A stretch of DNA of 61,421 nucleotides from a virus (Duplodnaviria; Caudoviricetes). The stretch covers positions 1-61,421 of the IMG/VR virus record IMGVR_UViG_3300017752_003321; one strand, given 5' to 3'. This document shows positions 1 to 61,421 of this stretch, in pieces. Within the stretch, counting starts at the first letter, position 1. Each line of letters begins with the position of its first letter. The notes under the pieces were generated by a model that had not been told where the DNA came from, made no database searches, and saw only the letters and a list, made by a program, of their open reading frames with translations. The position numbers and the translations under genes are program-made.

Positions 1-2
1 CA

Positions 3-734
3 AGACGAGAGTCACAAAGATTTTTCTTAAGTGAACTTATAAAAGGCTTAGGGTTAGATCCTGTTAAAGCATTACAAAGCGGAGCAGTAGAAGGAGGAGC
101 AGGCGAAGCAATAGCTATGGCCATTGCCCAAATTAAAGCAGAAAGTAATTATGAACCGCAAAGCGAAAATTTAAATTATAGTTCTGAAGGATTAAGAGCT
201 ACATTTAAAATGTTTAAGAAGCCTGGAGGTTTTCAATTATCTGAAGATTTACATAGAAAGCCTGTTGAAATAGGAAGTGTTGTATATGGAAGTAGAATGG
301 GCAACGGCGGACCTGAAACTGGTGATGGTTGGAGATATAGAGGACGTGGACTTATCCAATTGACTGGTACAGACAATTATAAATTATACGGAGGATTTGC
401 TGGAGTAGATATTTACAAAAATCCAGAATTAGCAAATGATCCTAAAGTTGCTTGTAAACTAGCAGTTGCTTATTTGACCAAAGGACCAAAGGCAAGGTTT
501 ATTACTTGGACCGATACTAATTTTACTAGTCTAGGAAAACAATTTCAAAATGCTGTTGGTTACGCTAATCCAGGATCAAAGACACCACAGAGAATAGAAA
601 TAGGTCAAGGACTTTGGCAACAAATTAAAAATGGTGATTTGACACCATTGGCTGATGTAACACCACCAACAGCAATTGATACTGGTGAAGGATCCGCAAC
701 AATAGATACACCTGCATCAGGAGGACCATTTTAA
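3..734 (+). CDS. 5'-truncated baseplate hub/tail lysozyme (gp5-position protein) with C-terminal GH19 chitinase-like lysozyme domain
   Basis: Frame is open from the window edge (RRESQRFF...) through ATG 117. GH19 motifs AQIKAES, ENLNYS, RMGN, GDGWRYRGRGLIQLTG..NY. Lies directly upstream of PAAR and gp25-like genes. Confidence 0.8.
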   Translation, partial: RRESQRFFLSELIKGLGLDPVKALQSGAVEGGAGEAIAMAIAQIKAESNYEPQSENLNYSSEGLRATFKMFKKPGGFQLSEDLHRKPVEIGSVVYGSRMGNGGPETGDGWRYRGRGLIQLTGTDNYKLYGGFAGVDIYKNPELANDPKVACKLAVAYLTKGPKARFITWTDTNFTSLGKQFQNAVGYANPGSKTPQRIEIGQGLWQQIKNGDLTPLADVTPPTAIDTGEGSATIDTPASGGPF

Positions 735-937
735 TGCATGAATTTGTTATAATGATAGATGGACAACTTCAAACATTTAATAACTTTGAAGATATACCTA
801 ATGAGTTTGATCATGTAATTAAGTTTAGACCTGAAATTCCTGAAGGTCCGCACACTGAAGAACAACACCAAGAAATAGAACAATGGAATTCAAAATTACA
901 AAAATTAATGGAGATTGAACGTGCCGGCAGTATGTAG
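734..937 (+). CDS. small hypothetical protein between the gp5-like and PAAR genes
   Basis: 67-aa ORF coupled by TAATG overlap. The VIKFRPEIPEGPHTEEQH motif resembles small T4-like baseplate-region proteins. Confidence 0.7.
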   Translation: MHEFVIMIDGQLQTFNNFEDIPNEFDHVIKFRPEIPEGPHTEEQHQEIEQWNSKLQKLMEIERAGSM

Positions 938-1217
938 AGGTGATAGCGTTGACGAAGATGTTCCACATTGCTCAACACCAAAAAGAGATGAGTGTAGTGG
1001 TGATGTATTTGTAAACGGAACAGGAGTATCTCGACAAGACGATAACAACACATCTCATGATGTTCCACCAGCACCGTGCGGTACACATGCAAAGCCTATT
1101 ACAACAGGCAGTACGGAAGTATTTGCTAATGGTAAAGGAGTAGGACGAGTAGGAGATGCTATAACAGCTTGTACAAGTGTTTCAACAGGAAGCGATACAG
1201 TTTTTGCTGGTCCTTAG
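921..1217 (+). CDS. PAAR-domain spike tip protein (T4 gp5.4-like)
   Basis: GTG at 921 with GGAG at 910-913. MPAVCRGD, VFVNG, GSTEVFANGKGVGRVGD, GSDTVFAG PAAR-type repeats with Cys/His metal ligands. Confidence 0.9.
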   Translation: MPAVCRGDSVDEDVPHCSTPKRDECSGDVFVNGTGVSRQDDNNTSHDVPPAPCGTHAKPITTGSTEVFANGKGVGRVGDAITACTSVSTGSDTVFAGP

Positions 1218-1223
1218 AATAGG

Positions 1224-1229
1224 TAAATA
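1224..1229 (+). promoter_or_regulatory. late-type promoter element TAAATA, 5 nt before ATG 1235
   Basis: GGTAAATATTATTATG. Resembles the T4 late TATAAATA box. No Shine-Dalgarno between box and start. Confidence 0.6.
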
Positions 1230-1234
1230 TTATT

Positions 1235-1669
1235 ATGGCGCAAGATTTATACAAAACAATTAAAGTAACTCCTAAAAGAGAAAAAGCCCCACCTATTAAG
1301 CAAAAAGCCTATAGGGGATTCAGCACAGTCAATCCAGAGAACAACACGTTCCAGCAGTTTGATATTTCATTAATTAAGCAAAATCTACTTAATCACCTTA
1401 ATATTCGACAAGGAGAAAAACTATCCGACCCAACGTTTGGTTGTATTATATGGGACGCATTGTTTGAACCTTTAACTACAGAACTTAAAGATGCCATTAC
1501 AACAAATGTAACAAATATTGTGAATTATGATCCTAGAACTAGAGCTACAGCAATACAAGTAACTGAATTCGAATCAGGATTACAAATTGAATGTACGTTA
1601 ATGTACTTAGATTATAATATTAGCGAAAGTTTAAGGCTACAATTTGATAAAAATGTTGGATTGGTGTGA
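1235..1669 (+). CDS. gp25: baseplate wedge subunit, gp25/GPW-like
   Basis: DISLIKQNLLNHLNIRQGEKLSDPTFGCIIWDALFEP and YDPR motifs typical of gp25. Position fits. Confidence 0.9.
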   Translation: MAQDLYKTIKVTPKREKAPPIKQKAYRGFSTVNPENNTFQQFDISLIKQNLLNHLNIRQGEKLSDPTFGCIIWDALFEPLTTELKDAITTNVTNIVNYDPRTRATAIQVTEFESGLQIECTLMYLDYNISESLRLQFDKNVGLV

Positions 1670-1698
1670 CACAATTAACTACTAGTATTATCGTTTGT

Positions 1699-1711
1699 AA
1701 TAAATACAGTA
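1699..1711 (+). promoter_or_regulatory. late-type promoter AATAAATACAGTA
   Basis: Contains TAAATA. The identical 13-mer recurs at 20372-20384 upstream of another structural gene. Confidence 0.6.
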
Positions 1712-1732
1712 GAGCTTATAGAAGGATAATCA

Positions 1733-4700
1733 ATGTCATCAACCGACAGACAAAATAGACTGCTACTTGCAGAAGATTGGACAAAAGTATACCAAAGCTA
1801 TCGGAATGCAGAATTTCGTAGCTATGATTTTGACACGTTAAGACGTGCAATGATCACCTATCTAAGGCAAAACTACCCAGAAGATTTTAACGATTATATT
1901 GATACATCAGAGTATCTTGCATTAATCGATATGATTGCGTTTTTAGGACAAAATATAAGTTATAGAGTTGATCTAAACGCAAGAGAAAACTTTTTAGAAT
2001 TAGCAGAACGTAGAGAATCAGTTCTACGTTTAGCACGTATGCTTTCATACAATCCAAGACGTAACCAGGCGGCAAACGGTCTATTAAAATTTGAAACAGT
2101 TAGCACAACTGAAAGTCTCGTAGATAGCAACGGCAGTAATTTAGCTGAACAAACAATTATATGGAACGATCCTAGTAACTCAAATTGGGCAGAACAATTT
2201 AGACGTGTGCTTAATTCAGCACTTCCGCAAAACGGAACAATTGGTAAGCCTGCACAAAGTAAAGTTATAAATGGTGTCCTAACACAGCAATATAGAGTTA
2301 ATGGCGGACAAGATGATGTTCCTATATTTGGATTCACAAAAGCAGTGAACGGCTCACCTACGCAGTTTGAAGTTGTATCAACAGGTATTGATACAGAGTT
2401 GAATAATATTATTGAAGAAAATCCTGTTCCAGGAACTAGTTTAGCATTTTTGTATAGAGAAGACGGGCGTGGCGCTAACAGTTCTAACTCCGGATATTTT
2501 TTACATTTTAGACAAGGAAAAATGCAATCTAATGAATTTAATGTTGCAAGTCCATCAGCTAATCAAAAGATTGCTATTGAAGCACAAAATATTAACGATA
2601 CAGATGTTTGGTTGTACGGGTTAGACACACAAGGTTTTGCAGATAAAATTTGGACACAAGTAAATTCAACTGAAGGTAACAACGCAATTTACAACAGTTT
2701 AATTAAAAAGATTAAAGATTATTATGTAGTGCAAACTAGAGGCAATGATGAAATTAGTTTAGTTTTTGCTGACGGAACATTTGGAAATTTACCTACTGGT
2801 TCATTTAGGATTTATTATAGAACAAGTGCAAATAAAACACTTAATATAGCACCTGCTGAACTTACAAATATAACAGTAAGTTTACCATACGTAAGCAAAG
2901 CAGGAACAACCGAAACACTTACTCTAGGACTTGAACTTAAAGAAGCAGTTAACAATGCAACTACAAGCGAATCTACAGCTAGTATTAGATCAAATGCTCC
3001 GCAAACATACTATACACAAAATAGAATGGTCACCGGCGAAGATTATAATATTGTTCCTCTTACAACAAATCAAGAGATTGTAAAAGTTAAATCTACTAAT
3101 AGGACAACAAGTGGTATTAGCAGATACTTTGATTTAAAAGATGTTACTGGAAAATACTCTAGTACAAATTTATATGGATCAGATGGCGTACTGTATCAAG
3201 AGCAGTATGAAAATAAAACTTCATTTACGTTTGCAACACAAACTGACATTGAAGGGAATATAGAAAATACAATTTTACCTATAATTAAAAGCAGAGCAAT
3301 AAGCAATTACTACTTTGGAAATTATGCTAAAATTATTGTTAGTGACCTAAATGCACGATTTAAACAGTCTACAAAAACAACAAATAGTTCTACAGGACTA
3401 TTACAGAATTTAAATGATGTTCCGTTTCAAGTAGGTACTTTTACAGGAGGTTCATTAAAGTATGTAGAGGCAGGTGCTTTATTAAAATTTAAACCGCCCG
3501 CAGGCTTCTTTTTTATTGGCAAAGGATTATTAACTAGTGATGGCAAAGCAAAAGGTGCTAGTAGTTATAAATGGGTCAAAGTTATAAGTGCAAAAGGAGC
3601 AGGAACAACTTTAGATAGCGTAACTGGAGAAGGTCCACTTGTGTTCAATGATATTTTACCTGAAAATAGTGTTTTAGAAGAAGTCAAACCTAAAATAGTA
3701 AAAGACATTTCAACTGATGTAAGGGCACAAATTATTGACCAAGTATTTGCATATAAAACTTTTGCTTTAAGATATGATCAGGTTAACAGAAATTGGCGAG
3801 TAATTATTAACGAAAACCTTAATACAGTAGATGTTTTTAGTAATGGTAAAACAGGTGACGTTACAAATAATCAACTTGACTCTAGTTGGTTAATATTGTT
3901 TGAAACAAATGGCGAAAAATATACTGTTACTAATAGAGGATTACGTTATATATTTGAAAGTGATAAAGAGTTGAGTTTTTACTTTGACGGACAGTCAAAA
4001 ATTTACGATTCACAAACAGGACAGTTAGTAAAAGATAAAGTAGCAATAATGAATTTTAATACTAAGCCTGATTCCCTTGATGCATTTAACAATGATATCA
4101 ATTGGGAGATTGTTAAAGAATTTAGGAATGCAGACGGATATGTTAATAGTAAAAAAGTAGAAGTTAGCTTTTTTGATTTGAATGACGATGGTAGTGTAGA
4201 CGATCCAGATATTTTTATAAATGTTGTAGCACCACAAACAAATCCAGATACAAAATATATTTTCTTAAAGAAAGAATCATCAGATCAAGGATTTAGCAAA
4301 TATAATTTTTATGATCAAGGAAGTTCTATTAATGTAGTTAAGACAGAAATAGAGATAGGTGCATATAGTCAATATAGCGACGGACAAATTTTTTATGTAA
4401 CAGATAATGATAATTTTAAAATATTGAATAATAATTTACTTACTGTGTCTGCAGATTATAAAGCACATGTAGGACGCTCAGATTTAAAATTTCAGTATGT
4501 ACATAGTGCAGATCAAAGCAACAGGATCGATCCTAGTGCAAGTAATATTATTGATATCTATATGTTAACTAGATCTTACGATGTAAACTTTAGAAACTAT
4601 CTTAAAGGTGTAATAGGTACAATGCCATTACCTCCTAGCTCAGATGAATTATTTCAGAACTATGGCGGACAAATAAATGAATATAAATCTATTAGTGATG

Positions 4701-5302
4701 AAGTAATTTATCATCCTGTAACTTATAAGCCGTTGTTTGGTGTACATGCACAAGATAATCTACAAGCAACTTTTAAAATTGTTCCTAATTCAGGAGAAGT
4801 AGTTAACGGTAATGAGTTAAAAACTAATGTAATCAGTGCAGTAAATAGATTCTTTGGTTTAGCTAATTGGAACTTTGGTGATAGTTTCCACTTTACTGAA
4901 TTAGCAACTTTTATTATGAATAGTATTTCTCCAGATGCAGTTAATATTTTACTTGTACCAAAACAAGCTACACAGGGCTTTGGTAGCTTGTATGAAGTTA
5001 AAGCCGAAAATAATGAAATCTTTATAAACGATGCAACAGTTGATGATGTAGAAATTATTGACTCTGTAACAGCATCAAGAATACAAGCCTCAGGAAATGT
5101 TATTACATCAACAGGCACAACTAATACAGGTATAAAAAGTCAAGCATTAACAACTACAAGTACAAGTACTAGTAGCACAACAACTAATACGTCAAGCTCA
5201 AGTAGTTCAAGTAGCTCAAGTAGCTCAAGTAGCTCGGGCGGTGGCGGATCAAGTGGCGGCGGAGGTAGCTCCGGCGGCGGCGGTGGAGGCTATGGATACT
5301 AA
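1733..5302 (+). CDS. gp6: baseplate wedge subunit, gp6-like, with Ser/Gly-rich C-terminal tail
   Basis: SYDFDTLR..YPEDFNDY..LIDMIAF..NARENFLE.AERRESVLRLARMLSYNP, FADGTFG..P, SIRSNAP..Y.TQNRMVT.EDY motifs of gp6/baseplate J family. Confidence 0.88.
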   Translation: MSSTDRQNRLLLAEDWTKVYQSYRNAEFRSYDFDTLRRAMITYLRQNYPEDFNDYIDTSEYLALIDMIAFLGQNISYRVDLNARENFLELAERRESVLRLARMLSYNPRRNQAANGLLKFETVSTTESLVDSNGSNLAEQTIIWNDPSNSNWAEQFRRVLNSALPQNGTIGKPAQSKVINGVLTQQYRVNGGQDDVPIFGFTKAVNGSPTQFEVVSTGIDTELNNIIEENPVPGTSLAFLYREDGRGANSSNSGYFLHFRQGKMQSNEFNVASPSANQKIAIEAQNINDTDVWLYGLDTQGFADKIWTQVNSTEGNNAIYNSLIKKIKDYYVVQTRGNDEISLVFADGTFGNLPTGSFRIYYRTSANKTLNIAPAELTNITVSLPYVSKAGTTETLTLGLELKEAVNNATTSESTASIRSNAPQTYYTQNRMVTGEDYNIVPLTTNQEIVKVKSTNRTTSGISRYFDLKDVTGKYSSTNLYGSDGVLYQEQYENKTSFTFATQTDIEGNIENTILPIIKSRAISNYYFGNYAKIIVSDLNARFKQSTKTTNSSTGLLQNLNDVPFQVGTFTGGSLKYVEAGALLKFKPPAGFFFIGKGLLTSDGKAKGASSYKWVKVISAKGAGTTLDSVTGEGPLVFNDILPENSVLEEVKPKIVKDISTDVRAQIIDQVFAYKTFALRYDQVNRNWRVIINENLNTVDVFSNGKTGDVTNNQLDSSWLILFETNGEKYTVTNRGLRYIFESDKELSFYFDGQSKIYDSQTGQLVKDKVAIMNFNTKPDSLDAFNNDINWEIVKEFRNADGYVNSKKVEVSFFDLNDDGSVDDPDIFINVVAPQTNPDTKYIFLKKESSDQGFSKYNFYDQGSSINVVKTEIEIGAYSQYSDGQIFYVTDNDNFKILNNNLLTVSADYKAHVGRSDLKFQYVHSADQSNRIDPSASNIIDIYMLTRSYDVNFRNYLKGVIGTMPLPPSSDELFQNYGGQINEYKSISDEVIYHPVTYKPLFGVHAQDNLQATFKIVPNSGEVVNGNELKTNVISAVNRFFGLANWNFGDSFHFTELATFIMNSISPDAVNILLVPKQATQGFGSLYEVKAENNEIFINDATVDDVEIIDSVTASRIQASGNVITSTGTTNTGIKSQALTTTSTSTSSTTTNTSSSSSSSSSSSSSSSGGGGSSGGGGSSGGGGGGYGY
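5198..5233 (+). repeat. 9-bp tandem repeat (TCAAGTAGY x4) encoding poly-Ser
   Basis: tcaagtagt tcaagtagc tcaagtagc tcaagtagc, followed by GGC/GGT-rich poly-Gly to 5290. Confidence 0.9.
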
Positions 5303-8300
5303 TGGCACAAGATGAAAGCCCAATTCCAACAAATGGAAATAGCAAAAGAAAAACATCAGACCTACTACCGAGGTATTTTAGAAGCACAGCAAATAAAAAA
5401 TTCCTAAGTAGTACATTAGACCAATTAATGCAACCGGGTGTTGTAGAAAAGGTTGATGGATTCATTGGTCGTAGAGATGCCAAAGCATTCAAAGCATCTG
5501 ATAACTATGTTTCAGATATAACAAAAACTAGAGAAAATTATCAGCTAGAACCTGTTACTACAATCACAGACGGTTTGGATAATATTAAATTTTACAGAGA
5601 TTATAGAGATTATGTAAACTCTAGTAAAATTAGAAATGCTGATAATGCAGATCACAGCAAATATAGTTCGCAAGAATATTACGCTTGGGATCCTCACATC
5701 AATTGGGACAAGTTTGTAAACTTTAGAGAATATTATTGGCTTCCAGCAGGACCAGATGAAATTCCAGTATATGGCACTGCAAGGAATATTACAAGTACTT
5801 TTGCAGTAAAGATGCAGGACAACGTAGATAATAATTCTTATATTTTCAGCGAAGAGAACAAAGTAAGTAATCCAACATTAACATTATATAGAGGACAAAC
5901 ATATAACTTTGATATTGACACAGTTGATATGCCCTTTAGTATTAGAACAAATACTAGTATTGAAGATGATACAAACCTTTATAATGAAGGAGTAAGCCAA
6001 CAGAAAGTTGAACAAGGGTCTATAACTTGGGAAATAGATCTTGAAGCTCCTGATCTTCTTTACTACACAAACGATAACGATATTGAAACTACAGGACTTA
6101 TTGTTATCAAAGATATTAGAGATAATACACAACTTGATGTAGGATCAGATATAATTGGTAAAAAAACTTACACTATGCAAAATGGTTATAGTTTAACTAA
6201 TGGCATGAAGATAAAATTTTACGGAGAAATTACACCAGCCAAATACGGAGAAGGTAATTGGTATGTCGAAGGTGTCGGAGATTCAATTAAATTAATTTCT
6301 GAAGAAGACTTAGTTATTACTGCTGATTATTTGTCAGATATATCTACTGAGTTTGACGCACAAGGATTTGCGTCACTGCCATTTGGCGATGCTACTTCTT
6401 ATGCTTCTCTAAAAGACTATATTGTAATTAATAGAGCATCCAAGGATGGAAATCAATGGGCAAGATATAATAAATGGACACATAAAAGTGTAATAGAAAA
6501 TATTGCTGAGATTAATAATATGTCAGCAGTTTTAGACCAAACATATAGAGCAACAAGGCCTATTATCGAGTTTGACGCAGGATTAAAACTTTACAATTTT
6601 GGAACACAATCAAAGACATCAGTAGACCTAGTTGATACAGTTACAACAGATGTGTTCTCTAATATTGAAGGACAAGTTGGTTACTTTGTAGATGGAGTAG
6701 AATTAGTTACAGGCATGCGTGTGTTATTCACAGCAGACCCAGACAGTTTTGTTGCAGGAAAAATATACGAGGTTAATTTTATAAATCAAAACGGAAATTT
6801 ACAGCTTGCCTTAAAAGAAACTACAGATACAATTCCGTTAATTGATGAAACAGTATTAGTTAAAGCAGGTAGTAATTTTAAAGGAAAAATTTTCTATTAT
6901 AATGGAACTACATGGAAGCAAACACAAGATAAGACTAAAGTAAATCAACAACCATTATTTGATATGTATAACGATGCAGGAGCACAGATTAATACATTAG
7001 AGTCAAGCACGTTTGCAGGAAATAAAATTTTTAGTTATAAAGTTGGCACAGGTGCTAATGATACAGAATTAGGATTTCCATTAAGTTATAGAACTATCGA
7101 AAATAGTGGTGATATTGTTTTTGATTTTAATTTATTAGCAGATACTTATCAATATGACGAAATTGCAGATGTATTCACTGTTAGCACAGACACTGCATTA
7201 TTAAGAAAGTATACTGATAGAACAACGTTTACAAATGTTTCTGGTTGGACAAAAGCACCAACAAAATCAGTACAGCCTGTTGTTAAACAAACAACAGTTA
7301 CCGCAAGGACAAATAACTTTATTGTCGACGTTTATACTAACAGCGGAGACTTAAATGATTTAGACATAAAAGTTTATGTGAATAGTAATCGTAAACGAGA
7401 TGGGATTGACTACACAATAAACAGAGTCAACGGGTATGCTTATGTAACATTTGATAAAGAACTAACAGCAGATGACAAACTAGTTTTAAAAACAACATCT
7501 AGTTCACCTAAAAGAGAAGGTGTTGGATATTATGAATTTCCAATAAACTTTGAAAAAAATCCGCAAAATGAAAATGTTACTACGTTTACATTAGGGGAAG
7601 TGTTAGACCATGTTGACAGCATTGTTGATAATGTAAATGGATTTGAAGGCATATTTCCTGGAACAAGTAATTTAAGAGATTTAGGAAATGCATCAAAATT
7701 TGGTTTGAAATTTGTACAACACAGTGGCCCGGTCAATCTTGCTTTATATAATTTGACAGATAAAGATTATGATTCTATAGAAGCAATTAAATATTCTGGT
7801 ATAGAATATCTTAAATTTAAAAGAGAGTTTTTAAGAATAGCAAATGAGTTAGGATTTGAAGGTACTGAAAAAATACATGTTGATAAAGTTCTAACAGAAC
7901 TTAATGCAAATAAAACTAATAGTGATCCTTTTTACTTTAGTGATATGTTAGCACATGGTGGAGATACAAAAGTAAGTCATATTATTGAAGACCAATCACA
8001 AACAATTTTTAGTTTAACAAGCGGAATAGATTTTACAAAATTATCTGAAAAAGCTGTACTAGCATACCTTAATGAAAAACAACTTTTATTATATGAAGAT
8101 TACACTATTAGTACTGATGGATTTTTAACTTTATTAAACGCTCCTAATGCAGGAGACATATTAGATGTTTATGAATATAAAACTACAGACGGTTGCTGGA
8201 TACCTCCTACACCTACAAAATTAGGATTATATCCTAGATTTACTCCTGAGATATTTTTAGATGACACATACATAAAAACACCTACGGATGTAACAGGCCC

Positions 8301-11300
8301 TTGGAAAATTTATGGTAGAGATACAACCACAACTAAATCATATAAAGGCAAACTTGGATGGTTCTATCCTTTGTTTACAGATGAAGTATCGGCATCTCAA
8401 GAGGATATAAGAAACGGCGGAACTGGGGCAACTCATACACACTTATTTACAGGAACTAATACATTATTTTATATGCCAAATAGTGCAATGAGTCATGCAA
8501 CTAATGATACACAATTATTAGAAGAATATCCAAAAGCAAAACCAATGTTACAAGGGCATGATGGTAGTTTGTGGAAATGTTTTGGCGACTTTAGAGATAA
8601 TCTTCTACTAGATATAGAAAAACGAATTTATAATAATATAAAACAGACATATGACGAAAATATTTTAGATATTGTAGATTATGTAGACAGCAAAAATAGA
8701 AATACAGGATTTTCTAGAACACAAGTTTCCAAAACTATGATATCAGAATTTAATGTTTGGTTACAGACTGTAGGCACACCGGATTATGTATCGAATACGA
8801 TTTATCGTTCAGGAGATGGGTTCACATATTATTATGGAATGGCATCTGATCCTTATGACAAACCCTTAGCTGGTTTTTGGCGTGCTATATACAAAGACTT
8901 TTACAATACAGATAGACCTCATAGCCATCCATGGGAAATATTAGGTTTTAAAGAAAAGCCTGATTGGTTTGATACAGAATATGGTACAGCCCCTTATACA
9001 AGTAATAATTTGTTGCTTTGGCAAGATATGGCTAATGCTGTTGTTAGAGGCACAGCAGGTTCAAAAGTAACATACAGAAACAAATTTAAAAATACAGATA
9101 TTTTTAATTATATCCCTGTTGACGAAAGTGGTAATTTAATACCCCCTAGTGGAACAGGTTATTCTAGAGGAAATATTACTACAACATATGGTAATCAATT
9201 TAAGTTTGGTGATGAAGGACCTGTAGAAACTGCGTGGAGAAGAAGTTCTCACTATCCGTTCAGTTTAATGATATCTTGGGCTTTGAATCAGCCTGCACAA
9301 TTTTTTGGTTTAGCATTTGATCGTAGTAGGATAGCACGTAATGGTGCGGGAGAATTAATTTACAGAGATACAAGTAAGAGAATTGAATTAAGTAAATTAA
9401 AATTTCCTAACAGTGCAACTGATAGTGAAAGAGTGTTTACATCGGGTATAATTAACTATATTCAAGGCTACCTTGCAGGTAATGATACACTTAGATTTAC
9501 TGAATATAAATCAAATATTAAAAACATAGAAAATAAATTAGCTTCAAAGATTGGAGGATTTACTCAGAAGTCCAAATTTAGACTTATACTAGATGCTAGA
9601 ACTCCTACAAATGAAGGAAATGTTTTTGTTCCAGAAGAAAACTATAAAATACAATTAACTAAAAGTATTCCTACTGACGTTTTATCTTACAGTGGTATGA
9701 TTATTGAAATATCTCCATCTGGATATATTGTAAAAGGTTATGATAAAGATAATCCTGTATTTAAATATTATCCAGTAAGACGGAAAAATAGCGACAGAGT
9801 AATCAATGTTGGCGGAGTTAGTGAAAACTTCTTAACATGGACAGAAGGAAAAAGTTATGAACCTGGCCAAATTGTAGAAGTATCAGACAACTATTATAGA
9901 GTTAAGATAAGTCATACAGCAGGTGATAGTTTTAATCAAGATAATTATCAAAAGTTGCCAGAACTTCCTGAAGAAGGAGGAGCAACAGCTTATCTGTCTA
10001 CTAATTTTGAAACTGTTGTACAAGAAATGCCATATGGTACATTGTTTAGTGAAAAACAAGAAGTTGTAGATCTTATGATGGGATATCAGGAATATCTTAT
10101 AAGATCAGGATTTAAATTTGATACCTTCAATAAAGAAATTGAGGAAGTTGAAAATTGGAGACTTAGTGCTAAAGAATTTTTATTCTGGACAACACAATCT
10201 TGGGATAACGGAACTATACTTACTGTAAGTCCTAGTGCTAGAAATATTGAATTTAGTAAACCATTTAATGTAGTAGATGATATATATGATAATTTTTATG
10301 ATTATAGTTTATTAAAAGCAGATGGAAAAAGATTACTAGCAGATTTTGCTACCACAGAAAGAGATAATACTAACGATTTTGGAATATTTGTAAAAAATAC
10401 TAATGATGGAATATATCATTTAAAAATTCCTTTAGTTCAACACGAGCATGCAGTTATTATTGATAATAAAACTGTATTTGGAGATGTAATCTATAATAGA
10501 GCTCAAGGATATAGACAAGAAAGAATAAAAGTAAAAGGATATCGTTCAGACGACTGGAACGGATCGTATAATATTCCAGGCTTTATTTTTGATGATGCTG
10601 TTGTTACAGAATGGTTACCATACCAAGATTATAAAATAGGGTCGCTTATAAAATATAAACAATATTTTTATGTTGCAACAACAAATGTAACAGGAACACA
10701 ATTATTTAATGATACAGGTTGGGTATTACTAGATGAAAAACCTGAACAAAAACTTTTACCTAATTTTGATTACAAAGCAAAACAATTTTCAGACTTTTAT
10801 GATCTAGATTCAGATAACTTTGATATTGAACAACAAAAACTTGCACAGCATGCGACAGGATATCAAAAAAGAAAGTATCTTGAAAATATTATTAACGACG
10901 ATGTAAGTCAGTACAAATTCTTCCAAGGTGCTATTCAGGATAAAGGTACTAAGAATGTATTAATAAAACTATTTGATAAGCTAGGAAGTGCAAATAAAGA
11001 TAGTTTAGAATTTTTTGAAGAATGGGCAGTACGTGCAGGACGTTATGGAGCATCTACAGGAGATGAACAATTTGATTTTGTATTGGATGAATCTAAGTAT
11101 AGGCAAGAGCCTCAGCAAATAGAATTAGTAGATAGAATTAATCCACAAGATACAAGTTTAATTTATAGGTTAGATAGAAATTCAATATATGTCAAGCCAA
11201 AAGATTACGACCATAAACCTTTACCTACAAAATACTTCAATGAAGAAAATAGTTATACTAAAACAGCTGGATATGTTAATCCGTCCGACGTTGGTATTAG

Positions 11301-14300
11301 TCTTCAAACATATGATGATTTAATTACACAAAATACAATTCCTACGAATAGTTATATTTGGACAGCTTTAGATAAAACACAGCAAACTTGGAATGTTTAT
11401 AAATTAGAACCAACAGATTTTAGAATTACTAAAGTTACAGAAAGTCAATCTAACAAATTTACTATTACTGTTGATAAATCTGTATTTTTTGCAAAAGGTG
11501 ATATTATCGGAATTAATGATATTTCAGATGCTACCGACGGGTATTATAAAGTAGATAGCGTATCTCTTAATATAATAACTTTAGAAAGTACAGAAGGCGA
11601 AGACATTGAAGCTACAGATGACACTACAGAAGTTAATGGTTATATTACACAATTCAAGCAGGCTAGACTTCCAACACTTGCTTTAGCAAATGACAGTCTT
11701 AATGTATCTAATCAAAATAGCACACTATGGGTAGATGATGACGATACAGGTCGCTGGATTGTTTTAAAGAATAGAGAAATATTTGAATTAAAACCTAACA
11801 TTGTAAACACAGCCGCAGGAGTTTTAGATTCCACTGAAAAGGATTTTGGTACAGCCTTTAGTGTTACTAGTAATAACAACCGCATAGCAATTACAGCACC
11901 AAAAGATCTAAATGGTAGTGTTTACATATATCAAAGACCAAGTGATAATACAGATTTTGGATTTTTACAGCAAATAGATGAACAATCATTCTTATTTGAT
12001 TCAAACGGTGGCTTTGGACAAAGTGTTGCAGTAAGCCCAGATGGCAAATATCTTGCAATTGGTTCACCACATGCTTCTAATGTTAAAAGTAGACTAAAAG
12101 GAGATTATAATAAGAATGAACCATATACGCAAGGTGATATTGTTTTATACTCTAGTCAGTTATGGAAGGCCGCAAGAGATGTAGAAGCAGATGCATTACA
12201 AACTTACAACAATCATGCATCAAATCAACAAGCCAAAGAAAATGATTATGATTCTGCTTCACAACAATATCCAGAAATTGAATATATTGTAAGAGGCGAT
12301 TATACATTAGGTGCTAATTCAGATACAGATCATATTTTAATTAGAGCAGAAAAAGAACAGTTTGAAGGAACTAAGCCAGGCGACATTCTAACTTTAAAAT
12401 GGAACAAATATACAACTACTGCACAAGCAGGTATAGAGCCTTTTAATAATGATAGTGTAATTACTGAATCTTTGTTAAACGGAAATCATACTATAGTTGA
12501 TAAAGTACAACACATAATTCATATTCAAAGTGCATTAAGTGTGCCAAATGCTGGTACAGATATTACCACAGATACTTGTAGGGCAACAATACAATATAGA
12601 AGAACAAACAACGAAAATGAAATGACAGCTTACATTAAAGATGTAAATGGTGCATTTCAAGGCACAGGAAAAATTTACGCAGACGGTATTTTAATTGGAG
12701 ATTATGTAGAAGTATTACAAATCACAGACGACTATCATACAGGTTGGTGGTATGTCAATGTAGGTAGCACATTCACAAGTAACAATCTTACAGAAACAAA
12801 TGCAAATCTTGTGATACAAGATATTACATTAGAAAATAATACTGTTAATAATCCTTTCTTTAGTAACATACTAGATACTAAACAATTACAAAATTTAGCT
12901 AATCCAACAAGAGCATCTGAGTTTGGAATACTATCACATACACAGGGACAAAGCAATATACAAGTGCTTGATAGTAAGTGGTGGCTAAGAACTCCGCTAA
13001 CACACGGTAATAGTATTTCTATAGGCGATAAAACTAGAGTATGGCTTAACACAATCCGTGTTAATGGACTAGTGCAAGATCCTTCTGCTATAGGATTGTC
13101 ATCAACATATATTAACAGTACTGAACATACAGTTGCAGATATATGGAACGGTTATATTGAGGTAAGATTAACAAACTTTGATTTAAATGGTGATCCTTTT
13201 ATACCAAATATTGGAGACACACTAACAGATACAGCAACAGGATCTACAGCGACTATTGCGTATATTGAAAGAGCATTTGCTACTGCTAAAATTTATTTAA
13301 AAAACAAAAGCGGCGCCTGGGCTGTAGGATCAGATTTTGGTGTAAATTCAAATGCAACCTTTGTACAGAATGTTCCAGGTCTTGGACCTGCTACAAGAAC
13401 TATGGGGCCTATTAATTCTGCACACATGGAAAATACTATTTCAGGACCTATCATTGTTATTGATACAGGTACTAATATTCCTATAGTGCAAAGCGGAATA
13501 AACTATTTACGAGATTTAGAATATTGGGTGTATACATCTTATTCAATAGACGGTATTACTGACAGTGCTAATCCTCCATCATCTATTAATTTAGACTGGA
13601 CAAGAGTTTATAACATTCCTGTTGTTGCTGAAGGGTATAGCACAGGATTATCTGAACAAGGTACTTTTGCAATATACGAAATTAAAGGTGTAACATACAG
13701 CCTTATAGATTATTTTACTGTTCCAAATAGTGCAGATAACAGACAGTTAGGTACTAAACTAAGATTTGTACAGCCAGATTCAGATAGTTACAAACTTTAT
13801 ATTCATGCTCAAGGAGATGGATCAGAAGAAAATCAAGGCAGAATATATTTTGTTAATAAAAATTCTACAGATGACTGGGCTTTATCTGTGCAGAAAAATT
13901 ATAGAGGTCACTTTAGTGTTTCTGCAACTTATTTTGAAAATGAATATGCTAGATTTGGAGATACAGTATACAAAGCAAATACAAACTTAATTCCAGGAAC
14001 ATTCGATGTAAGTCAATGGACTGCACAAACAAGTGGATTAGACTTATTAGGTTATGTTCCTAATGATACAAACTTTTCTCTAGTTGAAAGCACATTAGAA
14101 CAAAACAACTTAGAAACATTTGGTTCTGACTTTGATGTTAGTAATGATGGCGAAGTGTTAATTGCTAATTCCGTATATACAAGTGTATATGAAATCCAAC
14201 AAGATGGAGTAACTTTAGGTATAGATAGTAGTATAGCAAACAGAAAAGTTGTTGTATATAGATTAAACGGTACTAATTATGAATATTCACAAATATTAGA

Positions 14301-17300
14301 ACCCTTTAACCTAACAGAAGATTTTGGTTCAACAATAGCAGTATCAGCAGATGGTAGAAAAATAGCCGTTGGAGCACCTTTCAATAGTGACGTAGTAGAT
14401 GATGGCGGAGCAGTGTATCTTTACATACAAAGTGGTGATACTTTTGTATACTCTCAGACATTACGTCCTATAGATACAAAGCCTAATGTACAATTTGGTA
14501 CAAAACTTGACTTCGATGGAGATACTTTAGCTGTAGCATCTAGAGGCGGAACTATGGTAAGTTCTACATCTTTTGATACTTACAAAGAACTTAAAGAAAA
14601 TGAGCTATATGTTTTAGATCCGTTATCTGGACTTAATCCAACAGCAACGTCATTTGATAATAATTCTTCTAAGTTTCAAACAGTTGATACAGGTAGCGGA
14701 GTTGTTACAATATATGAAACAATTAACAACACATTACTTTATAGTCAGAACTTTACATACAATCTAGACACACAAGATTTTGGTAACAGATTACTTGTAA
14801 GTAAAAACCATGTCTATATTGGATTACCTAAGCAACAAGTTCCTGAAAGTAGTATACTAGATAAAGGATTAGTTGCAGAATATCGTAAGCCAGCAGACAT
14901 GAAATCTTGGACAATTACAAGAACACCTATTTTACCTGCAGATACAAGCAAATTTAAAGGTTTATACTTATACAATAAAGATACTAATAGTCTGCTAACA
15001 TACTTAGATTATATTGATCCAATACAAGGAAAAATTGCAGGCCCTGCTGAACAAGAACTAAGTTTCAAAACAAGTTATGATCCTGCAAGGTATACAGTTT
15101 CTACTGATACAACAATTACAGCTGATACTTTAAATTATATCAGCGATGAATGGATTGGTAAGTTATGGTGGGATATAGATAGTGCAAAATTTATTAATCA
15201 TCATCAAGGAACAATTAGTGAAGCAACAGCAAATTTTAACACGTTGTTTCCAGGAAACAGTGTTGAAGTTTATGAATGGGTAGAATCTACTCTTTTACCA
15301 AGTGAATGGGATAATTTAGTTGGCACAGAAGCAGGAATTGCAAGAGGTGTAAGTGGCACAAGTAAATATGGCGATAGTGTTTATAGTGTAAGAAGAAGAT
15401 ATAATAAAAACTCTGAAACATTTACAAATTATTATTACTATTGGGTGTTTAATAAATCTACATTGCCAAATGTGCCGGATAGAATTACTACTTGTTCTGA
15501 TGTTATAAATTACATTACTGTACCTGCTGATATGGGATATAGATTTGTTGCAATGTTAGGCGCAGATAGATATGCAATATATAACTGTGCTTCATTTATT
15601 GAAGATAAAGATACTGCGATTAGTTTTAATTGGTGGACTATTGATAATCAAGAACAGCCTACGCATTTAGAATACCAATTGATCAGTGACGGTCTTGAAA
15701 CAAGTATACCTAATTCAGAAATAGAACAAAAATGGTTCGATAGTCTAGTAGGATTTGACCGAAACGATAGACCTGTACCAGACATAGGCTTGCCTATAAA
15801 ACTTCGTTACGGCGCATTGAACGAACCAAGACAGAGTTGGTTTATAAATAGAACAGAAGCACGTAAACAATTTATTGAAAGAACAAATAATACCTTAAGC
15901 AAAGTTTTAATTGTTGACGAATTTGATCTTTCTAAATTAACAGGTTTTGACCCACAACCAACACTAGCTACAGGAATTTATGATACTACCGCAGACACTT
16001 TTGGTGAGATAGGATTTGTAAGTATTGCTAGAGTGAAACCAGCAAGTCTAACTTTAGAAGTTGAAAACGGTGTAATTATAAATGTTATAATAAATGATCC
16101 TGGACAAGGATATATTAATGAACCAACTTATGTTATAAGTGATAAAGAAGGATCAGGTTGTGAATTAAAACTTAATATAGATGATAATGGAAAAGTTTCT
16201 AGCGTTGATATTATAAATGGTGGTAGAGATTATACAAATAATGTTTCTATTACAGTAAGAAAGTTTGCAGTTCTTGTTAAGAATGATGAAACAATTAATA
16301 ACAAATGGGCAGTATATCAATGGGACGGTGTAGAGTACCTAAGAACTTTTACACAAAGTTACGATATAAACTTATATTGGGAATACAAAGATTGGTATGC
16401 AACATCATATAATCAGTTTACATTTATAAATCATACATTAGACGCAAGCTATCAAATATATGCCCTAAATGATCAAATAGGCGACATTGTTAAAATAAAC
16501 AATGTAGGTACTGGCGGATGGTTGTTACTTAAAAAGATAGCTGAATTAGAAACACAAGACTATACACTAGCTTATGAAACAATTGGTAGAGAAAACGGAA
16601 CTATTGGATTTAAAAATAGTCTTTATGATGTAAATGCAAGTAACACAGCATTTGATGGCGCAAGTTTTGATAAAATATTTTACGATACTGAGCCAAATAC
16701 AGAATTTAGAAAAATATTAGAAATTTTGAAGGCTGATATATTTGTTGATAATCTTGCTGTTCACTGGAATGAATTATTCTTTGCAAGCGTACGATATGTA
16801 TTTACAGAGCAACCTAATGTTGACTGGGCATTCAAAACAAGTTTTGTAAAAGCAAAACATAACATTGGAGAACTAGAACAAAAAGTAACATTCCAAAATG
16901 ATAGTTTACCTAGTTACCAAGATTATGTAGAAGAAATGAAGCCATATAAAACTAAGATAAGAGAGTATCTAAGTTCTTACGAAAAAATAGATCCTGCAAA
17001 TAATGTAATTACAGATTTTGATCTTGCACCATACTATAACGAAGATGAAGGTAAGATTGTTCCGCAAAGTGTTAAAGTCATAGACGGCGAAATTATTGAA
17101 GGAACATCAGATTTACAAAATTATCCAAGCAAACATTGGTTAGATAACTTAGGATATCAAATTAAATCTTTGAGTATTGCAGATGCAGGTTCCGGATACT
17201 TAGTTGCGCCTAAAATTATAATTTCCGGCGGCGGCGGAACTGGAGCGAAAGCTGAAGCATTTATTGGTAACGGAAGAGTTACTAGTGTAAAAGTTACAAA

Positions 17301-20300
17301 CGCAGGTAGCGGATACCTAACAGCTCCTACAATACAAATTGTAGGTACTACAAGTGATGACGGAAGTGTTGCTAGATTAAGTGCTATACTAGGAGAAGGA
17401 AAATCTAAAACTGCACATATAAGATGCAAGTTTGACAGAGTTACAGGAACTTATCTATTCCAAACACTAAATGAAACGCAAACTTTTACATCAACATTAG
17501 ATCAACAAATATTTGATTTAAAATGGCCAATGCAGTTAAAGTCAACACAGATTACTGTTACAGTTGACGGCTTAGAGTCATTGCGTAGTGAGTATACATT
17601 TAGTAATGTTACTACCGACACTAAAGGTTTCACAAGAAGTAATGGACGTATTACATTTACTAATTCTTTAGCACAAAATAAAACTGTTACAATAACATAC
17701 AACAAAGCACCAGAGTTACTACAAGCACAAGATAGGATTAATCTTTATTATAATCCTACATCAGGTATGTACGGAAATGACCTTTCACAACTATTAGATG
17801 GTATAGACTATGGCGGAGTAGAAGTAAGTAGTTTCAGCTTTGGTTCAGGAAGTGGTTGGGACTCAGACGAATGGTTTACAACTACCTATGATACTTTTGA
17901 TACAACATTTGAAGACGAAATATTCCAAATTGGCGACGATAGCACAAGGGTTTTAAATTTTGCTAGTCCTTTAGTTTCAGGAATGATTTACAATGTTTAT
18001 AAAAATGGTGTGAGAATAGATGATCCTAATTTTGGCACAGCAAATCCTGTTACTAATATAAATGCAGTTATGCAAAGTATTACAGGTGCAGGACAAACAG
18101 GAGTTGCTTTATATGATGACGATAGCATATTAGCAGATACAGTTTTATTAGATGAAGAAATTATTCCTACTACTTTAAATGATGTTTTAGTATTTAGAAA
18201 ATCAACTTCAGACGGATCTTTCTTACCAGATCCAAGGTCTTATGATACTGTATTAACAGGCGGCGACTTTGCATTTACACAAGCAAGAGGTATCAATCCA
18301 GAAGAAATAATAATTGACGGAGATGACTTTGTATCACCTACGACTAGTAAAGGACCAGAGGAGCAAGTTCCTGGACAAGTACTAGATTCGGTTAATATTA
18401 GAGTATTCAGTAGACCTAAAGATGGCGGAAGCACACTCTCAAGTAATTCTTATAGAACAGACGGTGTTACAGGCAATTATAATTTTGGAATACAACCACA
18501 AAATAAAGAAGGTTTATTTGTAAAACTTAATGAAGTGCTTCAATCACAATCATCGTATACTGTAAACTATAAAACAAAAACAGTATCTTTCAAAACTATT
18601 CCTAGTGCAAATCAAGATGTTAATATTGTTTCTATTAGTGGCAACGGAAAAAATGCTATAGAACAAAGTGAATTTAGAGGCGACGGAAGTACTAATGCTT
18701 TTGTAACTAAAATACATTATAGTACTGACTTAGATTACTATGCAACAGTAAATGGTGTAGCTGTTGAGTCAGTGCTTACATCTAGTGGTGATAGCACAGA
18801 TCAAGATCCAAAGGCAATGATAGTATTTGGTAGTGCACCACCTGATAATAGTGTCATTAGCTATGCAATATATACTTCTATTGATAGTTTTAGTAAAATT
18901 GAAACTACTGAATTTATAGGCGACGGAAGTACAAAAATATTTACTTTAGATAAAACACCGTATAGCTCATTACCTAACAGTCATAATGTAATTGTAAAAC
19001 TAGATAATACAATATTGAATCCTGGATATAATCAATCATTTAATTGTACACTTGCACAGAGAGAATATTTCTTAGAAGTATGGCAAGCACCAATTGGAAG
19101 TTTCCAAGATAAAGACATACTAATATTACTTAATGGCAAAGAACTTACTATTGCAGTTGAATATAATCTGCGTCCTGCAAACAGTAGTATTATTTTAGAG
19201 CCAGGAATTGGTCGCGAAGGTGATATATTAGAAGTGTATATTAGAACAGACGGAGATTATGCGTTTGGCGATGTGCAACTTATTAATTCTAATTTAACAT
19301 GGGTCGACAGTGGAGCAAATTTACTGCTTAACACAGCACCTGCAGATGGACAAAAATTAACAGTATATACATTTAATAAACATGATAGTATGGATTTTGA
19401 AAGACAAAACTTTGATGTTATTGCTAGAAGCACAATTACAGTAGGTACTGATGACCACATACAATTTAATCATATTAAAGCAGGCCTAATTAAATTAAGA
19501 TATCCAGCAATTGATGCACAATATGTTTGGTTAACAATAAACGGAGTGCTACAAACACCAAGTGTTGACTATAAACTTACTGATGATAGAAACTTTGTAA
19601 AATATAACGGGTCATTTGCAGATGATGATGTTATAGAAGTATTACAATTTAGTTCACAAGGTGAAATCCAATCTAATTTTGGATTCAGCCAATTTAAAGA
19701 TATTTTAAATAGAAATATTTACAAAAGACTTGGAGATACTGCTCCGCTTAAACTTGCTAAAGATCTATTAACATTAGACAAGGAAATCTTATTAGATGAT
19801 GCAAGCAGTATTAGCACACCTGATAAAAATAGCAGTATGCCTGGTATTTTGTTCATTAATGGTGAAAGAATTGAATACTTGATCAAACAAGGTAATGTTT
19901 TACGTCAAATTCAAAGGGGAACACTAGGAACAGGTGCTCCAGCTGTACATGAAGCAGGTAGTGATGTATATAACCAAGGACCAACACAAACAGCACCTTA
20001 TGCAGATCAAACTATTATAGATGAGCAAACAGGTGATGGTTCTACAGCAGTATTTCCGTTAGGATTTACACCAAAAAGTGTAAATGAGTTTGAAATATTC
20101 GTTGCAGGTAAAAGATTGCGTAAAAATGCAATACAAATGTTTAATCCTGCGTTAGATCAAGATTCTCCTGAAGCTGATGAAACTGCACCAGCAGAGTTTT
20201 CAGTAGATGGCACCACAGCAAGTGTAACTCTGTTAAATACACCAGCAGTGAATGCTAAGATAAAAATTGTCAGAAGACAAGGAAAACGCTGGTCAGATCC

Positions 20301-20376
20301 AGGAATTTCACTTAATGATGCGAAAAGTTTGGTAGCACGTTTCTTTAAGGCAGAAAAGGTGGAGCTACCCAAATAA
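5302..20376 (+). CDS. giant (5024 aa) multidomain virion/baseplate structural protein
   Basis: Uninterrupted ORF coupled to gp6 by TAATG. Contains FG-GAP-like blades (FGQSVAVSPDGKYLAIGSP, FGSTIAVSADGRKIAVGAP), CBM5/12-like W/Y modules, GSGY..P.I repeats and GDGST beta-sandwich repeats. Confidence 0.8.
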   Translation: MAQDESPIPTNGNSKRKTSDLLPRYFRSTANKKFLSSTLDQLMQPGVVEKVDGFIGRRDAKAFKASDNYVSDITKTRENYQLEPVTTITDGLDNIKFYRDYRDYVNSSKIRNADNADHSKYSSQEYYAWDPHINWDKFVNFREYYWLPAGPDEIPVYGTARNITSTFAVKMQDNVDNNSYIFSEENKVSNPTLTLYRGQTYNFDIDTVDMPFSIRTNTSIEDDTNLYNEGVSQQKVEQGSITWEIDLEAPDLLYYTNDNDIETTGLIVIKDIRDNTQLDVGSDIIGKKTYTMQNGYSLTNGMKIKFYGEITPAKYGEGNWYVEGVGDSIKLISEEDLVITADYLSDISTEFDAQGFASLPFGDATSYASLKDYIVINRASKDGNQWARYNKWTHKSVIENIAEINNMSAVLDQTYRATRPIIEFDAGLKLYNFGTQSKTSVDLVDTVTTDVFSNIEGQVGYFVDGVELVTGMRVLFTADPDSFVAGKIYEVNFINQNGNLQLALKETTDTIPLIDETVLVKAGSNFKGKIFYYNGTTWKQTQDKTKVNQQPLFDMYNDAGAQINTLESSTFAGNKIFSYKVGTGANDTELGFPLSYRTIENSGDIVFDFNLLADTYQYDEIADVFTVSTDTALLRKYTDRTTFTNVSGWTKAPTKSVQPVVKQTTVTARTNNFIVDVYTNSGDLNDLDIKVYVNSNRKRDGIDYTINRVNGYAYVTFDKELTADDKLVLKTTSSSPKREGVGYYEFPINFEKNPQNENVTTFTLGEVLDHVDSIVDNVNGFEGIFPGTSNLRDLGNASKFGLKFVQHSGPVNLALYNLTDKDYDSIEAIKYSGIEYLKFKREFLRIANELGFEGTEKIHVDKVLTELNANKTNSDPFYFSDMLAHGGDTKVSHIIEDQSQTIFSLTSGIDFTKLSEKAVLAYLNEKQLLLYEDYTISTDGFLTLLNAPNAGDILDVYEYKTTDGCWIPPTPTKLGLYPRFTPEIFLDDTYIKTPTDVTGPWKIYGRDTTTTKSYKGKLGWFYPLFTDEVSASQEDIRNGGTGATHTHLFTGTNTLFYMPNSAMSHATNDTQLLEEYPKAKPMLQGHDGSLWKCFGDFRDNLLLDIEKRIYNNIKQTYDENILDIVDYVDSKNRNTGFSRTQVSKTMISEFNVWLQTVGTPDYVSNTIYRSGDGFTYYYGMASDPYDKPLAGFWRAIYKDFYNTDRPHSHPWEILGFKEKPDWFDTEYGTAPYTSNNLLLWQDMANAVVRGTAGSKVTYRNKFKNTDIFNYIPVDESGNLIPPSGTGYSRGNITTTYGNQFKFGDEGPVETAWRRSSHYPFSLMISWALNQPAQFFGLAFDRSRIARNGAGELIYRDTSKRIELSKLKFPNSATDSERVFTSGIINYIQGYLAGNDTLRFTEYKSNIKNIENKLASKIGGFTQKSKFRLILDARTPTNEGNVFVPEENYKIQLTKSIPTDVLSYSGMIIEISPSGYIVKGYDKDNPVFKYYPVRRKNSDRVINVGGVSENFLTWTEGKSYEPGQIVEVSDNYYRVKISHTAGDSFNQDNYQKLPELPEEGGATAYLSTNFETVVQEMPYGTLFSEKQEVVDLMMGYQEYLIRSGFKFDTFNKEIEEVENWRLSAKEFLFWTTQSWDNGTILTVSPSARNIEFSKPFNVVDDIYDNFYDYSLLKADGKRLLADFATTERDNTNDFGIFVKNTNDGIYHLKIPLVQHEHAVIIDNKTVFGDVIYNRAQGYRQERIKVKGYRSDDWNGSYNIPGFIFDDAVVTEWLPYQDYKIGSLIKYKQYFYVATTNVTGTQLFNDTGWVLLDEKPEQKLLPNFDYKAKQFSDFYDLDSDNFDIEQQKLAQHATGYQKRKYLENIINDDVSQYKFFQGAIQDKGTKNVLIKLFDKLGSANKDSLEFFEEWAVRAGRYGASTGDEQFDFVLDESKYRQEPQQIELVDRINPQDTSLIYRLDRNSIYVKPKDYDHKPLPTKYFNEENSYTKTAGYVNPSDVGISLQTYDDLITQNTIPTNSYIWTALDKTQQTWNVYKLEPTDFRITKVTESQSNKFTITVDKSVFFAKGDIIGINDISDATDGYYKVDSVSLNIITLESTEGEDIEATDDTTEVNGYITQFKQARLPTLALANDSLNVSNQNSTLWVDDDDTGRWIVLKNREIFELKPNIVNTAAGVLDSTEKDFGTAFSVTSNNNRIAITAPKDLNGSVYIYQRPSDNTDFGFLQQIDEQSFLFDSNGGFGQSVAVSPDGKYLAIGSPHASNVKSRLKGDYNKNEPYTQGDIVLYSSQLWKAARDVEADALQTYNNHASNQQAKENDYDSASQQYPEIEYIVRGDYTLGANSDTDHILIRAEKEQFEGTKPGDILTLKWNKYTTTAQAGIEPFNNDSVITESLLNGNHTIVDKVQHIIHIQSALSVPNAGTDITTDTCRATIQYRRTNNENEMTAYIKDVNGAFQGTGKIYADGILIGDYVEVLQITDDYHTGWWYVNVGSTFTSNNLTETNANLVIQDITLENNTVNNPFFSNILDTKQLQNLANPTRASEFGILSHTQGQSNIQVLDSKWWLRTPLTHGNSISIGDKTRVWLNTIRVNGLVQDPSAIGLSSTYINSTEHTVADIWNGYIEVRLTNFDLNGDPFIPNIGDTLTDTATGSTATIAYIERAFATAKIYLKNKSGAWAVGSDFGVNSNATFVQNVPGLGPATRTMGPINSAHMENTISGPIIVIDTGTNIPIVQSGINYLRDLEYWVYTSYSIDGITDSANPPSSINLDWTRVYNIPVVAEGYSTGLSEQGTFAIYEIKGVTYSLIDYFTVPNSADNRQLGTKLRFVQPDSDSYKLYIHAQGDGSEENQGRIYFVNKNSTDDWALSVQKNYRGHFSVSATYFENEYARFGDTVYKANTNLIPGTFDVSQWTAQTSGLDLLGYVPNDTNFSLVESTLEQNNLETFGSDFDVSNDGEVLIANSVYTSVYEIQQDGVTLGIDSSIANRKVVVYRLNGTNYEYSQILEPFNLTEDFGSTIAVSADGRKIAVGAPFNSDVVDDGGAVYLYIQSGDTFVYSQTLRPIDTKPNVQFGTKLDFDGDTLAVASRGGTMVSSTSFDTYKELKENELYVLDPLSGLNPTATSFDNNSSKFQTVDTGSGVVTIYETINNTLLYSQNFTYNLDTQDFGNRLLVSKNHVYIGLPKQQVPESSILDKGLVAEYRKPADMKSWTITRTPILPADTSKFKGLYLYNKDTNSLLTYLDYIDPIQGKIAGPAEQELSFKTSYDPARYTVSTDTTITADTLNYISDEWIGKLWWDIDSAKFINHHQGTISEATANFNTLFPGNSVEVYEWVESTLLPSEWDNLVGTEAGIARGVSGTSKYGDSVYSVRRRYNKNSETFTNYYYYWVFNKSTLPNVPDRITTCSDVINYITVPADMGYRFVAMLGADRYAIYNCASFIEDKDTAISFNWWTIDNQEQPTHLEYQLISDGLETSIPNSEIEQKWFDSLVGFDRNDRPVPDIGLPIKLRYGALNEPRQSWFINRTEARKQFIERTNNTLSKVLIVDEFDLSKLTGFDPQPTLATGIYDTTADTFGEIGFVSIARVKPASLTLEVENGVIINVIINDPGQGYINEPTYVISDKEGSGCELKLNIDDNGKVSSVDIINGGRDYTNNVSITVRKFAVLVKNDETINNKWAVYQWDGVEYLRTFTQSYDINLYWEYKDWYATSYNQFTFINHTLDASYQIYALNDQIGDIVKINNVGTGGWLLLKKIAELETQDYTLAYETIGRENGTIGFKNSLYDVNASNTAFDGASFDKIFYDTEPNTEFRKILEILKADIFVDNLAVHWNELFFASVRYVFTEQPNVDWAFKTSFVKAKHNIGELEQKVTFQNDSLPSYQDYVEEMKPYKTKIREYLSSYEKIDPANNVITDFDLAPYYNEDEGKIVPQSVKVIDGEIIEGTSDLQNYPSKHWLDNLGYQIKSLSIADAGSGYLVAPKIIISGGGGTGAKAEAFIGNGRVTSVKVTNAGSGYLTAPTIQIVGTTSDDGSVARLSAILGEGKSKTAHIRCKFDRVTGTYLFQTLNETQTFTSTLDQQIFDLKWPMQLKSTQITVTVDGLESLRSEYTFSNVTTDTKGFTRSNGRITFTNSLAQNKTVTITYNKAPELLQAQDRINLYYNPTSGMYGNDLSQLLDGIDYGGVEVSSFSFGSGSGWDSDEWFTTTYDTFDTTFEDEIFQIGDDSTRVLNFASPLVSGMIYNVYKNGVRIDDPNFGTANPVTNINAVMQSITGAGQTGVALYDDDSILADTVLLDEEIIPTTLNDVLVFRKSTSDGSFLPDPRSYDTVLTGGDFAFTQARGINPEEIIIDGDDFVSPTTSKGPEEQVPGQVLDSVNIRVFSRPKDGGSTLSSNSYRTDGVTGNYNFGIQPQNKEGLFVKLNEVLQSQSSYTVNYKTKTVSFKTIPSANQDVNIVSISGNGKNAIEQSEFRGDGSTNAFVTKIHYSTDLDYYATVNGVAVESVLTSSGDSTDQDPKAMIVFGSAPPDNSVISYAIYTSIDSFSKIETTEFIGDGSTKIFTLDKTPYSSLPNSHNVIVKLDNTILNPGYNQSFNCTLAQREYFLEVWQAPIGSFQDKDILILLNGKELTIAVEYNLRPANSSIILEPGIGREGDILEVYIRTDGDYAFGDVQLINSNLTWVDSGANLLLNTAPADGQKLTVYTFNKHDSMDFERQNFDVIARSTITVGTDDHIQFNHIKAGLIKLRYPAIDAQYVWLTINGVLQTPSVDYKLTDDRNFVKYNGSFADDDVIEVLQFSSQGEIQSNFGFSQFKDILNRNIYKRLGDTAPLKLAKDLLTLDKEILLDDASSISTPDKNSSMPGILFINGERIEYLIKQGNVLRQIQRGTLGTGAPAVHEAGSDVYNQGPTQTAPYADQTIIDEQTGDGSTAVFPLGFTPKSVNEFEIFVAGKRLRKNAIQMFNPALDQDSPEADETAPAEFSVDGTTASVTLLNTPAVNAKIKIVRRQGKRWSDPGISLNDAKSLVARFFKAEKVELPK

Positions 20377-20384
20377 ATACAGTA
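20372..20384 (+). promoter_or_regulatory. late-type promoter AATAAATACAGTA
   Basis: Identical to 1699-1711. Overlaps the stop of the giant gene. Confidence 0.6.
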
Positions 20385-20396
20385 TAGGACAAAGGT

Positions 20397-21008
20397 ATGA
20401 TTAACAACATAAAAGAAGAAAACGGAGTAATGCTCCAAGGACATATTAAGATTACTGACGCTAATACAGGCGAAGTAATAGTCGATAAACGCAATGCTAT
20501 TCACTACGAGAATATGAGTATTTCACTTGCAGAAAGTTTAGCTAACGCAGGACAAGGAACTGTTTATCAAATGACATTTGGTAACGGAGGAACTAGTATT
20601 GACCCAACTGGAATTATTACATACCTTACACCTAACAGTACAGGAACAAACGCTAGCCTTTATAACCAAACATTTATTAAAGTTGTAGATGACAGAAGTG
20701 TTAATAACACAGACCCTGCAAGAAATAAGATCGAATCAAGGCATGTAAGTGGTACAAATTATACAGATATTGTTGTAAGTTGTTTACTTGATTACGGTGA
20801 ACCATCAGGACAAGATGCTGTTGATAATGCAACCGACGCTAATAGTTTATATGTATTTGATGAATTAGGCTTAGTAAGTTATAGTCCATCAGGACAAGGT
20901 AGACTGTTGACACATGTAATTTTCCACCCAGTACAAAAAAGTTTGAATAGGTTAATTCAAATTGACTATACTGTGCGTGTACAAAGTTTATCAGGATTTA
21001 GTGAATAA
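20397..21008 (+). CDS. virion structural protein (baseplate/fibre-attachment-like)
   Basis: 203 aa with GHIKI.D..TGE...DKRN, FGNGG, FDELGL, LLTHVIF.PVQKS..R.IQIDYT motifs. Sits between baseplate and fibre genes. Confidence 0.65.
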   Translation: MINNIKEENGVMLQGHIKITDANTGEVIVDKRNAIHYENMSISLAESLANAGQGTVYQMTFGNGGTSIDPTGIITYLTPNSTGTNASLYNQTFIKVVDDRSVNNTDPARNKIESRHVSGTNYTDIVVSCLLDYGEPSGQDAVDNATDANSLYVFDELGLVSYSPSGQGRLLTHVIFHPVQKSLNRLIQIDYTVRVQSLSGFSE

Positions 21009-23089
21009 TGGCTTATACAATTAACTACTCAGATACTAACAAGGGTACTATCTCAATAGAAGATAATACAATTAATCAGCAAACAAGTCTAGATATTCCT
21101 GGACGTAACACAACTAGTTATGGGTCAGTTATTGCAGAAAGTTTTTTAAAGCAATTAGAAAATTTTGCTAATACATCAGCACCAAGAAATCCAATACAAG
21201 GACAGCTATGGTATGACAGTTCAACAGGCATTGATACATTAAAATTGTACGATGGCACAGACTGGGTAAATGCTAGTGGACTTAAAAAAGGAAGCACAGC
21301 ACCAGAGGTATCAAATGCACTGCAAGGCGATCTTTGGTCAGATACAGATAACAATCAGTTGTATATTTTTACAGGTAGTGGTTGGACACTTGTTGGACCA
21401 GAGTATAGTGACGGTTTGCTAACAGGAGCAAAGCCGGAGGTAGTTACAGGTAAAGATGAAGTACTTTATACAATCCTGCAACTTGAAGTTAGCGGAAGTC
21501 CTATTGCAATTTATTCAACAAGAACATTTCAACCAAAAAGTACAATCACAGGATTTACAATTATCCAACCTGGCTTGAATTTATCTTCAGCAAATATTGG
21601 CGGAGACGGAATAGCAAAATATCTAGGTACCAGTGAAAAAGCAGAAAACTTAGTTGTATCAGGTGCAAGTGTTGCGGCAAGTAACTTTTTAAGAAGTGAT
21701 GTTGCAAGTACATCATCAGAAAAATTAACAATTAGTAATAACTCAGGTATACAAGTAGGACAGGACGCTATTGTTACATTTGACGTACAAGGTACATCGG
21801 GAGTTGTAACTAACCTAACATCGGGTGCACCTATTGACTTTAAGGTTAATAACTTAGGTGTACAAGCAAATGTAATTAGAATTGACTCAACTGAAAAAGT
21901 TGGTATTAATACACTATCACCTGCAGAAGCATTAGATGTTGCAGGTTCTATACAAGCAAGTGCAAACTTAATTGTGCAAGGTACTACAGACAGTGCAAGT
22001 ATAGGAACAGGTGCAGTTAAGATTAGCGGCGGCGTAGGTATTGCTAAAAAATTATTTGTAGGAACAGATTTAAATGTTGCAGGAACCAGTACAGTAGGTG
22101 CAGTTGCACCTATAGCAACACAAACATATTCATTAGGCACAAGTGATAGACGCTGGTCACAAGTGCATGCAGTTGAATTTAGAGGTAATGTAGTAGGTAA
22201 CATAACAGGTACAGTTACAGGTGGAGCCGCAAATGCAAATAAACTTACAAGTGCTTCAACATTCCAATTGACAGGAGACGTAAGTTCTAATCAAATTACA
22301 TTTGATGGACAAGTTGGAGGAACTACAAAAACATTTAACACAGCAATCAGTAACACGTTTATTGCTAACAAGACACTTGCTACACAACCTAATAATGATG
22401 ATGAAATTATTATCAACAGAATTTCAGGTGATGATACAGGTGTATTTAAAATTTCACAAGCCGCACTAGTAAGCAGTGTTCCAGTTATACCAATTGGAAC
22501 TATTGTACCATTTGGCGGTGTTAACACACCAGCAGGATGGTTGTTATGTGATGGAACAGAAGTTAGAATTGCTGATTACTTAAATTTATATAATTCAGTA
22601 CAATATCAATTTAAAGATCAAAGCCAAGTTACATCAGGATTTTTTGGACTACCTGACTTTAGAGGTAGGTTCCCACTAGGTGCTGATAACATGGGCGGAT
22701 CAAGTGCTAATAGAGTATCAGACGCAAACGCTGATACAGTTGGACTAGCATCAGGTGTTGAAAGTAGAGCAATTGATGTTAAAAACTTACCAGAACACGA
22801 ACACGATTTAAGATCACCAAAAGGTGCTCAGTTTTATGTAATACTTGACGACAGTGGCGTTCAGCAAGATGCTGATACAATACCATATGATGCTCCAACA
22901 GGATCAGGAGCAGGACAAGCTAGAACATCATCAGGTGGTGTGTTAAACAGAAGAAACATTGCTTACAATCTAAACACAGGTTTAGAAGAATTTGAAACTT
23001 TTGATATTACAGAGCTTGGAACTCCATACAATGTTATGAACCCGTTCTTAACAGTCAAATATATTATCTATACGGGAGTCGGGGGCTAA
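21008..23089 (+). CDS. tail fibre protein with tail-collar domain
   Basis: Collar motif PIGTIVPFGG..PAGWLLCDG...LPDFRGRFPLG, NLPEHEH tip motif and MNPFLTVKYII end. Shares its N-terminal module with the next two genes. Confidence 0.85.
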   Translation: MAYTINYSDTNKGTISIEDNTINQQTSLDIPGRNTTSYGSVIAESFLKQLENFANTSAPRNPIQGQLWYDSSTGIDTLKLYDGTDWVNASGLKKGSTAPEVSNALQGDLWSDTDNNQLYIFTGSGWTLVGPEYSDGLLTGAKPEVVTGKDEVLYTILQLEVSGSPIAIYSTRTFQPKSTITGFTIIQPGLNLSSANIGGDGIAKYLGTSEKAENLVVSGASVAASNFLRSDVASTSSEKLTISNNSGIQVGQDAIVTFDVQGTSGVVTNLTSGAPIDFKVNNLGVQANVIRIDSTEKVGINTLSPAEALDVAGSIQASANLIVQGTTDSASIGTGAVKISGGVGIAKKLFVGTDLNVAGTSTVGAVAPIATQTYSLGTSDRRWSQVHAVEFRGNVVGNITGTVTGGAANANKLTSASTFQLTGDVSSNQITFDGQVGGTTKTFNTAISNTFIANKTLATQPNNDDEIIINRISGDDTGVFKISQAALVSSVPVIPIGTIVPFGGVNTPAGWLLCDGTEVRIADYLNLYNSVQYQFKDQSQVTSGFFGLPDFRGRFPLGADNMGGSSANRVSDANADTVGLASGVESRAIDVKNLPEHEHDLRSPKGAQFYVILDDSGVQQDADTIPYDAPTGSGAGQARTSSGGVLNRRNIAYNLNTGLEEFETFDITELGTPYNVMNPFLTVKYIIYTGVGG

Positions 23090-23090
23090 T

Positions 23091-24932
23091 ATGGCATATC
23101 AGATTAATAAGACTACGGGTGCTTTACTTGTAAATTTAGCAGACGGACAAATTGATGTAACAAGCACTGATATTACATTAATTGGAAAAAACTACACAGG
23201 TTTTGGTGAAGCAATTAACGAAAACTTTGTTAAGATGCTTGAAAACTTTGCAAACGCATCGTCGCCATCTAATCCACTAGCAGGACAAATTTGGTGGGAT
23301 TCATCAAACAGTAGATTAAAAGTTTATACAGGTACTGATTGGACAACAGGTGGAGGACCTATTGTACAACCTAAGCAACCTACAATGGTTGCAGGTGACA
23401 TGTGGATTGATAATGATGCAAATCAATTATACTTTTTTGATGGCACTGATTTAGAATTAGCAGGCCCAATTTACAATGCATTCCAAGGTAAGTCTGGACC
23501 TGAAGTTGTAACCGTGCTAGACAACACAGGTACAAGTAGAACTATTGTTAAGTACTGGGTAGGTGGTACATTTGTAGGCTTATGGAGTAAAGTTCCATTT
23601 ACTCCGCAAAACGTAGATACAATTCCAGGATTTACAGGCGATGTTGTAAAAGGATTTAATGTTGTTGACTCAGATTTTGTATTTGCTGGCACAGCGTCTA
23701 GAACATCAGCACTAGTTGACAGTAATAATGTTTCAAGAACAGCGGCACAGTTCCTTGCAAGTGACTCTGATGATGCAACATCAGGTGCATTAACAGTTAG
23801 AAACAATTTAGGACTTACAATTGGACTTACAGACAACAATGTTACAAAAGTAACATCAGAAGGTGTTGTTAATGAGAACCAAGTATCAGGACAAAACTAC
23901 ACATTTAGAATGACTACCAGCAGTGGTAAGACTGATGCAATGACGATTGATTCATCAAATAGCAGAATTGGTATTTTTAACACTAGTCCAACAGAAACAT
24001 TAGACGTTGGTGGCAACATGAGAGTAGCCGGAAACTTAATTGTTGACGGAGAGACAACAGAACTTGATGTACAAAAATTATTAGTTAGAGATAAAAGTAT
24101 AGAATTAGCAAAAGGTGACGATAGTACGTTGCTTGACGACGCAGGAGTTGACCAAGCAGGTATAACAGTTGCATCTTCAAACGGTACAAAAGAATTTTTA
24201 TGGCGTAACAATACAAACTCATGGACATCTAATGTAAGCGTAAACTTAACTGGAGCAAGTTCACTTAAATTTAACGGGGTTGATATTATTACAGGATCAT
24301 CAGCAGTTGGTATTACAAGTGTTGGTGCATTAACAACAGCAAATATTGGTAGTTTTAGCTTTACAGGCGGCAATGCTTTATCTACAACCACTGTAGATGG
24401 AAGCGGAAACGGTATGAACATTACAGCGGCCGGTAATATTAACTTAGTCACATCAAGACAAATTAGAAATGTTAGTGATCCAACAGCGGCACAAGATGTT
24501 GCAACTAAAAATTATGTTGATAGTAGCATTAATTTAGAAGTGATAGCACTAGCATTAGACGTTACAGGACTAGGAACAGCAGGAACTGCACAACAGCATA
24601 CAAATATAGCTACAATTTTAAATGATATTTCACCGGCAAACACAAAACAAAACGGTACTGAAGCTAGAATACACTGTACAACCACTACAGGTGCTACAGC
24701 GACACTTACAGGTTCTGCTTTGAACACTGCATTTAATGAAAATACAATACTAGTACAGCAAAAAGATAATAGCGGCAACGATGATGGCTCTGTAAGTGTT
24801 ATTCAAAGTGCTACATTTAATGATGCTACTGGTGCTATTACATCTACAGTAACAAGAACACTTAAATTATTTAGAATTTCATCAGGAGCATGGGGTTATG
24901 TCCAAGACTTGACTCCGGGTAGTTTGATATAA
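23091..24932 (+). CDS. tail fibre protein
   Basis: Shared N-terminal module (LIGKNYTGFGEAINENFVKMLENFA..P.NP..GQIWWD), RIGIF..SP.ETLDV.G and DPTAAQDVATKNYVD fibre motifs. Confidence 0.8.
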   Translation: MAYQINKTTGALLVNLADGQIDVTSTDITLIGKNYTGFGEAINENFVKMLENFANASSPSNPLAGQIWWDSSNSRLKVYTGTDWTTGGGPIVQPKQPTMVAGDMWIDNDANQLYFFDGTDLELAGPIYNAFQGKSGPEVVTVLDNTGTSRTIVKYWVGGTFVGLWSKVPFTPQNVDTIPGFTGDVVKGFNVVDSDFVFAGTASRTSALVDSNNVSRTAAQFLASDSDDATSGALTVRNNLGLTIGLTDNNVTKVTSEGVVNENQVSGQNYTFRMTTSSGKTDAMTIDSSNSRIGIFNTSPTETLDVGGNMRVAGNLIVDGETTELDVQKLLVRDKSIELAKGDDSTLLDDAGVDQAGITVASSNGTKEFLWRNNTNSWTSNVSVNLTGASSLKFNGVDIITGSSAVGITSVGALTTANIGSFSFTGGNALSTTTVDGSGNGMNITAAGNINLVTSRQIRNVSDPTAAQDVATKNYVDSSINLEVIALALDVTGLGTAGTAQQHTNIATILNDISPANTKQNGTEARIHCTTTTGATATLTGSALNTAFNENTILVQQKDNSGNDDGSVSVIQSATFNDATGAITSTVTRTLKLFRISSGAWGYVQDLTPGSLI

Positions 24933-24944
24933 ATACATATAACA
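24923..24944 (+). promoter_or_regulatory. late promoter TTTGATATAAATACATATAACA
   Basis: Exact T4 late consensus TATAAATA at 24928-24935, followed by SD AGGGG. 21/22 identical to the minus-strand element at 58177-58198. Confidence 0.75.
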
Positions 24945-24961
24945 CAATTAGGGGTTAATAA

Positions 24962-26452
24962 ATGGCATACGTAATAAATTTAACAAATGGAGGGTCGTTA
25001 GTAACGGTCGAAGACGGAACCATTGACCAGAGTACTTCACTTAAATTAGTAGGTAAGAACTATGCTGGTTATGGTGAAATTCAAAACGAAAACTTTATCC
25101 ATTTACTAGAAAACTTTTCTAGTGCAAGTCAGCCAGCTGGTCCATTATCTGGACAGATTTGGTTTGATAATTCAGTAAAAAAATTAAAGTTCTACGATGG
25201 AACAAAATTTAGAACAACAGGCGGAGCAGAAGTTGCTACTACCCAACCAGTTGGTTTAACAACAGGTGATTTTTGGTGGGATAGCGGTAACAATCAGTTA
25301 TATGCACAAAATGCCGACGGTGGATTTGTCCTAATTGGTCCACAGTCAATAGGTACTACAGTAAGTGCTATGGTAACTGCACAAATACGTGATAACAATC
25401 AAGTAAACAGAACTGTAATTAAAGGTACTGTTGATGATGGTGTGGTTTTTATTGTAAGTAATTCAGAATTTACAATTGATACTACAGATCCAGCAAATGT
25501 TATATCAGGTTTTGATGTAGTACGTCAAGGATTAACCCTAAGAAACACAACAAATGCTACAAACGGTGTGACAAGTTCAGCACACAGATACCACGGTACA
25601 GCAACAAACTCTGAAAGACTTGGCGGAGTGCTTGCTTCACAGTTTGTACAAAACACACCAGGAGAAGAAAGTTCATTTGGTGATATTGTTAGATTTTCCG
25701 ATGCAGGTCTGACAGTTGGTGCGGCAAATGACTTAGCAGTTTACATTGATACATCTGGCGCAGGTAACGAAGGTATTATTGAAAACACAGTAGGACAAAA
25801 AATTAGATTTAAAGTTAAATCATCCGGTGGAGTATCAACAGAAGTATTAAGTATACAAGCAACTGGACTTATTCCAACAATAACAGGAACTTTTGACATT
25901 GGTGATGCAAACTATAAATGGAGAAACATGTATGCTACTTCATTTAACGGATTAGCAACACAGGCGATTGCACTACAAGTTGGATCAAATTATAGAACAG
26001 GTGATGTAAATCCAACTAATAACACAGTTGCAGTACGTGATTCAAGCGGTAACATTTCTGCTAACGTGTTTAACGGTGTTTCAACAAGTGCAAGATATGC
26101 TGACTTGGCAGAGAAATATACTACAGCAGAAGAACATCCGGTAGGAACAGCTATGGAAGTATGCACACACGAAGAGCATGAAGCAGGACCTGCAAAAGCA
26201 AGTTCAATGTGTATTGGTGTAATTTCAGCAGAACCTGCATACTTAATGAATAGCGAAGCAGAAGGCCAAGCAATTGGTCTTAAAGGTCGTGTTCCAGTAA
26301 GAGTAAAAGGTATTGTTAAGAAAGGTGAAGCAGTTTACGCTTGGGAAGATGGAGTAAGCTCAACAGTACAAACTACAGCGTTAGTTGGTATTGCACTAGA
26401 AGCTAGTGATGATGAATCAGAAAAACTAATCGAGTGTGTACTTAAAGTATAA
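24962..26452 (+). CDS. tail fibre/spike with C-terminal Peptidase_G2-like intramolecular chaperone domain
   Basis: Shared N-terminal module. C-terminal ARYADLAEKY...IGVIS..PAYLMN...LKGRVPVRV.G...VGIALE. Confidence 0.8.
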   Translation: MAYVINLTNGGSLVTVEDGTIDQSTSLKLVGKNYAGYGEIQNENFIHLLENFSSASQPAGPLSGQIWFDNSVKKLKFYDGTKFRTTGGAEVATTQPVGLTTGDFWWDSGNNQLYAQNADGGFVLIGPQSIGTTVSAMVTAQIRDNNQVNRTVIKGTVDDGVVFIVSNSEFTIDTTDPANVISGFDVVRQGLTLRNTTNATNGVTSSAHRYHGTATNSERLGGVLASQFVQNTPGEESSFGDIVRFSDAGLTVGAANDLAVYIDTSGAGNEGIIENTVGQKIRFKVKSSGGVSTEVLSIQATGLIPTITGTFDIGDANYKWRNMYATSFNGLATQAIALQVGSNYRTGDVNPTNNTVAVRDSSGNISANVFNGVSTSARYADLAEKYTTAEEHPVGTAMEVCTHEEHEAGPAKASSMCIGVISAEPAYLMNSEAEGQAIGLKGRVPVRVKGIVKKGEAVYAWEDGVSSTVQTTALVGIALEASDDESEKLIECVLKV

Positions 26453-26471
26453 GTATTAAAAAGGAAGTAAT

Positions 26472-27386
26472 ATGGCAGTAGGCGATACAATTACCGCGGC
26501 GCGGTATAACATTATTCAAGCAAGAATTGCGGCAGTGATTGGTCTAGGATCAGGTGACGAAGGTTATGGTCAGGCTAGAGCAAGTAGCACAGTTGCAGTA
26601 GGTGCAACAGTAACAGCTCAAGACATGACAAACTTGTTTACTGACATGACTAAGATTAGATTGCATCAAACAGGAACGGCGCCAGTTGAGATTGCACAGC
26701 CTAGTGTAGGTGACACAATTTTAGATTCAAATTCTACTAACAAAGAAGGCTACGTACAGTATGAAACATTAAGTACAACAGCACAAGCGGCAAGATTAAA
26801 TGCGGCGGCAAGTCAGTTAGGCTTGCAATCTGGTACATCTAGTTCAAGATCTTCAAGTTGGTCAACAGACATCAATACTACATTCACAGTAACCTTTGGT
26901 GGATATTCAGTTACTAACGGTGACGGATCAACAACTACAATTAGTGGTACAGATCATATGCGTGTATTTTTTAATGCAGGCGGTACTGTAAATTTAAGTG
27001 GATCAATTGGATCCGGTAACACAACAATCAATAATGATTGGCGTAACTTAATGACAAGTGTTGGTACAGTTGTGTTTGGTAGAGCAACTACAAGTAATGG
27101 TTCAACAGGTACAAACTATGGCTATTCAAACTTGCCAACTAGTTTTGTAACAATTTTTAACAAAACAGCAAGTGCATATAGTCAAAACGACTATTTGATC
27201 CAAGCGAAAAAAAGTGGAGCAGTTTTAACATTCAGAGTTACGTTTAACGAAGATAAAACAGGTAATCCAAATTTTGACGAAGCTGTTACAGCGACTACAA
27301 CAAGCACAGCACAGCTTAATAGACCTAACAACTCTAGTAGTGTTAACATATCAGCGCCAACTTTCAACAATACAGACAACCTATAA
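26472..27386 (+). CDS. Ser/Thr/Gly-rich virion structural protein
   Basis: 304 aa, AAGGAAG SD. GDTITAARYN, GYGQ, FFNAGG.V motifs. Composition matches the neighbouring fibre genes. Confidence 0.65.
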   Translation: MAVGDTITAARYNIIQARIAAVIGLGSGDEGYGQARASSTVAVGATVTAQDMTNLFTDMTKIRLHQTGTAPVEIAQPSVGDTILDSNSTNKEGYVQYETLSTTAQAARLNAAASQLGLQSGTSSSRSSSWSTDINTTFTVTFGGYSVTNGDGSTTTISGTDHMRVFFNAGGTVNLSGSIGSGNTTINNDWRNLMTSVGTVVFGRATTSNGSTGTNYGYSNLPTSFVTIFNKTASAYSQNDYLIQAKKSGAVLTFRVTFNEDKTGNPNFDEAVTATTTSTAQLNRPNNSSSVNISAPTFNNTDNL

Positions 27387-27390
27387 GAGT

Positions 27391-27396
27391 AAATAG
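27391..27396 (+). promoter_or_regulatory. late-type promoter element TAAATA heading the enzyme island
   Basis: GAGTAAATAGT in the 34-bp gap, followed by SD AGGAG and ATG 27421. Confidence 0.5.
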
Positions 27397-27420
27397 TAAT
27401 ACTAAAGTAGGAGTATAACT

Positions 27421-27768
27421 ATGGACGAAGCACTAGAAAAAGCATTAGATTTTTCTAATTTTACCGCAACTCTTAATGCACAAAAACGTATATTACATGA
27501 AAAGTATCTTGACGAGCTTGTAATGTACTCCGATAATGGCAAATTTACAATTACCAAAGAACTTCTAAATTTTGTTTTCATGCTTAGTAAGGGCGGTATA
27601 GAGAAAACAGTCATAGTTGATGATAACTATACACCAATACAAATAGACAGTGTTGTTGACTTTGTGTCAAAAGCAATGCAACAATATACAGATGCAACTA
27701 ACAAGTACTTAGACGAATATAAAGCTCTAAGCACCAAGCGTAGTGTAGAAGGTTTAGTTGATGTCTAA
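27421..27768 (+). CDS. hypothetical protein, first gene of the enzyme operon
   Basis: 115 aa with strong SD. Overlaps the next gene. Confidence 0.75.
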   Translation: MDEALEKALDFSNFTATLNAQKRILHEKYLDELVMYSDNGKFTITKELLNFVFMLSKGGIEKTVIVDDNYTPIQIDSVVDFVSKAMQQYTDATNKYLDEYKALSTKRSVEGLVDV

Positions 27769-28585
27769 TGGTGTACTATGCTTCGCACATAATAACGGAA
27801 AAATAGACTATTTAAAGCAAGCAGAATTCCTTGCAAAGCGTGTAAAACAACATTTAAATCTTCCAACTACCTTAGTTACGTCTACGCCACAAAGTCTTAA
27901 CAGCAATAAAGTATTTGATCAAGTAATTAAAATAGCAGATGATAATAGTAACGTAAAGCGTTATTATAATGGCTCTCTACATCACCAAAGATTATTATTT
28001 AAAAATAACGACAGAGTAAAAAGTTATGAATTATCTCCTTATGATACTACACTTGTCCTTGATACAGATTACATAATTTGTAACGATGTATTTAAAAATG
28101 CATTTAATAACTTACATAGTTTTCAAATATATAAAAAAGGAATTGATTTGTGTAGTTGGCGTAAGCATAAAGAATTTGATTATATTAATAATACTGGTAT
28201 TCCTTTTTATTGGGCAACTTGCTTTTGTTTTACAAAAACACAAGAAACAAAAATATTCTTTGACCTGTTGAAACACTTAGTAGATAATTGGAAACATTAC
28301 GAACAAGTATATAATTTAGGAAGCAGAAACTTTAGAAACGATCATGTGTTTAGTATTGCTATACATATAATGAACGGATTCAAAGACGATAATTGGGCAA
28401 AGACTTTACCGGGTAAGATGTTTTATACATTAGATAGGGATATTGTCAAAGCTATCAAAGATGATTGTATTACATTCTTAATACAAAAAGAAAAATATGT
28501 AGGAGAATATATTTTAGCATCAACAAAAGACTGTAATGTACATGTCATGAATAAGTTTAGTTTGGGAGAACTTATAAATGGATAA
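27761..28585 (+). CDS. GT-A fold glycosyltransferase-like protein (GT8/mannosyltransferase-like)
   Basis: ATG 27761. YELSPYDTTLVLDTDY contains the DxD motif. Paralogue of the next gene. Confidence 0.7.
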   Translation: MSNGVLCFAHNNGKIDYLKQAEFLAKRVKQHLNLPTTLVTSTPQSLNSNKVFDQVIKIADDNSNVKRYYNGSLHHQRLLFKNNDRVKSYELSPYDTTLVLDTDYIICNDVFKNAFNNLHSFQIYKKGIDLCSWRKHKEFDYINNTGIPFYWATCFCFTKTQETKIFFDLLKHLVDNWKHYEQVYNLGSRNFRNDHVFSIAIHIMNGFKDDNWAKTLPGKMFYTLDRDIVKAIKDDCITFLIQKEKYVGEYILASTKDCNVHVMNKFSLGELING

Positions 28586-29375
28586 GGGATATATTATGGT
28601 AGCTATGGGTGATGACTATGTGCGTCAAGCATATTTGTGTGCATTGAGTATAAAGAAAACACAATCAATTAAAAATGTGTCAATAGTAACAAGTGACATA
28701 GTTCCAGAAGAATATAAAAGTGTGTTTGATAAAATTATAGAAGTACCGTGGCATGACAAACACTCACAAAGTTTTTATAAAACAGAACACAGATGGAAAG
28801 TATTTCATTTAACTCCATATGATGAAACAGTTGTACTAGACACTGATATGATATTTTTATCAGATGTTTCGCATTGGTGGAAATACTTTGCAGAAAAAAG
28901 TATAGGCTTTGTAAGCAAAGTAAGTGATTATCGAGGTAATATTATTACAAATGATTTCTATAGAAAAGCATTTACAGCAAATAATTTACCTAATATATAT
29001 TGTGCCTTTCATTATTTTAAAAAAGATGACACAGCATTAGATTATTATAAAGTATTAAATAGAGTGTGTGAGAACTTTGAAAAATATTATCAAGTATATG
29101 TTCCTAAGCAAAGTCCTAAATTAAGTAGTATGGATGTAAATCATGCTGTTGCATTACTTGATTGCAATATACAAGACTACAATATTAATTCTGCATCTTT
29201 TACACATATGAAAAGTAAAGTACAAGGATGGGATAACCCAACCGATACTTGGACTGATACTGTGCCATATTATATTAGTGACGAATTAAAAGTTGGCAAT
29301 TATAAACAGCATGGAATTTTTCACTATACAGAAAATAGTTTTTGCGAGGAGATGTTATGCAACATGTTAAAATAG
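28578..29375 (+). CDS. GT-A fold glycosyltransferase-like protein (GT8/mannosyltransferase-like)
   Basis: KGYIMVA.G..Y...A..CALSIK, FHLTPYDETVVLDTDMIF (DxD), C-terminal FHY. Confidence 0.72.
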   Translation: MDKGYIMVAMGDDYVRQAYLCALSIKKTQSIKNVSIVTSDIVPEEYKSVFDKIIEVPWHDKHSQSFYKTEHRWKVFHLTPYDETVVLDTDMIFLSDVSHWWKYFAEKSIGFVSKVSDYRGNIITNDFYRKAFTANNLPNIYCAFHYFKKDDTALDYYKVLNRVCENFEKYYQVYVPKQSPKLSSMDVNHAVALLDCNIQDYNINSASFTHMKSKVQGWDNPTDTWTDTVPYYISDELKVGNYKQHGIFHYTENSFCEEMLCNMLK

Positions 29376-29896
29376 ATACTCCGCAGTATGTTTGTTTTAA
29401 TCAAAAGACTGGTGAAATTTTTAGTATTGGACCTAGCATAGAAGAAGGATATCAGTATTTTGAGGTTACCGAAGAAGAGATTGAACCTATAAAAACTTTT
29501 AAAGCAAACATGACTGACTATGTTGTAGCGTATAACAGGACTGATAAAGCATTTGTTCTTAAAAAGAATATTTATATTGAACACACAGAACAATTTACAG
29601 AAATTATGCCTGCAGATGAATCTGCTATGTATGATTTACTTTTAACGGTTGACAAAAAGTCTAAAAGATGTTATATTAGTACAGGTATTGAATTATTAGA
29701 TACAATGAAAACAACAAATGTAGATCTTCAAAAAGAGATTACTTTTAGTTTTACAAAGAAAGGTGATCCGCACATATTGTATGATATGGCTACATTTAAT
29801 ATTGCTGACCCTAAAGAACAGATGATTAACATTAAAGATGCATATAGTATCTATGCAAGTAGTGATATGGCAACTTGTATGTATAAGGAGTTATAA
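29357..29896 (+). CDS. hypothetical protein
   Basis: ATG 29357 follows SD GAGGAG, preferred over TTG 29342. Coupled to the next gene. Confidence 0.7.
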   Translation: MQHVKIDTPQYVCFNQKTGEIFSIGPSIEEGYQYFEVTEEEIEPIKTFKANMTDYVVAYNRTDKAFVLKKNIYIEHTEQFTEIMPADESAMYDLLLTVDKKSKRCYISTGIELLDTMKTTNVDLQKEITFSFTKKGDPHILYDMATFNIADPKEQMINIKDAYSIYASSDMATCMYKEL

Positions 29897-30816
29897 TGAA
29901 AGTAAAAATTGCAGAAGTAGATATAATTTATTTAAGTTATGATGAACCAAATGCTGATAAAAATTATGCAGACCTATTAACAAAAGTTCCTTGGGCAAAA
30001 CGTGTACACGGTGTAGAAGGTTCAGATGCCGCACATAAAGCGTGTGCTAAATTAAGCGAAACAGAGCGTTTTATTACAGTAGACGGTGACAATACTATAC
30101 GTCAAGACTTTATTAATCAAGTGTTAGATTTTGATGAACACACAGACTTAGAGCATAGTGTAATTAGTTGGTGTGGCAAAAATGCTATTAATGGATTACT
30201 GTATGGAAATGGCGGATTAAAATGTTGGCCAAAGCAGTATGTTTTAGATATGAAAACACATGAAAATGCTGATCCTGATAATAAACAAGCACAAGTTGAT
30301 TTCTGTTGGGACTTACAATATATTCAACAAAATAGTTGTTATTCAGATGTTCATAATAATGAAACACCGCATCAAGCATGGCGAGCTGGATTTAGAGAAG
30401 GCGTAAAAATGGCACTTGATCGCGGAGTGAAGCCAACTAAAGAAGAATTTCTAAACGGTCATTGGAAAAATTTACATAGACTATGGATTTGGTTAATGGT
30501 TGGTGCAGATGTTAAAAACGGTAGTTGGGCAATATTAGGAGCCAGAGAAGGACTTGCTATGACAATGCTTAGTGATTGGGATTATGTGAATGTAAGAGAT
30601 TTTGAATACTTAAATGATTTGTGGGGCGGAAGAGATGAAATGCCTGCAGATGTGTTGCATGATGAAATTTATAATTACGGCGGTCAGTTAATAAATGACT
30701 TAGATGCTCCTATTGCTATTCAACCTTTCAATGAAGAACAAAGTCAATTTTTTAAAACTGTTTATCAAAATCCAAGCAGAGGTGGCAATCAACAGTTCAT
30801 TGATAAGGAAAATTAA
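29896..30816 (+). CDS. glycosyltransferase-like protein (GT2-like, DxD)
   Basis: DIIYLSYDEPNA, RVHGV.G...AH.A.A, FITVDGD, YGNGGLK, AWRAGFREG.K. Paralogue of 32176-32856. Confidence 0.65.
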   Translation: MKVKIAEVDIIYLSYDEPNADKNYADLLTKVPWAKRVHGVEGSDAAHKACAKLSETERFITVDGDNTIRQDFINQVLDFDEHTDLEHSVISWCGKNAINGLLYGNGGLKCWPKQYVLDMKTHENADPDNKQAQVDFCWDLQYIQQNSCYSDVHNNETPHQAWRAGFREGVKMALDRGVKPTKEEFLNGHWKNLHRLWIWLMVGADVKNGSWAILGAREGLAMTMLSDWDYVNVRDFEYLNDLWGGRDEMPADVLHDEIYNYGGQLINDLDAPIAIQPFNEEQSQFFKTVYQNPSRGGNQQFIDKEN

Positions 30817-32183
30817 TGATCAAAGGTGAACCAATTGAAGTTAAGGAAAAACTAGATAAAGTTGGTTGCGGCTTTTGTCTTGCAAAATGGACACAAGTTA
30901 CAATACATCTCGGCACGGGTATAAATCATAGTTGTCATCATGTTAGAGCTCATAGGATAGATCTAAATGAACTTGCTAAAAATCCTAATGCACTTCATAA
31001 TACTGGATTTAAGAAAAATGTTAGAAAGCAAATGCTCAATAACGAACGTCCTAACGAATGTGATTACTGTTGGCGTATTGAGGATAACACTGACAAATTT
31101 AGTGATAGGGTTTACAAAAGTGCTGATGAATTCAGTTGGAGCGATTATGATGCTATTAGTAACTTTAAAGGTGATGAAGATTTTTATCCTCGTTATGTTG
31201 AAATAAGTTTTAGTAATGTTTGTAACTTTAAATGTGCTTATTGCGGACCAGCGTTTAGTAGTAAGTGGACAGAAGAAGTAAAACAAAATGGACCATATGA
31301 TTTAAACACTTGGTCATACAATATGATTGATCCTAATGAAACTCCTATTCCGGAGCGTGAAGACAATCCATATATCGAAGCATTTTGGAAATGGTTTCCA
31401 GAAGCAGTAAAACATATGCACACTTTTCGCATTACAGGCGGAGAGCCTTTATTAAGCAAACATACTCAGCGTGTAATAGATTATCTTATTGAAAATCCGC
31501 AACCTCAATTACAGTTTGCTATAAACAGTAATGCATGTCCACCTAAAGATTTATGGGTGAAGTTTACAAAATCAATTAAAAAGTTAGAAGATTCAAATGC
31601 AATAAAAGAATTCTGTTTGTACACAAGTGCAGAAAGTACAGGCCCACAAGCAGAATATAGTAGATTTGGTATGGATTGGAATTTGTTTACAGATAATATA
31701 GAATATTTTGCTAGGAATACTAGCAGTAAGATTAGTTTTATGAGTGCATTTAATATATACAGTCTGCCTACATTTAAAAGTTTCTTAGTTTATATTTTAT
31801 ATCTCAAGTCAACATATTTTGGCAGACATAAAGGAAATCAACGGATACTAATTGATATTCCTTATGTTCGTAATCCTTCATTCTTAGATGTTAAAATTGC
31901 AAATGAACAAGTAGTTGATGACTATCTTAAACCTGCACTTACATTTATGAAGCAAAATACAGACCATCATGGTTTTAAAGAAGTAGAAACTGCAAAATTA
32001 GAACGCATTGTTTCTGATGTTGAACACAGGCTTACTAATAAAGACGACTTTTGGAAAGAACAGCAAGAAGCTCAAAAAATGTTTTTTATGTTTACAAAAC
32101 AATATGACAAAAGAAGAGATATAAACTTTGTAAAAATTTTTCCTGAGTACGAACAATTTTTGGAGATTTGTAAACATGTATGA
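30816..32183 (+). CDS. radical SAM protein with N-terminal Twitch/SPASM-like Cys domain (family A)
   Basis: CNFKCAYC and ITGGEPL. N-terminal FCLAKW..SCHH..ECDYCW. Confidence 0.9.
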   Translation: MIKGEPIEVKEKLDKVGCGFCLAKWTQVTIHLGTGINHSCHHVRAHRIDLNELAKNPNALHNTGFKKNVRKQMLNNERPNECDYCWRIEDNTDKFSDRVYKSADEFSWSDYDAISNFKGDEDFYPRYVEISFSNVCNFKCAYCGPAFSSKWTEEVKQNGPYDLNTWSYNMIDPNETPIPEREDNPYIEAFWKWFPEAVKHMHTFRITGGEPLLSKHTQRVIDYLIENPQPQLQFAINSNACPPKDLWVKFTKSIKKLEDSNAIKEFCLYTSAESTGPQAEYSRFGMDWNLFTDNIEYFARNTSSKISFMSAFNIYSLPTFKSFLVYILYLKSTYFGRHKGNQRILIDIPYVRNPSFLDVKIANEQVVDDYLKPALTFMKQNTDHHGFKEVETAKLERIVSDVEHRLTNKDDFWKEQQEAQKMFFMFTKQYDKRRDINFVKIFPEYEQFLEICKHV

Positions 32184-32856
32184 TATTGTTTTTATAAGCT
32201 ATCACGAACCTAATGCAGAAGAAAATTTTAATGATCTTTATACAAGATACAATACTGTTGGAGTATTTGGTGATAGAGTAAAACGTGTAAAAGATGTTAA
32301 AGGCATTCACAACGCTCATGTAGAAGCGGCCAAACTTGCAAACACAAGTTACTTTTATGTAGTAGATGGTGACGCAAAGGTCGTACAAGACTTCAAATTT
32401 GCTCATACAGCAGAGGAAACAGATGTAGTGCATGTTTATCGTAGTTCAAATCCTATTAACAATTTAACATATGGATATGGCGGAATAAAGTTGTTGCCAA
32501 CTACACTTACACTTAATATGGATACAACTACTAATGATATGACCACAAGCATTAGTGATAAGTTTAAGGTTATGAATGAAGTAAGTAATATAACAGCATT
32601 TAACACTGATGCGTTTAGTACTTGGAAGAGTGCATTTAGAGAATGTGCAAAACTAAGCAGTAAAACTATTAAAGGACAAAAAAATGATGAAACAGAAAAA
32701 AGACTACACATTTGGACAACAGTTGGAGGAGATGTTCCCTTCGGCAAGTACGCTATTGCAGGTGCTGTTGCTGGCAGGGACTTTGGGCTTTCTAGCGAGT
32801 CTGATCTTCAGTTGATAAACAATTTTGATTGGTTAAAGGAACAGTTCGATGATTAA
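32176..32856 (+). CDS. glycosyltransferase-like protein (GT2-like, DxD)
   Basis: DIVFISY.EPNA, VKGIHNAH..AA, FYVVDGD, YGYGGIK, TWKSAFRECAKL. Confidence 0.65.
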   Translation: MYDIVFISYHEPNAEENFNDLYTRYNTVGVFGDRVKRVKDVKGIHNAHVEAAKLANTSYFYVVDGDAKVVQDFKFAHTAEETDVVHVYRSSNPINNLTYGYGGIKLLPTTLTLNMDTTTNDMTTSISDKFKVMNEVSNITAFNTDAFSTWKSAFRECAKLSSKTIKGQKNDETEKRLHIWTTVGGDVPFGKYAIAGAVAGRDFGLSSESDLQLINNFDWLKEQFDD

Positions 32857-33538
32857 ATGGAAAGATGATAATGATATATTTGGTAGAATGCTTATCCTGA
32901 CGAATAATCCATTATTTAATAATCTTCGGAATGCTGTTGACAACCACAATGCTGATCTTAGCGATGCTCTTAGTTGGGGACAATTAAAAAGCAAAAGATG
33001 GCTAGTAGATGAATTAGAAAAGATAGATTTGCCATTAGGAACTATATTTTTATGTGCAGGCTGGTATGCTACACTTGCTAGTATGTTATTTGCAAGTAAA
33101 TGTAGTGTAACTAAAATACGTAGTTTTGATATAGATGATAACTGTGCAACTATTGCAGAAACAGTTAACAGGAATAACACAAAAAACGAATGGAGGTTCA
33201 AAGCATCTACAGCAGATATACATAATATAGAATACACAGATTATACGTATAAAACAAAACGATTTGACGGAACAGTATGCGAGATTACAGACACTGCTGA
33301 AACTGTAATTAATACAAGTTGTGAACACATAGTAGACTTTAATAAATGGTATTCAAAAATTCCTAATCAAACTATTGTTGTGCTTCAAAGTAATAACTAT
33401 TTTGAAATTGACGATCATATTAATTGTTCAAAAAATATTTTAGAATTTGCTGAGCAGACACCGATGACTGATTGTTTATACAGTGGTGTATTAGAATTAC
33501 CTAAATATACAAGATTTATGAGAATAGGAGTAAAGTGA
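32849..33538 (+). CDS. class I SAM-dependent methyltransferase-like protein
   Basis: Motif-I-like IFLCAGWYA, acidic IRSFDID, and VINTSCEH Rossmann pattern. Confidence 0.65.
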   Translation: MIKWKDDNDIFGRMLILTNNPLFNNLRNAVDNHNADLSDALSWGQLKSKRWLVDELEKIDLPLGTIFLCAGWYATLASMLFASKCSVTKIRSFDIDDNCATIAETVNRNNTKNEWRFKASTADIHNIEYTDYTYKTKRFDGTVCEITDTAETVINTSCEHIVDFNKWYSKIPNQTIVVLQSNNYFEIDDHINCSKNILEFAEQTPMTDCLYSGVLELPKYTRFMRIGVK

Positions 33539-34084
33539 ATGCAAAAAGTTATACATGAGACACACTTATCTAAAATAGTTCATGATCTTGATAAAAATAT
33601 TCTGATTAAAACACTCAAAAAAAGAGATATTCACCGAGCATGGTTTGACCTTTATCAGAAACTACAAGAAAAAACTCCTAATGTTGTAAAAATATTTGAT
33701 ATGATAGATAAACGTACCTACACGATGGAATATTTAGATCACATAATTGATAACTTTGATGACTTTACAAAACCACCTAGGGTATTTCCTCCTGAAAAAA
33801 AGTTAACTAAGTTAGACTTTTTAAGACTTCATAAGTGTATAAACAGCGTGTGGACATCAGCATTTGAATTAAGTCTAGATTTACCAGATCATGAATTTTT
33901 TACAAATAACGATGCCAAGTTAGCTAATATATGCATACTCAAACATAAGAGCGGATATCAATTCAAGTATATAGATGCAGATGGATGGTCAACAACTAAC
34001 GGTTATCATAGCATAGATTGTTATTATCAAACACAATTAAAAATAGCATTACAAATGCAGAGGATTTTAGTTCCTAATGTATAG
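33539..34084 (+). CDS. protein-kinase-like fold phosphotransferase
   Basis: ILIK (VAIK-like), VVKIF..YTMEYL hinge, NNDAKLANI (catalytic-loop-like), YIDAD (DFG-like). Confidence 0.55.
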   Translation: MQKVIHETHLSKIVHDLDKNILIKTLKKRDIHRAWFDLYQKLQEKTPNVVKIFDMIDKRTYTMEYLDHIIDNFDDFTKPPRVFPPEKKLTKLDFLRLHKCINSVWTSAFELSLDLPDHEFFTNNDAKLANICILKHKSGYQFKYIDADGWSTTNGYHSIDCYYQTQLKIALQMQRILVPNV

Positions 34085-35153
34085 ATACCAAGATATAAAA
34101 ACAATACATCTTGAAGTCACTCAAAACTGTCAAGCGGCTTGTCCTATGTGCGATCGTAATTGCAATGGTGAAGGAGTCAATCCACACATAAAACTTGATG
34201 AACTTACATTAGAAGATTGTAAACGTATTTTTTCGCCTACGTTTATTGCACAACTAGATACAATGTATATGTGCGGTAACTTAGGAGATCCTATAGTTGC
34301 ACGAGATACATTAGAAATATTCCGCTATTTTAGAAAACATAATTCGCAAATGTGGTTAAGTATGAATACAAACGCAGGAGCAAGAGATGAAACATGGTGG
34401 GCAAACTTGGCCGAAATCTTTGGAAGGATGGGGTCTGTTATTTTTAGCGTGGACGGTCTTTCCGATACTAATCATTTATATCGTCAAGGTGTTGTATGGA
34501 ATAATGTAGAACGTAGCATGGATGCTTTTATAGAAGCTGGCGGTAGAGCACGTTGGGACTTTTTAATATTTGAACATAATCAACATCAAGTTGAAGAAGC
34601 AAAAGCACTAAGCGAACAAAAAGGTTTTGAAAAATTTACTGCTAAAAAGACTGGACGCTTTATTACTACTAACAGTGATAAGAAAGAATCTCATCAAGCA
34701 GTAGATAAAAAAGGTAACGAAACTACAGAGCTTAAAAAGCCAGATGCAAAATATCAAAACAAGGCATTACAGAAGCAAGATGTTATTATTAACAAATATG
34801 GTAGTATGGATGCTTATTATGATGCCGCACCTATTGTATGTAAAGTAAAAAAGGATAATAGTTTATTCATCACAGCCGAAGGACTAGCCATGCCATGTTG
34901 TTGGACAGCTGGACGTATGTACAAATGGTGGAACAAAGATCCTTATGTAGAACAGATATGGGAACATATTGATATTGCAGGAGGCAAAGATGCCATCAAT
35001 GCAAAAAAAGGTTTGCGAGAAGTATTTGATACAGGAATATTTGATACAATTCAGCGTAGTTGGAAGTATGAAAGTTGTAATTTAGGAAAACTTAAAGTTT
35101 GCGCCATGAAGTGCGGAGCAGAGTTCGATCCGTATGCTGAGCAATTTAGATAA
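34077..35153 (+). CDS. radical SAM protein with C-terminal Twitch/SPASM-like domain (family B)
   Basis: CQAACPMC, CGNLGDP, VDG..DTNHLYR, FEHN.HQ, PCCW...CAMKC. Confidence 0.9.
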   Translation: MYRYQDIKTIHLEVTQNCQAACPMCDRNCNGEGVNPHIKLDELTLEDCKRIFSPTFIAQLDTMYMCGNLGDPIVARDTLEIFRYFRKHNSQMWLSMNTNAGARDETWWANLAEIFGRMGSVIFSVDGLSDTNHLYRQGVVWNNVERSMDAFIEAGGRARWDFLIFEHNQHQVEEAKALSEQKGFEKFTAKKTGRFITTNSDKKESHQAVDKKGNETTELKKPDAKYQNKALQKQDVIINKYGSMDAYYDAAPIVCKVKKDNSLFITAEGLAMPCCWTAGRMYKWWNKDPYVEQIWEHIDIAGGKDAINAKKGLREVFDTGIFDTIQRSWKYESCNLGKLKVCAMKCGAEFDPYAEQFR

Positions 35154-35169
35154 GATAAGTAAGTATATA

Positions 35170-36213
35170 ATGGTTACTATAGACGATATTATTAAAATAG
35201 AATTAGAAATTACAAGTGATTGCAATGCGGCATGTCCGGGATGTGCTAGAACACGCCATATAGATAAATTATTAGTTACAAAATTTAGTTTTAATGATCT
35301 TAAACGCATTTTTCCTGATGTACGACATATAAAAGGTAAAGAATTTAAACTTTGTGGTGTGTTAGGCGATCCTATGATACATCCTGAAGTGGTTGATATG
35401 ACAGAATATTTGCTTGGCAATGGCGGAAGTGTGACAATAAGCACTAATGCAGGTGTAGGCAAAAAAGAAGATTATTATAGACTAGGAATGTTAAGTAGTA
35501 AATTTACAAATAAATTTATAATGCAGGCATGCATTGATGGGCATAGAGAAACAAATCATATCTACAGGGTGAATACAAAGTTCGATGTAATTGAAAGAAA
35601 CCTAAAAGAGTTTGCAAAAAATTCATATAAAGAACAGGATAAAAATAGATGGGTTTTTATTGTTTTTGATCATAATGAATATGAAATCGAAGCGGCTAAA
35701 AAACATGCTACAGAATTAGGTATGGTATTTTATACACGTACTGGTATGCGTAACGATTTACACAACTGGATTGCAGAGTTAGGTAAAAAGAATAACAAAG
35801 CACAAAAAGTTATTAGTACTAGTAAAGAACACAAGGGTAAGCAACAAGTGCTTGAGTTGGATAAATTGATTGCAACAAATAAAGTAGATACTGAAACACT
35901 AAAAACTATAAAATGTAAGTATGTACATGAGGGTGAATTATTTATAAATTCACAACAACAATTATGGCCTTGCTGTTTTTTGTGGGATACTATGTTTAGA
36001 GATAAAGAAAATATAAGAGAAAAATATTCTGAATTTGGCCCCAATTGGAATAATTTGAAAAAAATGACTATAGATAATATATTGGCTAGCCCATATTATG
36101 ATAAAGTGTTACAAGACAGTTGGAATCCTAATCATAATAAACATCTTTCAAGGTGTATACGGACTTGCGGATATAATGCGGCCTACCAGAATAAAGTGGA
36201 GAAAGTAGTATGA
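35170..36213 (+). CDS. radical SAM protein with C-terminal Twitch/SPASM-like domain (family B)
   Basis: ATG 35170 aligns with the paralogue starts. CNAACPGC, CGVLGDP, IDG..ETNHIYR, PCCF...CIRTC. Confidence 0.9.
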   Translation: MVTIDDIIKIELEITSDCNAACPGCARTRHIDKLLVTKFSFNDLKRIFPDVRHIKGKEFKLCGVLGDPMIHPEVVDMTEYLLGNGGSVTISTNAGVGKKEDYYRLGMLSSKFTNKFIMQACIDGHRETNHIYRVNTKFDVIERNLKEFAKNSYKEQDKNRWVFIVFDHNEYEIEAAKKHATELGMVFYTRTGMRNDLHNWIAELGKKNNKAQKVISTSKEHKGKQQVLELDKLIATNKVDTETLKTIKCKYVHEGELFINSQQQLWPCCFLWDTMFRDKENIREKYSEFGPNWNNLKKMTIDNILASPYYDKVLQDSWNPNHNKHLSRCIRTCGYNAAYQNKVEKVV

Positions 36214-37208
36214 CTTGGAAAGTACCAGTATCAGAAAGGTTAGGGTTACAAGTAGAACTTACTAATCATTGTAATGCGGCATGCCACGCTTGTGCAAGAG
36301 TATGGCTAGTTAAAAATAAAGATAAAAAAGATTGGCACGAATATGATCTTTCAGTTAACGACAACTATGTAAGTCTAGAAGATTTTAAAGGTTGGGTTGA
36401 TAAAGATAAGTGGACAAGGTTAAAAAGAATTTTATTTTGTGGTAATTATGATGAACCTACAATTAATCCAGATGTTATAGAAATATGTAAATGGATAATT
36501 GATAGTAAGACTTTATTCCCTGCATTGCCTAAAATTACTATATCAACAAACGGCGGCGCCAGGAATGAAGAGTTTTATAGTGAATTAGGAAAATTATCCA
36601 AAGACAATCCAAACCGATTAAAAGTTAACTTTGGTATAGATGGATTTGAAGATACTAATCATCTGTATAGAGTTAATGTTAAATGGGAAAAGTTACAAAA
36701 AAATTGGAGAGCATATATAGCGGCAGGAGGAGAAGCATGGTGGCAATGGATAGAGTTTTCGCATAACAGCCATCAAAAGCATCTTGTTGCTGATTATGCT
36801 AAGAAAGAAGGATTTGTTAAAATCAAACGTATTAATAGTTGGCGCCCTAATGTAGCTGGCGCAAAAAATGTCGGCTATATAGAAAAGAAAGAGTCTCCTA
36901 AAATTGTACCAGATTGTTATAAGAATACTATGGATAGTCAAGGAATTTTTATTAACTACCAAGGATATATGACCCCTTGCTGTTGGATGGCAACAAATAG
37001 TGGATTCAAAGGCCTAGCCAACAACTTTTCTAACGATCACGGCAAAGATGGACATAAACTCAACGGCACTAATAGTATTCAAAGTGTATTTGATTCACAA
37101 TGGTTTACTGATTTTGCAGTTGAAATGGAAGCAGGAAAGATTCCAGTGTGTACTACAAAGTGCAAAGAAAATAAAACCAACTACTATAATTTTCAGGATA
37201 TAAGATGA
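36210..37208 (+). CDS. radical SAM protein with C-terminal Twitch/SPASM-like domain (family B)
   Basis: CNAACHAC, CGNYDEP, IDG..DTNHLYR, PCCW...CTTKC. Confidence 0.9.
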   Translation: MTWKVPVSERLGLQVELTNHCNAACHACARVWLVKNKDKKDWHEYDLSVNDNYVSLEDFKGWVDKDKWTRLKRILFCGNYDEPTINPDVIEICKWIIDSKTLFPALPKITISTNGGARNEEFYSELGKLSKDNPNRLKVNFGIDGFEDTNHLYRVNVKWEKLQKNWRAYIAAGGEAWWQWIEFSHNSHQKHLVADYAKKEGFVKIKRINSWRPNVAGAKNVGYIEKKESPKIVPDCYKNTMDSQGIFINYQGYMTPCCWMATNSGFKGLANNFSNDHGKDGHKLNGTNSIQSVFDSQWFTDFAVEMEAGKIPVCTTKCKENKTNYYNFQDIR

Positions 37209-38608
37209 CCGATTCACCTAGCGAAACATTTTGCATTTTACCTTGGGTACATTTGAGCACTAGACCTGATGGAAGTATGCGTGTTTGTTGTACAGCCAAT
37301 GCTAGTAGTGTTGGCCCTACTAACGATAAAGAACATGGCGGACAAGTTGGAATACTTAAAGACGATGAAGGTAAGCCTAACAATTTAAATGTAGTTGACT
37401 TTGAAACTGCATGGAACAGCAAATATATGTGTAATGTTAGAAAACAAATGTTAGCTGGTGAAAAACCTCCAAGTTGTATTAAGTGTTATAAAGAAGAAGA
37501 TGCAGGACATAATTCTAAACGTATGTGGGAAACAGCATACTGGAAAAAACGTGTAAATTTAGATAAACTTTTACAAGAAACTAACGAAGACGGTAGTGTA
37601 CCTCCTAATCTTGCATATATCGATTTAAGATTTGGAACAAAATGTCAACTTGCATGTGTTATGTGTTCGCCTCATGATAGTAGTGGTTGGATCAAAGATT
37701 ATAAAAAAATATTTCCTCAAGTAAAAAACGAGTCTTTAAAAGAAATTATGCAATGGGAAAATAAAGGTAGTACGAATGGTAGTAGTTATAACTGGCATAA
37801 ACAAAATCCTATATTCTGGCAACAATTTTATGAACAAATGAAGCATATGAAGCAAATTTACTTTGCTGGCGGAGAAAGTTTGATTATCGAGGAACATTAT
37901 GAAATATTAGAAGAAGCAATTAGACAAGGGTTAGCACCGCAATTAGAATTGCGTTATAATTCAAACGGAGTAGAATGGCGCGATGACCTATTTGAGTTAT
38001 GGAGTCATTTTAAATTAGTTAGATTTCATTATAGTGTTGACAGTATAGAAACTATGAATGAGTATATACGTTACCCAAGTAAATGGGATAGGACTAGAGA
38101 AGTATTTCACATATTAGACAAAGAAACAACAGACAATGTTGAAATAACTGTTGCTTGTGCAGTACAAGCCTTAAACATTTACTATATTCCTGACTTTATT
38201 AAATGGAAGATGCAAGAAGGTTTTAAAAAAGTAAATATGTGGCCGTTCGGTGCAGGTATGATCAACTATCATTTTGTATATTGGCCCGCACATTTAAATG
38301 TAAAAGTACTTCCTAAATGGTTTAAAGAAGAATGTAGACGTAAGTATGAAGAATTTTATCCTTGGTTAGAAGAAAATTGGGAACTATGTATACCTAGTTG
38401 GCACAAAGGAAAGGTAGATTACGAAAAATGGCGTGAAGCAAGTTATGGTATTAGCAGATTAAATGGTATGTTAAGTTTTATGGAGTCAGAAGACTGGAGC
38501 AGACGATTACCTGAAATGAAAGAATTTTTAACCCTGTGTGATAAACAACGTGGTATTACATTTGAAGAAACATTTCCGGAGATGAAGGATATCTTTAATG
38601 AGCTTTGA
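37205..38608 (+). CDS. radical SAM protein with N-terminal Twitch/SPASM-like Cys domain (family A)
   Basis: N-terminal FCILPW..RVCC..CIKC, then CQLACVMC, FAGGES, YIRYPSKW. Confidence 0.9.
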   Translation: MTDSPSETFCILPWVHLSTRPDGSMRVCCTANASSVGPTNDKEHGGQVGILKDDEGKPNNLNVVDFETAWNSKYMCNVRKQMLAGEKPPSCIKCYKEEDAGHNSKRMWETAYWKKRVNLDKLLQETNEDGSVPPNLAYIDLRFGTKCQLACVMCSPHDSSGWIKDYKKIFPQVKNESLKEIMQWENKGSTNGSSYNWHKQNPIFWQQFYEQMKHMKQIYFAGGESLIIEEHYEILEEAIRQGLAPQLELRYNSNGVEWRDDLFELWSHFKLVRFHYSVDSIETMNEYIRYPSKWDRTREVFHILDKETTDNVEITVACAVQALNIYYIPDFIKWKMQEGFKKVNMWPFGAGMINYHFVYWPAHLNVKVLPKWFKEECRRKYEEFYPWLEENWELCIPSWHKGKVDYEKWREASYGISRLNGMLSFMESEDWSRRLPEMKEFLTLCDKQRGITFEETFPEMKDIFNEL

Positions 38609-39716
38609 TACCGTAGATTTATTGACAGGAGATGTATTTCAAATTACATGGGATTTAGGAAGAAGATGTAATTATGATTGTAGTTATTGCCCTGCACACA
38701 GACATGATAACTTTAGTAAACATGCAACTTTGGATGAATTAAAAAGTAGTGTAGATTTTGTATTTGAATATATCGATACTTATATGCAACATCGAACATA
38801 TAAAGAAGCAAATATTAGTTTTACTGGCGGCGAGCCAACTGTTAACCCAAATTTTATTGCTTTTGTAAAATATTTAAAGGAACAATACGAATTAAAGTAT
38901 AAAGACAAATGGGTTTGTGGATTTTCGTTAACAAGTAACGGTGCTATGAGTTCTAAGATGGCACAAAGTATTATAGATAATCTATATTACATAACGGTAA
39001 GTTATCATGCCGAAAGTTCTGAAAAATTAAAACAGCAGGTAAAGGATAGGATATTACAATTCCATAATGCAGGATTTAACATGAACTGTAATGTAATGTT
39101 TCATGCACAGCATTTTGATGAATGTAAAGAACTATGCTCGTGGTTAAAGAACTTAGGAGTTGATTTTACTCCGAGAATTATAGGAGAAGAACCAGACAGT
39201 GCAAAAACATTTGCCCACGTATACACAGAAGAACAAATTAATTGGATGAAAACTTATTGGGGTCTTAAAGTTCCTAATAAAAACAAAGTTGATTCTAAAG
39301 AAAAACAACTAGGAAATAGTATAGGACGTCCATGTTGTGGCGGCAGAAAAATGTGTCTAAGTTCAGGCACAAATAGTCGTACAGACAAATTTGTAGACTT
39401 TAGAGAATTTAAAGGTTGGAGTTGTAGTGTAAATTGGTTCTTCCTACACTTAGAACAACAAACAGATCAAATATTCCATCATCAAACATGCCAAGCAAAG
39501 TTTGATGGGACTAGGGGAGCAATAGGAAAAATAAGTGAAGGATATAAAGTAGTAAAAGAACTTAAACACAAACTAGAAACACAAACAATGCCTACTATTA
39601 TATGTCCCAAACATACTTGTGGTTGTGGGTTGTGTGCTCCTAAGAGCAAGTATCAAGAAAAATATTTAGAAACTACTAAAAGACATTTTGATATTGGAGT
39701 ATTAGATGTCGTATAA
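38598..39716 (+). CDS. radical SAM protein with Cys-rich C-terminus (family C)
   Basis: WDLGRRCNYDCSYC, FTGGEPT, FKGWSC, ICPKHTCGCGLC. Confidence 0.9.
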   Translation: MSFDTVDLLTGDVFQITWDLGRRCNYDCSYCPAHRHDNFSKHATLDELKSSVDFVFEYIDTYMQHRTYKEANISFTGGEPTVNPNFIAFVKYLKEQYELKYKDKWVCGFSLTSNGAMSSKMAQSIIDNLYYITVSYHAESSEKLKQQVKDRILQFHNAGFNMNCNVMFHAQHFDECKELCSWLKNLGVDFTPRIIGEEPDSAKTFAHVYTEEQINWMKTYWGLKVPNKNKVDSKEKQLGNSIGRPCCGGRKMCLSSGTNSRTDKFVDFREFKGWSCSVNWFFLHLEQQTDQIFHHQTCQAKFDGTRGAIGKISEGYKVVKELKHKLETQTMPTIICPKHTCGCGLCAPKSKYQEKYLETTKRHFDIGVLDVV

Positions 39717-40779
39717 TTGCTTAGAGTCAATAAACAGTATATATGTTGAGAAAGCAGAACAAGGATATGCAGTAAGTCCGTGCTGTCTATATAAAGATAA
39801 AAGTAAAGTTTTTGTACCTACTTTAGATGATGTCATTGACAATCCAACAATTAATGAGATTAGAGAAGGTTTTAAAGGATATTGGAAACGACCTGAATGC
39901 ATAGCCTGTGTACAAAAGGAACAAATAGGCAAAAAAAGTAAGAGACTACGTAGTTTAGATAGACCAGCTAATCAAATTACAAGTTGGGATTTGCGTCCAG
40001 GAAATACTTGTAACTTAAAATGTGCCATGTGTAATCCTGGTAATAGTAGTAAATGGTATGAAGATATAGATGTTTACAAAAAATATCTTGGACCATTTAC
40101 TAATGAAAATAACAGACAGTCAAGAGAGTCGCTAGATTGGGATTGGATATATGAAAAATGTGTAGACAAAGCAGAAATAATTTATATAGCAGGCGGCGAA
40201 CCTTTTTATATGAAGCCAGTTCAAAAATTTCTAAAACAGTTATCTAACCACGAATGGAATTGTAACAACACAAGAATACAAATTCAAACTAATGGTGTAA
40301 GTAATACTCCACATCTATTAAACATATTAAGTAAATTTAAAAAGTTAGAATTTAGTATCAGTGTTGATGGTTGGGGGAGCGTAAATGATCTTATACGGTT
40401 TCCAACTAAACATAAAGACTTTTTAAAAAATACACAAGAACTTGTTGACTTAAATTGCGATCATCTATATTTTAATATTACTGTACAAGCAATGAACTTA
40501 CCTAATGTTGATAAGTTAGTAACAAAATTACAAGAAACTTGGAACGGAAAATATGATGTTCATAAGTTAACCAAACCTAGTTATCTAGCAGTAAATTGCT
40601 TAAAACCTAAAGTAGTTGAAAGAGTTTTACATGATACAAAAGTTTTTGAATTAAACAGTTTTTATAAAGATTATAAATTTGATAGCAAGTTAAATAAACG
40701 TATGCAAAGTTTCCTTTTAGATTTAGATGCTAAAAGAGGAACTGATAGCAGAAAAATTATACCGTGGTGTTTTGAGTAA
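39706..40779 (+). CDS. radical SAM protein with N-terminal Twitch/SPASM-like Cys domain (family A)
   Basis: N-terminal NCL..SPCC..ECIAC, then CNLKCAMC, IAGGEPF, QTNG. Confidence 0.9.
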   Translation: MSYNCLESINSIYVEKAEQGYAVSPCCLYKDKSKVFVPTLDDVIDNPTINEIREGFKGYWKRPECIACVQKEQIGKKSKRLRSLDRPANQITSWDLRPGNTCNLKCAMCNPGNSSKWYEDIDVYKKYLGPFTNENNRQSRESLDWDWIYEKCVDKAEIIYIAGGEPFYMKPVQKFLKQLSNHEWNCNNTRIQIQTNGVSNTPHLLNILSKFKKLEFSISVDGWGSVNDLIRFPTKHKDFLKNTQELVDLNCDHLYFNITVQAMNLPNVDKLVTKLQETWNGKYDVHKLTKPSYLAVNCLKPKVVERVLHDTKVFELNSFYKDYKFDSKLNKRMQSFLLDLDAKRGTDSRKIIPWCFE

Positions 40780-41720
40780 TGTGGACAACTGAAACATTAG
40801 AATGGATTGATATTGAACTTACAAGTTTTTGTAACATACGTTGTAAAGGGTGCTTTCGAGAATTATCCACACATGCAGATAAAATTCTTAATAAAACATA
40901 TTTAGATATTACTACGATTAAAGAAAAATTTAAAAAAGAAATGTTTCCTAATATTAAAATCATTAATTTTTGTGGTAGTGTTGATGAACCAACTAGTCAT
41001 CCTCAATTTTTTGAAATCGTAAAACATTTTGCTAGTTGGGACTGTCATATTAATGTTGCTACTAATGGCAGTTTACGTAGTGAAAAATGGTGGGGAGACC
41101 TAGCCAAAATATTACCTAGTAGTCATAGAGTCACTTGGGGCATAGACGGTAGCGATGAATTATCAGAAGTTTATAGGCAAGGTAGTAATTTTAAAAAAGT
41201 AGAAAAGAATTTTAGATCATTTATAAAAGCTGGCGGCTTAGCTAATTGGCAATTTATTGTGTTTGAACATAATGAACACCAGTTGGAGATTGCTCGTGCT
41301 AGAGCCACTGAAGAAGGATTTCATGCGTTCCAAACAATTTATAGTCATCGTAAAGACACAAAAGATGTAAAACCTAAACAAGTTGATAATAAAGAGTCGA
41401 GCTGTATTAGTTGCAAATATGCTAATCAAAAACGCATATTTGTAAATCACATGGGTAATGTTATTCCATGCTGTCACCTTAATGCTAAAATGTTAGAATA
41501 TCCGGTAAGTAATATTAATAAAGATAAATTTGAGGACATACTTGAAGAACAAGACTATATATCTGATATTAATTTGAAAAATGTAACTATAGAACAAGCT
41601 ATAAACGGAAAAGTTTGGACAGACATAAAAAACAGTTGGACATCAGATAACAAGATTCCTCGTTGCGAGCAAGTGTGTAAGCAAAATAAAAGAGATAAAT
41701 TTGTGAAGGAAATATTATGA
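40779..41720 (+). CDS. radical SAM protein with C-terminal Twitch/SPASM-like domain (family B)
   Basis: CNIRCKGC, CGSVDEP, FEHNEHQ, PCCH...CEQVC. Confidence 0.9.
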   Translation: MWTTETLEWIDIELTSFCNIRCKGCFRELSTHADKILNKTYLDITTIKEKFKKEMFPNIKIINFCGSVDEPTSHPQFFEIVKHFASWDCHINVATNGSLRSEKWWGDLAKILPSSHRVTWGIDGSDELSEVYRQGSNFKKVEKNFRSFIKAGGLANWQFIVFEHNEHQLEIARARATEEGFHAFQTIYSHRKDTKDVKPKQVDNKESSCISCKYANQKRIFVNHMGNVIPCCHLNAKMLEYPVSNINKDKFEDILEEQDYISDINLKNVTIEQAINGKVWTDIKNSWTSDNKIPRCEQVCKQNKRDKFVKEIL

Positions 41721-42322
41721 ATAAGATAATAGGAAAAATATCAAGCCTATTAGGTATAGTATCACATTGTCAACGTAATTGGATTGAATCGAAAAAAATA
41801 CCCGAAGAGCATCTAAATTATATTATTGAAGCCTGTACGGACATGCCAACAAAACAACAAAAAGACGTATACTCATTAGTAGCAATTACAGATAGAAAAA
41901 TAATTATGGAACTTTTCGAAACTTGTTATGAAGAGAAGGATTATGCAAGAACATTTAAAAGAAATACACAAGTATTGGCAAATTTATTATTAGTATGGAT
42001 ACCTAGTAATAGTATTAAAGGAACTGATTCATATGGCCAATCGTTAGGAATAGCTGTAGGAATATCGGCCGCGGCGGCCGCACTTGCAGGAGCAGAATTA
42101 GGATACCGCACAGGATTTTGTCGATGTATTAATGAAGAAAAATCCAAAAAGGTACTTGAATCTTATATTGGAAAAATAAAAAAAGAAGAAGTACCTCTTA
42201 TGTTAGGAATAGGAATACCAGATGAAAAATTTGAACATAATGTTATGGCAATAAATGGTGCAAGGTTTGGACATAAAATTAGCGACGATAAACCTAATCG
42301 CAAAGTATACAGACTAGCATAG
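41717..42322 (+). CDS. nitroreductase-superfamily flavoprotein
   Basis: HCQRNW...IPEE.L..IIEA...PTKQ, GISAAAAALAGAELGYRTGFC, LMLGIG.P. Confidence 0.75.
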   Translation: MNKIIGKISSLLGIVSHCQRNWIESKKIPEEHLNYIIEACTDMPTKQQKDVYSLVAITDRKIIMELFETCYEEKDYARTFKRNTQVLANLLLVWIPSNSIKGTDSYGQSLGIAVGISAAAAALAGAELGYRTGFCRCINEEKSKKVLESYIGKIKKEEVPLMLGIGIPDEKFEHNVMAINGARFGHKISDDKPNRKVYRLA

Positions 42323-42333
42323 GAATATTTTAA

Positions 42334-42362
42334 TTGACAAATATATATAAAAGTGCTATAAT
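42334..42362 (+). promoter_or_regulatory. consensus sigma70 promoter, probably leaderless
   Basis: TTGACA (42334-42339), N17, TATAAT (42357-42362) with extended -10 TG. ATG begins 6 nt downstream, no SD. Confidence 0.85.
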
Positions 42363-42367
42363 TAACT

Positions 42368-43483
42368 ATGAATGAAGATTTGAAATGGTCGAACTATGAC
42401 TTCTCTAAAATACCGTTTGATGATATTGTCAGTGTGGGTCAACGTACTCTGCTTTATCGTGATCTATTTACTGTATCCTGGCTCCTCGGCCGCTTCTGTA
42501 ACTACAGATGTAGTTATTGTTGGCCCTACGCACGAAGTGATAGAAAAGATCACAGACCTACCGAATTGTGTATTCGAACGATCGACGAAATCAAGCGACA
42601 AGCCCGGGGAAACGGATTCAATAGCTTTCACTTTTCATTGTCAGGGGGTGAGCCTACCTTTCATCCAGGATACTTGGACATTCTCAAACACCTCGCCCAA
42701 GATGTAGTAAACACAAATTATACAAGTATACACATGACTTCAAACTGTTCACGTAAAATGAATTGGTTTGAAACCTATGTAGAATATGCAAAACCCTTTC
42801 ATAGAGCTAGTATTACTGCAAGTCTACATACTGAACATGTAAACACACCTGTAAAGATGCAGGAGTTTGCTGACAAACTTATATTTTGCCAAGAGCATGA
42901 CGTACAAGTTACAATTAATATGGTTATGGTACCACAGTGGTTTGAACGTGATTGGGATAATGCATTATTCTTCCATGATCAAGGAATCAATGTAACACTA
43001 AAGCCACAAAGTGATCCTACAGCAAGTTTTGTTGTAGATGGATATACTGAAGAACAATTACAAAAATTATATAACGGAATGCCACAACGTGCATATACTG
43101 ATAAAAAACGTAAATGGGCAAACAGACCAAAACCTAAATTTAGTTTACTTCCACCTATGGAAGTAAGCACAGGGGAAAGAATACCTGCACATTATCAAGT
43201 TGAGTTAGAAGATTCTAATGGCGATAAGTATTATATGGATCAGGCAGAAAGATTTAATGCTTTTAATTTTAATAAGTTTAAAGGATGGAGTTGTAATGCA
43301 GGATACAGCGGAATTATTATTAGAGAACCAGACGGCAGTATAAAACGTAGCTATAGTTGTAGAGATGTGCCTTTGGGTAATATTGAAACAGGTTTTAAAC
43401 TTTTTGACAGTCCTATGCCGTGTATTACAGATAGTTGTGTATCAAGTGCAGATTCTAAGATACCAAAAAGGAGAATATTATGA
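42368..43483 (+). CDS. radical SAM protein with Cys-rich C-terminus (family C)
   Basis: WLLGRFCNYRCSYC, LSGGEPT, FKGWSC, SYSC, PCITDSC. Confidence 0.9.
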   Translation: MNEDLKWSNYDFSKIPFDDIVSVGQRTLLYRDLFTVSWLLGRFCNYRCSYCWPYARSDRKDHRPTELCIRTIDEIKRQARGNGFNSFHFSLSGGEPTFHPGYLDILKHLAQDVVNTNYTSIHMTSNCSRKMNWFETYVEYAKPFHRASITASLHTEHVNTPVKMQEFADKLIFCQEHDVQVTINMVMVPQWFERDWDNALFFHDQGINVTLKPQSDPTASFVVDGYTEEQLQKLYNGMPQRAYTDKKRKWANRPKPKFSLLPPMEVSTGERIPAHYQVELEDSNGDKYYMDQAERFNAFNFNKFKGWSCNAGYSGIIIREPDGSIKRSYSCRDVPLGNIETGFKLFDSPMPCITDSCVSSADSKIPKRRIL

Positions 43484-44130
43484 TAGAAAATGTTTCAAAT
43501 TTTGATGACGAATCATGGGGACCAAAAGCAGAGAAAATTAGCATTTGGCATTTTGATCCGACAATAGTTGATAAAGAAGAAGATGTTTTTATGAAGGTAT
43601 GTAACTTCGATTTAGATTTTGATGAAGACCTTAAAAAAGCAAAAGAAAACATACAGCCAACAGTTACTCACCATACAGAGTTTTGGAGCGGAATAGGATA
43701 TCCAGAAGGAGTGCCTATTACTGATTCTTCTTTCAAATTCGATTTATCTAAGTACCCAAACTTCAAAGAAATAATAGACCGTCTAGGATTAGTAGAACAT
43801 GAAGAATTTGATATCAAAGTAAAATTATTTTGCCAAAGACCAGGGCAGATGTTACCAACTCACATTGATAACTATAAAAAAGCATCAGAAGAAAAAACAT
43901 CAGAAATTGCTCTAACTGCTCTTAGATTTGTTGTTGCTCTTAATGACTGGGACATTGGTCATTATTGGCACTTTGGAAATGCAGTTTGGAAGCAATGGAA
44001 AAAAGGAGACTGTGTCCATTGGCATAGAACTATGGCACATGGTACTGCAAATACAGGACATAGTGATAGATTAAGTTTGCAAATTACAGGCATACCTAGC
44101 GAAAAAACTTTTAAGTTAATTCATAGTTAA
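43480..44130 (+). CDS. 2OG-Fe(II)/cupin oxygenase (Asp/Asn beta-hydroxylase-like)
   Basis: QRPGQMLPTHID (HxD), WKKGD, HGTAN.G...R.SLQITG. Confidence 0.7.
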   Translation: MIENVSNFDDESWGPKAEKISIWHFDPTIVDKEEDVFMKVCNFDLDFDEDLKKAKENIQPTVTHHTEFWSGIGYPEGVPITDSSFKFDLSKYPNFKEIIDRLGLVEHEEFDIKVKLFCQRPGQMLPTHIDNYKKASEEKTSEIALTALRFVVALNDWDIGHYWHFGNAVWKQWKKGDCVHWHRTMAHGTANTGHSDRLSLQITGIPSEKTFKLIHS

Positions 44131-44767
44131 ACTTGTTTATCTCCCATTTAAAACTTTCTTCTACAATCTGTTTTAATTCAGGAGTATAATACTCTTCGAT
44201 TGGTTTTTCTCGTTCGGGTCCTTTGTTCCTAATTTTTCTTTCTATGTTAGGTTTGTATATATTGTATCTTTGTAAAAGACCATCAAGATCATCATATAAA
44301 TTATCAGTATCAATGTAATGATCGCAAGCCGGAATATTGTTTTCATAATAGATGTTTTTATCAACATGACAATGACCATGCTTGTCATACATGCTTTTGA
44401 TCCAAGTTTCAAATGTCCGCCAATCGTATTCCACACCAGTGAGTACATTCTCTCTAGGACTTAAATGCCATCCTTCTTGATGTCTGTATTCGTAAAAACT
44501 AACTAATTTTTTATATGGATTTCTTATGGATGTAAAAAATTTAAAATTTTCTGCCCCTGGAACATTTTGTTTTACTTGCGTGATGTTGCTATGTAAATAA
44601 AAATTCATTAGATTTGGTTGATAATTATCCCTGTGATTTGACCTTGCTATATGATAGTTGTAGTATTGATAATGTAGCGTATTTTCTATGTAACGCTTCA
44701 CACTTACACTACCGGTTTTTACAGTTGCAATATAAACAAGATTTATTGGATGGTATATGATAATCAC
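44111..44767 (-). CDS. sulfotransferase family 2-like protein
   Basis: 5'-PSB-like VKTGSVSV, 3'-PB FTSIRNPYKKLVSFY, and typical YY.PEL...V...F...I..FNY end. GTG start. Confidence 0.75.
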   Translation of the reverse strand: MIIIYHPINLVYIATVKTGSVSVKRYIENTLHYQYYNYHIARSNHRDNYQPNLMNFYLHSNITQVKQNVPGAENFKFFTSIRNPYKKLVSFYEYRHQEGWHLSPRENVLTGVEYDWRTFETWIKSMYDKHGHCHVDKNIYYENNIPACDHYIDTDNLYDDLDGLLQRYNIYKPNIERKIRNKGPEREKPIEEYYTPELKQIVEESFKWEINKFNYELT

Positions 44768-44772
44768 ATAAG

Positions 44773-44801
44773 TATTTACACAAATGCATAGGCGGTAAAT
44801 A
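44773..44801. promoter_or_regulatory. divergent pair of TAAATA late-type promoters
   Basis: Minus-strand TAAATA (44773-44778) is 5 nt from GTG 44767. Plus-strand TAAATA (44796-44801) is 5 nt from ATG 44807. Neither has an SD. Confidence 0.65.
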
Positions 44802-44806
44802 TACTT

Positions 44807-46861
44807 ATGAGCCTAAAAGTCCTGATCTCACAACCAAATTTATACGATTCAAAAGTCTTTATGCCACTAGTGTTCTTATGCCTAAAAACATACGTGGATA
44901 AACAAGAAGACATACAGCCTGTTACTTGGCTCGATCCTTTATTTAGAAATACAGATGTTGATACAATGTTAAAAGGTATAAATTTAAAACAATTAGATAT
45001 CTTAGGATTAAGTTGTTATGATTGGAATTGGCAACTAAATTTACAAATAGCAAAAAGAGTAAAACAAGAAAATCCTAATTGTTTGGTTATAGCAGGAGGA
45101 CCTCACCCTGATTGGAAAGATGTAGATTTTTTTAAAAATTATCCACAGATAGACATTATTGTGTATAACGATGGAGAACGTCCTTTTGCTGAAATTATAA
45201 AAGCAGTGCAACAAGGCACAGAATTTAAAAATATTAATAATTTGATATTGCCCGGATTAAGAACTCCGCCAGATTCTTTGTTTAAAGAATTTGATGCAAG
45301 TCCATGGCTAGAAAATAAAGAGTGGGTGTTAGATTTTAAAAAACGCTATATAGACGAAGGTAGCAATCAGCACTTTACATTGCTATGGGAAACAGATAGA
45401 GGATGTCCTTTTAAATGTTCTTTTTGTGATTGGGGTAGTGCTACAAATAGTAAAGTGCGTAGGATACCTGAGCAAAGGGTTTATGACGAGATTGATTTCT
45501 TTACCAAAGAATTAAAGGTAGATGTTCTATATCATGTAGGTGCAAACTTAGGAATTTTTCCTAGAGACTTAGATTTTGTAAAATACATATGTAACAAAAA
45601 GATAGAAACTGGATATCCTAAAAGTTTTCAATATAGCACTAGTAAAAACACTCCTGAACGCACAGTTGAAATAGCCAAGTCTTTGTATAATGCTAAACTA
45701 TTAAAAAAACATGTTGTAAGTTTACAGCATACTAAACAAGAAGTATTAGACTGTATTGATAGATATAATATTCCAGTGAAACGACAAATACCAATGATTA
45801 GAGATTTAAATAAAGAACGAATGCCATGTATTAGTCAAATGGTAATGGGAATGCCAGGAGATACTCCTGATCTTTGGATGCAAGCATTGACAGATACTAT
45901 TGAATGGGGTATACATTACGAATGTAGAATATATGACTTCCAATTACTTCCTAATGCTCCAGCCGCTCAAAAAGAGTATATGGAAAAATGGCAGATAGAA
46001 ACCAGGGTAAGAAAACATTTTATAAACGGATATCATAAATTTTTAGAACAAGATCATGAGAGCGAACCTTCTACCAGTGAGTTTATTGTTGCTACAAAAA
46101 CATACTCATTAGAAGACTGGCTACAAATGAAGGTATTTGGAAAAATGTTTATGGCTTTACATGGTGGAAGTATCACTAAATGGGCTAGTATGTTTTGTAG
46201 AAATACATTAGGTATAACTTATTACGATTTTTACAAAGGTATATATAACAATTTTTTTAAAAATCCTTTGTATACATATACTAATTCCATATATAACACA
46301 GGCTACACGCATTTTAAAAATTTTATAGATGACGATAATTTGACAGATGAACTTCAAATTCCAGAATTAGAAAACGGCAGATTCTACCAATTAGAAGAAT
46401 ACATTCTTTGGAAATGCTTGTATGATACAAATTTTGAAGTTAATCAAAAGTTTTGGACAGAATTACAACAATACTTAGATACAACATATAATAACGAAAT
46501 GTTACACGACCTGTTAGAATTTAATAAAAAAATGATACTAAATTTTGACTATAGATCAGAAGTTGGAAAAAACATAATGTGCAATAGAGATTGGTTAGAA
46601 TACATTGATTCGTGTACATGGAACACAGTAGATAATACAGCAGAAAATTTTGATGTAAATTCAAATCTAATTAATGTTCCTGTTGCTTTTAATCAAGGAA
46701 AAGTTTGGTATACTAAAGATCATAAGATAGGACAATTTCCTATGGGAGGAGCACAGGATGTTAATTGGTATGATAACAAAGAAATGTTTGTTAATACGAT
46801 ACTAGCACCAACCTATATGCGTGGAACTAGAACGGTATATAATAGGGGTAGCTATGTTTAA
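44807..46861 (+). CDS. cobalamin-binding radical SAM protein
   Basis: B12-binding N-domain (DILGLSCY.WN, VIAGGPHP, DGERPF) plus ETDRGCPFKCSFCDW and GMPGDT. Confidence 0.88.
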   Translation: MSLKVLISQPNLYDSKVFMPLVFLCLKTYVDKQEDIQPVTWLDPLFRNTDVDTMLKGINLKQLDILGLSCYDWNWQLNLQIAKRVKQENPNCLVIAGGPHPDWKDVDFFKNYPQIDIIVYNDGERPFAEIIKAVQQGTEFKNINNLILPGLRTPPDSLFKEFDASPWLENKEWVLDFKKRYIDEGSNQHFTLLWETDRGCPFKCSFCDWGSATNSKVRRIPEQRVYDEIDFFTKELKVDVLYHVGANLGIFPRDLDFVKYICNKKIETGYPKSFQYSTSKNTPERTVEIAKSLYNAKLLKKHVVSLQHTKQEVLDCIDRYNIPVKRQIPMIRDLNKERMPCISQMVMGMPGDTPDLWMQALTDTIEWGIHYECRIYDFQLLPNAPAAQKEYMEKWQIETRVRKHFINGYHKFLEQDHESEPSTSEFIVATKTYSLEDWLQMKVFGKMFMALHGGSITKWASMFCRNTLGITYYDFYKGIYNNFFKNPLYTYTNSIYNTGYTHFKNFIDDDNLTDELQIPELENGRFYQLEEYILWKCLYDTNFEVNQKFWTELQQYLDTTYNNEMLHDLLEFNKKMILNFDYRSEVGKNIMCNRDWLEYIDSCTWNTVDNTAENFDVNSNLINVPVAFNQGKVWYTKDHKIGQFPMGGAQDVNWYDNKEMFVNTILAPTYMRGTRTVYNRGSYV

Positions 46862-47510
46862 TTGGCAAAATGTGGAAGTATTTAACGTGCCATACAAATT
46901 TGTTATTTGTGATAACTTTTTACAAGACTATGATGACAATTTATTTCCTAACCAAGAATGGTGTAATAAGAATTTAATTACTCGTGAGAACTCTGTTACA
47001 AAAGCAATTAGTGCGATTAACAGTTTAGAAAAGTTAGATGGAAATAAAAGAAGTTTGCTAGAAAATATTTTAAGCCAAGATTTTCATAACAAAGTTTGCA
47101 AAATTTTAAACGTACCTTTAGTAAACGAATCTGTTGCTGTTAGGAAAACAGTAGGAGATTATAGGATAGCCCGTGAGGCTATGTATGTCACAAATTTAAA
47201 AACTGACAAGGATATACTAGATGTGCATTATGATAGTGAGGTAACTATTTGGACAGGATTACTTTATTTTAGTGATAGCAATTATGGTGGAAGTTTTAAT
47301 ATACATACTGAAGATAAAACAATTTTTAAAAAAATACCTATAAAAAAGAATAGACTTATACTTACACTGAATAGTAGTAACAGTTGGCATAGTGTGTCAT
47401 CTTGGCACGATAATAATCCACGTAAGAGCATATACATTACAAGTGAATTTAAAAACTTTGGAAGAGATAAAGATAGAAAACCTATAGAAGCAAAGGAGGT
47501 ATGGTTCTAA
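46854..47510 (+). CDS. 2OG-Fe(II) oxygenase
   Basis: ATG 46854 after AGGGG. LDVHYD (HxD), LLYF...GG.F, SWHSV, R.S. Confidence 0.75.
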   Translation: MFNWQNVEVFNVPYKFVICDNFLQDYDDNLFPNQEWCNKNLITRENSVTKAISAINSLEKLDGNKRSLLENILSQDFHNKVCKILNVPLVNESVAVRKTVGDYRIAREAMYVTNLKTDKDILDVHYDSEVTIWTGLLYFSDSNYGGSFNIHTEDKTIFKKIPIKKNRLILTLNSSNSWHSVSSWHDNNPRKSIYITSEFKNFGRDKDRKPIEAKEVWF

Positions 47511-48166
47511 TGACTAAAGAACTAATTAGAAAATTTGATATTGGATTAGATATAAAAAAGTTACAACAAGACTTTAATAATTTATTACCACAGATGGAGG
47601 AAATTGGCTGGTGGGGAGCAGAAGGTGCAACACACCAATTTCAATTTGCTGTTCAATCTAAGTTCGGTAGTAATAATCCTTATCACGAATGTTGCGGACC
47701 ACAGCCTAGTTTAAATAAAGAGGATGGCTCTAATCCTCTAAACGAAGGTAGTTTTAACATAATCAACGATATGTTTATAGGCACATATTTTGAGGATGTT
47801 ATTAGCAAGTTTCCAATTGATGTTACACGAGTTAGAATATTAAAACTTAAAGGAAAGAGTTGTTATAGACTACATAGAGACATGACATATAAATTTCATA
47901 TTCCTATTATAACAAATCCTAGTAATTTATTCTTCTTTCCAGAACAACATCATAGGTATGTAATTCATTTACCTGCTGACGGAAGTATATATTACACTGA
48001 TACTTCAGAGCCACATACATTTTTGAATGGAGGAACTAAGGACAGATATCATATTGTGTTAAGTAGCACTATCGACAAAGATATACTTTTGAATGACTTT
48101 ACAAAGGAGTTAGATTTTACAAGAGATCATTTTCCATCTCTTGATAAAAACGGCGAATGGATATAG
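47510..48166 (+). CDS. aspartyl/asparaginyl beta-hydroxylase-like 2OG-Fe(II) oxygenase
   Basis: ATG 47510 (TAATG overlap, SD GGAGG). RVRIL.L...YRLHRD..FHIPIITNP, DTSEPHTF.NGG...RYHIV. Confidence 0.75.
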   Translation: MTKELIRKFDIGLDIKKLQQDFNNLLPQMEEIGWWGAEGATHQFQFAVQSKFGSNNPYHECCGPQPSLNKEDGSNPLNEGSFNIINDMFIGTYFEDVISKFPIDVTRVRILKLKGKSCYRLHRDMTYKFHIPIITNPSNLFFFPEQHHRYVIHLPADGSIYYTDTSEPHTFLNGGTKDRYHIVLSSTIDKDILLNDFTKELDFTRDHFPSLDKNGEWI

Positions 48167-49602
48167 TATTACTATCTGATGTTTATGCAGAAGGCTACAT
48201 ACGTGGAGCAGGAGCATACAAACTAGCGACAGAACTACGGTCTGCCGGCTATTCTGTACAGGTTATTGACTTTGCAAGTAGGTTGACAGAACAAGAAGTA
48301 AACAAATTATTTAATAAATTCTTAACGCAGGAAACAAAACTGTTAGGAGTTAGTAATACATTTATGAGTAACAAAGGAAATAAAATATTTGAACAAGATT
48401 GGATGCTAAATTTAATCAATGAATATAAACAACGTTTTAACTTCAAAGTTGCTATCGGCGGAAATAGAGGGGGTCCTGCGACTTATTCTAAGTTAGCCAG
48501 AAATGTATTTGACATATTAGTAAGTGGTTTTGCTGATAAAGCAATTTTAGCTGTTGCTGAAGGAAATGCTAAAGGAAAATTAGTAAACAATCAACTTATA
48601 GTAGATAGCAATGTAGATTATGAATACACAGATTTTCACAACAGCAAAACTATATTTACAGAACAAGATTGTGTATTTCCAGGTGAAGCATTGCCTATTG
48701 AAATTGCTAGGGGTTGTAAATTTAGATGCAGTTATTGTTTTTATCCAGGAAATGGGAAAGGTGATACTTATAAACATTTAAAAAATAAAAGTGTTCTTAG
48801 AGATGAACTAATATATAATTATGAAACATTTGGAACACAAGTGTACGATATTATGGATGATTTGCTAAATGATAGTCCTGAGAAATGCGAATATATACAC
48901 GAAGTATTTACAAACTTACCCTTTAAGGTCAGTTTTGGATCGTATGCAAGAAGTGATTTACTTATAAGCAATATGCATACATTACCTTTGTTAGAAGAAA
49001 GCGGAGCAGTAGGACTACAATTTGGTATAGAAACATTATTTAAAAAATCTGGAAGTGCTATTGGAAAAGGAATGGCCAAAGAAAAAACTATCGAAGGCTT
49101 ACATTATATCAAAGAAAATAGTAACATAAGTTTAGGAAGCGGATTTATTTTCGGATTGCCATACGAGCCTTTAGAAAGTATAAGAAGTACTATAGAATGG
49201 TTAGACTCAAAAGATTGTCCTCTAGATAATAAAGAAGTATATGCATTAAGTATTCCAAGTTTGAATAGTCATTTTGAACATAGTAAGCTAATGATTGATC
49301 CTTATCGCTGGGGATATAAAGATTTAGAACCAACAAATAAAGACAGAATGATTTGGGACAACGGACACATAAATTGGTATCAAGCAAAAGAGTTAGCAGA
49401 TGAATGTTTAAATAGATTTCGTAACCATAATCACTTTAATGCTCATCAGATAAGTAGAGTATACAACATGGGCTATGATGTCGGCACAATTACAAATACA
49501 CCTGCCGCAGTATTTAGAAACAAATTTGAATCTATTAAACCTAATAGCGATAGTGTATTGAGTAAGAAAAAACAGTATTTGGAAAAATTGTATGCAATAT
49601 AA
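48157..49602 (+). CDS. cobalamin-binding-type radical SAM protein
   Basis: GAYKLA.ELR..GY.VQVID N-domain, IEIARGCKFRCSYC, FGIET, FIFGLPYE. Confidence 0.85.
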   Translation: MDIVLLSDVYAEGYIRGAGAYKLATELRSAGYSVQVIDFASRLTEQEVNKLFNKFLTQETKLLGVSNTFMSNKGNKIFEQDWMLNLINEYKQRFNFKVAIGGNRGGPATYSKLARNVFDILVSGFADKAILAVAEGNAKGKLVNNQLIVDSNVDYEYTDFHNSKTIFTEQDCVFPGEALPIEIARGCKFRCSYCFYPGNGKGDTYKHLKNKSVLRDELIYNYETFGTQVYDIMDDLLNDSPEKCEYIHEVFTNLPFKVSFGSYARSDLLISNMHTLPLLEESGAVGLQFGIETLFKKSGSAIGKGMAKEKTIEGLHYIKENSNISLGSGFIFGLPYEPLESIRSTIEWLDSKDCPLDNKEVYALSIPSLNSHFEHSKLMIDPYRWGYKDLEPTNKDRMIWDNGHINWYQAKELADECLNRFRNHNHFNAHQISRVYNMGYDVGTITNTPAAVFRNKFESIKPNSDSVLSKKKQYLEKLYAI

Positions 49603-51151
49603 AAGTTTAACGATACCTAAAGGTCAAGATATTGTAATAGCAAATATACCTAGTATTGAACTTAGACCTCCTATTGGACCAGCACGAATTAAATCTTTTA
49701 TTAAGAGTAAAGGAATGTCCTGCTATTGTATAGATCTAAATTTAGACTTATGGCATAGATTAAAAAAAGATAAAGAATATTTTCAAAGTGACGAAGATAG
49801 GTTTTGGGAAGGGTCAGATAAATGGCAACTATGGCAAGATCCTATTATGTTCGAAGACTTTTATGACGTTACTTTAGAAGCTATTGTAGACGAATGGGTA
49901 GCATTGATTGCAGAAGCTAATCCAAGATTCTTTGGTATAAGTGTACATTTCCTACGTAGTCAATTAACTGCTAAGAAGTTATTAACTAAACTTAAAGAAG
50001 TAGCACCTCATATACCGACAGTGTTAGGCGGAAGTGCCGCTGAGCATTTTGGTTTAGAATTAGGGTGGGATATACTGGACTGGATTGTAGTTGGAGAAGG
50101 AGAGCATGGTGTTGAAAGTTTATTAAACGGAACACTAGCAAGCGGAGTTTATAATAAAGATACATATGACCCTGAATGGAAACTAGAAGCACCTAGAACC
50201 CCAAAAGTAGATTTATCTAAAATAAACTATCCAGACTATACTGATTTTCAATTTTCGCAATATCCAAAAGATGCGTATGAAGTAGCAGAAAATACATTAG
50301 GTGTTGCTAGTTTGTTTATTGAAGGAACACGTAGTTGTATCTTTGATTGTAAGTTTTGTAACGTAAGAGGAGAATTTGGAGTTTATAGAGCAAGGCCCGG
50401 AGAAGATGTTGCCAAAGAAATAATTTATTATTATGAAACATATGGCGTTGCTGATTTTGTTTTTGTAGATAATATTGTAAACGGTGTATTAAAACAAATG
50501 AATCAAATGGTTGATACACTTATAGATTACCAAGAAAAGAATAATATAAAATTTGCCTGGAGTGCATACTTTGCTGTAAGGGCAAAAAAACAAATGCCAC
50601 CTGAGATGTGGGATAGATTAAGGCAAAGTGGCTTACATCATATCAAGTTAGGTATTGAAAGCGGAAGCACTGATACTTTGAAAGAGATGGATAAAAAGTA
50701 TACTAAAGAAGATTTGTTATATACTATGGAGCAATGTCATCGTTTGAATATTACTACAAGAAGTATGTATTTTGTAGGATATCCTACAGAAAGTGAAGAG
50801 GAATTTTTAGATACTTTAGATACTATAGAAAAACTTAAACCATATGACGAAATATTAAAACCATTATATATTGGAGTACTAATGCGAGTAAAACCTAATA
50901 CTAGGGCTAAGACAGATTATACACTGGCAGGATATCTAAAAAAAGACAAACGCTTTCCGAATAATTTTCCATATAGAATGTACTGGGTATATGATAATGG
51001 TAAAGTTTTTAATGATCTTCCAACACGTATAGATAGGCACAAGCGTTTAGCAAAAAAATGTATAGACCTAGGGTTTAAGTATTTTGATGATCCCTTACAA
51101 TATGAAATAGGTAAACTAGAAGAAAATTGTAACAAATACGTTAGTACATAA
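49592..51151 (+). CDS. cobalamin-binding radical SAM protein
   Basis: PPIG.A.IKS, VLGG, VVGEGE B12 domain, then GTRSCIFDCKFC, LGIESGS, FVGYPTE. Confidence 0.88.
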   Translation: MQYKSLTIPKGQDIVIANIPSIELRPPIGPARIKSFIKSKGMSCYCIDLNLDLWHRLKKDKEYFQSDEDRFWEGSDKWQLWQDPIMFEDFYDVTLEAIVDEWVALIAEANPRFFGISVHFLRSQLTAKKLLTKLKEVAPHIPTVLGGSAAEHFGLELGWDILDWIVVGEGEHGVESLLNGTLASGVYNKDTYDPEWKLEAPRTPKVDLSKINYPDYTDFQFSQYPKDAYEVAENTLGVASLFIEGTRSCIFDCKFCNVRGEFGVYRARPGEDVAKEIIYYYETYGVADFVFVDNIVNGVLKQMNQMVDTLIDYQEKNNIKFAWSAYFAVRAKKQMPPEMWDRLRQSGLHHIKLGIESGSTDTLKEMDKKYTKEDLLYTMEQCHRLNITTRSMYFVGYPTESEEEFLDTLDTIEKLKPYDEILKPLYIGVLMRVKPNTRAKTDYTLAGYLKKDKRFPNNFPYRMYWVYDNGKVFNDLPTRIDRHKRLAKKCIDLGFKYFDDPLQYEIGKLEENCNKYVST

Positions 51152-51524
51152 TTTTACTTAACCATTCATCTCGACCATCTGTGGGTTTGCCATTTTCAAA
51201 TCTCCAATTAAGATTATTATGCATTTTTCTTAATTTGTCTTGTGCAAACCAATGGGCCATAAATGAAGCTAATGATTGAGGTGTCCACTTTGTCTTATAA
51301 GGTTGTGGCTCCCAATTAGAATAAATTATATCGTCCATTACAATATTTTCATATTTAGACAATTCTTCTACATAGCATCCAAAGAAAATAAATTTCCCTA
51401 CATATGAAGGTGCTTCAGAAGCTGTCAAAACAATACAATCAATATAGTGTGGATATACTGTATCTAAGAAGTTTGCCTTTGCTTCTTTGTTAGGTACTAC
51501 AACAATATTTTTTATGTTACACAG
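51141..51524 (-). CDS. hypothetical protein with probable non-canonical (CTG) start
   Basis: Open frame fills the gap downstream of 51517. The in-frame codon with the usual 8-nt overlap geometry is CTG at 51524-51522. Confidence 0.5.
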   Translation of the reverse strand: MCNIKNIVVVPNKEAKANFLDTVYPHYIDCIVLTASEAPSYVGKFIFFGCYVEELSKYENIVMDDIIYSNWEPQPYKTKWTPQSLASFMAHWFAQDKLRKMHNNLNWRFENGKPTDGRDEWLSKIMY

Positions 51525-52500
51525 TTTTAATGCCGAGTCCACTTTTTGGATACCTCCATGGAATGTTTGTAAGATCTTTGTACATTTCTTTATATAAGTT
51601 TTTTTTGCCTTTATACTCACTAGGCATATTAGTACATATATCAATAAATTCGTTTTCAGCAAACGGATGAACCCATTTATATCCATCCATGCCATAATTA
51701 AATAATCTGTATGCACCCTCATCTTGTAGTCTACTAAACATAACTCTATTTAATATATCAGGATGATTATCCCACTGTGCAAATCTCATGTTAAAATGCT
51801 CAACACATTCTTTATAGATAGGGTCATTGCTAAGAGGTAACACACTATTATTTCGTCTATAGCTACCGCACACATTAACATGCCAATGTGCTAAGTCTTT
51901 AGGCTGGTAACCGTTCATAGCAGTATATTGTAAACTTTGATTAATTTGCATTTCACCGGTTCCTATTTCACCAGTAAAAATTACATGCTCAGTAAGACCT
52001 AAATTTTCTAAAGCCATACGTTTTGCAGTATAAGGATTTTCTATCCAATACGGAAAATTAGTCTTTGGTATAGTGTCTAATTTATAATACTCTACCTTTA
52101 TATCTAGTTCTTTTTCTATTTGTTCAACAACATATTTTTCAGTAGTATTTGAAACGCTAGAATATAAACTTACAGCAGTAAACGGAATATCAAGGGTTTT
52201 GAATATATGTGCTAGTGCAGTGCTATCTTTGCCTCCTGATAAGAATATGACGTTATTATTGGTGGCATATTGCTTTACAGTTGTTTCTATAATGCTTCTT
52301 AAATCTTTGGGTGTAGCTGTATTAATTTGCTTCTTAGGCAGTACTAGTGACGCTGTATGACGCTTTAAACCAGCCACAGGATGCCTTGCACTTACTGTCC
52401 AACCTCCTAACATATCTCTTTCTGTAAAGAAGTCTTGATTAGTTTGGCCTTCGCCTAAATCAAATTTACAAGAAAAGTAATCAATGTTGTTTAAGTTCAT
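51517..52500 (-). CDS. asparagine synthetase C-terminal-like (PP-loop) ATP-dependent ligase
   Basis: IFLSGGKDST PP-loop, IFTGEIG.GE, HPF....F...MP..YK.KK, and RYPKSG end. No full glutaminase domain. Confidence 0.72.
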   Translation of the reverse strand: MNLNNIDYFSCKFDLGEGQTNQDFFTERDMLGGWTVSARHPVAGLKRHTASLVLPKKQINTATPKDLRSIIETTVKQYATNNNVIFLSGGKDSTALAHIFKTLDIPFTAVSLYSSVSNTTEKYVVEQIEKELDIKVEYYKLDTIPKTNFPYWIENPYTAKRMALENLGLTEHVIFTGEIGTGEMQINQSLQYTAMNGYQPKDLAHWHVNVCGSYRRNNSVLPLSNDPIYKECVEHFNMRFAQWDNHPDILNRVMFSRLQDEGAYRLFNYGMDGYKWVHPFAENEFIDICTNMPSEYKGKKNLYKEMYKDLTNIPWRYPKSGLGIKTV

Positions 52501-52963
52501 AATCTAGTTCTTTCATTACATAACAATTAGGACCGAATTCCATACCTTCGTCGAAGAAGTTACTTGTTTTTACAAATCCGTATTTTACGTATGCAGGTAA
52601 TGCTTCTTCTCTTGGAACGCTCCATATAGAAATACATTTTTCTTTCATTGCTTGTCCTTCAAGTTCACAAAATAATATTCCTGCTATTCCTTTTTTCCTA
52701 TATAGAGGATCAACCCATATACCTCTAGATCTATAAACTTGTTCATCTGTTCTATGTCCGCTGTTAACGCCTATAATTTTATTAGCATTATTATAAACAG
52801 CAAAGAATGTCGGAGAATACAAGTTATAGATATCCATATTATATCCGCCTTTATACAACATACTGCTCATAGGCTTAATAGGACTGTTTCTTCCTCTCCA
52901 AAGTTTTTCCTGCCATACTGGTAATATATCTTGGAACGAAACTAATTCTGATCTATATTTCAT
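52481..52963 (-). CDS. GNAT family acetyltransferase
   Basis: IIGVNSG, RGIWVDPLYRKKGIA acetyl-CoA motif, ALPAY.KYGF. Confidence 0.85.
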   Translation of the reverse strand: MKYRSELVSFQDILPVWQEKLWRGRNSPIKPMSSMLYKGGYNMDIYNLYSPTFFAVYNNANKIIGVNSGHRTDEQVYRSRGIWVDPLYRKKGIAGILFCELEGQAMKEKCISIWSVPREEALPAYVKYGFVKTSNFFDEGMEFGPNCYVMKELDYELKQH

Positions 52964-53604
52964 TTTTGCTGTAAACTTCTAATTACTGATTTATAGTTTT
53001 CTGTTGTCAATGGAATATTTAGAACACATTGTACACTGTTGTCTACATAAGAAAAGACACTGTGTCGCTTTCGAGTGTTAATAAAATATGGTCTACCTGG
53101 TTCTAGTGTAACTACTTTATCTTCGTATACAAAAGCAAATTCATTTTTATTACAATTATGACAAAGTGTAATAATTCTAAAACATGTAACATCTAATATC
53201 TTACCATCTCTGTGTGGAGGGAAAAATCCGCCTTGATTTAAGCGTATAAAATGAGAACGTCCTAGAGTATCAAATGTATCTAAAAGCGGCTGTATGACGC
53301 TTAAATTGCTTGCTACAGGTGTTTTAACGTTAATGTCTACTTCAGATATTTCTGTACCATTCTGCTTGTTGTACTCGAACAAGCTATCAAGATCTGGCAC
53401 ACCACTAAGTCCGCCGTCTAAACTGGTTATACTTAACCCTTGTCTATTATTTGGTTTACGGGGATTATATTGTTTCCAATCATTATCAAACAAAGATAAT
53501 TCATTTTTAAGTTTCTTTATATCAATAGTAAAGTCTAGAGGAACTATGTCCCCTAAACTTGAAAGATGTAATATTAAATCCCTATTAGTCGATTGTTTTT
53601 TCAT
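52960..53604 (-). CDS. aspartyl/asparaginyl beta-hydroxylase-like 2OG-Fe(II) oxygenase
   Basis: GRSHFIRL..GGFFPPHRD (HxD), EPGRPYFINT.KRHSVFS. Confidence 0.75.
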   Translation of the reverse strand: MKKQSTNRDLILHLSSLGDIVPLDFTIDIKKLKNELSLFDNDWKQYNPRKPNNRQGLSITSLDGGLSGVPDLDSLFEYNKQNGTEISEVDINVKTPVASNLSVIQPLLDTFDTLGRSHFIRLNQGGFFPPHRDGKILDVTCFRIITLCHNCNKNEFAFVYEDKVVTLEPGRPYFINTRKRHSVFSYVDNSVQCVLNIPLTTENYKSVIRSLQQK

Positions 53605-54610
53605 CTACGTATTCAGCAGTTGACCATTCCATTTTGTCTTTAGCAAAATCAACAAGCAACTTCAGTCTTTCTTTTGTAACGTAGCTATACAATGAATCCA
53701 TAATTATATTTGACTCTTCACCAAAGTACATAGGATAATCGCCAAGTTTGGAAATCAGATATTCTCTACTTTCTTTATTAGCCATCATATTTTCAAATGC
53801 TTGTACTACTTCATTTGAATTTGCACCTGGATGCATAAACAGTCCTTTTTGCAATCCATCACGCCATACTGCTGATAAGATGTATGCTTCGTAAATATCA
53901 CCTGATGGTTCTTTATTAAATGTTTTCTTGTAAAGATCTACTACTGTAGGTGTATCTGGCCAGTTATAATCTTGGACAAAACCGTTATCAGGAGTAAACA
54001 TTCCGTGATTGAATAATCTTACTGCTTCTCCATCTTCTACCATAGGAGCAGTATTCTTAATATGTCTTGAAGCTGGCTCTCTAATATATGTAAAGTCACC
54101 TCTTAGCCAAGCCTGTTTCGCATCACCTGCACTCATCTTTCTTACAAAGTTAATATTGTTCCAACCTTTAAGCAAAGTCCAGCCTAGTGTTTCAGGTACA
54201 CAACCTGAACAGTCTGCTAAATTAAGTACATCATTTTGCCAGTCGTAATCACTAGCAATAGTTGTTGTAATATTATATGGTTGAATTAAGATCGGTTCCC
54301 AATCTTTAAAACTCCATTTTACATTTTCGATTAACCATGCATTAGCATTGCCGCCATGTGCAAGTAAAATAACCTTAGGATCGTTTTTATATTTGGTATT
54401 GAAAGTTTCTAAACCAACATTACCTTTACCGCCCTTAATATTTTCTACAATTACTTTTTCGCCTAAGTATTTTTCTAGCTCAGACGCAACAACATCGGCC
54501 CAAATTGCAGTACCTGTTCCTTTAGGGCTAGGAACAACTAATCTATAATCGGCCATCGCCGAGGTTGCCGTTAGAATTAATCCTACAACCAATGTTAACA
54601 TATGTTTCAT
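53585..54610 (-). CDS. tctC: tripartite tricarboxylate transporter substrate-binding protein (TctC/Bug family)
   Basis: Signal peptide (MKHML...SAMA/DY), LVVP..GTGT..WA..VA..L.K.LGE.V.VEN..G..G. Coupled to tctA. Confidence 0.75.
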   Translation of the reverse strand: MKHMLTLVVGLILTATSAMADYRLVVPSPKGTGTAIWADVVASELEKYLGEKVIVENIKGGKGNVGLETFNTKYKNDPKVILLAHGGNANAWLIENVKWSFKDWEPILIQPYNITTTIASDYDWQNDVLNLADCSGCVPETLGWTLLKGWNNINFVRKMSAGDAKQAWLRGDFTYIREPASRHIKNTAPMVEDGEAVRLFNHGMFTPDNGFVQDYNWPDTPTVVDLYKKTFNKEPSGDIYEAYILSAVWRDGLQKGLFMHPGANSNEVVQAFENMMANKESREYLISKLGDYPMYFGEESNIIMDSLYSYVTKERLKLLVDFAKDKMEWSTAEYVDEKTID

Positions 54611-56043
54611 TTATAACTCCTATTTGTTTCAACATATTTTAGACCGGCAACAATAGTTACTAGTGTTAACACGAACAATACGATAGTAATTGGACGTTCT
54701 ATCAACGTAGTTATATTGTACAACGACATTGTTTGATAACTCAATGCTTCAATCTTAGCAAATAAGATAAAAGCTAACAATATCGCTGGTCTATTTAATT
54801 CAAGGCGCTTAGATGTTAATCCAATCGCCGCACATACTACTAAAGTAGCAATATCATAATATGTATGCGATATTTGATAACATGACCAACCAATTAATAA
54901 TAATATCAAAGGCGCATACACTTTTACTGGAATCCTTAAAAGTAAAGTAATAGGCTTACTCAACAACAAACAACTAATGCCTACCAAAACAGTACCTCCT
55001 AAAAATCCTATTGTAAGATATTTATAGAACTCACTATCTTGTTGAATTGAAACTGAACCCAAGTCAAAATGTAGCAAGTAAAATAAACTTAATATGACAG
55101 CAGTAAACGGTGTACCTGGTATACCAAATACTACTGTCGGAACAAAACTAGCGGCCGTGACAGCATTATTTGCACCTTCTGGTCCTACTACTCCTGCTAT
55201 GTTTCCGTTGCCGAATTTTCTTTTAGGTAAACTAAATTTAGTTTGTGCATAACTAAGCCAATCAGCAACTATGCCGTGTACTCCTGGCAGAGCACCAACT
55301 AATGCTCCTATCATTCCTCCACGTAGACTTATGAACCAATATTTTTTCCAAGCCAAGATACCTAGCACTACTTGCCTCCAGCTTGAGTTTAATTTTTGTA
55401 ATTGGTTATTTTTTAAAAACATATCAACTATTTCTGGAACAGCAAATAATCCACTCACAAGAATGAGTACATTAATACCATCTTCTAGATATGTGTAACC
55501 AAATGTAAGTCTAGGTGCATTATTCTCATCAATACCTATATAACCTAATAAGAATCCTAATAAGATACTTACTATTCCTAGTCTAATATTTCCTTTTACT
55601 AAAAATACAACACAAGTAAGAGCTAATATATTAAGCATTAATAATTCAGGAATGCCAAAAATTAAAAGTAGTTTACCATAAATTGGCATTAACAAGAAAA
55701 CAAGCGAACCAAATAGCAATCCGTTTATCGTACTACTTGTAAAAGCGGCACTTAAAGCGTAGGTTGCTTTTCCTTTTTTCGCTAGAGGATATCCGTCTAG
55801 CACCGTTGCCGCACTAGAACTACTTCCAGGAATACCAAGCAATATGCTACTCCATGTATCTCCTGTGGCACAAGCCGCGACCATTGCTGTGTAAAAAGCT
55901 ACACCTAAATAAGGATCGCTATAAAAATAAGGGAAAAATACGTAACTAGTAAGTAGTGCGGTTGTAGGACCAGCTGTTGGAATTACACCAAATGCAAGTC
56001 CCCAAGCTACTCCTAACGATACAAATATAAAAACTTCAAACAT
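54607..56043 (-). CDS. tctA: tripartite tricarboxylate transporter large permease TctA
   Basis: Highly hydrophobic. G.IP..G, LLGIPG..SSAAT.LDGYPLAKKG, GALPG, GVVGPEGANNA, FGIPG TctA signatures. Confidence 0.9.
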   Translation of the reverse strand: MFEVFIFVSLGVAWGLAFGVIPTAGPTTALLTSYVFFPYFYSDPYLGVAFYTAMVAACATGDTWSSILLGIPGSSSSAATVLDGYPLAKKGKATYALSAAFTSSTINGLLFGSLVFLLMPIYGKLLLIFGIPELLMLNILALTCVVFLVKGNIRLGIVSILLGFLLGYIGIDENNAPRLTFGYTYLEDGINVLILVSGLFAVPEIVDMFLKNNQLQKLNSSWRQVVLGILAWKKYWFISLRGGMIGALVGALPGVHGIVADWLSYAQTKFSLPKRKFGNGNIAGVVGPEGANNAVTAASFVPTVVFGIPGTPFTAVILSLFYLLHFDLGSVSIQQDSEFYKYLTIGFLGGTVLVGISCLLLSKPITLLLRIPVKVYAPLILLLIGWSCYQISHTYYDIATLVVCAAIGLTSKRLELNRPAILLAFILFAKIEALSYQTMSLYNITTLIERPITIVLFVLTLVTIVAGLKYVETNRSYK

Positions 56044-56048
56044 AACTT

Positions 56049-56077
56049 ATTATACAACAAATTTAATTAAAAGTCAA
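56049..56077 (-). promoter_or_regulatory. sigma70 promoter, probably leaderless, for the tctA operon
   Basis: Minus strand TTGACT (56077-56072), N17, TATAAT (56054-56049), 5 nt, then ATG 56043. Confidence 0.8.
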
Positions 56078-56996
56078 GTAATTCTGTATAATTTACAAAG
56101 CCACAAAAGCCTTTTTTAACTAATGTAAACAATTCTCTGTCGTAATGTTTATACATATTCTCTTCCATTTCGTCATAAATTTCCTGGTAAAAGTTATCAT
56201 TTGGATGAAAATGATCTGTTTTTTCTTTATAGATAAGCTCGGGCCATTCGGAGTTTTTCATAGACATAGTATTACAAACACCTTTGTTTTGTTTTCCATA
56301 ACTTAATAAAGGGTGTGTAATTTGACTTTTAATCAAAGGTAGTGTGCTATTAAAAAAAGTATATTGTCCTTCTCTTTGAGTATGTTTTGCCCATAGCCAC
56401 CAAACAATTTCTGTAGGCGGACAAGGAATGATAATGTCTGTATCCCAATCTTTGCCTATACAATTCTCCATAGTGACACGATAGATGTGTCCGTCCTTTT
56501 CCAGTTCGCCTAGGCCGCCCACAATAAATTGATCTTGTGGTATCTTATCAAACAGCCCTAACGTAATTAAAAAACCTCTACTCATATTGCCTAGCATTAC
56601 ACTATACTTTTTCATACGTTCTAAACATTCAGAACGATCAGCAGTATATTCTACCCAGTCGTATTCGAGTTCGTTTGCTATCTGTTTACTTTTAGTACGA
56701 TGTGTGTCGTTTGCCCAAGGATAATGTTCGTAATATATTGTAGCATCTTTTCCTAGTATCTTAGCACAACGGGCAATAATTTCACTGTCGCTACCACTTA
56801 CTGGAATAGCTAAATTGTTAGGAAGTAATTTTGCGGCATTTAAACATTCTTGTCTGAAGCTATCACAATCTACATCTAAAGGAGCAATTTTGTAATTAAA
56901 TTTTTTTAAAGGAATGTTTTTGTCTAGATAAGATTTAAAATCAGCATACGGTGAATCGTTCACTGACCAATAGATATGTTTAGGTACTTCTAACAT
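56067..56996 (-). CDS. adenine nucleotide alpha-hydrolase-like (degenerate PP-loop) protein
   Basis: LAIPVSGSDSEII resembles the SGGxDS loop. The rest is not recognisable. Confidence 0.5.
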   Translation of the reverse strand: MLEVPKHIYWSVNDSPYADFKSYLDKNIPLKKFNYKIAPLDVDCDSFRQECLNAAKLLPNNLAIPVSGSDSEIIARCAKILGKDATIYYEHYPWANDTHRTKSKQIANELEYDWVEYTADRSECLERMKKYSVMLGNMSRGFLITLGLFDKIPQDQFIVGGLGELEKDGHIYRVTMENCIGKDWDTDIIIPCPPTEIVWWLWAKHTQREGQYTFFNSTLPLIKSQITHPLLSYGKQNKGVCNTMSMKNSEWPELIYKEKTDHFHPNDNFYQEIYDEMEENMYKHYDRELFTLVKKGFCGFVNYTELLDF

Positions 56997-57024
56997 ACAG
57001 TATATATCTGTTATTTTATTTGAT

Positions 57025-58158
57025 TTAGACTAAATTGACCCAGGAGCTGTTTTCATAGCCTTGGAATTTATTATCTGATGAATTGTAAATAACCATTCCG
57101 TTAGCTGGCGTAAGTGCATTACGTTCTGTAGTTGTCATTGATCCAAACTGAACATAACCAGAGGCAGGCATAACAGCACCACCGTCGTTCTGGAAAGCAA
57201 ATTCTGTATTAGTCCCTGCAGGATTACGTATTTTAAAAGTAGCCTTACCTGGTGCAACATTATTAGATACTGCGCCTGTAGTTTCAAAAACAAGGGTAAC
57301 ATTTTCTCTGTTACTTGATCCGTCATATGCTTGACCAACAAGTTCCATAGTTCTATCACCAGATTGATATGATGCTGGCGCATCTACTGTGCCTCTATGT
57401 TTAACACTTTTCATATCAGCAACATTGTCGCTATCGTGATATGTGTTAACTGACACAGCAACACCTGATGTAGCCGAACGCTTAATTAATAATTGTCCAT
57501 TTTTAAATGCGTTGTCATCACCTACAGAACCAATTGTAAGATTAGATCCACTTGCAAGACTAATTCCGCCAGTTGCATTAATTTGTAGGTTACCTATATT
57601 AGTAATTTTTGCTATTGTTAAAACTTTTGCCATTGAATCAATAACTGATGAACTATCATCAGCAAATAATGATCCAACTACGTCACCTGTTACGTTACCA
57701 TTTACGTTACCAAAGTGTGTGCCTGTTGAATTACCAACTACGTTACCTGTAACTGATCCAACTACGTCACCTGTTAAGTTACCAACTAGGTTAGTTGCTG
57801 TTACTGAAGTAGTTTCTACTGGAGCAACAATTTTTCCATTAATAGCGTCAACTAGGAGCGTTGAATCGTCACCATAAATGTTACCTCTTATATCTACAGC
57901 TGGGTTGTCTGTAGCGGCCCATTTAGTGCCATTGTATACAAGGATTTGATCGTTTTGTGCGGCTAACGCTTGTACGTTACCTAAGTCTTCTAAATTCTGT
58001 GTTGATACAGATACTGGAGTACCGCCTGTTGTAGCGCCATCTCCTACAAATACTTCTTTGCTGTCTGTTGTGTAAACAAGTTCACCCTCAGCTGGTACAT
58101 ATCCTGGACTGGATTGTAGTTGCGTCTTGGTGCCTCGTTTGATTCGTAAAGTACCCAT
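57025..58158 (-). CDS. tail fibre-like protein with Mtd_N/hyaluronidase-type N-terminal domain
   Basis: LRIKRGT...PAEGELVYTTD...VGDG.T.GG, G[ND]V.G tetrapeptide repeats, and C-terminal TTTERNAL..ANGMVIYN...FQGY...W. Confidence 0.75.
   Translation of the reverse strand: MGTLRIKRGTKTQLQSSPGYVPAEGELVYTTDSKEVFVGDGATTGGTPVSVSTQNLEDLGNVQALAAQNDQILVYNGTKWAATDNPAVDIRGNIYGDDSTLLVDAINGKIVAPVETTSVTATNLVGNLTGDVVGSVTGNVVGNSTGTHFGNVNGNVTGDVVGSLFADDSSSVIDSMAKVLTIAKITNIGNLQINATGGISLASGSNLTIGSVGDDNAFKNGQLLIKRSATSGVAVSVNTYHDSDNVADMKSVKHRGTVDAPASYQSGDRTMELVGQAYDGSSNRENVTLVFETTGAVSNNVAPGKATFKIRNPAGTNTEFAFQNDGGAVMPASGYVQFGSMTTTERNALTPANGMVIYNSSDNKFQGYENSSWVNLV
57671..57776 (+). repeat. 22-bp direct repeat in the Gly-periodic fibre shaft
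   Basis: gatccaactacgtcacctgtta at 57671-57692 and 57755-57776, encoding TGDVVGS twice on the minus strand. Confidence 0.85.
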
Positions 58159-58176
58159 GTAATGCTCCTAATTCAT

Positions 58177-58198
58177 TGTTATATGTATTTATACCAAA
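58177..58198 (-). promoter_or_regulatory. late promoter TTTGGTATAAATACATATAACA
   Basis: Exact TATAAATA followed by SD AGGAG and ATG 58158. Near-identical to 24923-24944. Confidence 0.75.
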
Positions 58199-58209
58199 AC
58201 AATGATAAC

Positions 58210-58524
58210 TTACTTTTTCTTTTTTGTAGGATTCTTTAAAAAAGCCCTAGTTTTTTTCTGTATATCCCGCTTTACTTTTGCTGTATTCAACCTAAAGTCC
58301 ACATGTTTAATGTCTTTGCCGTATTCATTAAAGAGTTCTGCTATAGTGTCATCTAAATTAGCGCCTGTACTGCGTTTGGCATTGCAATCTATTTCCCATA
58401 TCTTACCTTCTTTGAATTCAACTCTTATTGATTGAAGATAGTTTATGGGAATAGTTTGAATGTCTATGTCACGAAAAACCTCAGGCCAATGCCTAATTAC
58501 ATCATCAGGCAGTTGTTTTGGCAC
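58210..58524 (-). CDS. hypothetical protein
   Basis: Probable GTG start at 58524 (MPKQLPDDVIRHWPEVF), overlapping the upstream stop. Basic C-terminus. Confidence 0.65.
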   Translation of the reverse strand: MPKQLPDDVIRHWPEVFRDIDIQTIPINYLQSIRVEFKEGKIWEIDCNAKRSTGANLDDTIAELFNEYGKDIKHVDFRLNTAKVKRDIQKKTRAFLKNPTKKKK

Positions 58525-59164
58525 TAGTCTTCTTCTTTGTCGTAGGAACAAGCTCTTCAGCCTGTGCTCTAAGTGCCTTTGCTTCTTTGTATAATCTATC
58601 CGCATCACTTCTATATTTTGCGGCCAAGTCAGCATCAGTTAACACACCGTCTGTTGGTGCTTGTAATTTAGCGGCTTGTGCTTCAGCTACCACTGCCTTG
58701 TTAGTAGTGCTTGGCATTTCACTTACACTACCAGCTTCGGTAATACTTGTACCTTCTGGAAGTTCGTTTGGATCTTTCAGAGCTAAGTCTGCAATAGTTA
58801 CACCTCTTTGATCTGCAATGATTTTGTTTAACTCGTCTAAACCAACTTGTGTTGCAGTGTTAGGTGTCATCTCAACTTCTGTCATTGGAACAGCTTGAAG
58901 TTTTCCTGTGCTATGGAATCTTGCTAACATATTAGCACCGTCGCTAAGTTGTGTTCTTGCCATAACTTCAGAAAATTCAAAAGCAGTTTGTGCTGAGTTA
59001 CTTTCTACAGTTTTAATTAATGTATCGTGATCTGCATCGGTTAGTGTAGCAGTATCAATTACTAAAGCATTTGCAGGAGGATTTTCTCCTGGAATAACTC
59101 TGTAGGCTACTACAACCTTACGGTTGTTCTTTTTAAGTCTGCCTACGTGTTTAATTTCAGCCAT
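58505..59164 (-). CDS. hypothetical protein
   Basis: 219 aa, SD AGGAG, TAATG coupling, coiled-coil-like C-terminus. Confidence 0.75.
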   Translation of the reverse strand: MAEIKHVGRLKKNNRKVVVAYRVIPGENPPANALVIDTATLTDADHDTLIKTVESNSAQTAFEFSEVMARTQLSDGANMLARFHSTGKLQAVPMTEVEMTPNTATQVGLDELNKIIADQRGVTIADLALKDPNELPEGTSITEAGSVSEMPSTTNKAVVAEAQAAKLQAPTDGVLTDADLAAKYRSDADRLYKEAKALRAQAEELVPTTKKKTSAKTTA

Positions 59165-59460
59165 TACTTGTCTCCTTTAGGTGCCTCTGCCGCAGTTCCT
59201 TCTTTTTTAGCTTCTTCTTCAGCTTTTTGAACTGTCTGCAGGAAAGCATCTAGTTTGTTAAATGTTTTGCCAACGGCTTCCATTTCATTGGCTTTGAATG
59301 CACCTCTTTGCGATGCAACATCAATAATTGATCTAATTACACCAAGGTCTTGAACAGTAAGTTCAACCGGTGCAGTTGATACACCTGCTTGTGGTGCTTC
59401 ACCTGCTGGTGCCGCTGTCGGCGCCGCTTGAGCTTCTGCTGTTTTATTTTCTTCTGACAT
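59164..59460 (-). CDS. small helical hypothetical protein with Ala-rich termini
   Basis: ATG 59460 after AAGGAG. Core DL..I..IID.AS.RGAF.A.EM..VG..FNKL..FL. Confidence 0.75.
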   Translation of the reverse strand: MSEENKTAEAQAAPTAAPAGEAPQAGVSTAPVELTVQDLGVIRSIIDVASQRGAFKANEMEAVGKTFNKLDAFLQTVQKAEEEAKKEGTAAEAPKGDK

Positions 59461-59498
59461 ATTATTCACTCCTTATGTATTATATATGTACTTTATAT

Positions 59499-59777
59499 TT
59501 ATTTGTACTTTAAATGTGGACATGCTAAAACGAAATAGGACAGTTCTTTTGGATCCTCAAACCCTGCTCTAAGCACTGTATCTATCTTGTTTGATTTAGT
59601 TAAACTTACTGCCTTTTTAAGAAAGTATCTCTTTTTAAGGTTAGATTCTATCCACTTGCTAATAGCACTTTCCATATTGTATGATTGTGGTAGATCGATT
59701 GTCGTAAGATGTGGTGGCTCAAATTTAAGCCTTCTTATCTCAAAAAAGTCCTGGGCAGATATTTTGTTTGCTATCAA
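59499..59777 (-). CDS. hypothetical protein
   Basis: TTG start with SD GAGGAGG, overlapping the upstream TGA. Confidence 0.7.
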   Translation of the reverse strand: MIANKISAQDFFEIRRLKFEPPHLTTIDLPQSYNMESAISKWIESNLKKRYFLKKAVSLTKSNKIDTVLRAGFEDPKELSYFVLACPHLKYK

Positions 59778-61060
59778 CGTGCCTCCTCATAGTGAGCAGT
59801 TACACCAAATGGTGCTTTCGTATTCTTATCGTGATGACCATGTATAATGAATACTGTTTCACAGTAGTCCTCATCACCCCAACTACCAAATGGATAACCG
59901 TCTGTAAACATAATAAACTTCTTAGGTGTAATATTATGTTCTTTCATATACTCCCAATTAGTCATAAAGTCAGTACCGCCACCGCCTTGAATATCATAAT
60001 CAAGTAAGTCTTCACCACCGTCTCCGCTAAAGTCTGCCTCATTATAAACGGCAGTGTCAAAACACCATAATTTAATATTGTAGTCTTTGTACTCGTCCAT
60101 AATACCTTTAACTTCACTAAGAAATACTTTTGCTTGACTGTCACCAATTGAACCACTCATATCAATTCCAATAGCAACATCAATTGTATCCATAAAGTTC
60201 ATACCTGGAAGTATTGCACCAGTATGCCAACCTTTACGTGAAGGGCGACTAAATGTATAATCATTTCTAATTGTAGATTGTATTTGCTGTCGTAGTAGTT
60301 CACGCCAGTTCATTTTAGGTTCTGTAAGTTCTTTAATGATACGTTGCACCTCTGCAGGTGTGTTACCAGCACCGGCCGCCTGTGCAGAACTTATCATGTT
60401 TTCTTTAATCTCGTCACGTATTTTTTTAAGTTCTTCTTTAGAGTAAGTAGGTCTGCCTTCGCCTTTTCCATCTTTACCTTTTGCTTTTTTGTTGTCTTTG
60501 CCTTCAGGTTCTTTTTCCCAGTCAACATGTTCGTCAAGTAAGTCGCCTAGTTGTTTTAGATACTCTTGACCATTTTCTTCTGCTTGTTTAAATAGGTCAT
60601 CGTATACAGCCTCTGACATCCAACCTTCGTATTTGAAGTCTTGATAACACTTAACAATTTTTACCATTTCACCAATACGATCACGTACTAGTGTATTGTT
60701 AACGATGTAATCGCATGCGATGTTGTGTAATATTGGAATACGATCTTCTCTACGTGTAATATGATCAAAAACACAATGTAAAATCTCGTGTGCGATTACA
60801 AATTCTATTTCCTTATTGCTCATTGCATTAAAGAATTGTGTATTGTAAAATAAATGTCTTCCGTCTGTTGCGGCAGTAGGACACCAATCATCACAGTTTT
60901 TAACAATAAGCCTAGTAGCCATATTGCCAAAGAATGGATGTCTAAGTAGTAAACCAACACGAGCAACAATAATTCTATCAGCTACATCAATTCTCATAGC
61001 TTCTAATTCTTCTTTTGTAATGTCTGGATTTGGTTCAAAACCTTTTGTATCTATGCCCAT
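59774..61060 (-). CDS. HExxH metallopeptidase-like plus vWA-domain protein (DUF2201-like)
   Basis: TAATDG, AHEILH, NIACD..VN, then vWA IDMSGSI (DxSxS), FDT.V, GGGGTDF, FTDG. Confidence 0.88.
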   Translation of the reverse strand: MGIDTKGFEPNPDITKEELEAMRIDVADRIIVARVGLLLRHPFFGNMATRLIVKNCDDWCPTAATDGRHLFYNTQFFNAMSNKEIEFVIAHEILHCVFDHITRREDRIPILHNIACDYIVNNTLVRDRIGEMVKIVKCYQDFKYEGWMSEAVYDDLFKQAEENGQEYLKQLGDLLDEHVDWEKEPEGKDNKKAKGKDGKGEGRPTYSKEELKKIRDEIKENMISSAQAAGAGNTPAEVQRIIKELTEPKMNWRELLRQQIQSTIRNDYTFSRPSRKGWHTGAILPGMNFMDTIDVAIGIDMSGSIGDSQAKVFLSEVKGIMDEYKDYNIKLWCFDTAVYNEADFSGDGGEDLLDYDIQGGGGTDFMTNWEYMKEHNITPKKFIMFTDGYPFGSWGDEDYCETVFIIHGHHDKNTKAPFGVTAHYEEAR

Positions 61061-61094
61061 AATTTGTACTCCTTCAGTGCCTTATTGTTCTTAC

Positions 61095-61123
61095 AGTATA
61101 CTATATTTACTATCATATGTCAA
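61095..61123 (-). promoter_or_regulatory. sigma70 promoter upstream of the vWA gene
   Basis: Minus strand TTGACA (61123-61118), N17, TATACT (61100-61095), then SD GAAGGAG. Confidence 0.8.
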
Positions 61124-61137
61124 CAGTTTTGGTGAAA

Positions 61138-61200
61138 TATTGGGTAAGGTCTTACCAGCATAAGCCGTTGCCTTACCCAATACCACTGCGCCTTAGGCGC
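61138..61200 (-). terminator. intergenic double hairpin (terminator or structured RNA element)
   Basis: 12-bp perfect inverted repeat 61138-61149/61171-61182, plus GCGCC-TAA-GGCGC (61188-61200) around the upstream stop codon. Only a short U run follows. Confidence 0.5.
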
Positions 61201-61420
61201 TCTGTGCGGCTTGGATATACTTACCAAAACGCTCATGGAACTCATCAAAACACTCAACTTCATCTGGATCGATTGGAAGTGAGTATTGTGTAAGAGCAAG
61301 TTTGATACCCATAACAACTAATTCAGTATCAAAGTTATCCATTGCAAACCTTAAGAAGTTATTTACTTTGTTGTCAAACTTCTTATCGTTTTTATCGCAT
61401 GCGTCTTTAAGTTCATAGCA
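61193..61420 (-). CDS. C-terminal end of a probable MoxR-type AAA+ ATPase (5'-truncated)
   Basis: Not in the ORF track. Minus frame reads CYELKDACDKNDKKFDNKVNNFLRFAMDNFDTELVVMGIKLALTQYSLPIDPDEVECFDEFHERFGKYIQAAQSA*. ATPase call rests on the adjacent vWA gene; Walker motifs are outside the window. Confidence 0.55.
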   Translation of the reverse strand, partial: CYELKDACDKNDKKFDNKVNNFLRFAMDNFDTELVVMGIKLALTQYSLPIDPDEVECFDEFHERFGKYIQAAQSA

Positions 61421-61421
61421 A

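What the first reader, a model, noticed from the sequence alone, without database searches (positions are those of the whole stretch)
27421..56996. ~30 kb phage-encoded radical SAM-rich biosynthetic island attached to the tail-fibre module
Seen: about 33 tightly coupled genes. Twelve carry CxxxCxxC radical SAM motifs. The rest include 4 DxD glycosyltransferase-like proteins, 4 HxD..H oxygenases, a methyltransferase, kinase-fold, nitroreductase, sulfotransferase, GNAT, 2 PP-loop proteins and TctA/TctC. The block lies between fibre genes at 21008-27386 and 57025-58158. Established: Twitch/SPASM rSAMs (BtrN, anSME, MoaA) oxidise sugars, peptides or nucleotides, and B12-rSAMs (GenK, Fom3) methylate unactivated carbons. 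Inference: this is a multi-step tailoring line of natural-product-cluster size inside a virus, most simply acting on a glycan attached to virion proteins or the host surface, otherwise on DNA bases or a small molecule. I know of no characterised pathway with this gene set.
Basis: partly seen in the sequence, partly recalled or inferred. Interest (0 to 1): 0.92.

Follow-up and report, generated by a model that had tools for sequence, protein, structure and literature searches.

The report
Jumbo-phage radical-SAM sugar-tailoring island
An uncultured marine giant phage carries, between its tail-fibre genes, a real 30-kb block of 32 genes with twelve intact radical-SAM enzymes grouped around sugar-transferase-like genes; its core also occurs in predatory bacteria, and it probably builds and edits an unusual sugar decoration whose product nobody has measured.

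Summary
Region 27421-56996 has 32 tightly packed ORFs, and 12 carry CX3CX2C and match Pfam Radical_SAM. The block is not a misassembly: independent contigs share both junctions, and 16 DNA runs hold it.

It is a mosaic, not one fixed line.
- **Core:** a GT-A-fold transferase (g07), a methyltransferase-fold protein (g08) and three radical SAMs (g10, g13, g18). It recurs in related jumbo-phage contigs. It also sits clustered on chromosomal contigs of Bdellovibrionota MAGs at 38-68% identity.
- **Right-hand module (g21-g31):** cobalamin radical SAMs, oxygenases, a PP-loop protein, GNAT and TctC/TctA. It recurs separately.
- **Left-end genes:** lineage-specific.

Best reading is a soluble sugar-building and sugar-editing pathway, with virion fibre or baseplate proteins as the likeliest acceptor. 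The chemistry and the target are untested.

Several first-reader labels rest on motifs only: kinase, sulfotransferase and the second PP-loop. The nitroreductase label has only a sub-threshold Pfam match.

Two papers already note radical-SAM-rich marine myoviruses and fibre-linked hypervariable islands, without giving a function. This scan has also found the same kind of island many times on other DNA.

The parts
21008..27386 (+). Left flank. Three paralogous fibre genes (21008, 23091, 24962) share an N-terminal ~300 aa. They are followed by a Ser/Thr-rich ORF, 26472-27386.
   Evidence: PHROG tail-fibre/tail hits. Paralogy E 1e-34 to 1e-38. S+T is 27% for 26472. A homologue of 26472 (81%) precedes the island in L001/L028.
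27421..29896 (+). Lineage-specific left end, g01-g04. g02/g03 are a GT8-like / nucleotide-diphospho-sugar transferase-like pair. g01 and g04 are unknown.
   Evidence: Found only in L001/L028, 2 of 33 loci. Atlas leads for g03 are 0.95-0.99. g02/g03 paralogy E 4e-9. No Pfam support. GTAAATA lies 26 nt before the g01 start.
29896..32183 (+). First GT-A-like / N-terminal-twitch radical SAM pair: g05 (29896-30816) and g06 (30816-32183).
   Evidence: g05 is a paralogue of g07 (E 7e-27). g06 scores 301.6 bits on NF033640. The same pair recurs in L114, L084 and L081. Ralstonia phage RsoM2USA gp202 is 36% identical to g06.
32176..33538 (+). Core: g07, a GT-A-fold transferase (32176-32856), and g08, a class I SAM-methyltransferase-fold protein (32849-33538).
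   Evidence: AF2 pLDDT is 87 and 83. Foldseek PDB hits for g07 are all GT-A glycosyltransferases, E 1e-4. Its viral hits reach TM 0.81-0.83 to domains of 804-1076-aa phage proteins. g08 matches methyltransferases at E 2e-7. D64/D66 are invariant.
33539..34084 (+). g09, a window-specific ORF with a kinase-like motif seen by eye only. It occupies the place of a conserved 74-aa ORF found in relatives.
   Evidence: No relative in 33 loci. No Pfam support. The 74-aa ORF is present in at least 22 related loci but absent here.
34077..41720 (+). Radical SAM array g10-g16. Family B is g10, g11, g12, g16, with C-terminal auxiliary cysteines. Family A (N-terminal twitch) is g13 and g15. Family C is g14. 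g10 and g13 are core.
   Evidence: CX3CX2C in all seven. Pfam and NCBIfam results. Paralogy. Within +-10 kb, g10 is in 27 of 30 and g13 in 30 of 30 g13-defined loci. Orthologues occur in Bdellovibrionota.
41717..42322 (+). g17, possibly nitroreductase-like.
   Evidence: PF00881 at E 0.05 over most of the domain only. Relatives at 27-32% in 6 loci.
42334..44130 (+). Consensus sigma70-type promoter (42334-42362), then core radical SAM g18 (42368-43483) and Asp/Asn-hydroxylase-like g19 (43480-44130).
   Evidence: TTGACA-17-TATAAT with TG, 12 of 12 matches. g18 scores 51.7 bits on PF04055. It is 80-83% identical in relatives and 56-68% in Bdellovibrionota loci. g19 scores 22.0 bits on PF05118, just under the cut-off.
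44111..44767 (-). g20, window-specific, with a sulfotransferase-like motif seen by eye only.
   Evidence: No relative in 33 loci. No Pfam or PDB hit. The motif reading is recalled, not tested.
44807..51151 (+). Right-hand module, + strand arm: g21 cobalamin radical SAM, g22 2OG oxygenase, g23 hydroxylase-like, g24 cobalamin-type-like radical SAM, g25 cobalamin radical SAM.
   Evidence: PF02310 plus PF04055 for g21 and g25. g24 has PF04055 only. NCBIfam best hits are all below cut-off. Colinear at 55-76% in L122 and 98-100% in L033/L121.
51141..56043 (-). Right-hand module, - strand arm: g26 unknown, g27 PP-loop, g28 GNAT, g29 HxD..H protein, g30 TctC-like binding protein, g31 TctA permease. 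A sigma70-like promoter lies at 56077-56049.
   Evidence: Pfam for TctA (310 bits), GNAT and PP-loop. TctC-like PDB hits. Promoter has 11 of 12 matches. Same order in L032, L122 and L121. g27/g28/g29-like genes lie beside the core in 5 bacterial loci.
56067..56996 (-). g32, a possible second PP-loop protein (SGSDS motif only).
   Evidence: No Pfam or NCBIfam hit. 90-92% identical in L033/L121 only.
57025..58158 (-). Right flank: fibre-like gene with an Mtd_N domain and a late-type TATAAATA promoter.
   Evidence: PF18454 at 47.6 bits. Promoter. A 91% homologue lies directly beside g32 in an independent contig, and a 76% homologue closes the island in the L001/L028 phages.

Best explanation
The island is a soluble, cytoplasmic pathway that builds and chemically edits an unusual sugar-containing decoration.

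Proposed roles (inferred):
- GT-A-fold transferases (g05, g07) and the GT8-like pair (g02, g03) attach sugars.
- Each GT-A gene is paired with an N-terminal-twitch radical SAM (g06, g13).
- Together with family B (g10-g12, g16), family C (g14, g18) and the cobalamin-type enzymes (g21, g24, g25), these perform carbon-level edits. Candidate edits are oxidation, epimerisation, deoxygenation and C-methylation.
- The methyltransferase-fold g08, GNAT g28, PP-loop g27 and the Fe/2OG oxygenases add further groups.

The acceptor I think most likely is the phage's own Ser/Thr-rich fibre and baseplate proteins, made beside the island.

Shown: gene content, folds, intact motifs, conservation, and sharing of the five-gene core with Bdellovibrionota.

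Inferred: sugar as substrate, every individual reaction, and the virion as target.
For: Transferase folds:
- The g07 model matches only GT-A glycosyltransferases in the PDB, including the PBCV-1 capsid glycosyltransferase and polypeptide GalNAc-transferases.
- It matches viral glycosyltransferases, including that of mycobacteriophage Che8.
- The DGD motif is invariant.
- 1925 longer relatives exist. The few with Pfam labels carry GT2 domains.
- g03 has GT8 leads.

Bacterial versions of the cluster carry GT2 genes and a carbamoyltransferase.

GT-A plus N-twitch radical SAM pairs recur across phyla.

Solubility and missing export machinery:
- 28 of 32 ORFs have no hydrophobic segment.
- No flippase, polymerase or lipid-carrier transferase was detected.

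Link to the virion:
- The island lies between fibre genes in this phage and in its 87% relative.
- A late-type motif precedes g01, like those before the structural genes.
- Virion proteins have 16-27% Ser+Thr against 11.5% in island enzymes.
- The baseplate wedge ends in a poly-Ser/Thr/Gly tail.
Against: - No nucleotide-sugar synthesis gene was recognised in the window.
- No radical SAM here is near any characterised sugar-modifying enzyme. PDB sequence hits are SkfB, PqqE, viperin and anSME at E 5e-4 or worse.
- SPASM/twitch enzymes and the Asp/Asn-hydroxylase and P4H-type oxygenase families often act on peptides or proteins.
- Consensus sigma70-type promoters before g18 and tctA suggest early rather than late expression for part of the island.
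- The same core exists in bacteria, which have no virion.
- TctA/TctC point to an imported small molecule.
- GT-A fold matches have modest TM scores of 0.4-0.48.
Confidence: 0.3

Rival explanations
1. Same sugar-editing chemistry, but the product goes to the infected cell's envelope (LPS, capsule or another glycoconjugate). There it could block superinfection or change the cell surface. This is what was proposed for glycosyltransferases in pelagimyophage host recognition clusters.
For: - PMC7029224 (passages read) describes fibre-linked hypervariable islands with glycosyltransferases, radical SAM cassettes and transport genes, and proposes host O-chain modification.
- Sigma70-type promoters before g18 and tctA fit early expression.
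- The core is chromosomal in bacteria, where a cell-surface product is natural.
- GT8-like genes.
Against: - The island has no flippase, polymerase, ligase or lipid-carrier transferase.
- 28 of 32 ORFs lack hydrophobic segments.
- In 5 Bdellovibrionota genomes, no Wzx-type or ABC-2 exporter lies near the cluster; the nearest on the same contig is 500 kb away.
Confidence: 0.2
2. The radical SAMs and oxygenases modify a protein or peptide directly. Either they cross-link, epimerise, methylate or hydroxylate the fibre proteins, or they mature a ribosomal peptide (RiPP-like). The transferases would add a sugar afterwards, as in glycosylated RiPP-derived products.
For: - The best below-cut-off NCBIfam and PDB neighbours are peptide maturases: the RiPP C-methyltransferase family for g25 at 116 bits, SkfB, PqqE, and the mycofactocin maturase.
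- g22 is P4H-type. g19 and g23 are Asp/Asn-hydroxylase-like.
- A conserved 74-aa ORF with a variable C-terminus follows g08 in at least 22 related phage loci.
- Related islands carry AMP-binding and tryptophan-halogenase genes.
Against: - The 74-aa ORF is absent from this window and from the Bdellovibrionota clusters, which still keep the core.
- No other conserved small ORF was found.
- No PqqD/RRE domain was detected.
- All family scores are far below cut-offs.
- The GT-A genes, not a peptide, are the constant partners of the radical SAMs.
Confidence: 0.2
3. The island, above all its g21-g31 module, makes or transforms a small molecule. A carboxylate would be imported by the phage-encoded TctC/TctA. 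It would then be C-methylated (cobalamin radical SAMs), hydroxylated (2OG oxygenases), amidated or adenylated (PP-loop) and acylated (GNAT). This resembles an antibiotic-type or cofactor-type pathway.
For: - The module g21-g31 recurs as a unit in L122 (55-83%).
- Its g21, g31-g26 part recurs on one strand in L032.
- TctA scores 310 bits, and TctC-like hits are consistent.
- The module has its own sigma70-like promoter.
- The enzyme mix resembles carbapenem-type tailoring sets (recalled, not tested).
Against: - g27/g28/g29-like genes also sit beside the GT-A/radical SAM core in 5 bacterial loci without TctA. They therefore look like part of the same toolkit rather than a separate pathway.
- No scaffold-forming enzyme was recognised.
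- No TctB.
Confidence: 0.15
4. The island hypermodifies phage DNA or nucleotides to escape host nucleases.
For: - Phages are known to use glycosyltransferases, GNAT-type and radical SAM enzymes on DNA bases (recalled).
- g14 and g18 have weak viperin/MoaA-like similarity, 39-45 bits.
Against: - Scores are far below the viperin cut-off of 180.
- The island has no nucleotide-metabolism or DNA-binding gene.
- It sits in the fibre module, not the replication module.
- The bacterial versions neighbour GT2 and carbamoyltransferase genes.
Confidence: 0.05

Closest known systems
NCBIfam NF033640, N_Twi_rSAM (twitch domain-containing radical SAM protein)
   Same: g13 (417 bits), g06 (302 bits) and g15 (199 bits) pass the 170-bit cut-off. 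A Cys-rich domain precedes the CX3CX2C motif.
   Different: As far as I could find, the family has no characterised member, so it names the proteins without explaining them. The other nine radical SAMs do not belong to it.
Host recognition cluster of pelagimyophages and cyanomyophages (Zaragoza-Solas et al. 2020, PMC7029224; passages read)
   Same: A hypervariable island inside the structural module among tail-fibre genes. It holds glycosyltransferases, radical SAM cassettes, transport genes, Asp/Asn hydroxylases and Mtd-domain proteins.
   Different: Those are T4-like phages. Here CheckV puts relatives at about 350 kb, and the baseplate wedge is closest to SCTP-2/Rak2-type jumbo phages at 33-37%. 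That paper does not analyse the radical SAM set or its bacterial counterpart.
Marine environmental viral genome with 12 radical SAM genes (Nishimura et al. 2017, PMC5332604; section 14 read in full)
   Same: A marine myovirus genome noted to encode 12 radical SAM enzymes.
   Different: It is mentioned only as a user of Fe-S clusters. No location, partners or function are given. Its Table S1E could not be seen because supplements are closed.
Virion glycosylation by phage or virus GT-A enzymes (PBCV-1 A64R, PDB 2p72; mycobacteriophage Che8 glycosyltransferase)
   Same: The g07 model matches both by fold. The genes lie next to structural genes.
   Different: Identity is 12-14% and TM 0.33-0.45. 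Those systems have no radical SAM enzymes. That they glycosylate virions is recalled knowledge, not a call result.
Sugar-modifying radical SAM enzymes of aminoglycoside pathways (BtrN, GenK; recalled)
   Same: An auxiliary-cluster radical SAM oxidising a sugar-like ring, and a cobalamin radical SAM C-methylating a sugar. This is the kind of chemistry proposed here.
   Different: No detectable specific sequence relationship. None appeared in the PDB searches of g10, g13 or g18.
Tripartite tricarboxylate transporter (TctABC)
   Same: g31 is a full-length TctA (310 bits). g30 resembles TctC/Bug binding proteins and has an N-terminal hydrophobic leader.
   Different: No TctB. It is phage-encoded. 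tblastn of the phage collection found only 26-29% matches, in fragmentary or unannotated records.

Membership tests
Radical SAM superfamily (PF04055) | CX3CX2C cluster-binding motif | tested here: met
   12 of 12 candidate ORFs carry it; none of the other 20 do.
Radical SAM superfamily (PF04055) | Profile score at or above the curated cut-off (29.5 bits) | tested here: met
   10 of 12 pass. g06 (28.2) and g11 (24.6) fall just below, and g06 passes NF033640.
NF033640 N_Twi_rSAM | Score at or above 170 bits | tested here: met
   g13 417.2, g06 301.6, g15 198.6. The other nine score 33-59 bits or do not appear.
NF033640 N_Twi_rSAM | Cys-rich auxiliary domain N-terminal to the radical SAM motif | tested here: met
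   CxxC at 91/94 of g13 is invariant, with further upstream Cys, ahead of C147/C151/C154.
SPASM/twitch C-terminal auxiliary domain (PF13186), for family B | Profile match after the radical SAM core | tested here: inconclusive
   g16 scores 32.4 bits (passes). g11 scores 17.2 (below). g10 and g12 have no hit.
Cobalamin-dependent (class B) radical SAM | B12-binding domain PF02310 ahead of PF04055 | tested here: met
   g21 39.1 bits and g25 37.3 bits. g24 has no PF02310 hit and only sub-threshold NCBIfam B12-rSAM matches, so g24 is inconclusive.
GT-A glycosyltransferase | GT-A fold with DxD motif | tested here: met
   The g07 model (pLDDT 87) matches only GT-A enzymes. The top PDB hits are E 1e-4 with TMq 0.33-0.48. 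D64 and D66 are invariant across g07/g05 relatives.
GT-A glycosyltransferase | Transfer of a sugar from a nucleotide sugar to an acceptor | not testable with these tools
   Needs an enzyme assay.
Tripartite tricarboxylate transporter | TctA permease | tested here: met
   PF01970 at 310 bits, covering 2-423 of 423 positions. Nine hydrophobic segments.
Tripartite tricarboxylate transporter | TctC binding protein | tested here: inconclusive
   No Pfam hit even at E <= 5. The ten best PDB hits are all TctC/Bug-type proteins, but at E 0.008-0.38.
Tripartite tricarboxylate transporter | TctB small membrane subunit | tested here: not met
   g30 and g31 overlap by 4 nt, and only 23 nt separate g31 from g32. 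No adjacent small hydrophobic ORF.
RiPP biosynthetic cluster | Precursor peptide gene beside the maturases | tested here: not met
   No conserved small ORF in the window. The 74-aa ORF of relatives is absent here and in the bacterial clusters.
RiPP biosynthetic cluster | Peptide-recognition (PqqD/RRE) domain | tested here: not met
   No such Pfam or NCBIfam hit in any of the 32 ORFs.
Viperin / prokaryotic viperin (NF038283) | Score at or above 180 bits | tested here: not met
   g14 44.6 bits, g18 39.1 bits.
Pelagimyophage-type host recognition cluster | Hypervariable gene set among tail-fibre genes, with glycosyltransferases | tested here: met
   Fibre genes lie on both sides. Gene content differs among 33 related loci.
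Pelagimyophage-type host recognition cluster | Carried by a T4-like pelagimyophage or cyanomyophage | tested here: not met
   Related contigs of 170 kb are rated 48% complete. The nearest cultured baseplate wedge is Salicola phage SCTP-2 at 37%.

The most novel reading that the evidence does not exclude
The GT-A / N-terminal-twitch radical SAM pairs carry out a kind of carbon-level sugar editing that has never been described. Its product decorates the attack apparatus of two unrelated kinds of bacterial killers: the fibres and baseplate of jumbo phages, and a surface structure of predatory Bdellovibrionota. On this reading the phage lineage took the core from such predators once. The island's variability then reflects an arms race over this decoration.
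Probability: 0.12. Interest if true: 0.9.

Novelty: new variant of a known kind. Interest (0 to 1): 0.7.

Why it matters
Twelve oxygen-sensitive radical SAM enzymes in one phage island is far more than any characterised phage pathway uses, to my knowledge.

Their main family (NF033640) has no studied member. Its constant partners are sugar-transferase-fold proteins. If these enzymes edit sugars on virions or cell surfaces, they would add new radical chemistry to glycobiology. They would also explain a large, abundant and fast-changing part of marine jumbo-phage genomes.

The shared core in Bdellovibrionota gives a second, cellular system in which to test it. The phage-encoded TctC/TctA transporter is unusual in its own right.

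Tried and rejected
**Sequence searches that gave nothing useful**
- PDB profile or sequence searches found no match for the g07 family (A1), the g08 family (A2), g20, or the N-terminal 515 aa of the fused L002 relative.
- For g10, g13 and g18 they gave only generic radical SAM hits.
- Pfam at E <= 5 gave no support for g02, g03, g04, g09, g20, g26, g29, g30 or g32.
- Megablast of the island against cultured phages found no match.

**Ralstonia phage RsoM2USA**
- Only gp202 (36% to g06) is shared.
- Profile comparison of the g05/g07 family with its neighbours gp203 and gp201 was negative, E 0.3-0.4.

**Searches in five Bdellovibrionota genomes**
- TctA was not found with this query.
- Wzx-type exporters, ABC-2 exporters and flagellin genes are not adjacent to the cluster.

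**Tree of g13**
- The careful search did not finish in two 300-s runs. Only the quick tree is used.
- The nesting of the phage clade inside Bdellovibrionota rests on branches with 83-89% support. I hold it as a suggestion only.

**RNA evidence**
- Contigs from RNA-labelled libraries cover 30 of 30 bins (X17), 7 (X19), 6 (X20) and 19 (X18) of 27400-47399.
- DNA carry-over is not excluded, and contigs show neither level nor strand.
- This is compatible with expression but does not prove it. Uncovered parts mean nothing.

**Not done**
A defence or counter-defence reading is untested.

**Rejected readings**
- Host-fragment misassembly, because of independent contigs and uniform composition.
- A classic RiPP cluster, because there is no precursor.

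Full report
**What the window is**

The 61.4-kb window is the whole record held, and it is a phage fragment. It encodes:
- an endolysin-like domain, baseplate wedge proteins and tail-fibre-like proteins;
- a 5,024-aa ORF that matches virion structural proteins of PA5oct-type jumbo phages at about 29% identity.

The nearest cultured baseplate wedge is Salicola phage SCTP-2 at 37%, followed by Rak2-type phages and Atu_ph07. Related IMG/VR contigs of 170 kb are rated 48% complete by CheckV, so genomes of about 350 kb are expected. GC content is 29-39% throughout, with no break at the island.

**The observation**

Between 27421 and 56996 there are 32 ORFs, 24 on the + strand and 8 on the - strand. 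Nearly all overlap or lie under 46 nt apart.

Twelve ORFs carry CX3CX2C. All twelve match PF04055, ten above the curated cut-off. Paralogy splits them into four groups:
- family A, with an N-terminal auxiliary domain: g06, g13, g15, all passing NF033640;
- family B: g10, g11, g12, g16;
- family C: g14, g18;
- cobalamin-type enzymes: g21 and g25 with a B12-binding domain, and g24 without a Pfam B12 hit.

The non-radical-SAM genes were checked as follows.
- The g07 model (pLDDT 87) matches only GT-A glycosyltransferases. It has an invariant DGD, and g05 is its paralogue.
- The g08 model (pLDDT 83) has a class I methyltransferase fold. The Atlas gives a methyltransferase lead as well.
- g03 has GT8 / nucleotide-diphospho-sugar transferase leads.
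- g28 is a GNAT, g31 a full TctA, and g22 a 2OG oxygenase.
- g30 weakly but consistently resembles TctC.
- g19, g23 and g27 have sub-threshold family matches.
g17 has only a sub-threshold nitroreductase match, E 0.05.

**It is real and not a misassembly**
- A near-identical strain (L033/L121, 90-100% protein identity) has the same order from g21 through g32. It also has the Mtd_N fibre gene and the genes beyond it.
- The 87%-related phage (L001/L028) has the 26472 homologue followed by g01-g16 and g18 in the same order. An Mtd_N fibre gene closes its island about 27 kb downstream.
- Sixteen DNA runs from at least twelve coded studies of seawater or viral metagenomes hold 99-100% of the sampled words of 34077-43483.

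**Core and variable parts in phages**

A scan with g13 returned 30 IMG/VR loci at 52-87% identity. Within +-10 kb of g13:
- g10 is present in 27 of 30 loci;
- g07 in 20 of 30, two of them cut by the locus end;
- g08 in 20 of 30;
- g18 in 13 of 30.

g01-g04 occur in only 2 of 33 loci. g09, g19 and g20 occur in none. Each 21-kb locus holds 4-11 radical-SAM-like ORFs, so radical SAM density is a trait of the lineage. g13 has 2868 database relatives at E <= 1e-5, the best 120 all at least 78% identical, on contigs up to 353 kb.

Accessory genes in related islands include many PP-loop proteins (27 ORFs in 16 loci), an AMP-binding enzyme and a tryptophan halogenase.

The right-hand part, g21-g31, recurs as a unit in L122 at 55-83%. 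Its g21/TctA/TctC/g29/GNAT/PP-loop/g26 part recurs on one strand in L032.

**The bacterial counterpart**

I scanned one genome per prokaryotic species with a family A alignment (A3). This gave 78 loci, most from Bdellovibrionota MAGs. I examined 23 of the 78 in detail: those with g13 identity of at least 51%, plus L077. In these:
- g13-like genes occur in 22;
- g18-like in 21;
- g10-like in 20;
- g05/g07-like in 13;
- g08-like in 13.

Identities are 38-68% and locus GC ranges from 28 to 57%.

The clusters sit on contigs of 328-937 kb. These contigs also carry flagellin genes. Related loci carry DnaG primase and a TadA-like deaminase next to the cluster. They are therefore chromosomal.

Neighbours include GT2 glycosyltransferases, a carbamoyltransferase, PP-loop and Asp/Asn-hydroxylase-like genes, and thrombospondin-repeat proteins. 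g27-, g28- or g29-like genes lie beside the core in L048, L049, L077, L102 and L109.

In a sample of 301 Bdellovibrionota genomes, 15 have an orthologue-level match at 54-63% identity. Four of those were already known holders.

A quick tree puts all phage rows in one clade with SH-aLRT 99. That clade also holds six rows from MAGs labelled as other phyla, whose identities and gene order point to mis-binned phage contigs. A baseplate wedge gene was found in one of the three of these MAGs searched, G011/L062; the searches of L063's and L065's genomes gave no convincing match. The clade lies among Bdellovibrionota orthologues, but the nesting branches have only 83-89% support and the careful search did not finish.

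I reached this link before reading the scan's earlier notes, which say the same.

**What it probably does**

The constant partners of the radical SAMs are GT-A-fold proteins.
- Pairs of a GT-A gene and a family A radical SAM recur in phages, Bdellovibrionota, a Legionellales MAG and a Haliscomenobacter MAG.
- Relatives of g07 are often domains of 520-1220-aa proteins. The few with Pfam labels carry GT2 domains.

Together with the bacterial GT2 and carbamoyltransferase neighbours, this makes a sugar-containing product the best guess.

The enzymes are soluble: 28 of 32 ORFs lack a hydrophobic segment. No flippase, polymerase or lipid-carrier transferase was detected. In five Bdellovibrionota genomes no polysaccharide exporter lies near the cluster. 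This favours a product made and used in the cytoplasm, such as a glycosylated protein.

Several features make virion proteins the most economical acceptor in the phage.
- The island lies between fibre genes.
- A late-type motif (GTAAATA, 26 nt before g01) resembles the (T)ATAAATA found 18-28 nt (mostly 27-28) before five structural-region genes.
- The virion proteins are Ser/Thr-rich, and the wedge has a poly-Ser/Thr/Gly tail.

I give this reading 0.3, and any sugar-directed reading about 0.5.

**What speaks against it**
- No nucleotide-sugar synthesis gene was recognised.
- None of the radical SAMs is close to a characterised enzyme.
- Their weak neighbours are mostly peptide maturases.
- The oxygenase families often act on proteins.
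- Consensus sigma70-type promoters lie in the short gaps before g18 (12 of 12 matches) and tctA (11 of 12). These suggest that part of the island is read by host polymerase early. Overall counts of promoter-like sites are not above chance.
- TctA/TctC suggest an imported carboxylate.
- A conserved 74-aa ORF after g08 in relatives could be a peptide partner. However, it is missing here and in the bacteria.

**Expression**

Contigs from three RNA-labelled libraries and one guessed RNA library match the island at 95-100%. One library covers all 30 bins of 27400-47399. This fits transcription, but DNA carry-over cannot be excluded.

**Comparison with print**
- Nishimura et al. 2017 (PMC5332604, section 14 read in full) noted a marine myovirus genome with 12 radical SAM genes, as users of Fe-S clusters.
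- Zaragoza-Solas et al. 2020 (PMC7029224, passages) described fibre-linked hypervariable host recognition clusters with glycosyltransferases and radical SAM cassettes, and proposed host O-chain modification.
- A 2025 cyanophage paper (PMC12801897, passages) calls a single phage radical SAM an antibiotic-synthesis gene.

My searches listed no paper that analyses this radical SAM / GT-A core or its presence in Bdellovibrionota. For most listed papers I saw only the search listing, and supplements were closed.

**Verdict**

The finding is real and conserved. It is a new variant of the fibre-linked hypervariable islands of marine myoviruses, built around an uncharacterised radical SAM family paired with glycosyltransferase-fold proteins. 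It is shared with predatory bacteria, and its product and target are unknown. The scan has reported the same kind of island on many other genomes.

Noticed in passing
window 5302-20376 (+): A single 5,024-aa ORF lies between the baseplate wedge and the fibre genes. Its first 2,000 aa match virion structural proteins of PA5oct-type and other jumbo phages at about 29% identity.
   Followed up: partly
window 1733-5302 (+), residues 1141-1189: The baseplate wedge protein ends in a poly-Ser/Thr/Gly tail, with 78% S+T in a 40-residue window. This could be a glycosylation site or a flexible linker.
   Followed up: no
window 42334-42368 and 56077-56043: Two consensus or near-consensus sigma70-type promoters end only 5 nt before the start codons of g18 and tctA. 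This would give leaderless or nearly leaderless mRNAs.
   Followed up: no
L002:4330-4554 and at least 21 other related loci; absent from the window: A conserved 74-aa ORF with a variable C-terminus follows the g08 homologue in most related phages. Here it is replaced by the unrelated g09, and it is absent from the Bdellovibrionota clusters.
   Followed up: partly
L039-L041, L062, L063, L065, L114 (genome contigs): Some MAGs contain contigs that look like this phage group. They are labelled Flavobacteriaceae, Crocinitomicaceae, Neisseriaceae, Gammaproteobacteria, Chloroflexota and Acidimicrobiaceae. One such MAG also holds two baseplate wedge genes. These are probably mis-binned phage contigs.
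   Followed up: partly
window 59774-61060 (-): This ORF has DUF2201 metallopeptidase and VWA-like domains (141 and 58 bits). It matches a PHROG that is annotated as HNH endonuclease. The two labels disagree.
   Followed up: no
L016:717-2189 (-), L009:448-1509 (-): Related islands carry a tryptophan halogenase (239 bits) and an AMP-binding enzyme (67 bits). Neither has a counterpart in this window.
   Followed up: no
window 21008-26452 (+): Three consecutive fibre genes share an N-terminal ~300 aa (32-35% identity) but have different C-termini. This is expected for alternative receptor-binding fibres on one attachment site.
   Followed up: no
window 51141-51722 (-) versus 51517-52500 (-): The listed g26 ORF overlaps g27 by 206 nt, so its true start is probably further downstream. 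Its only hydrophobic segment lies in the doubtful N-terminal part.
   Followed up: no
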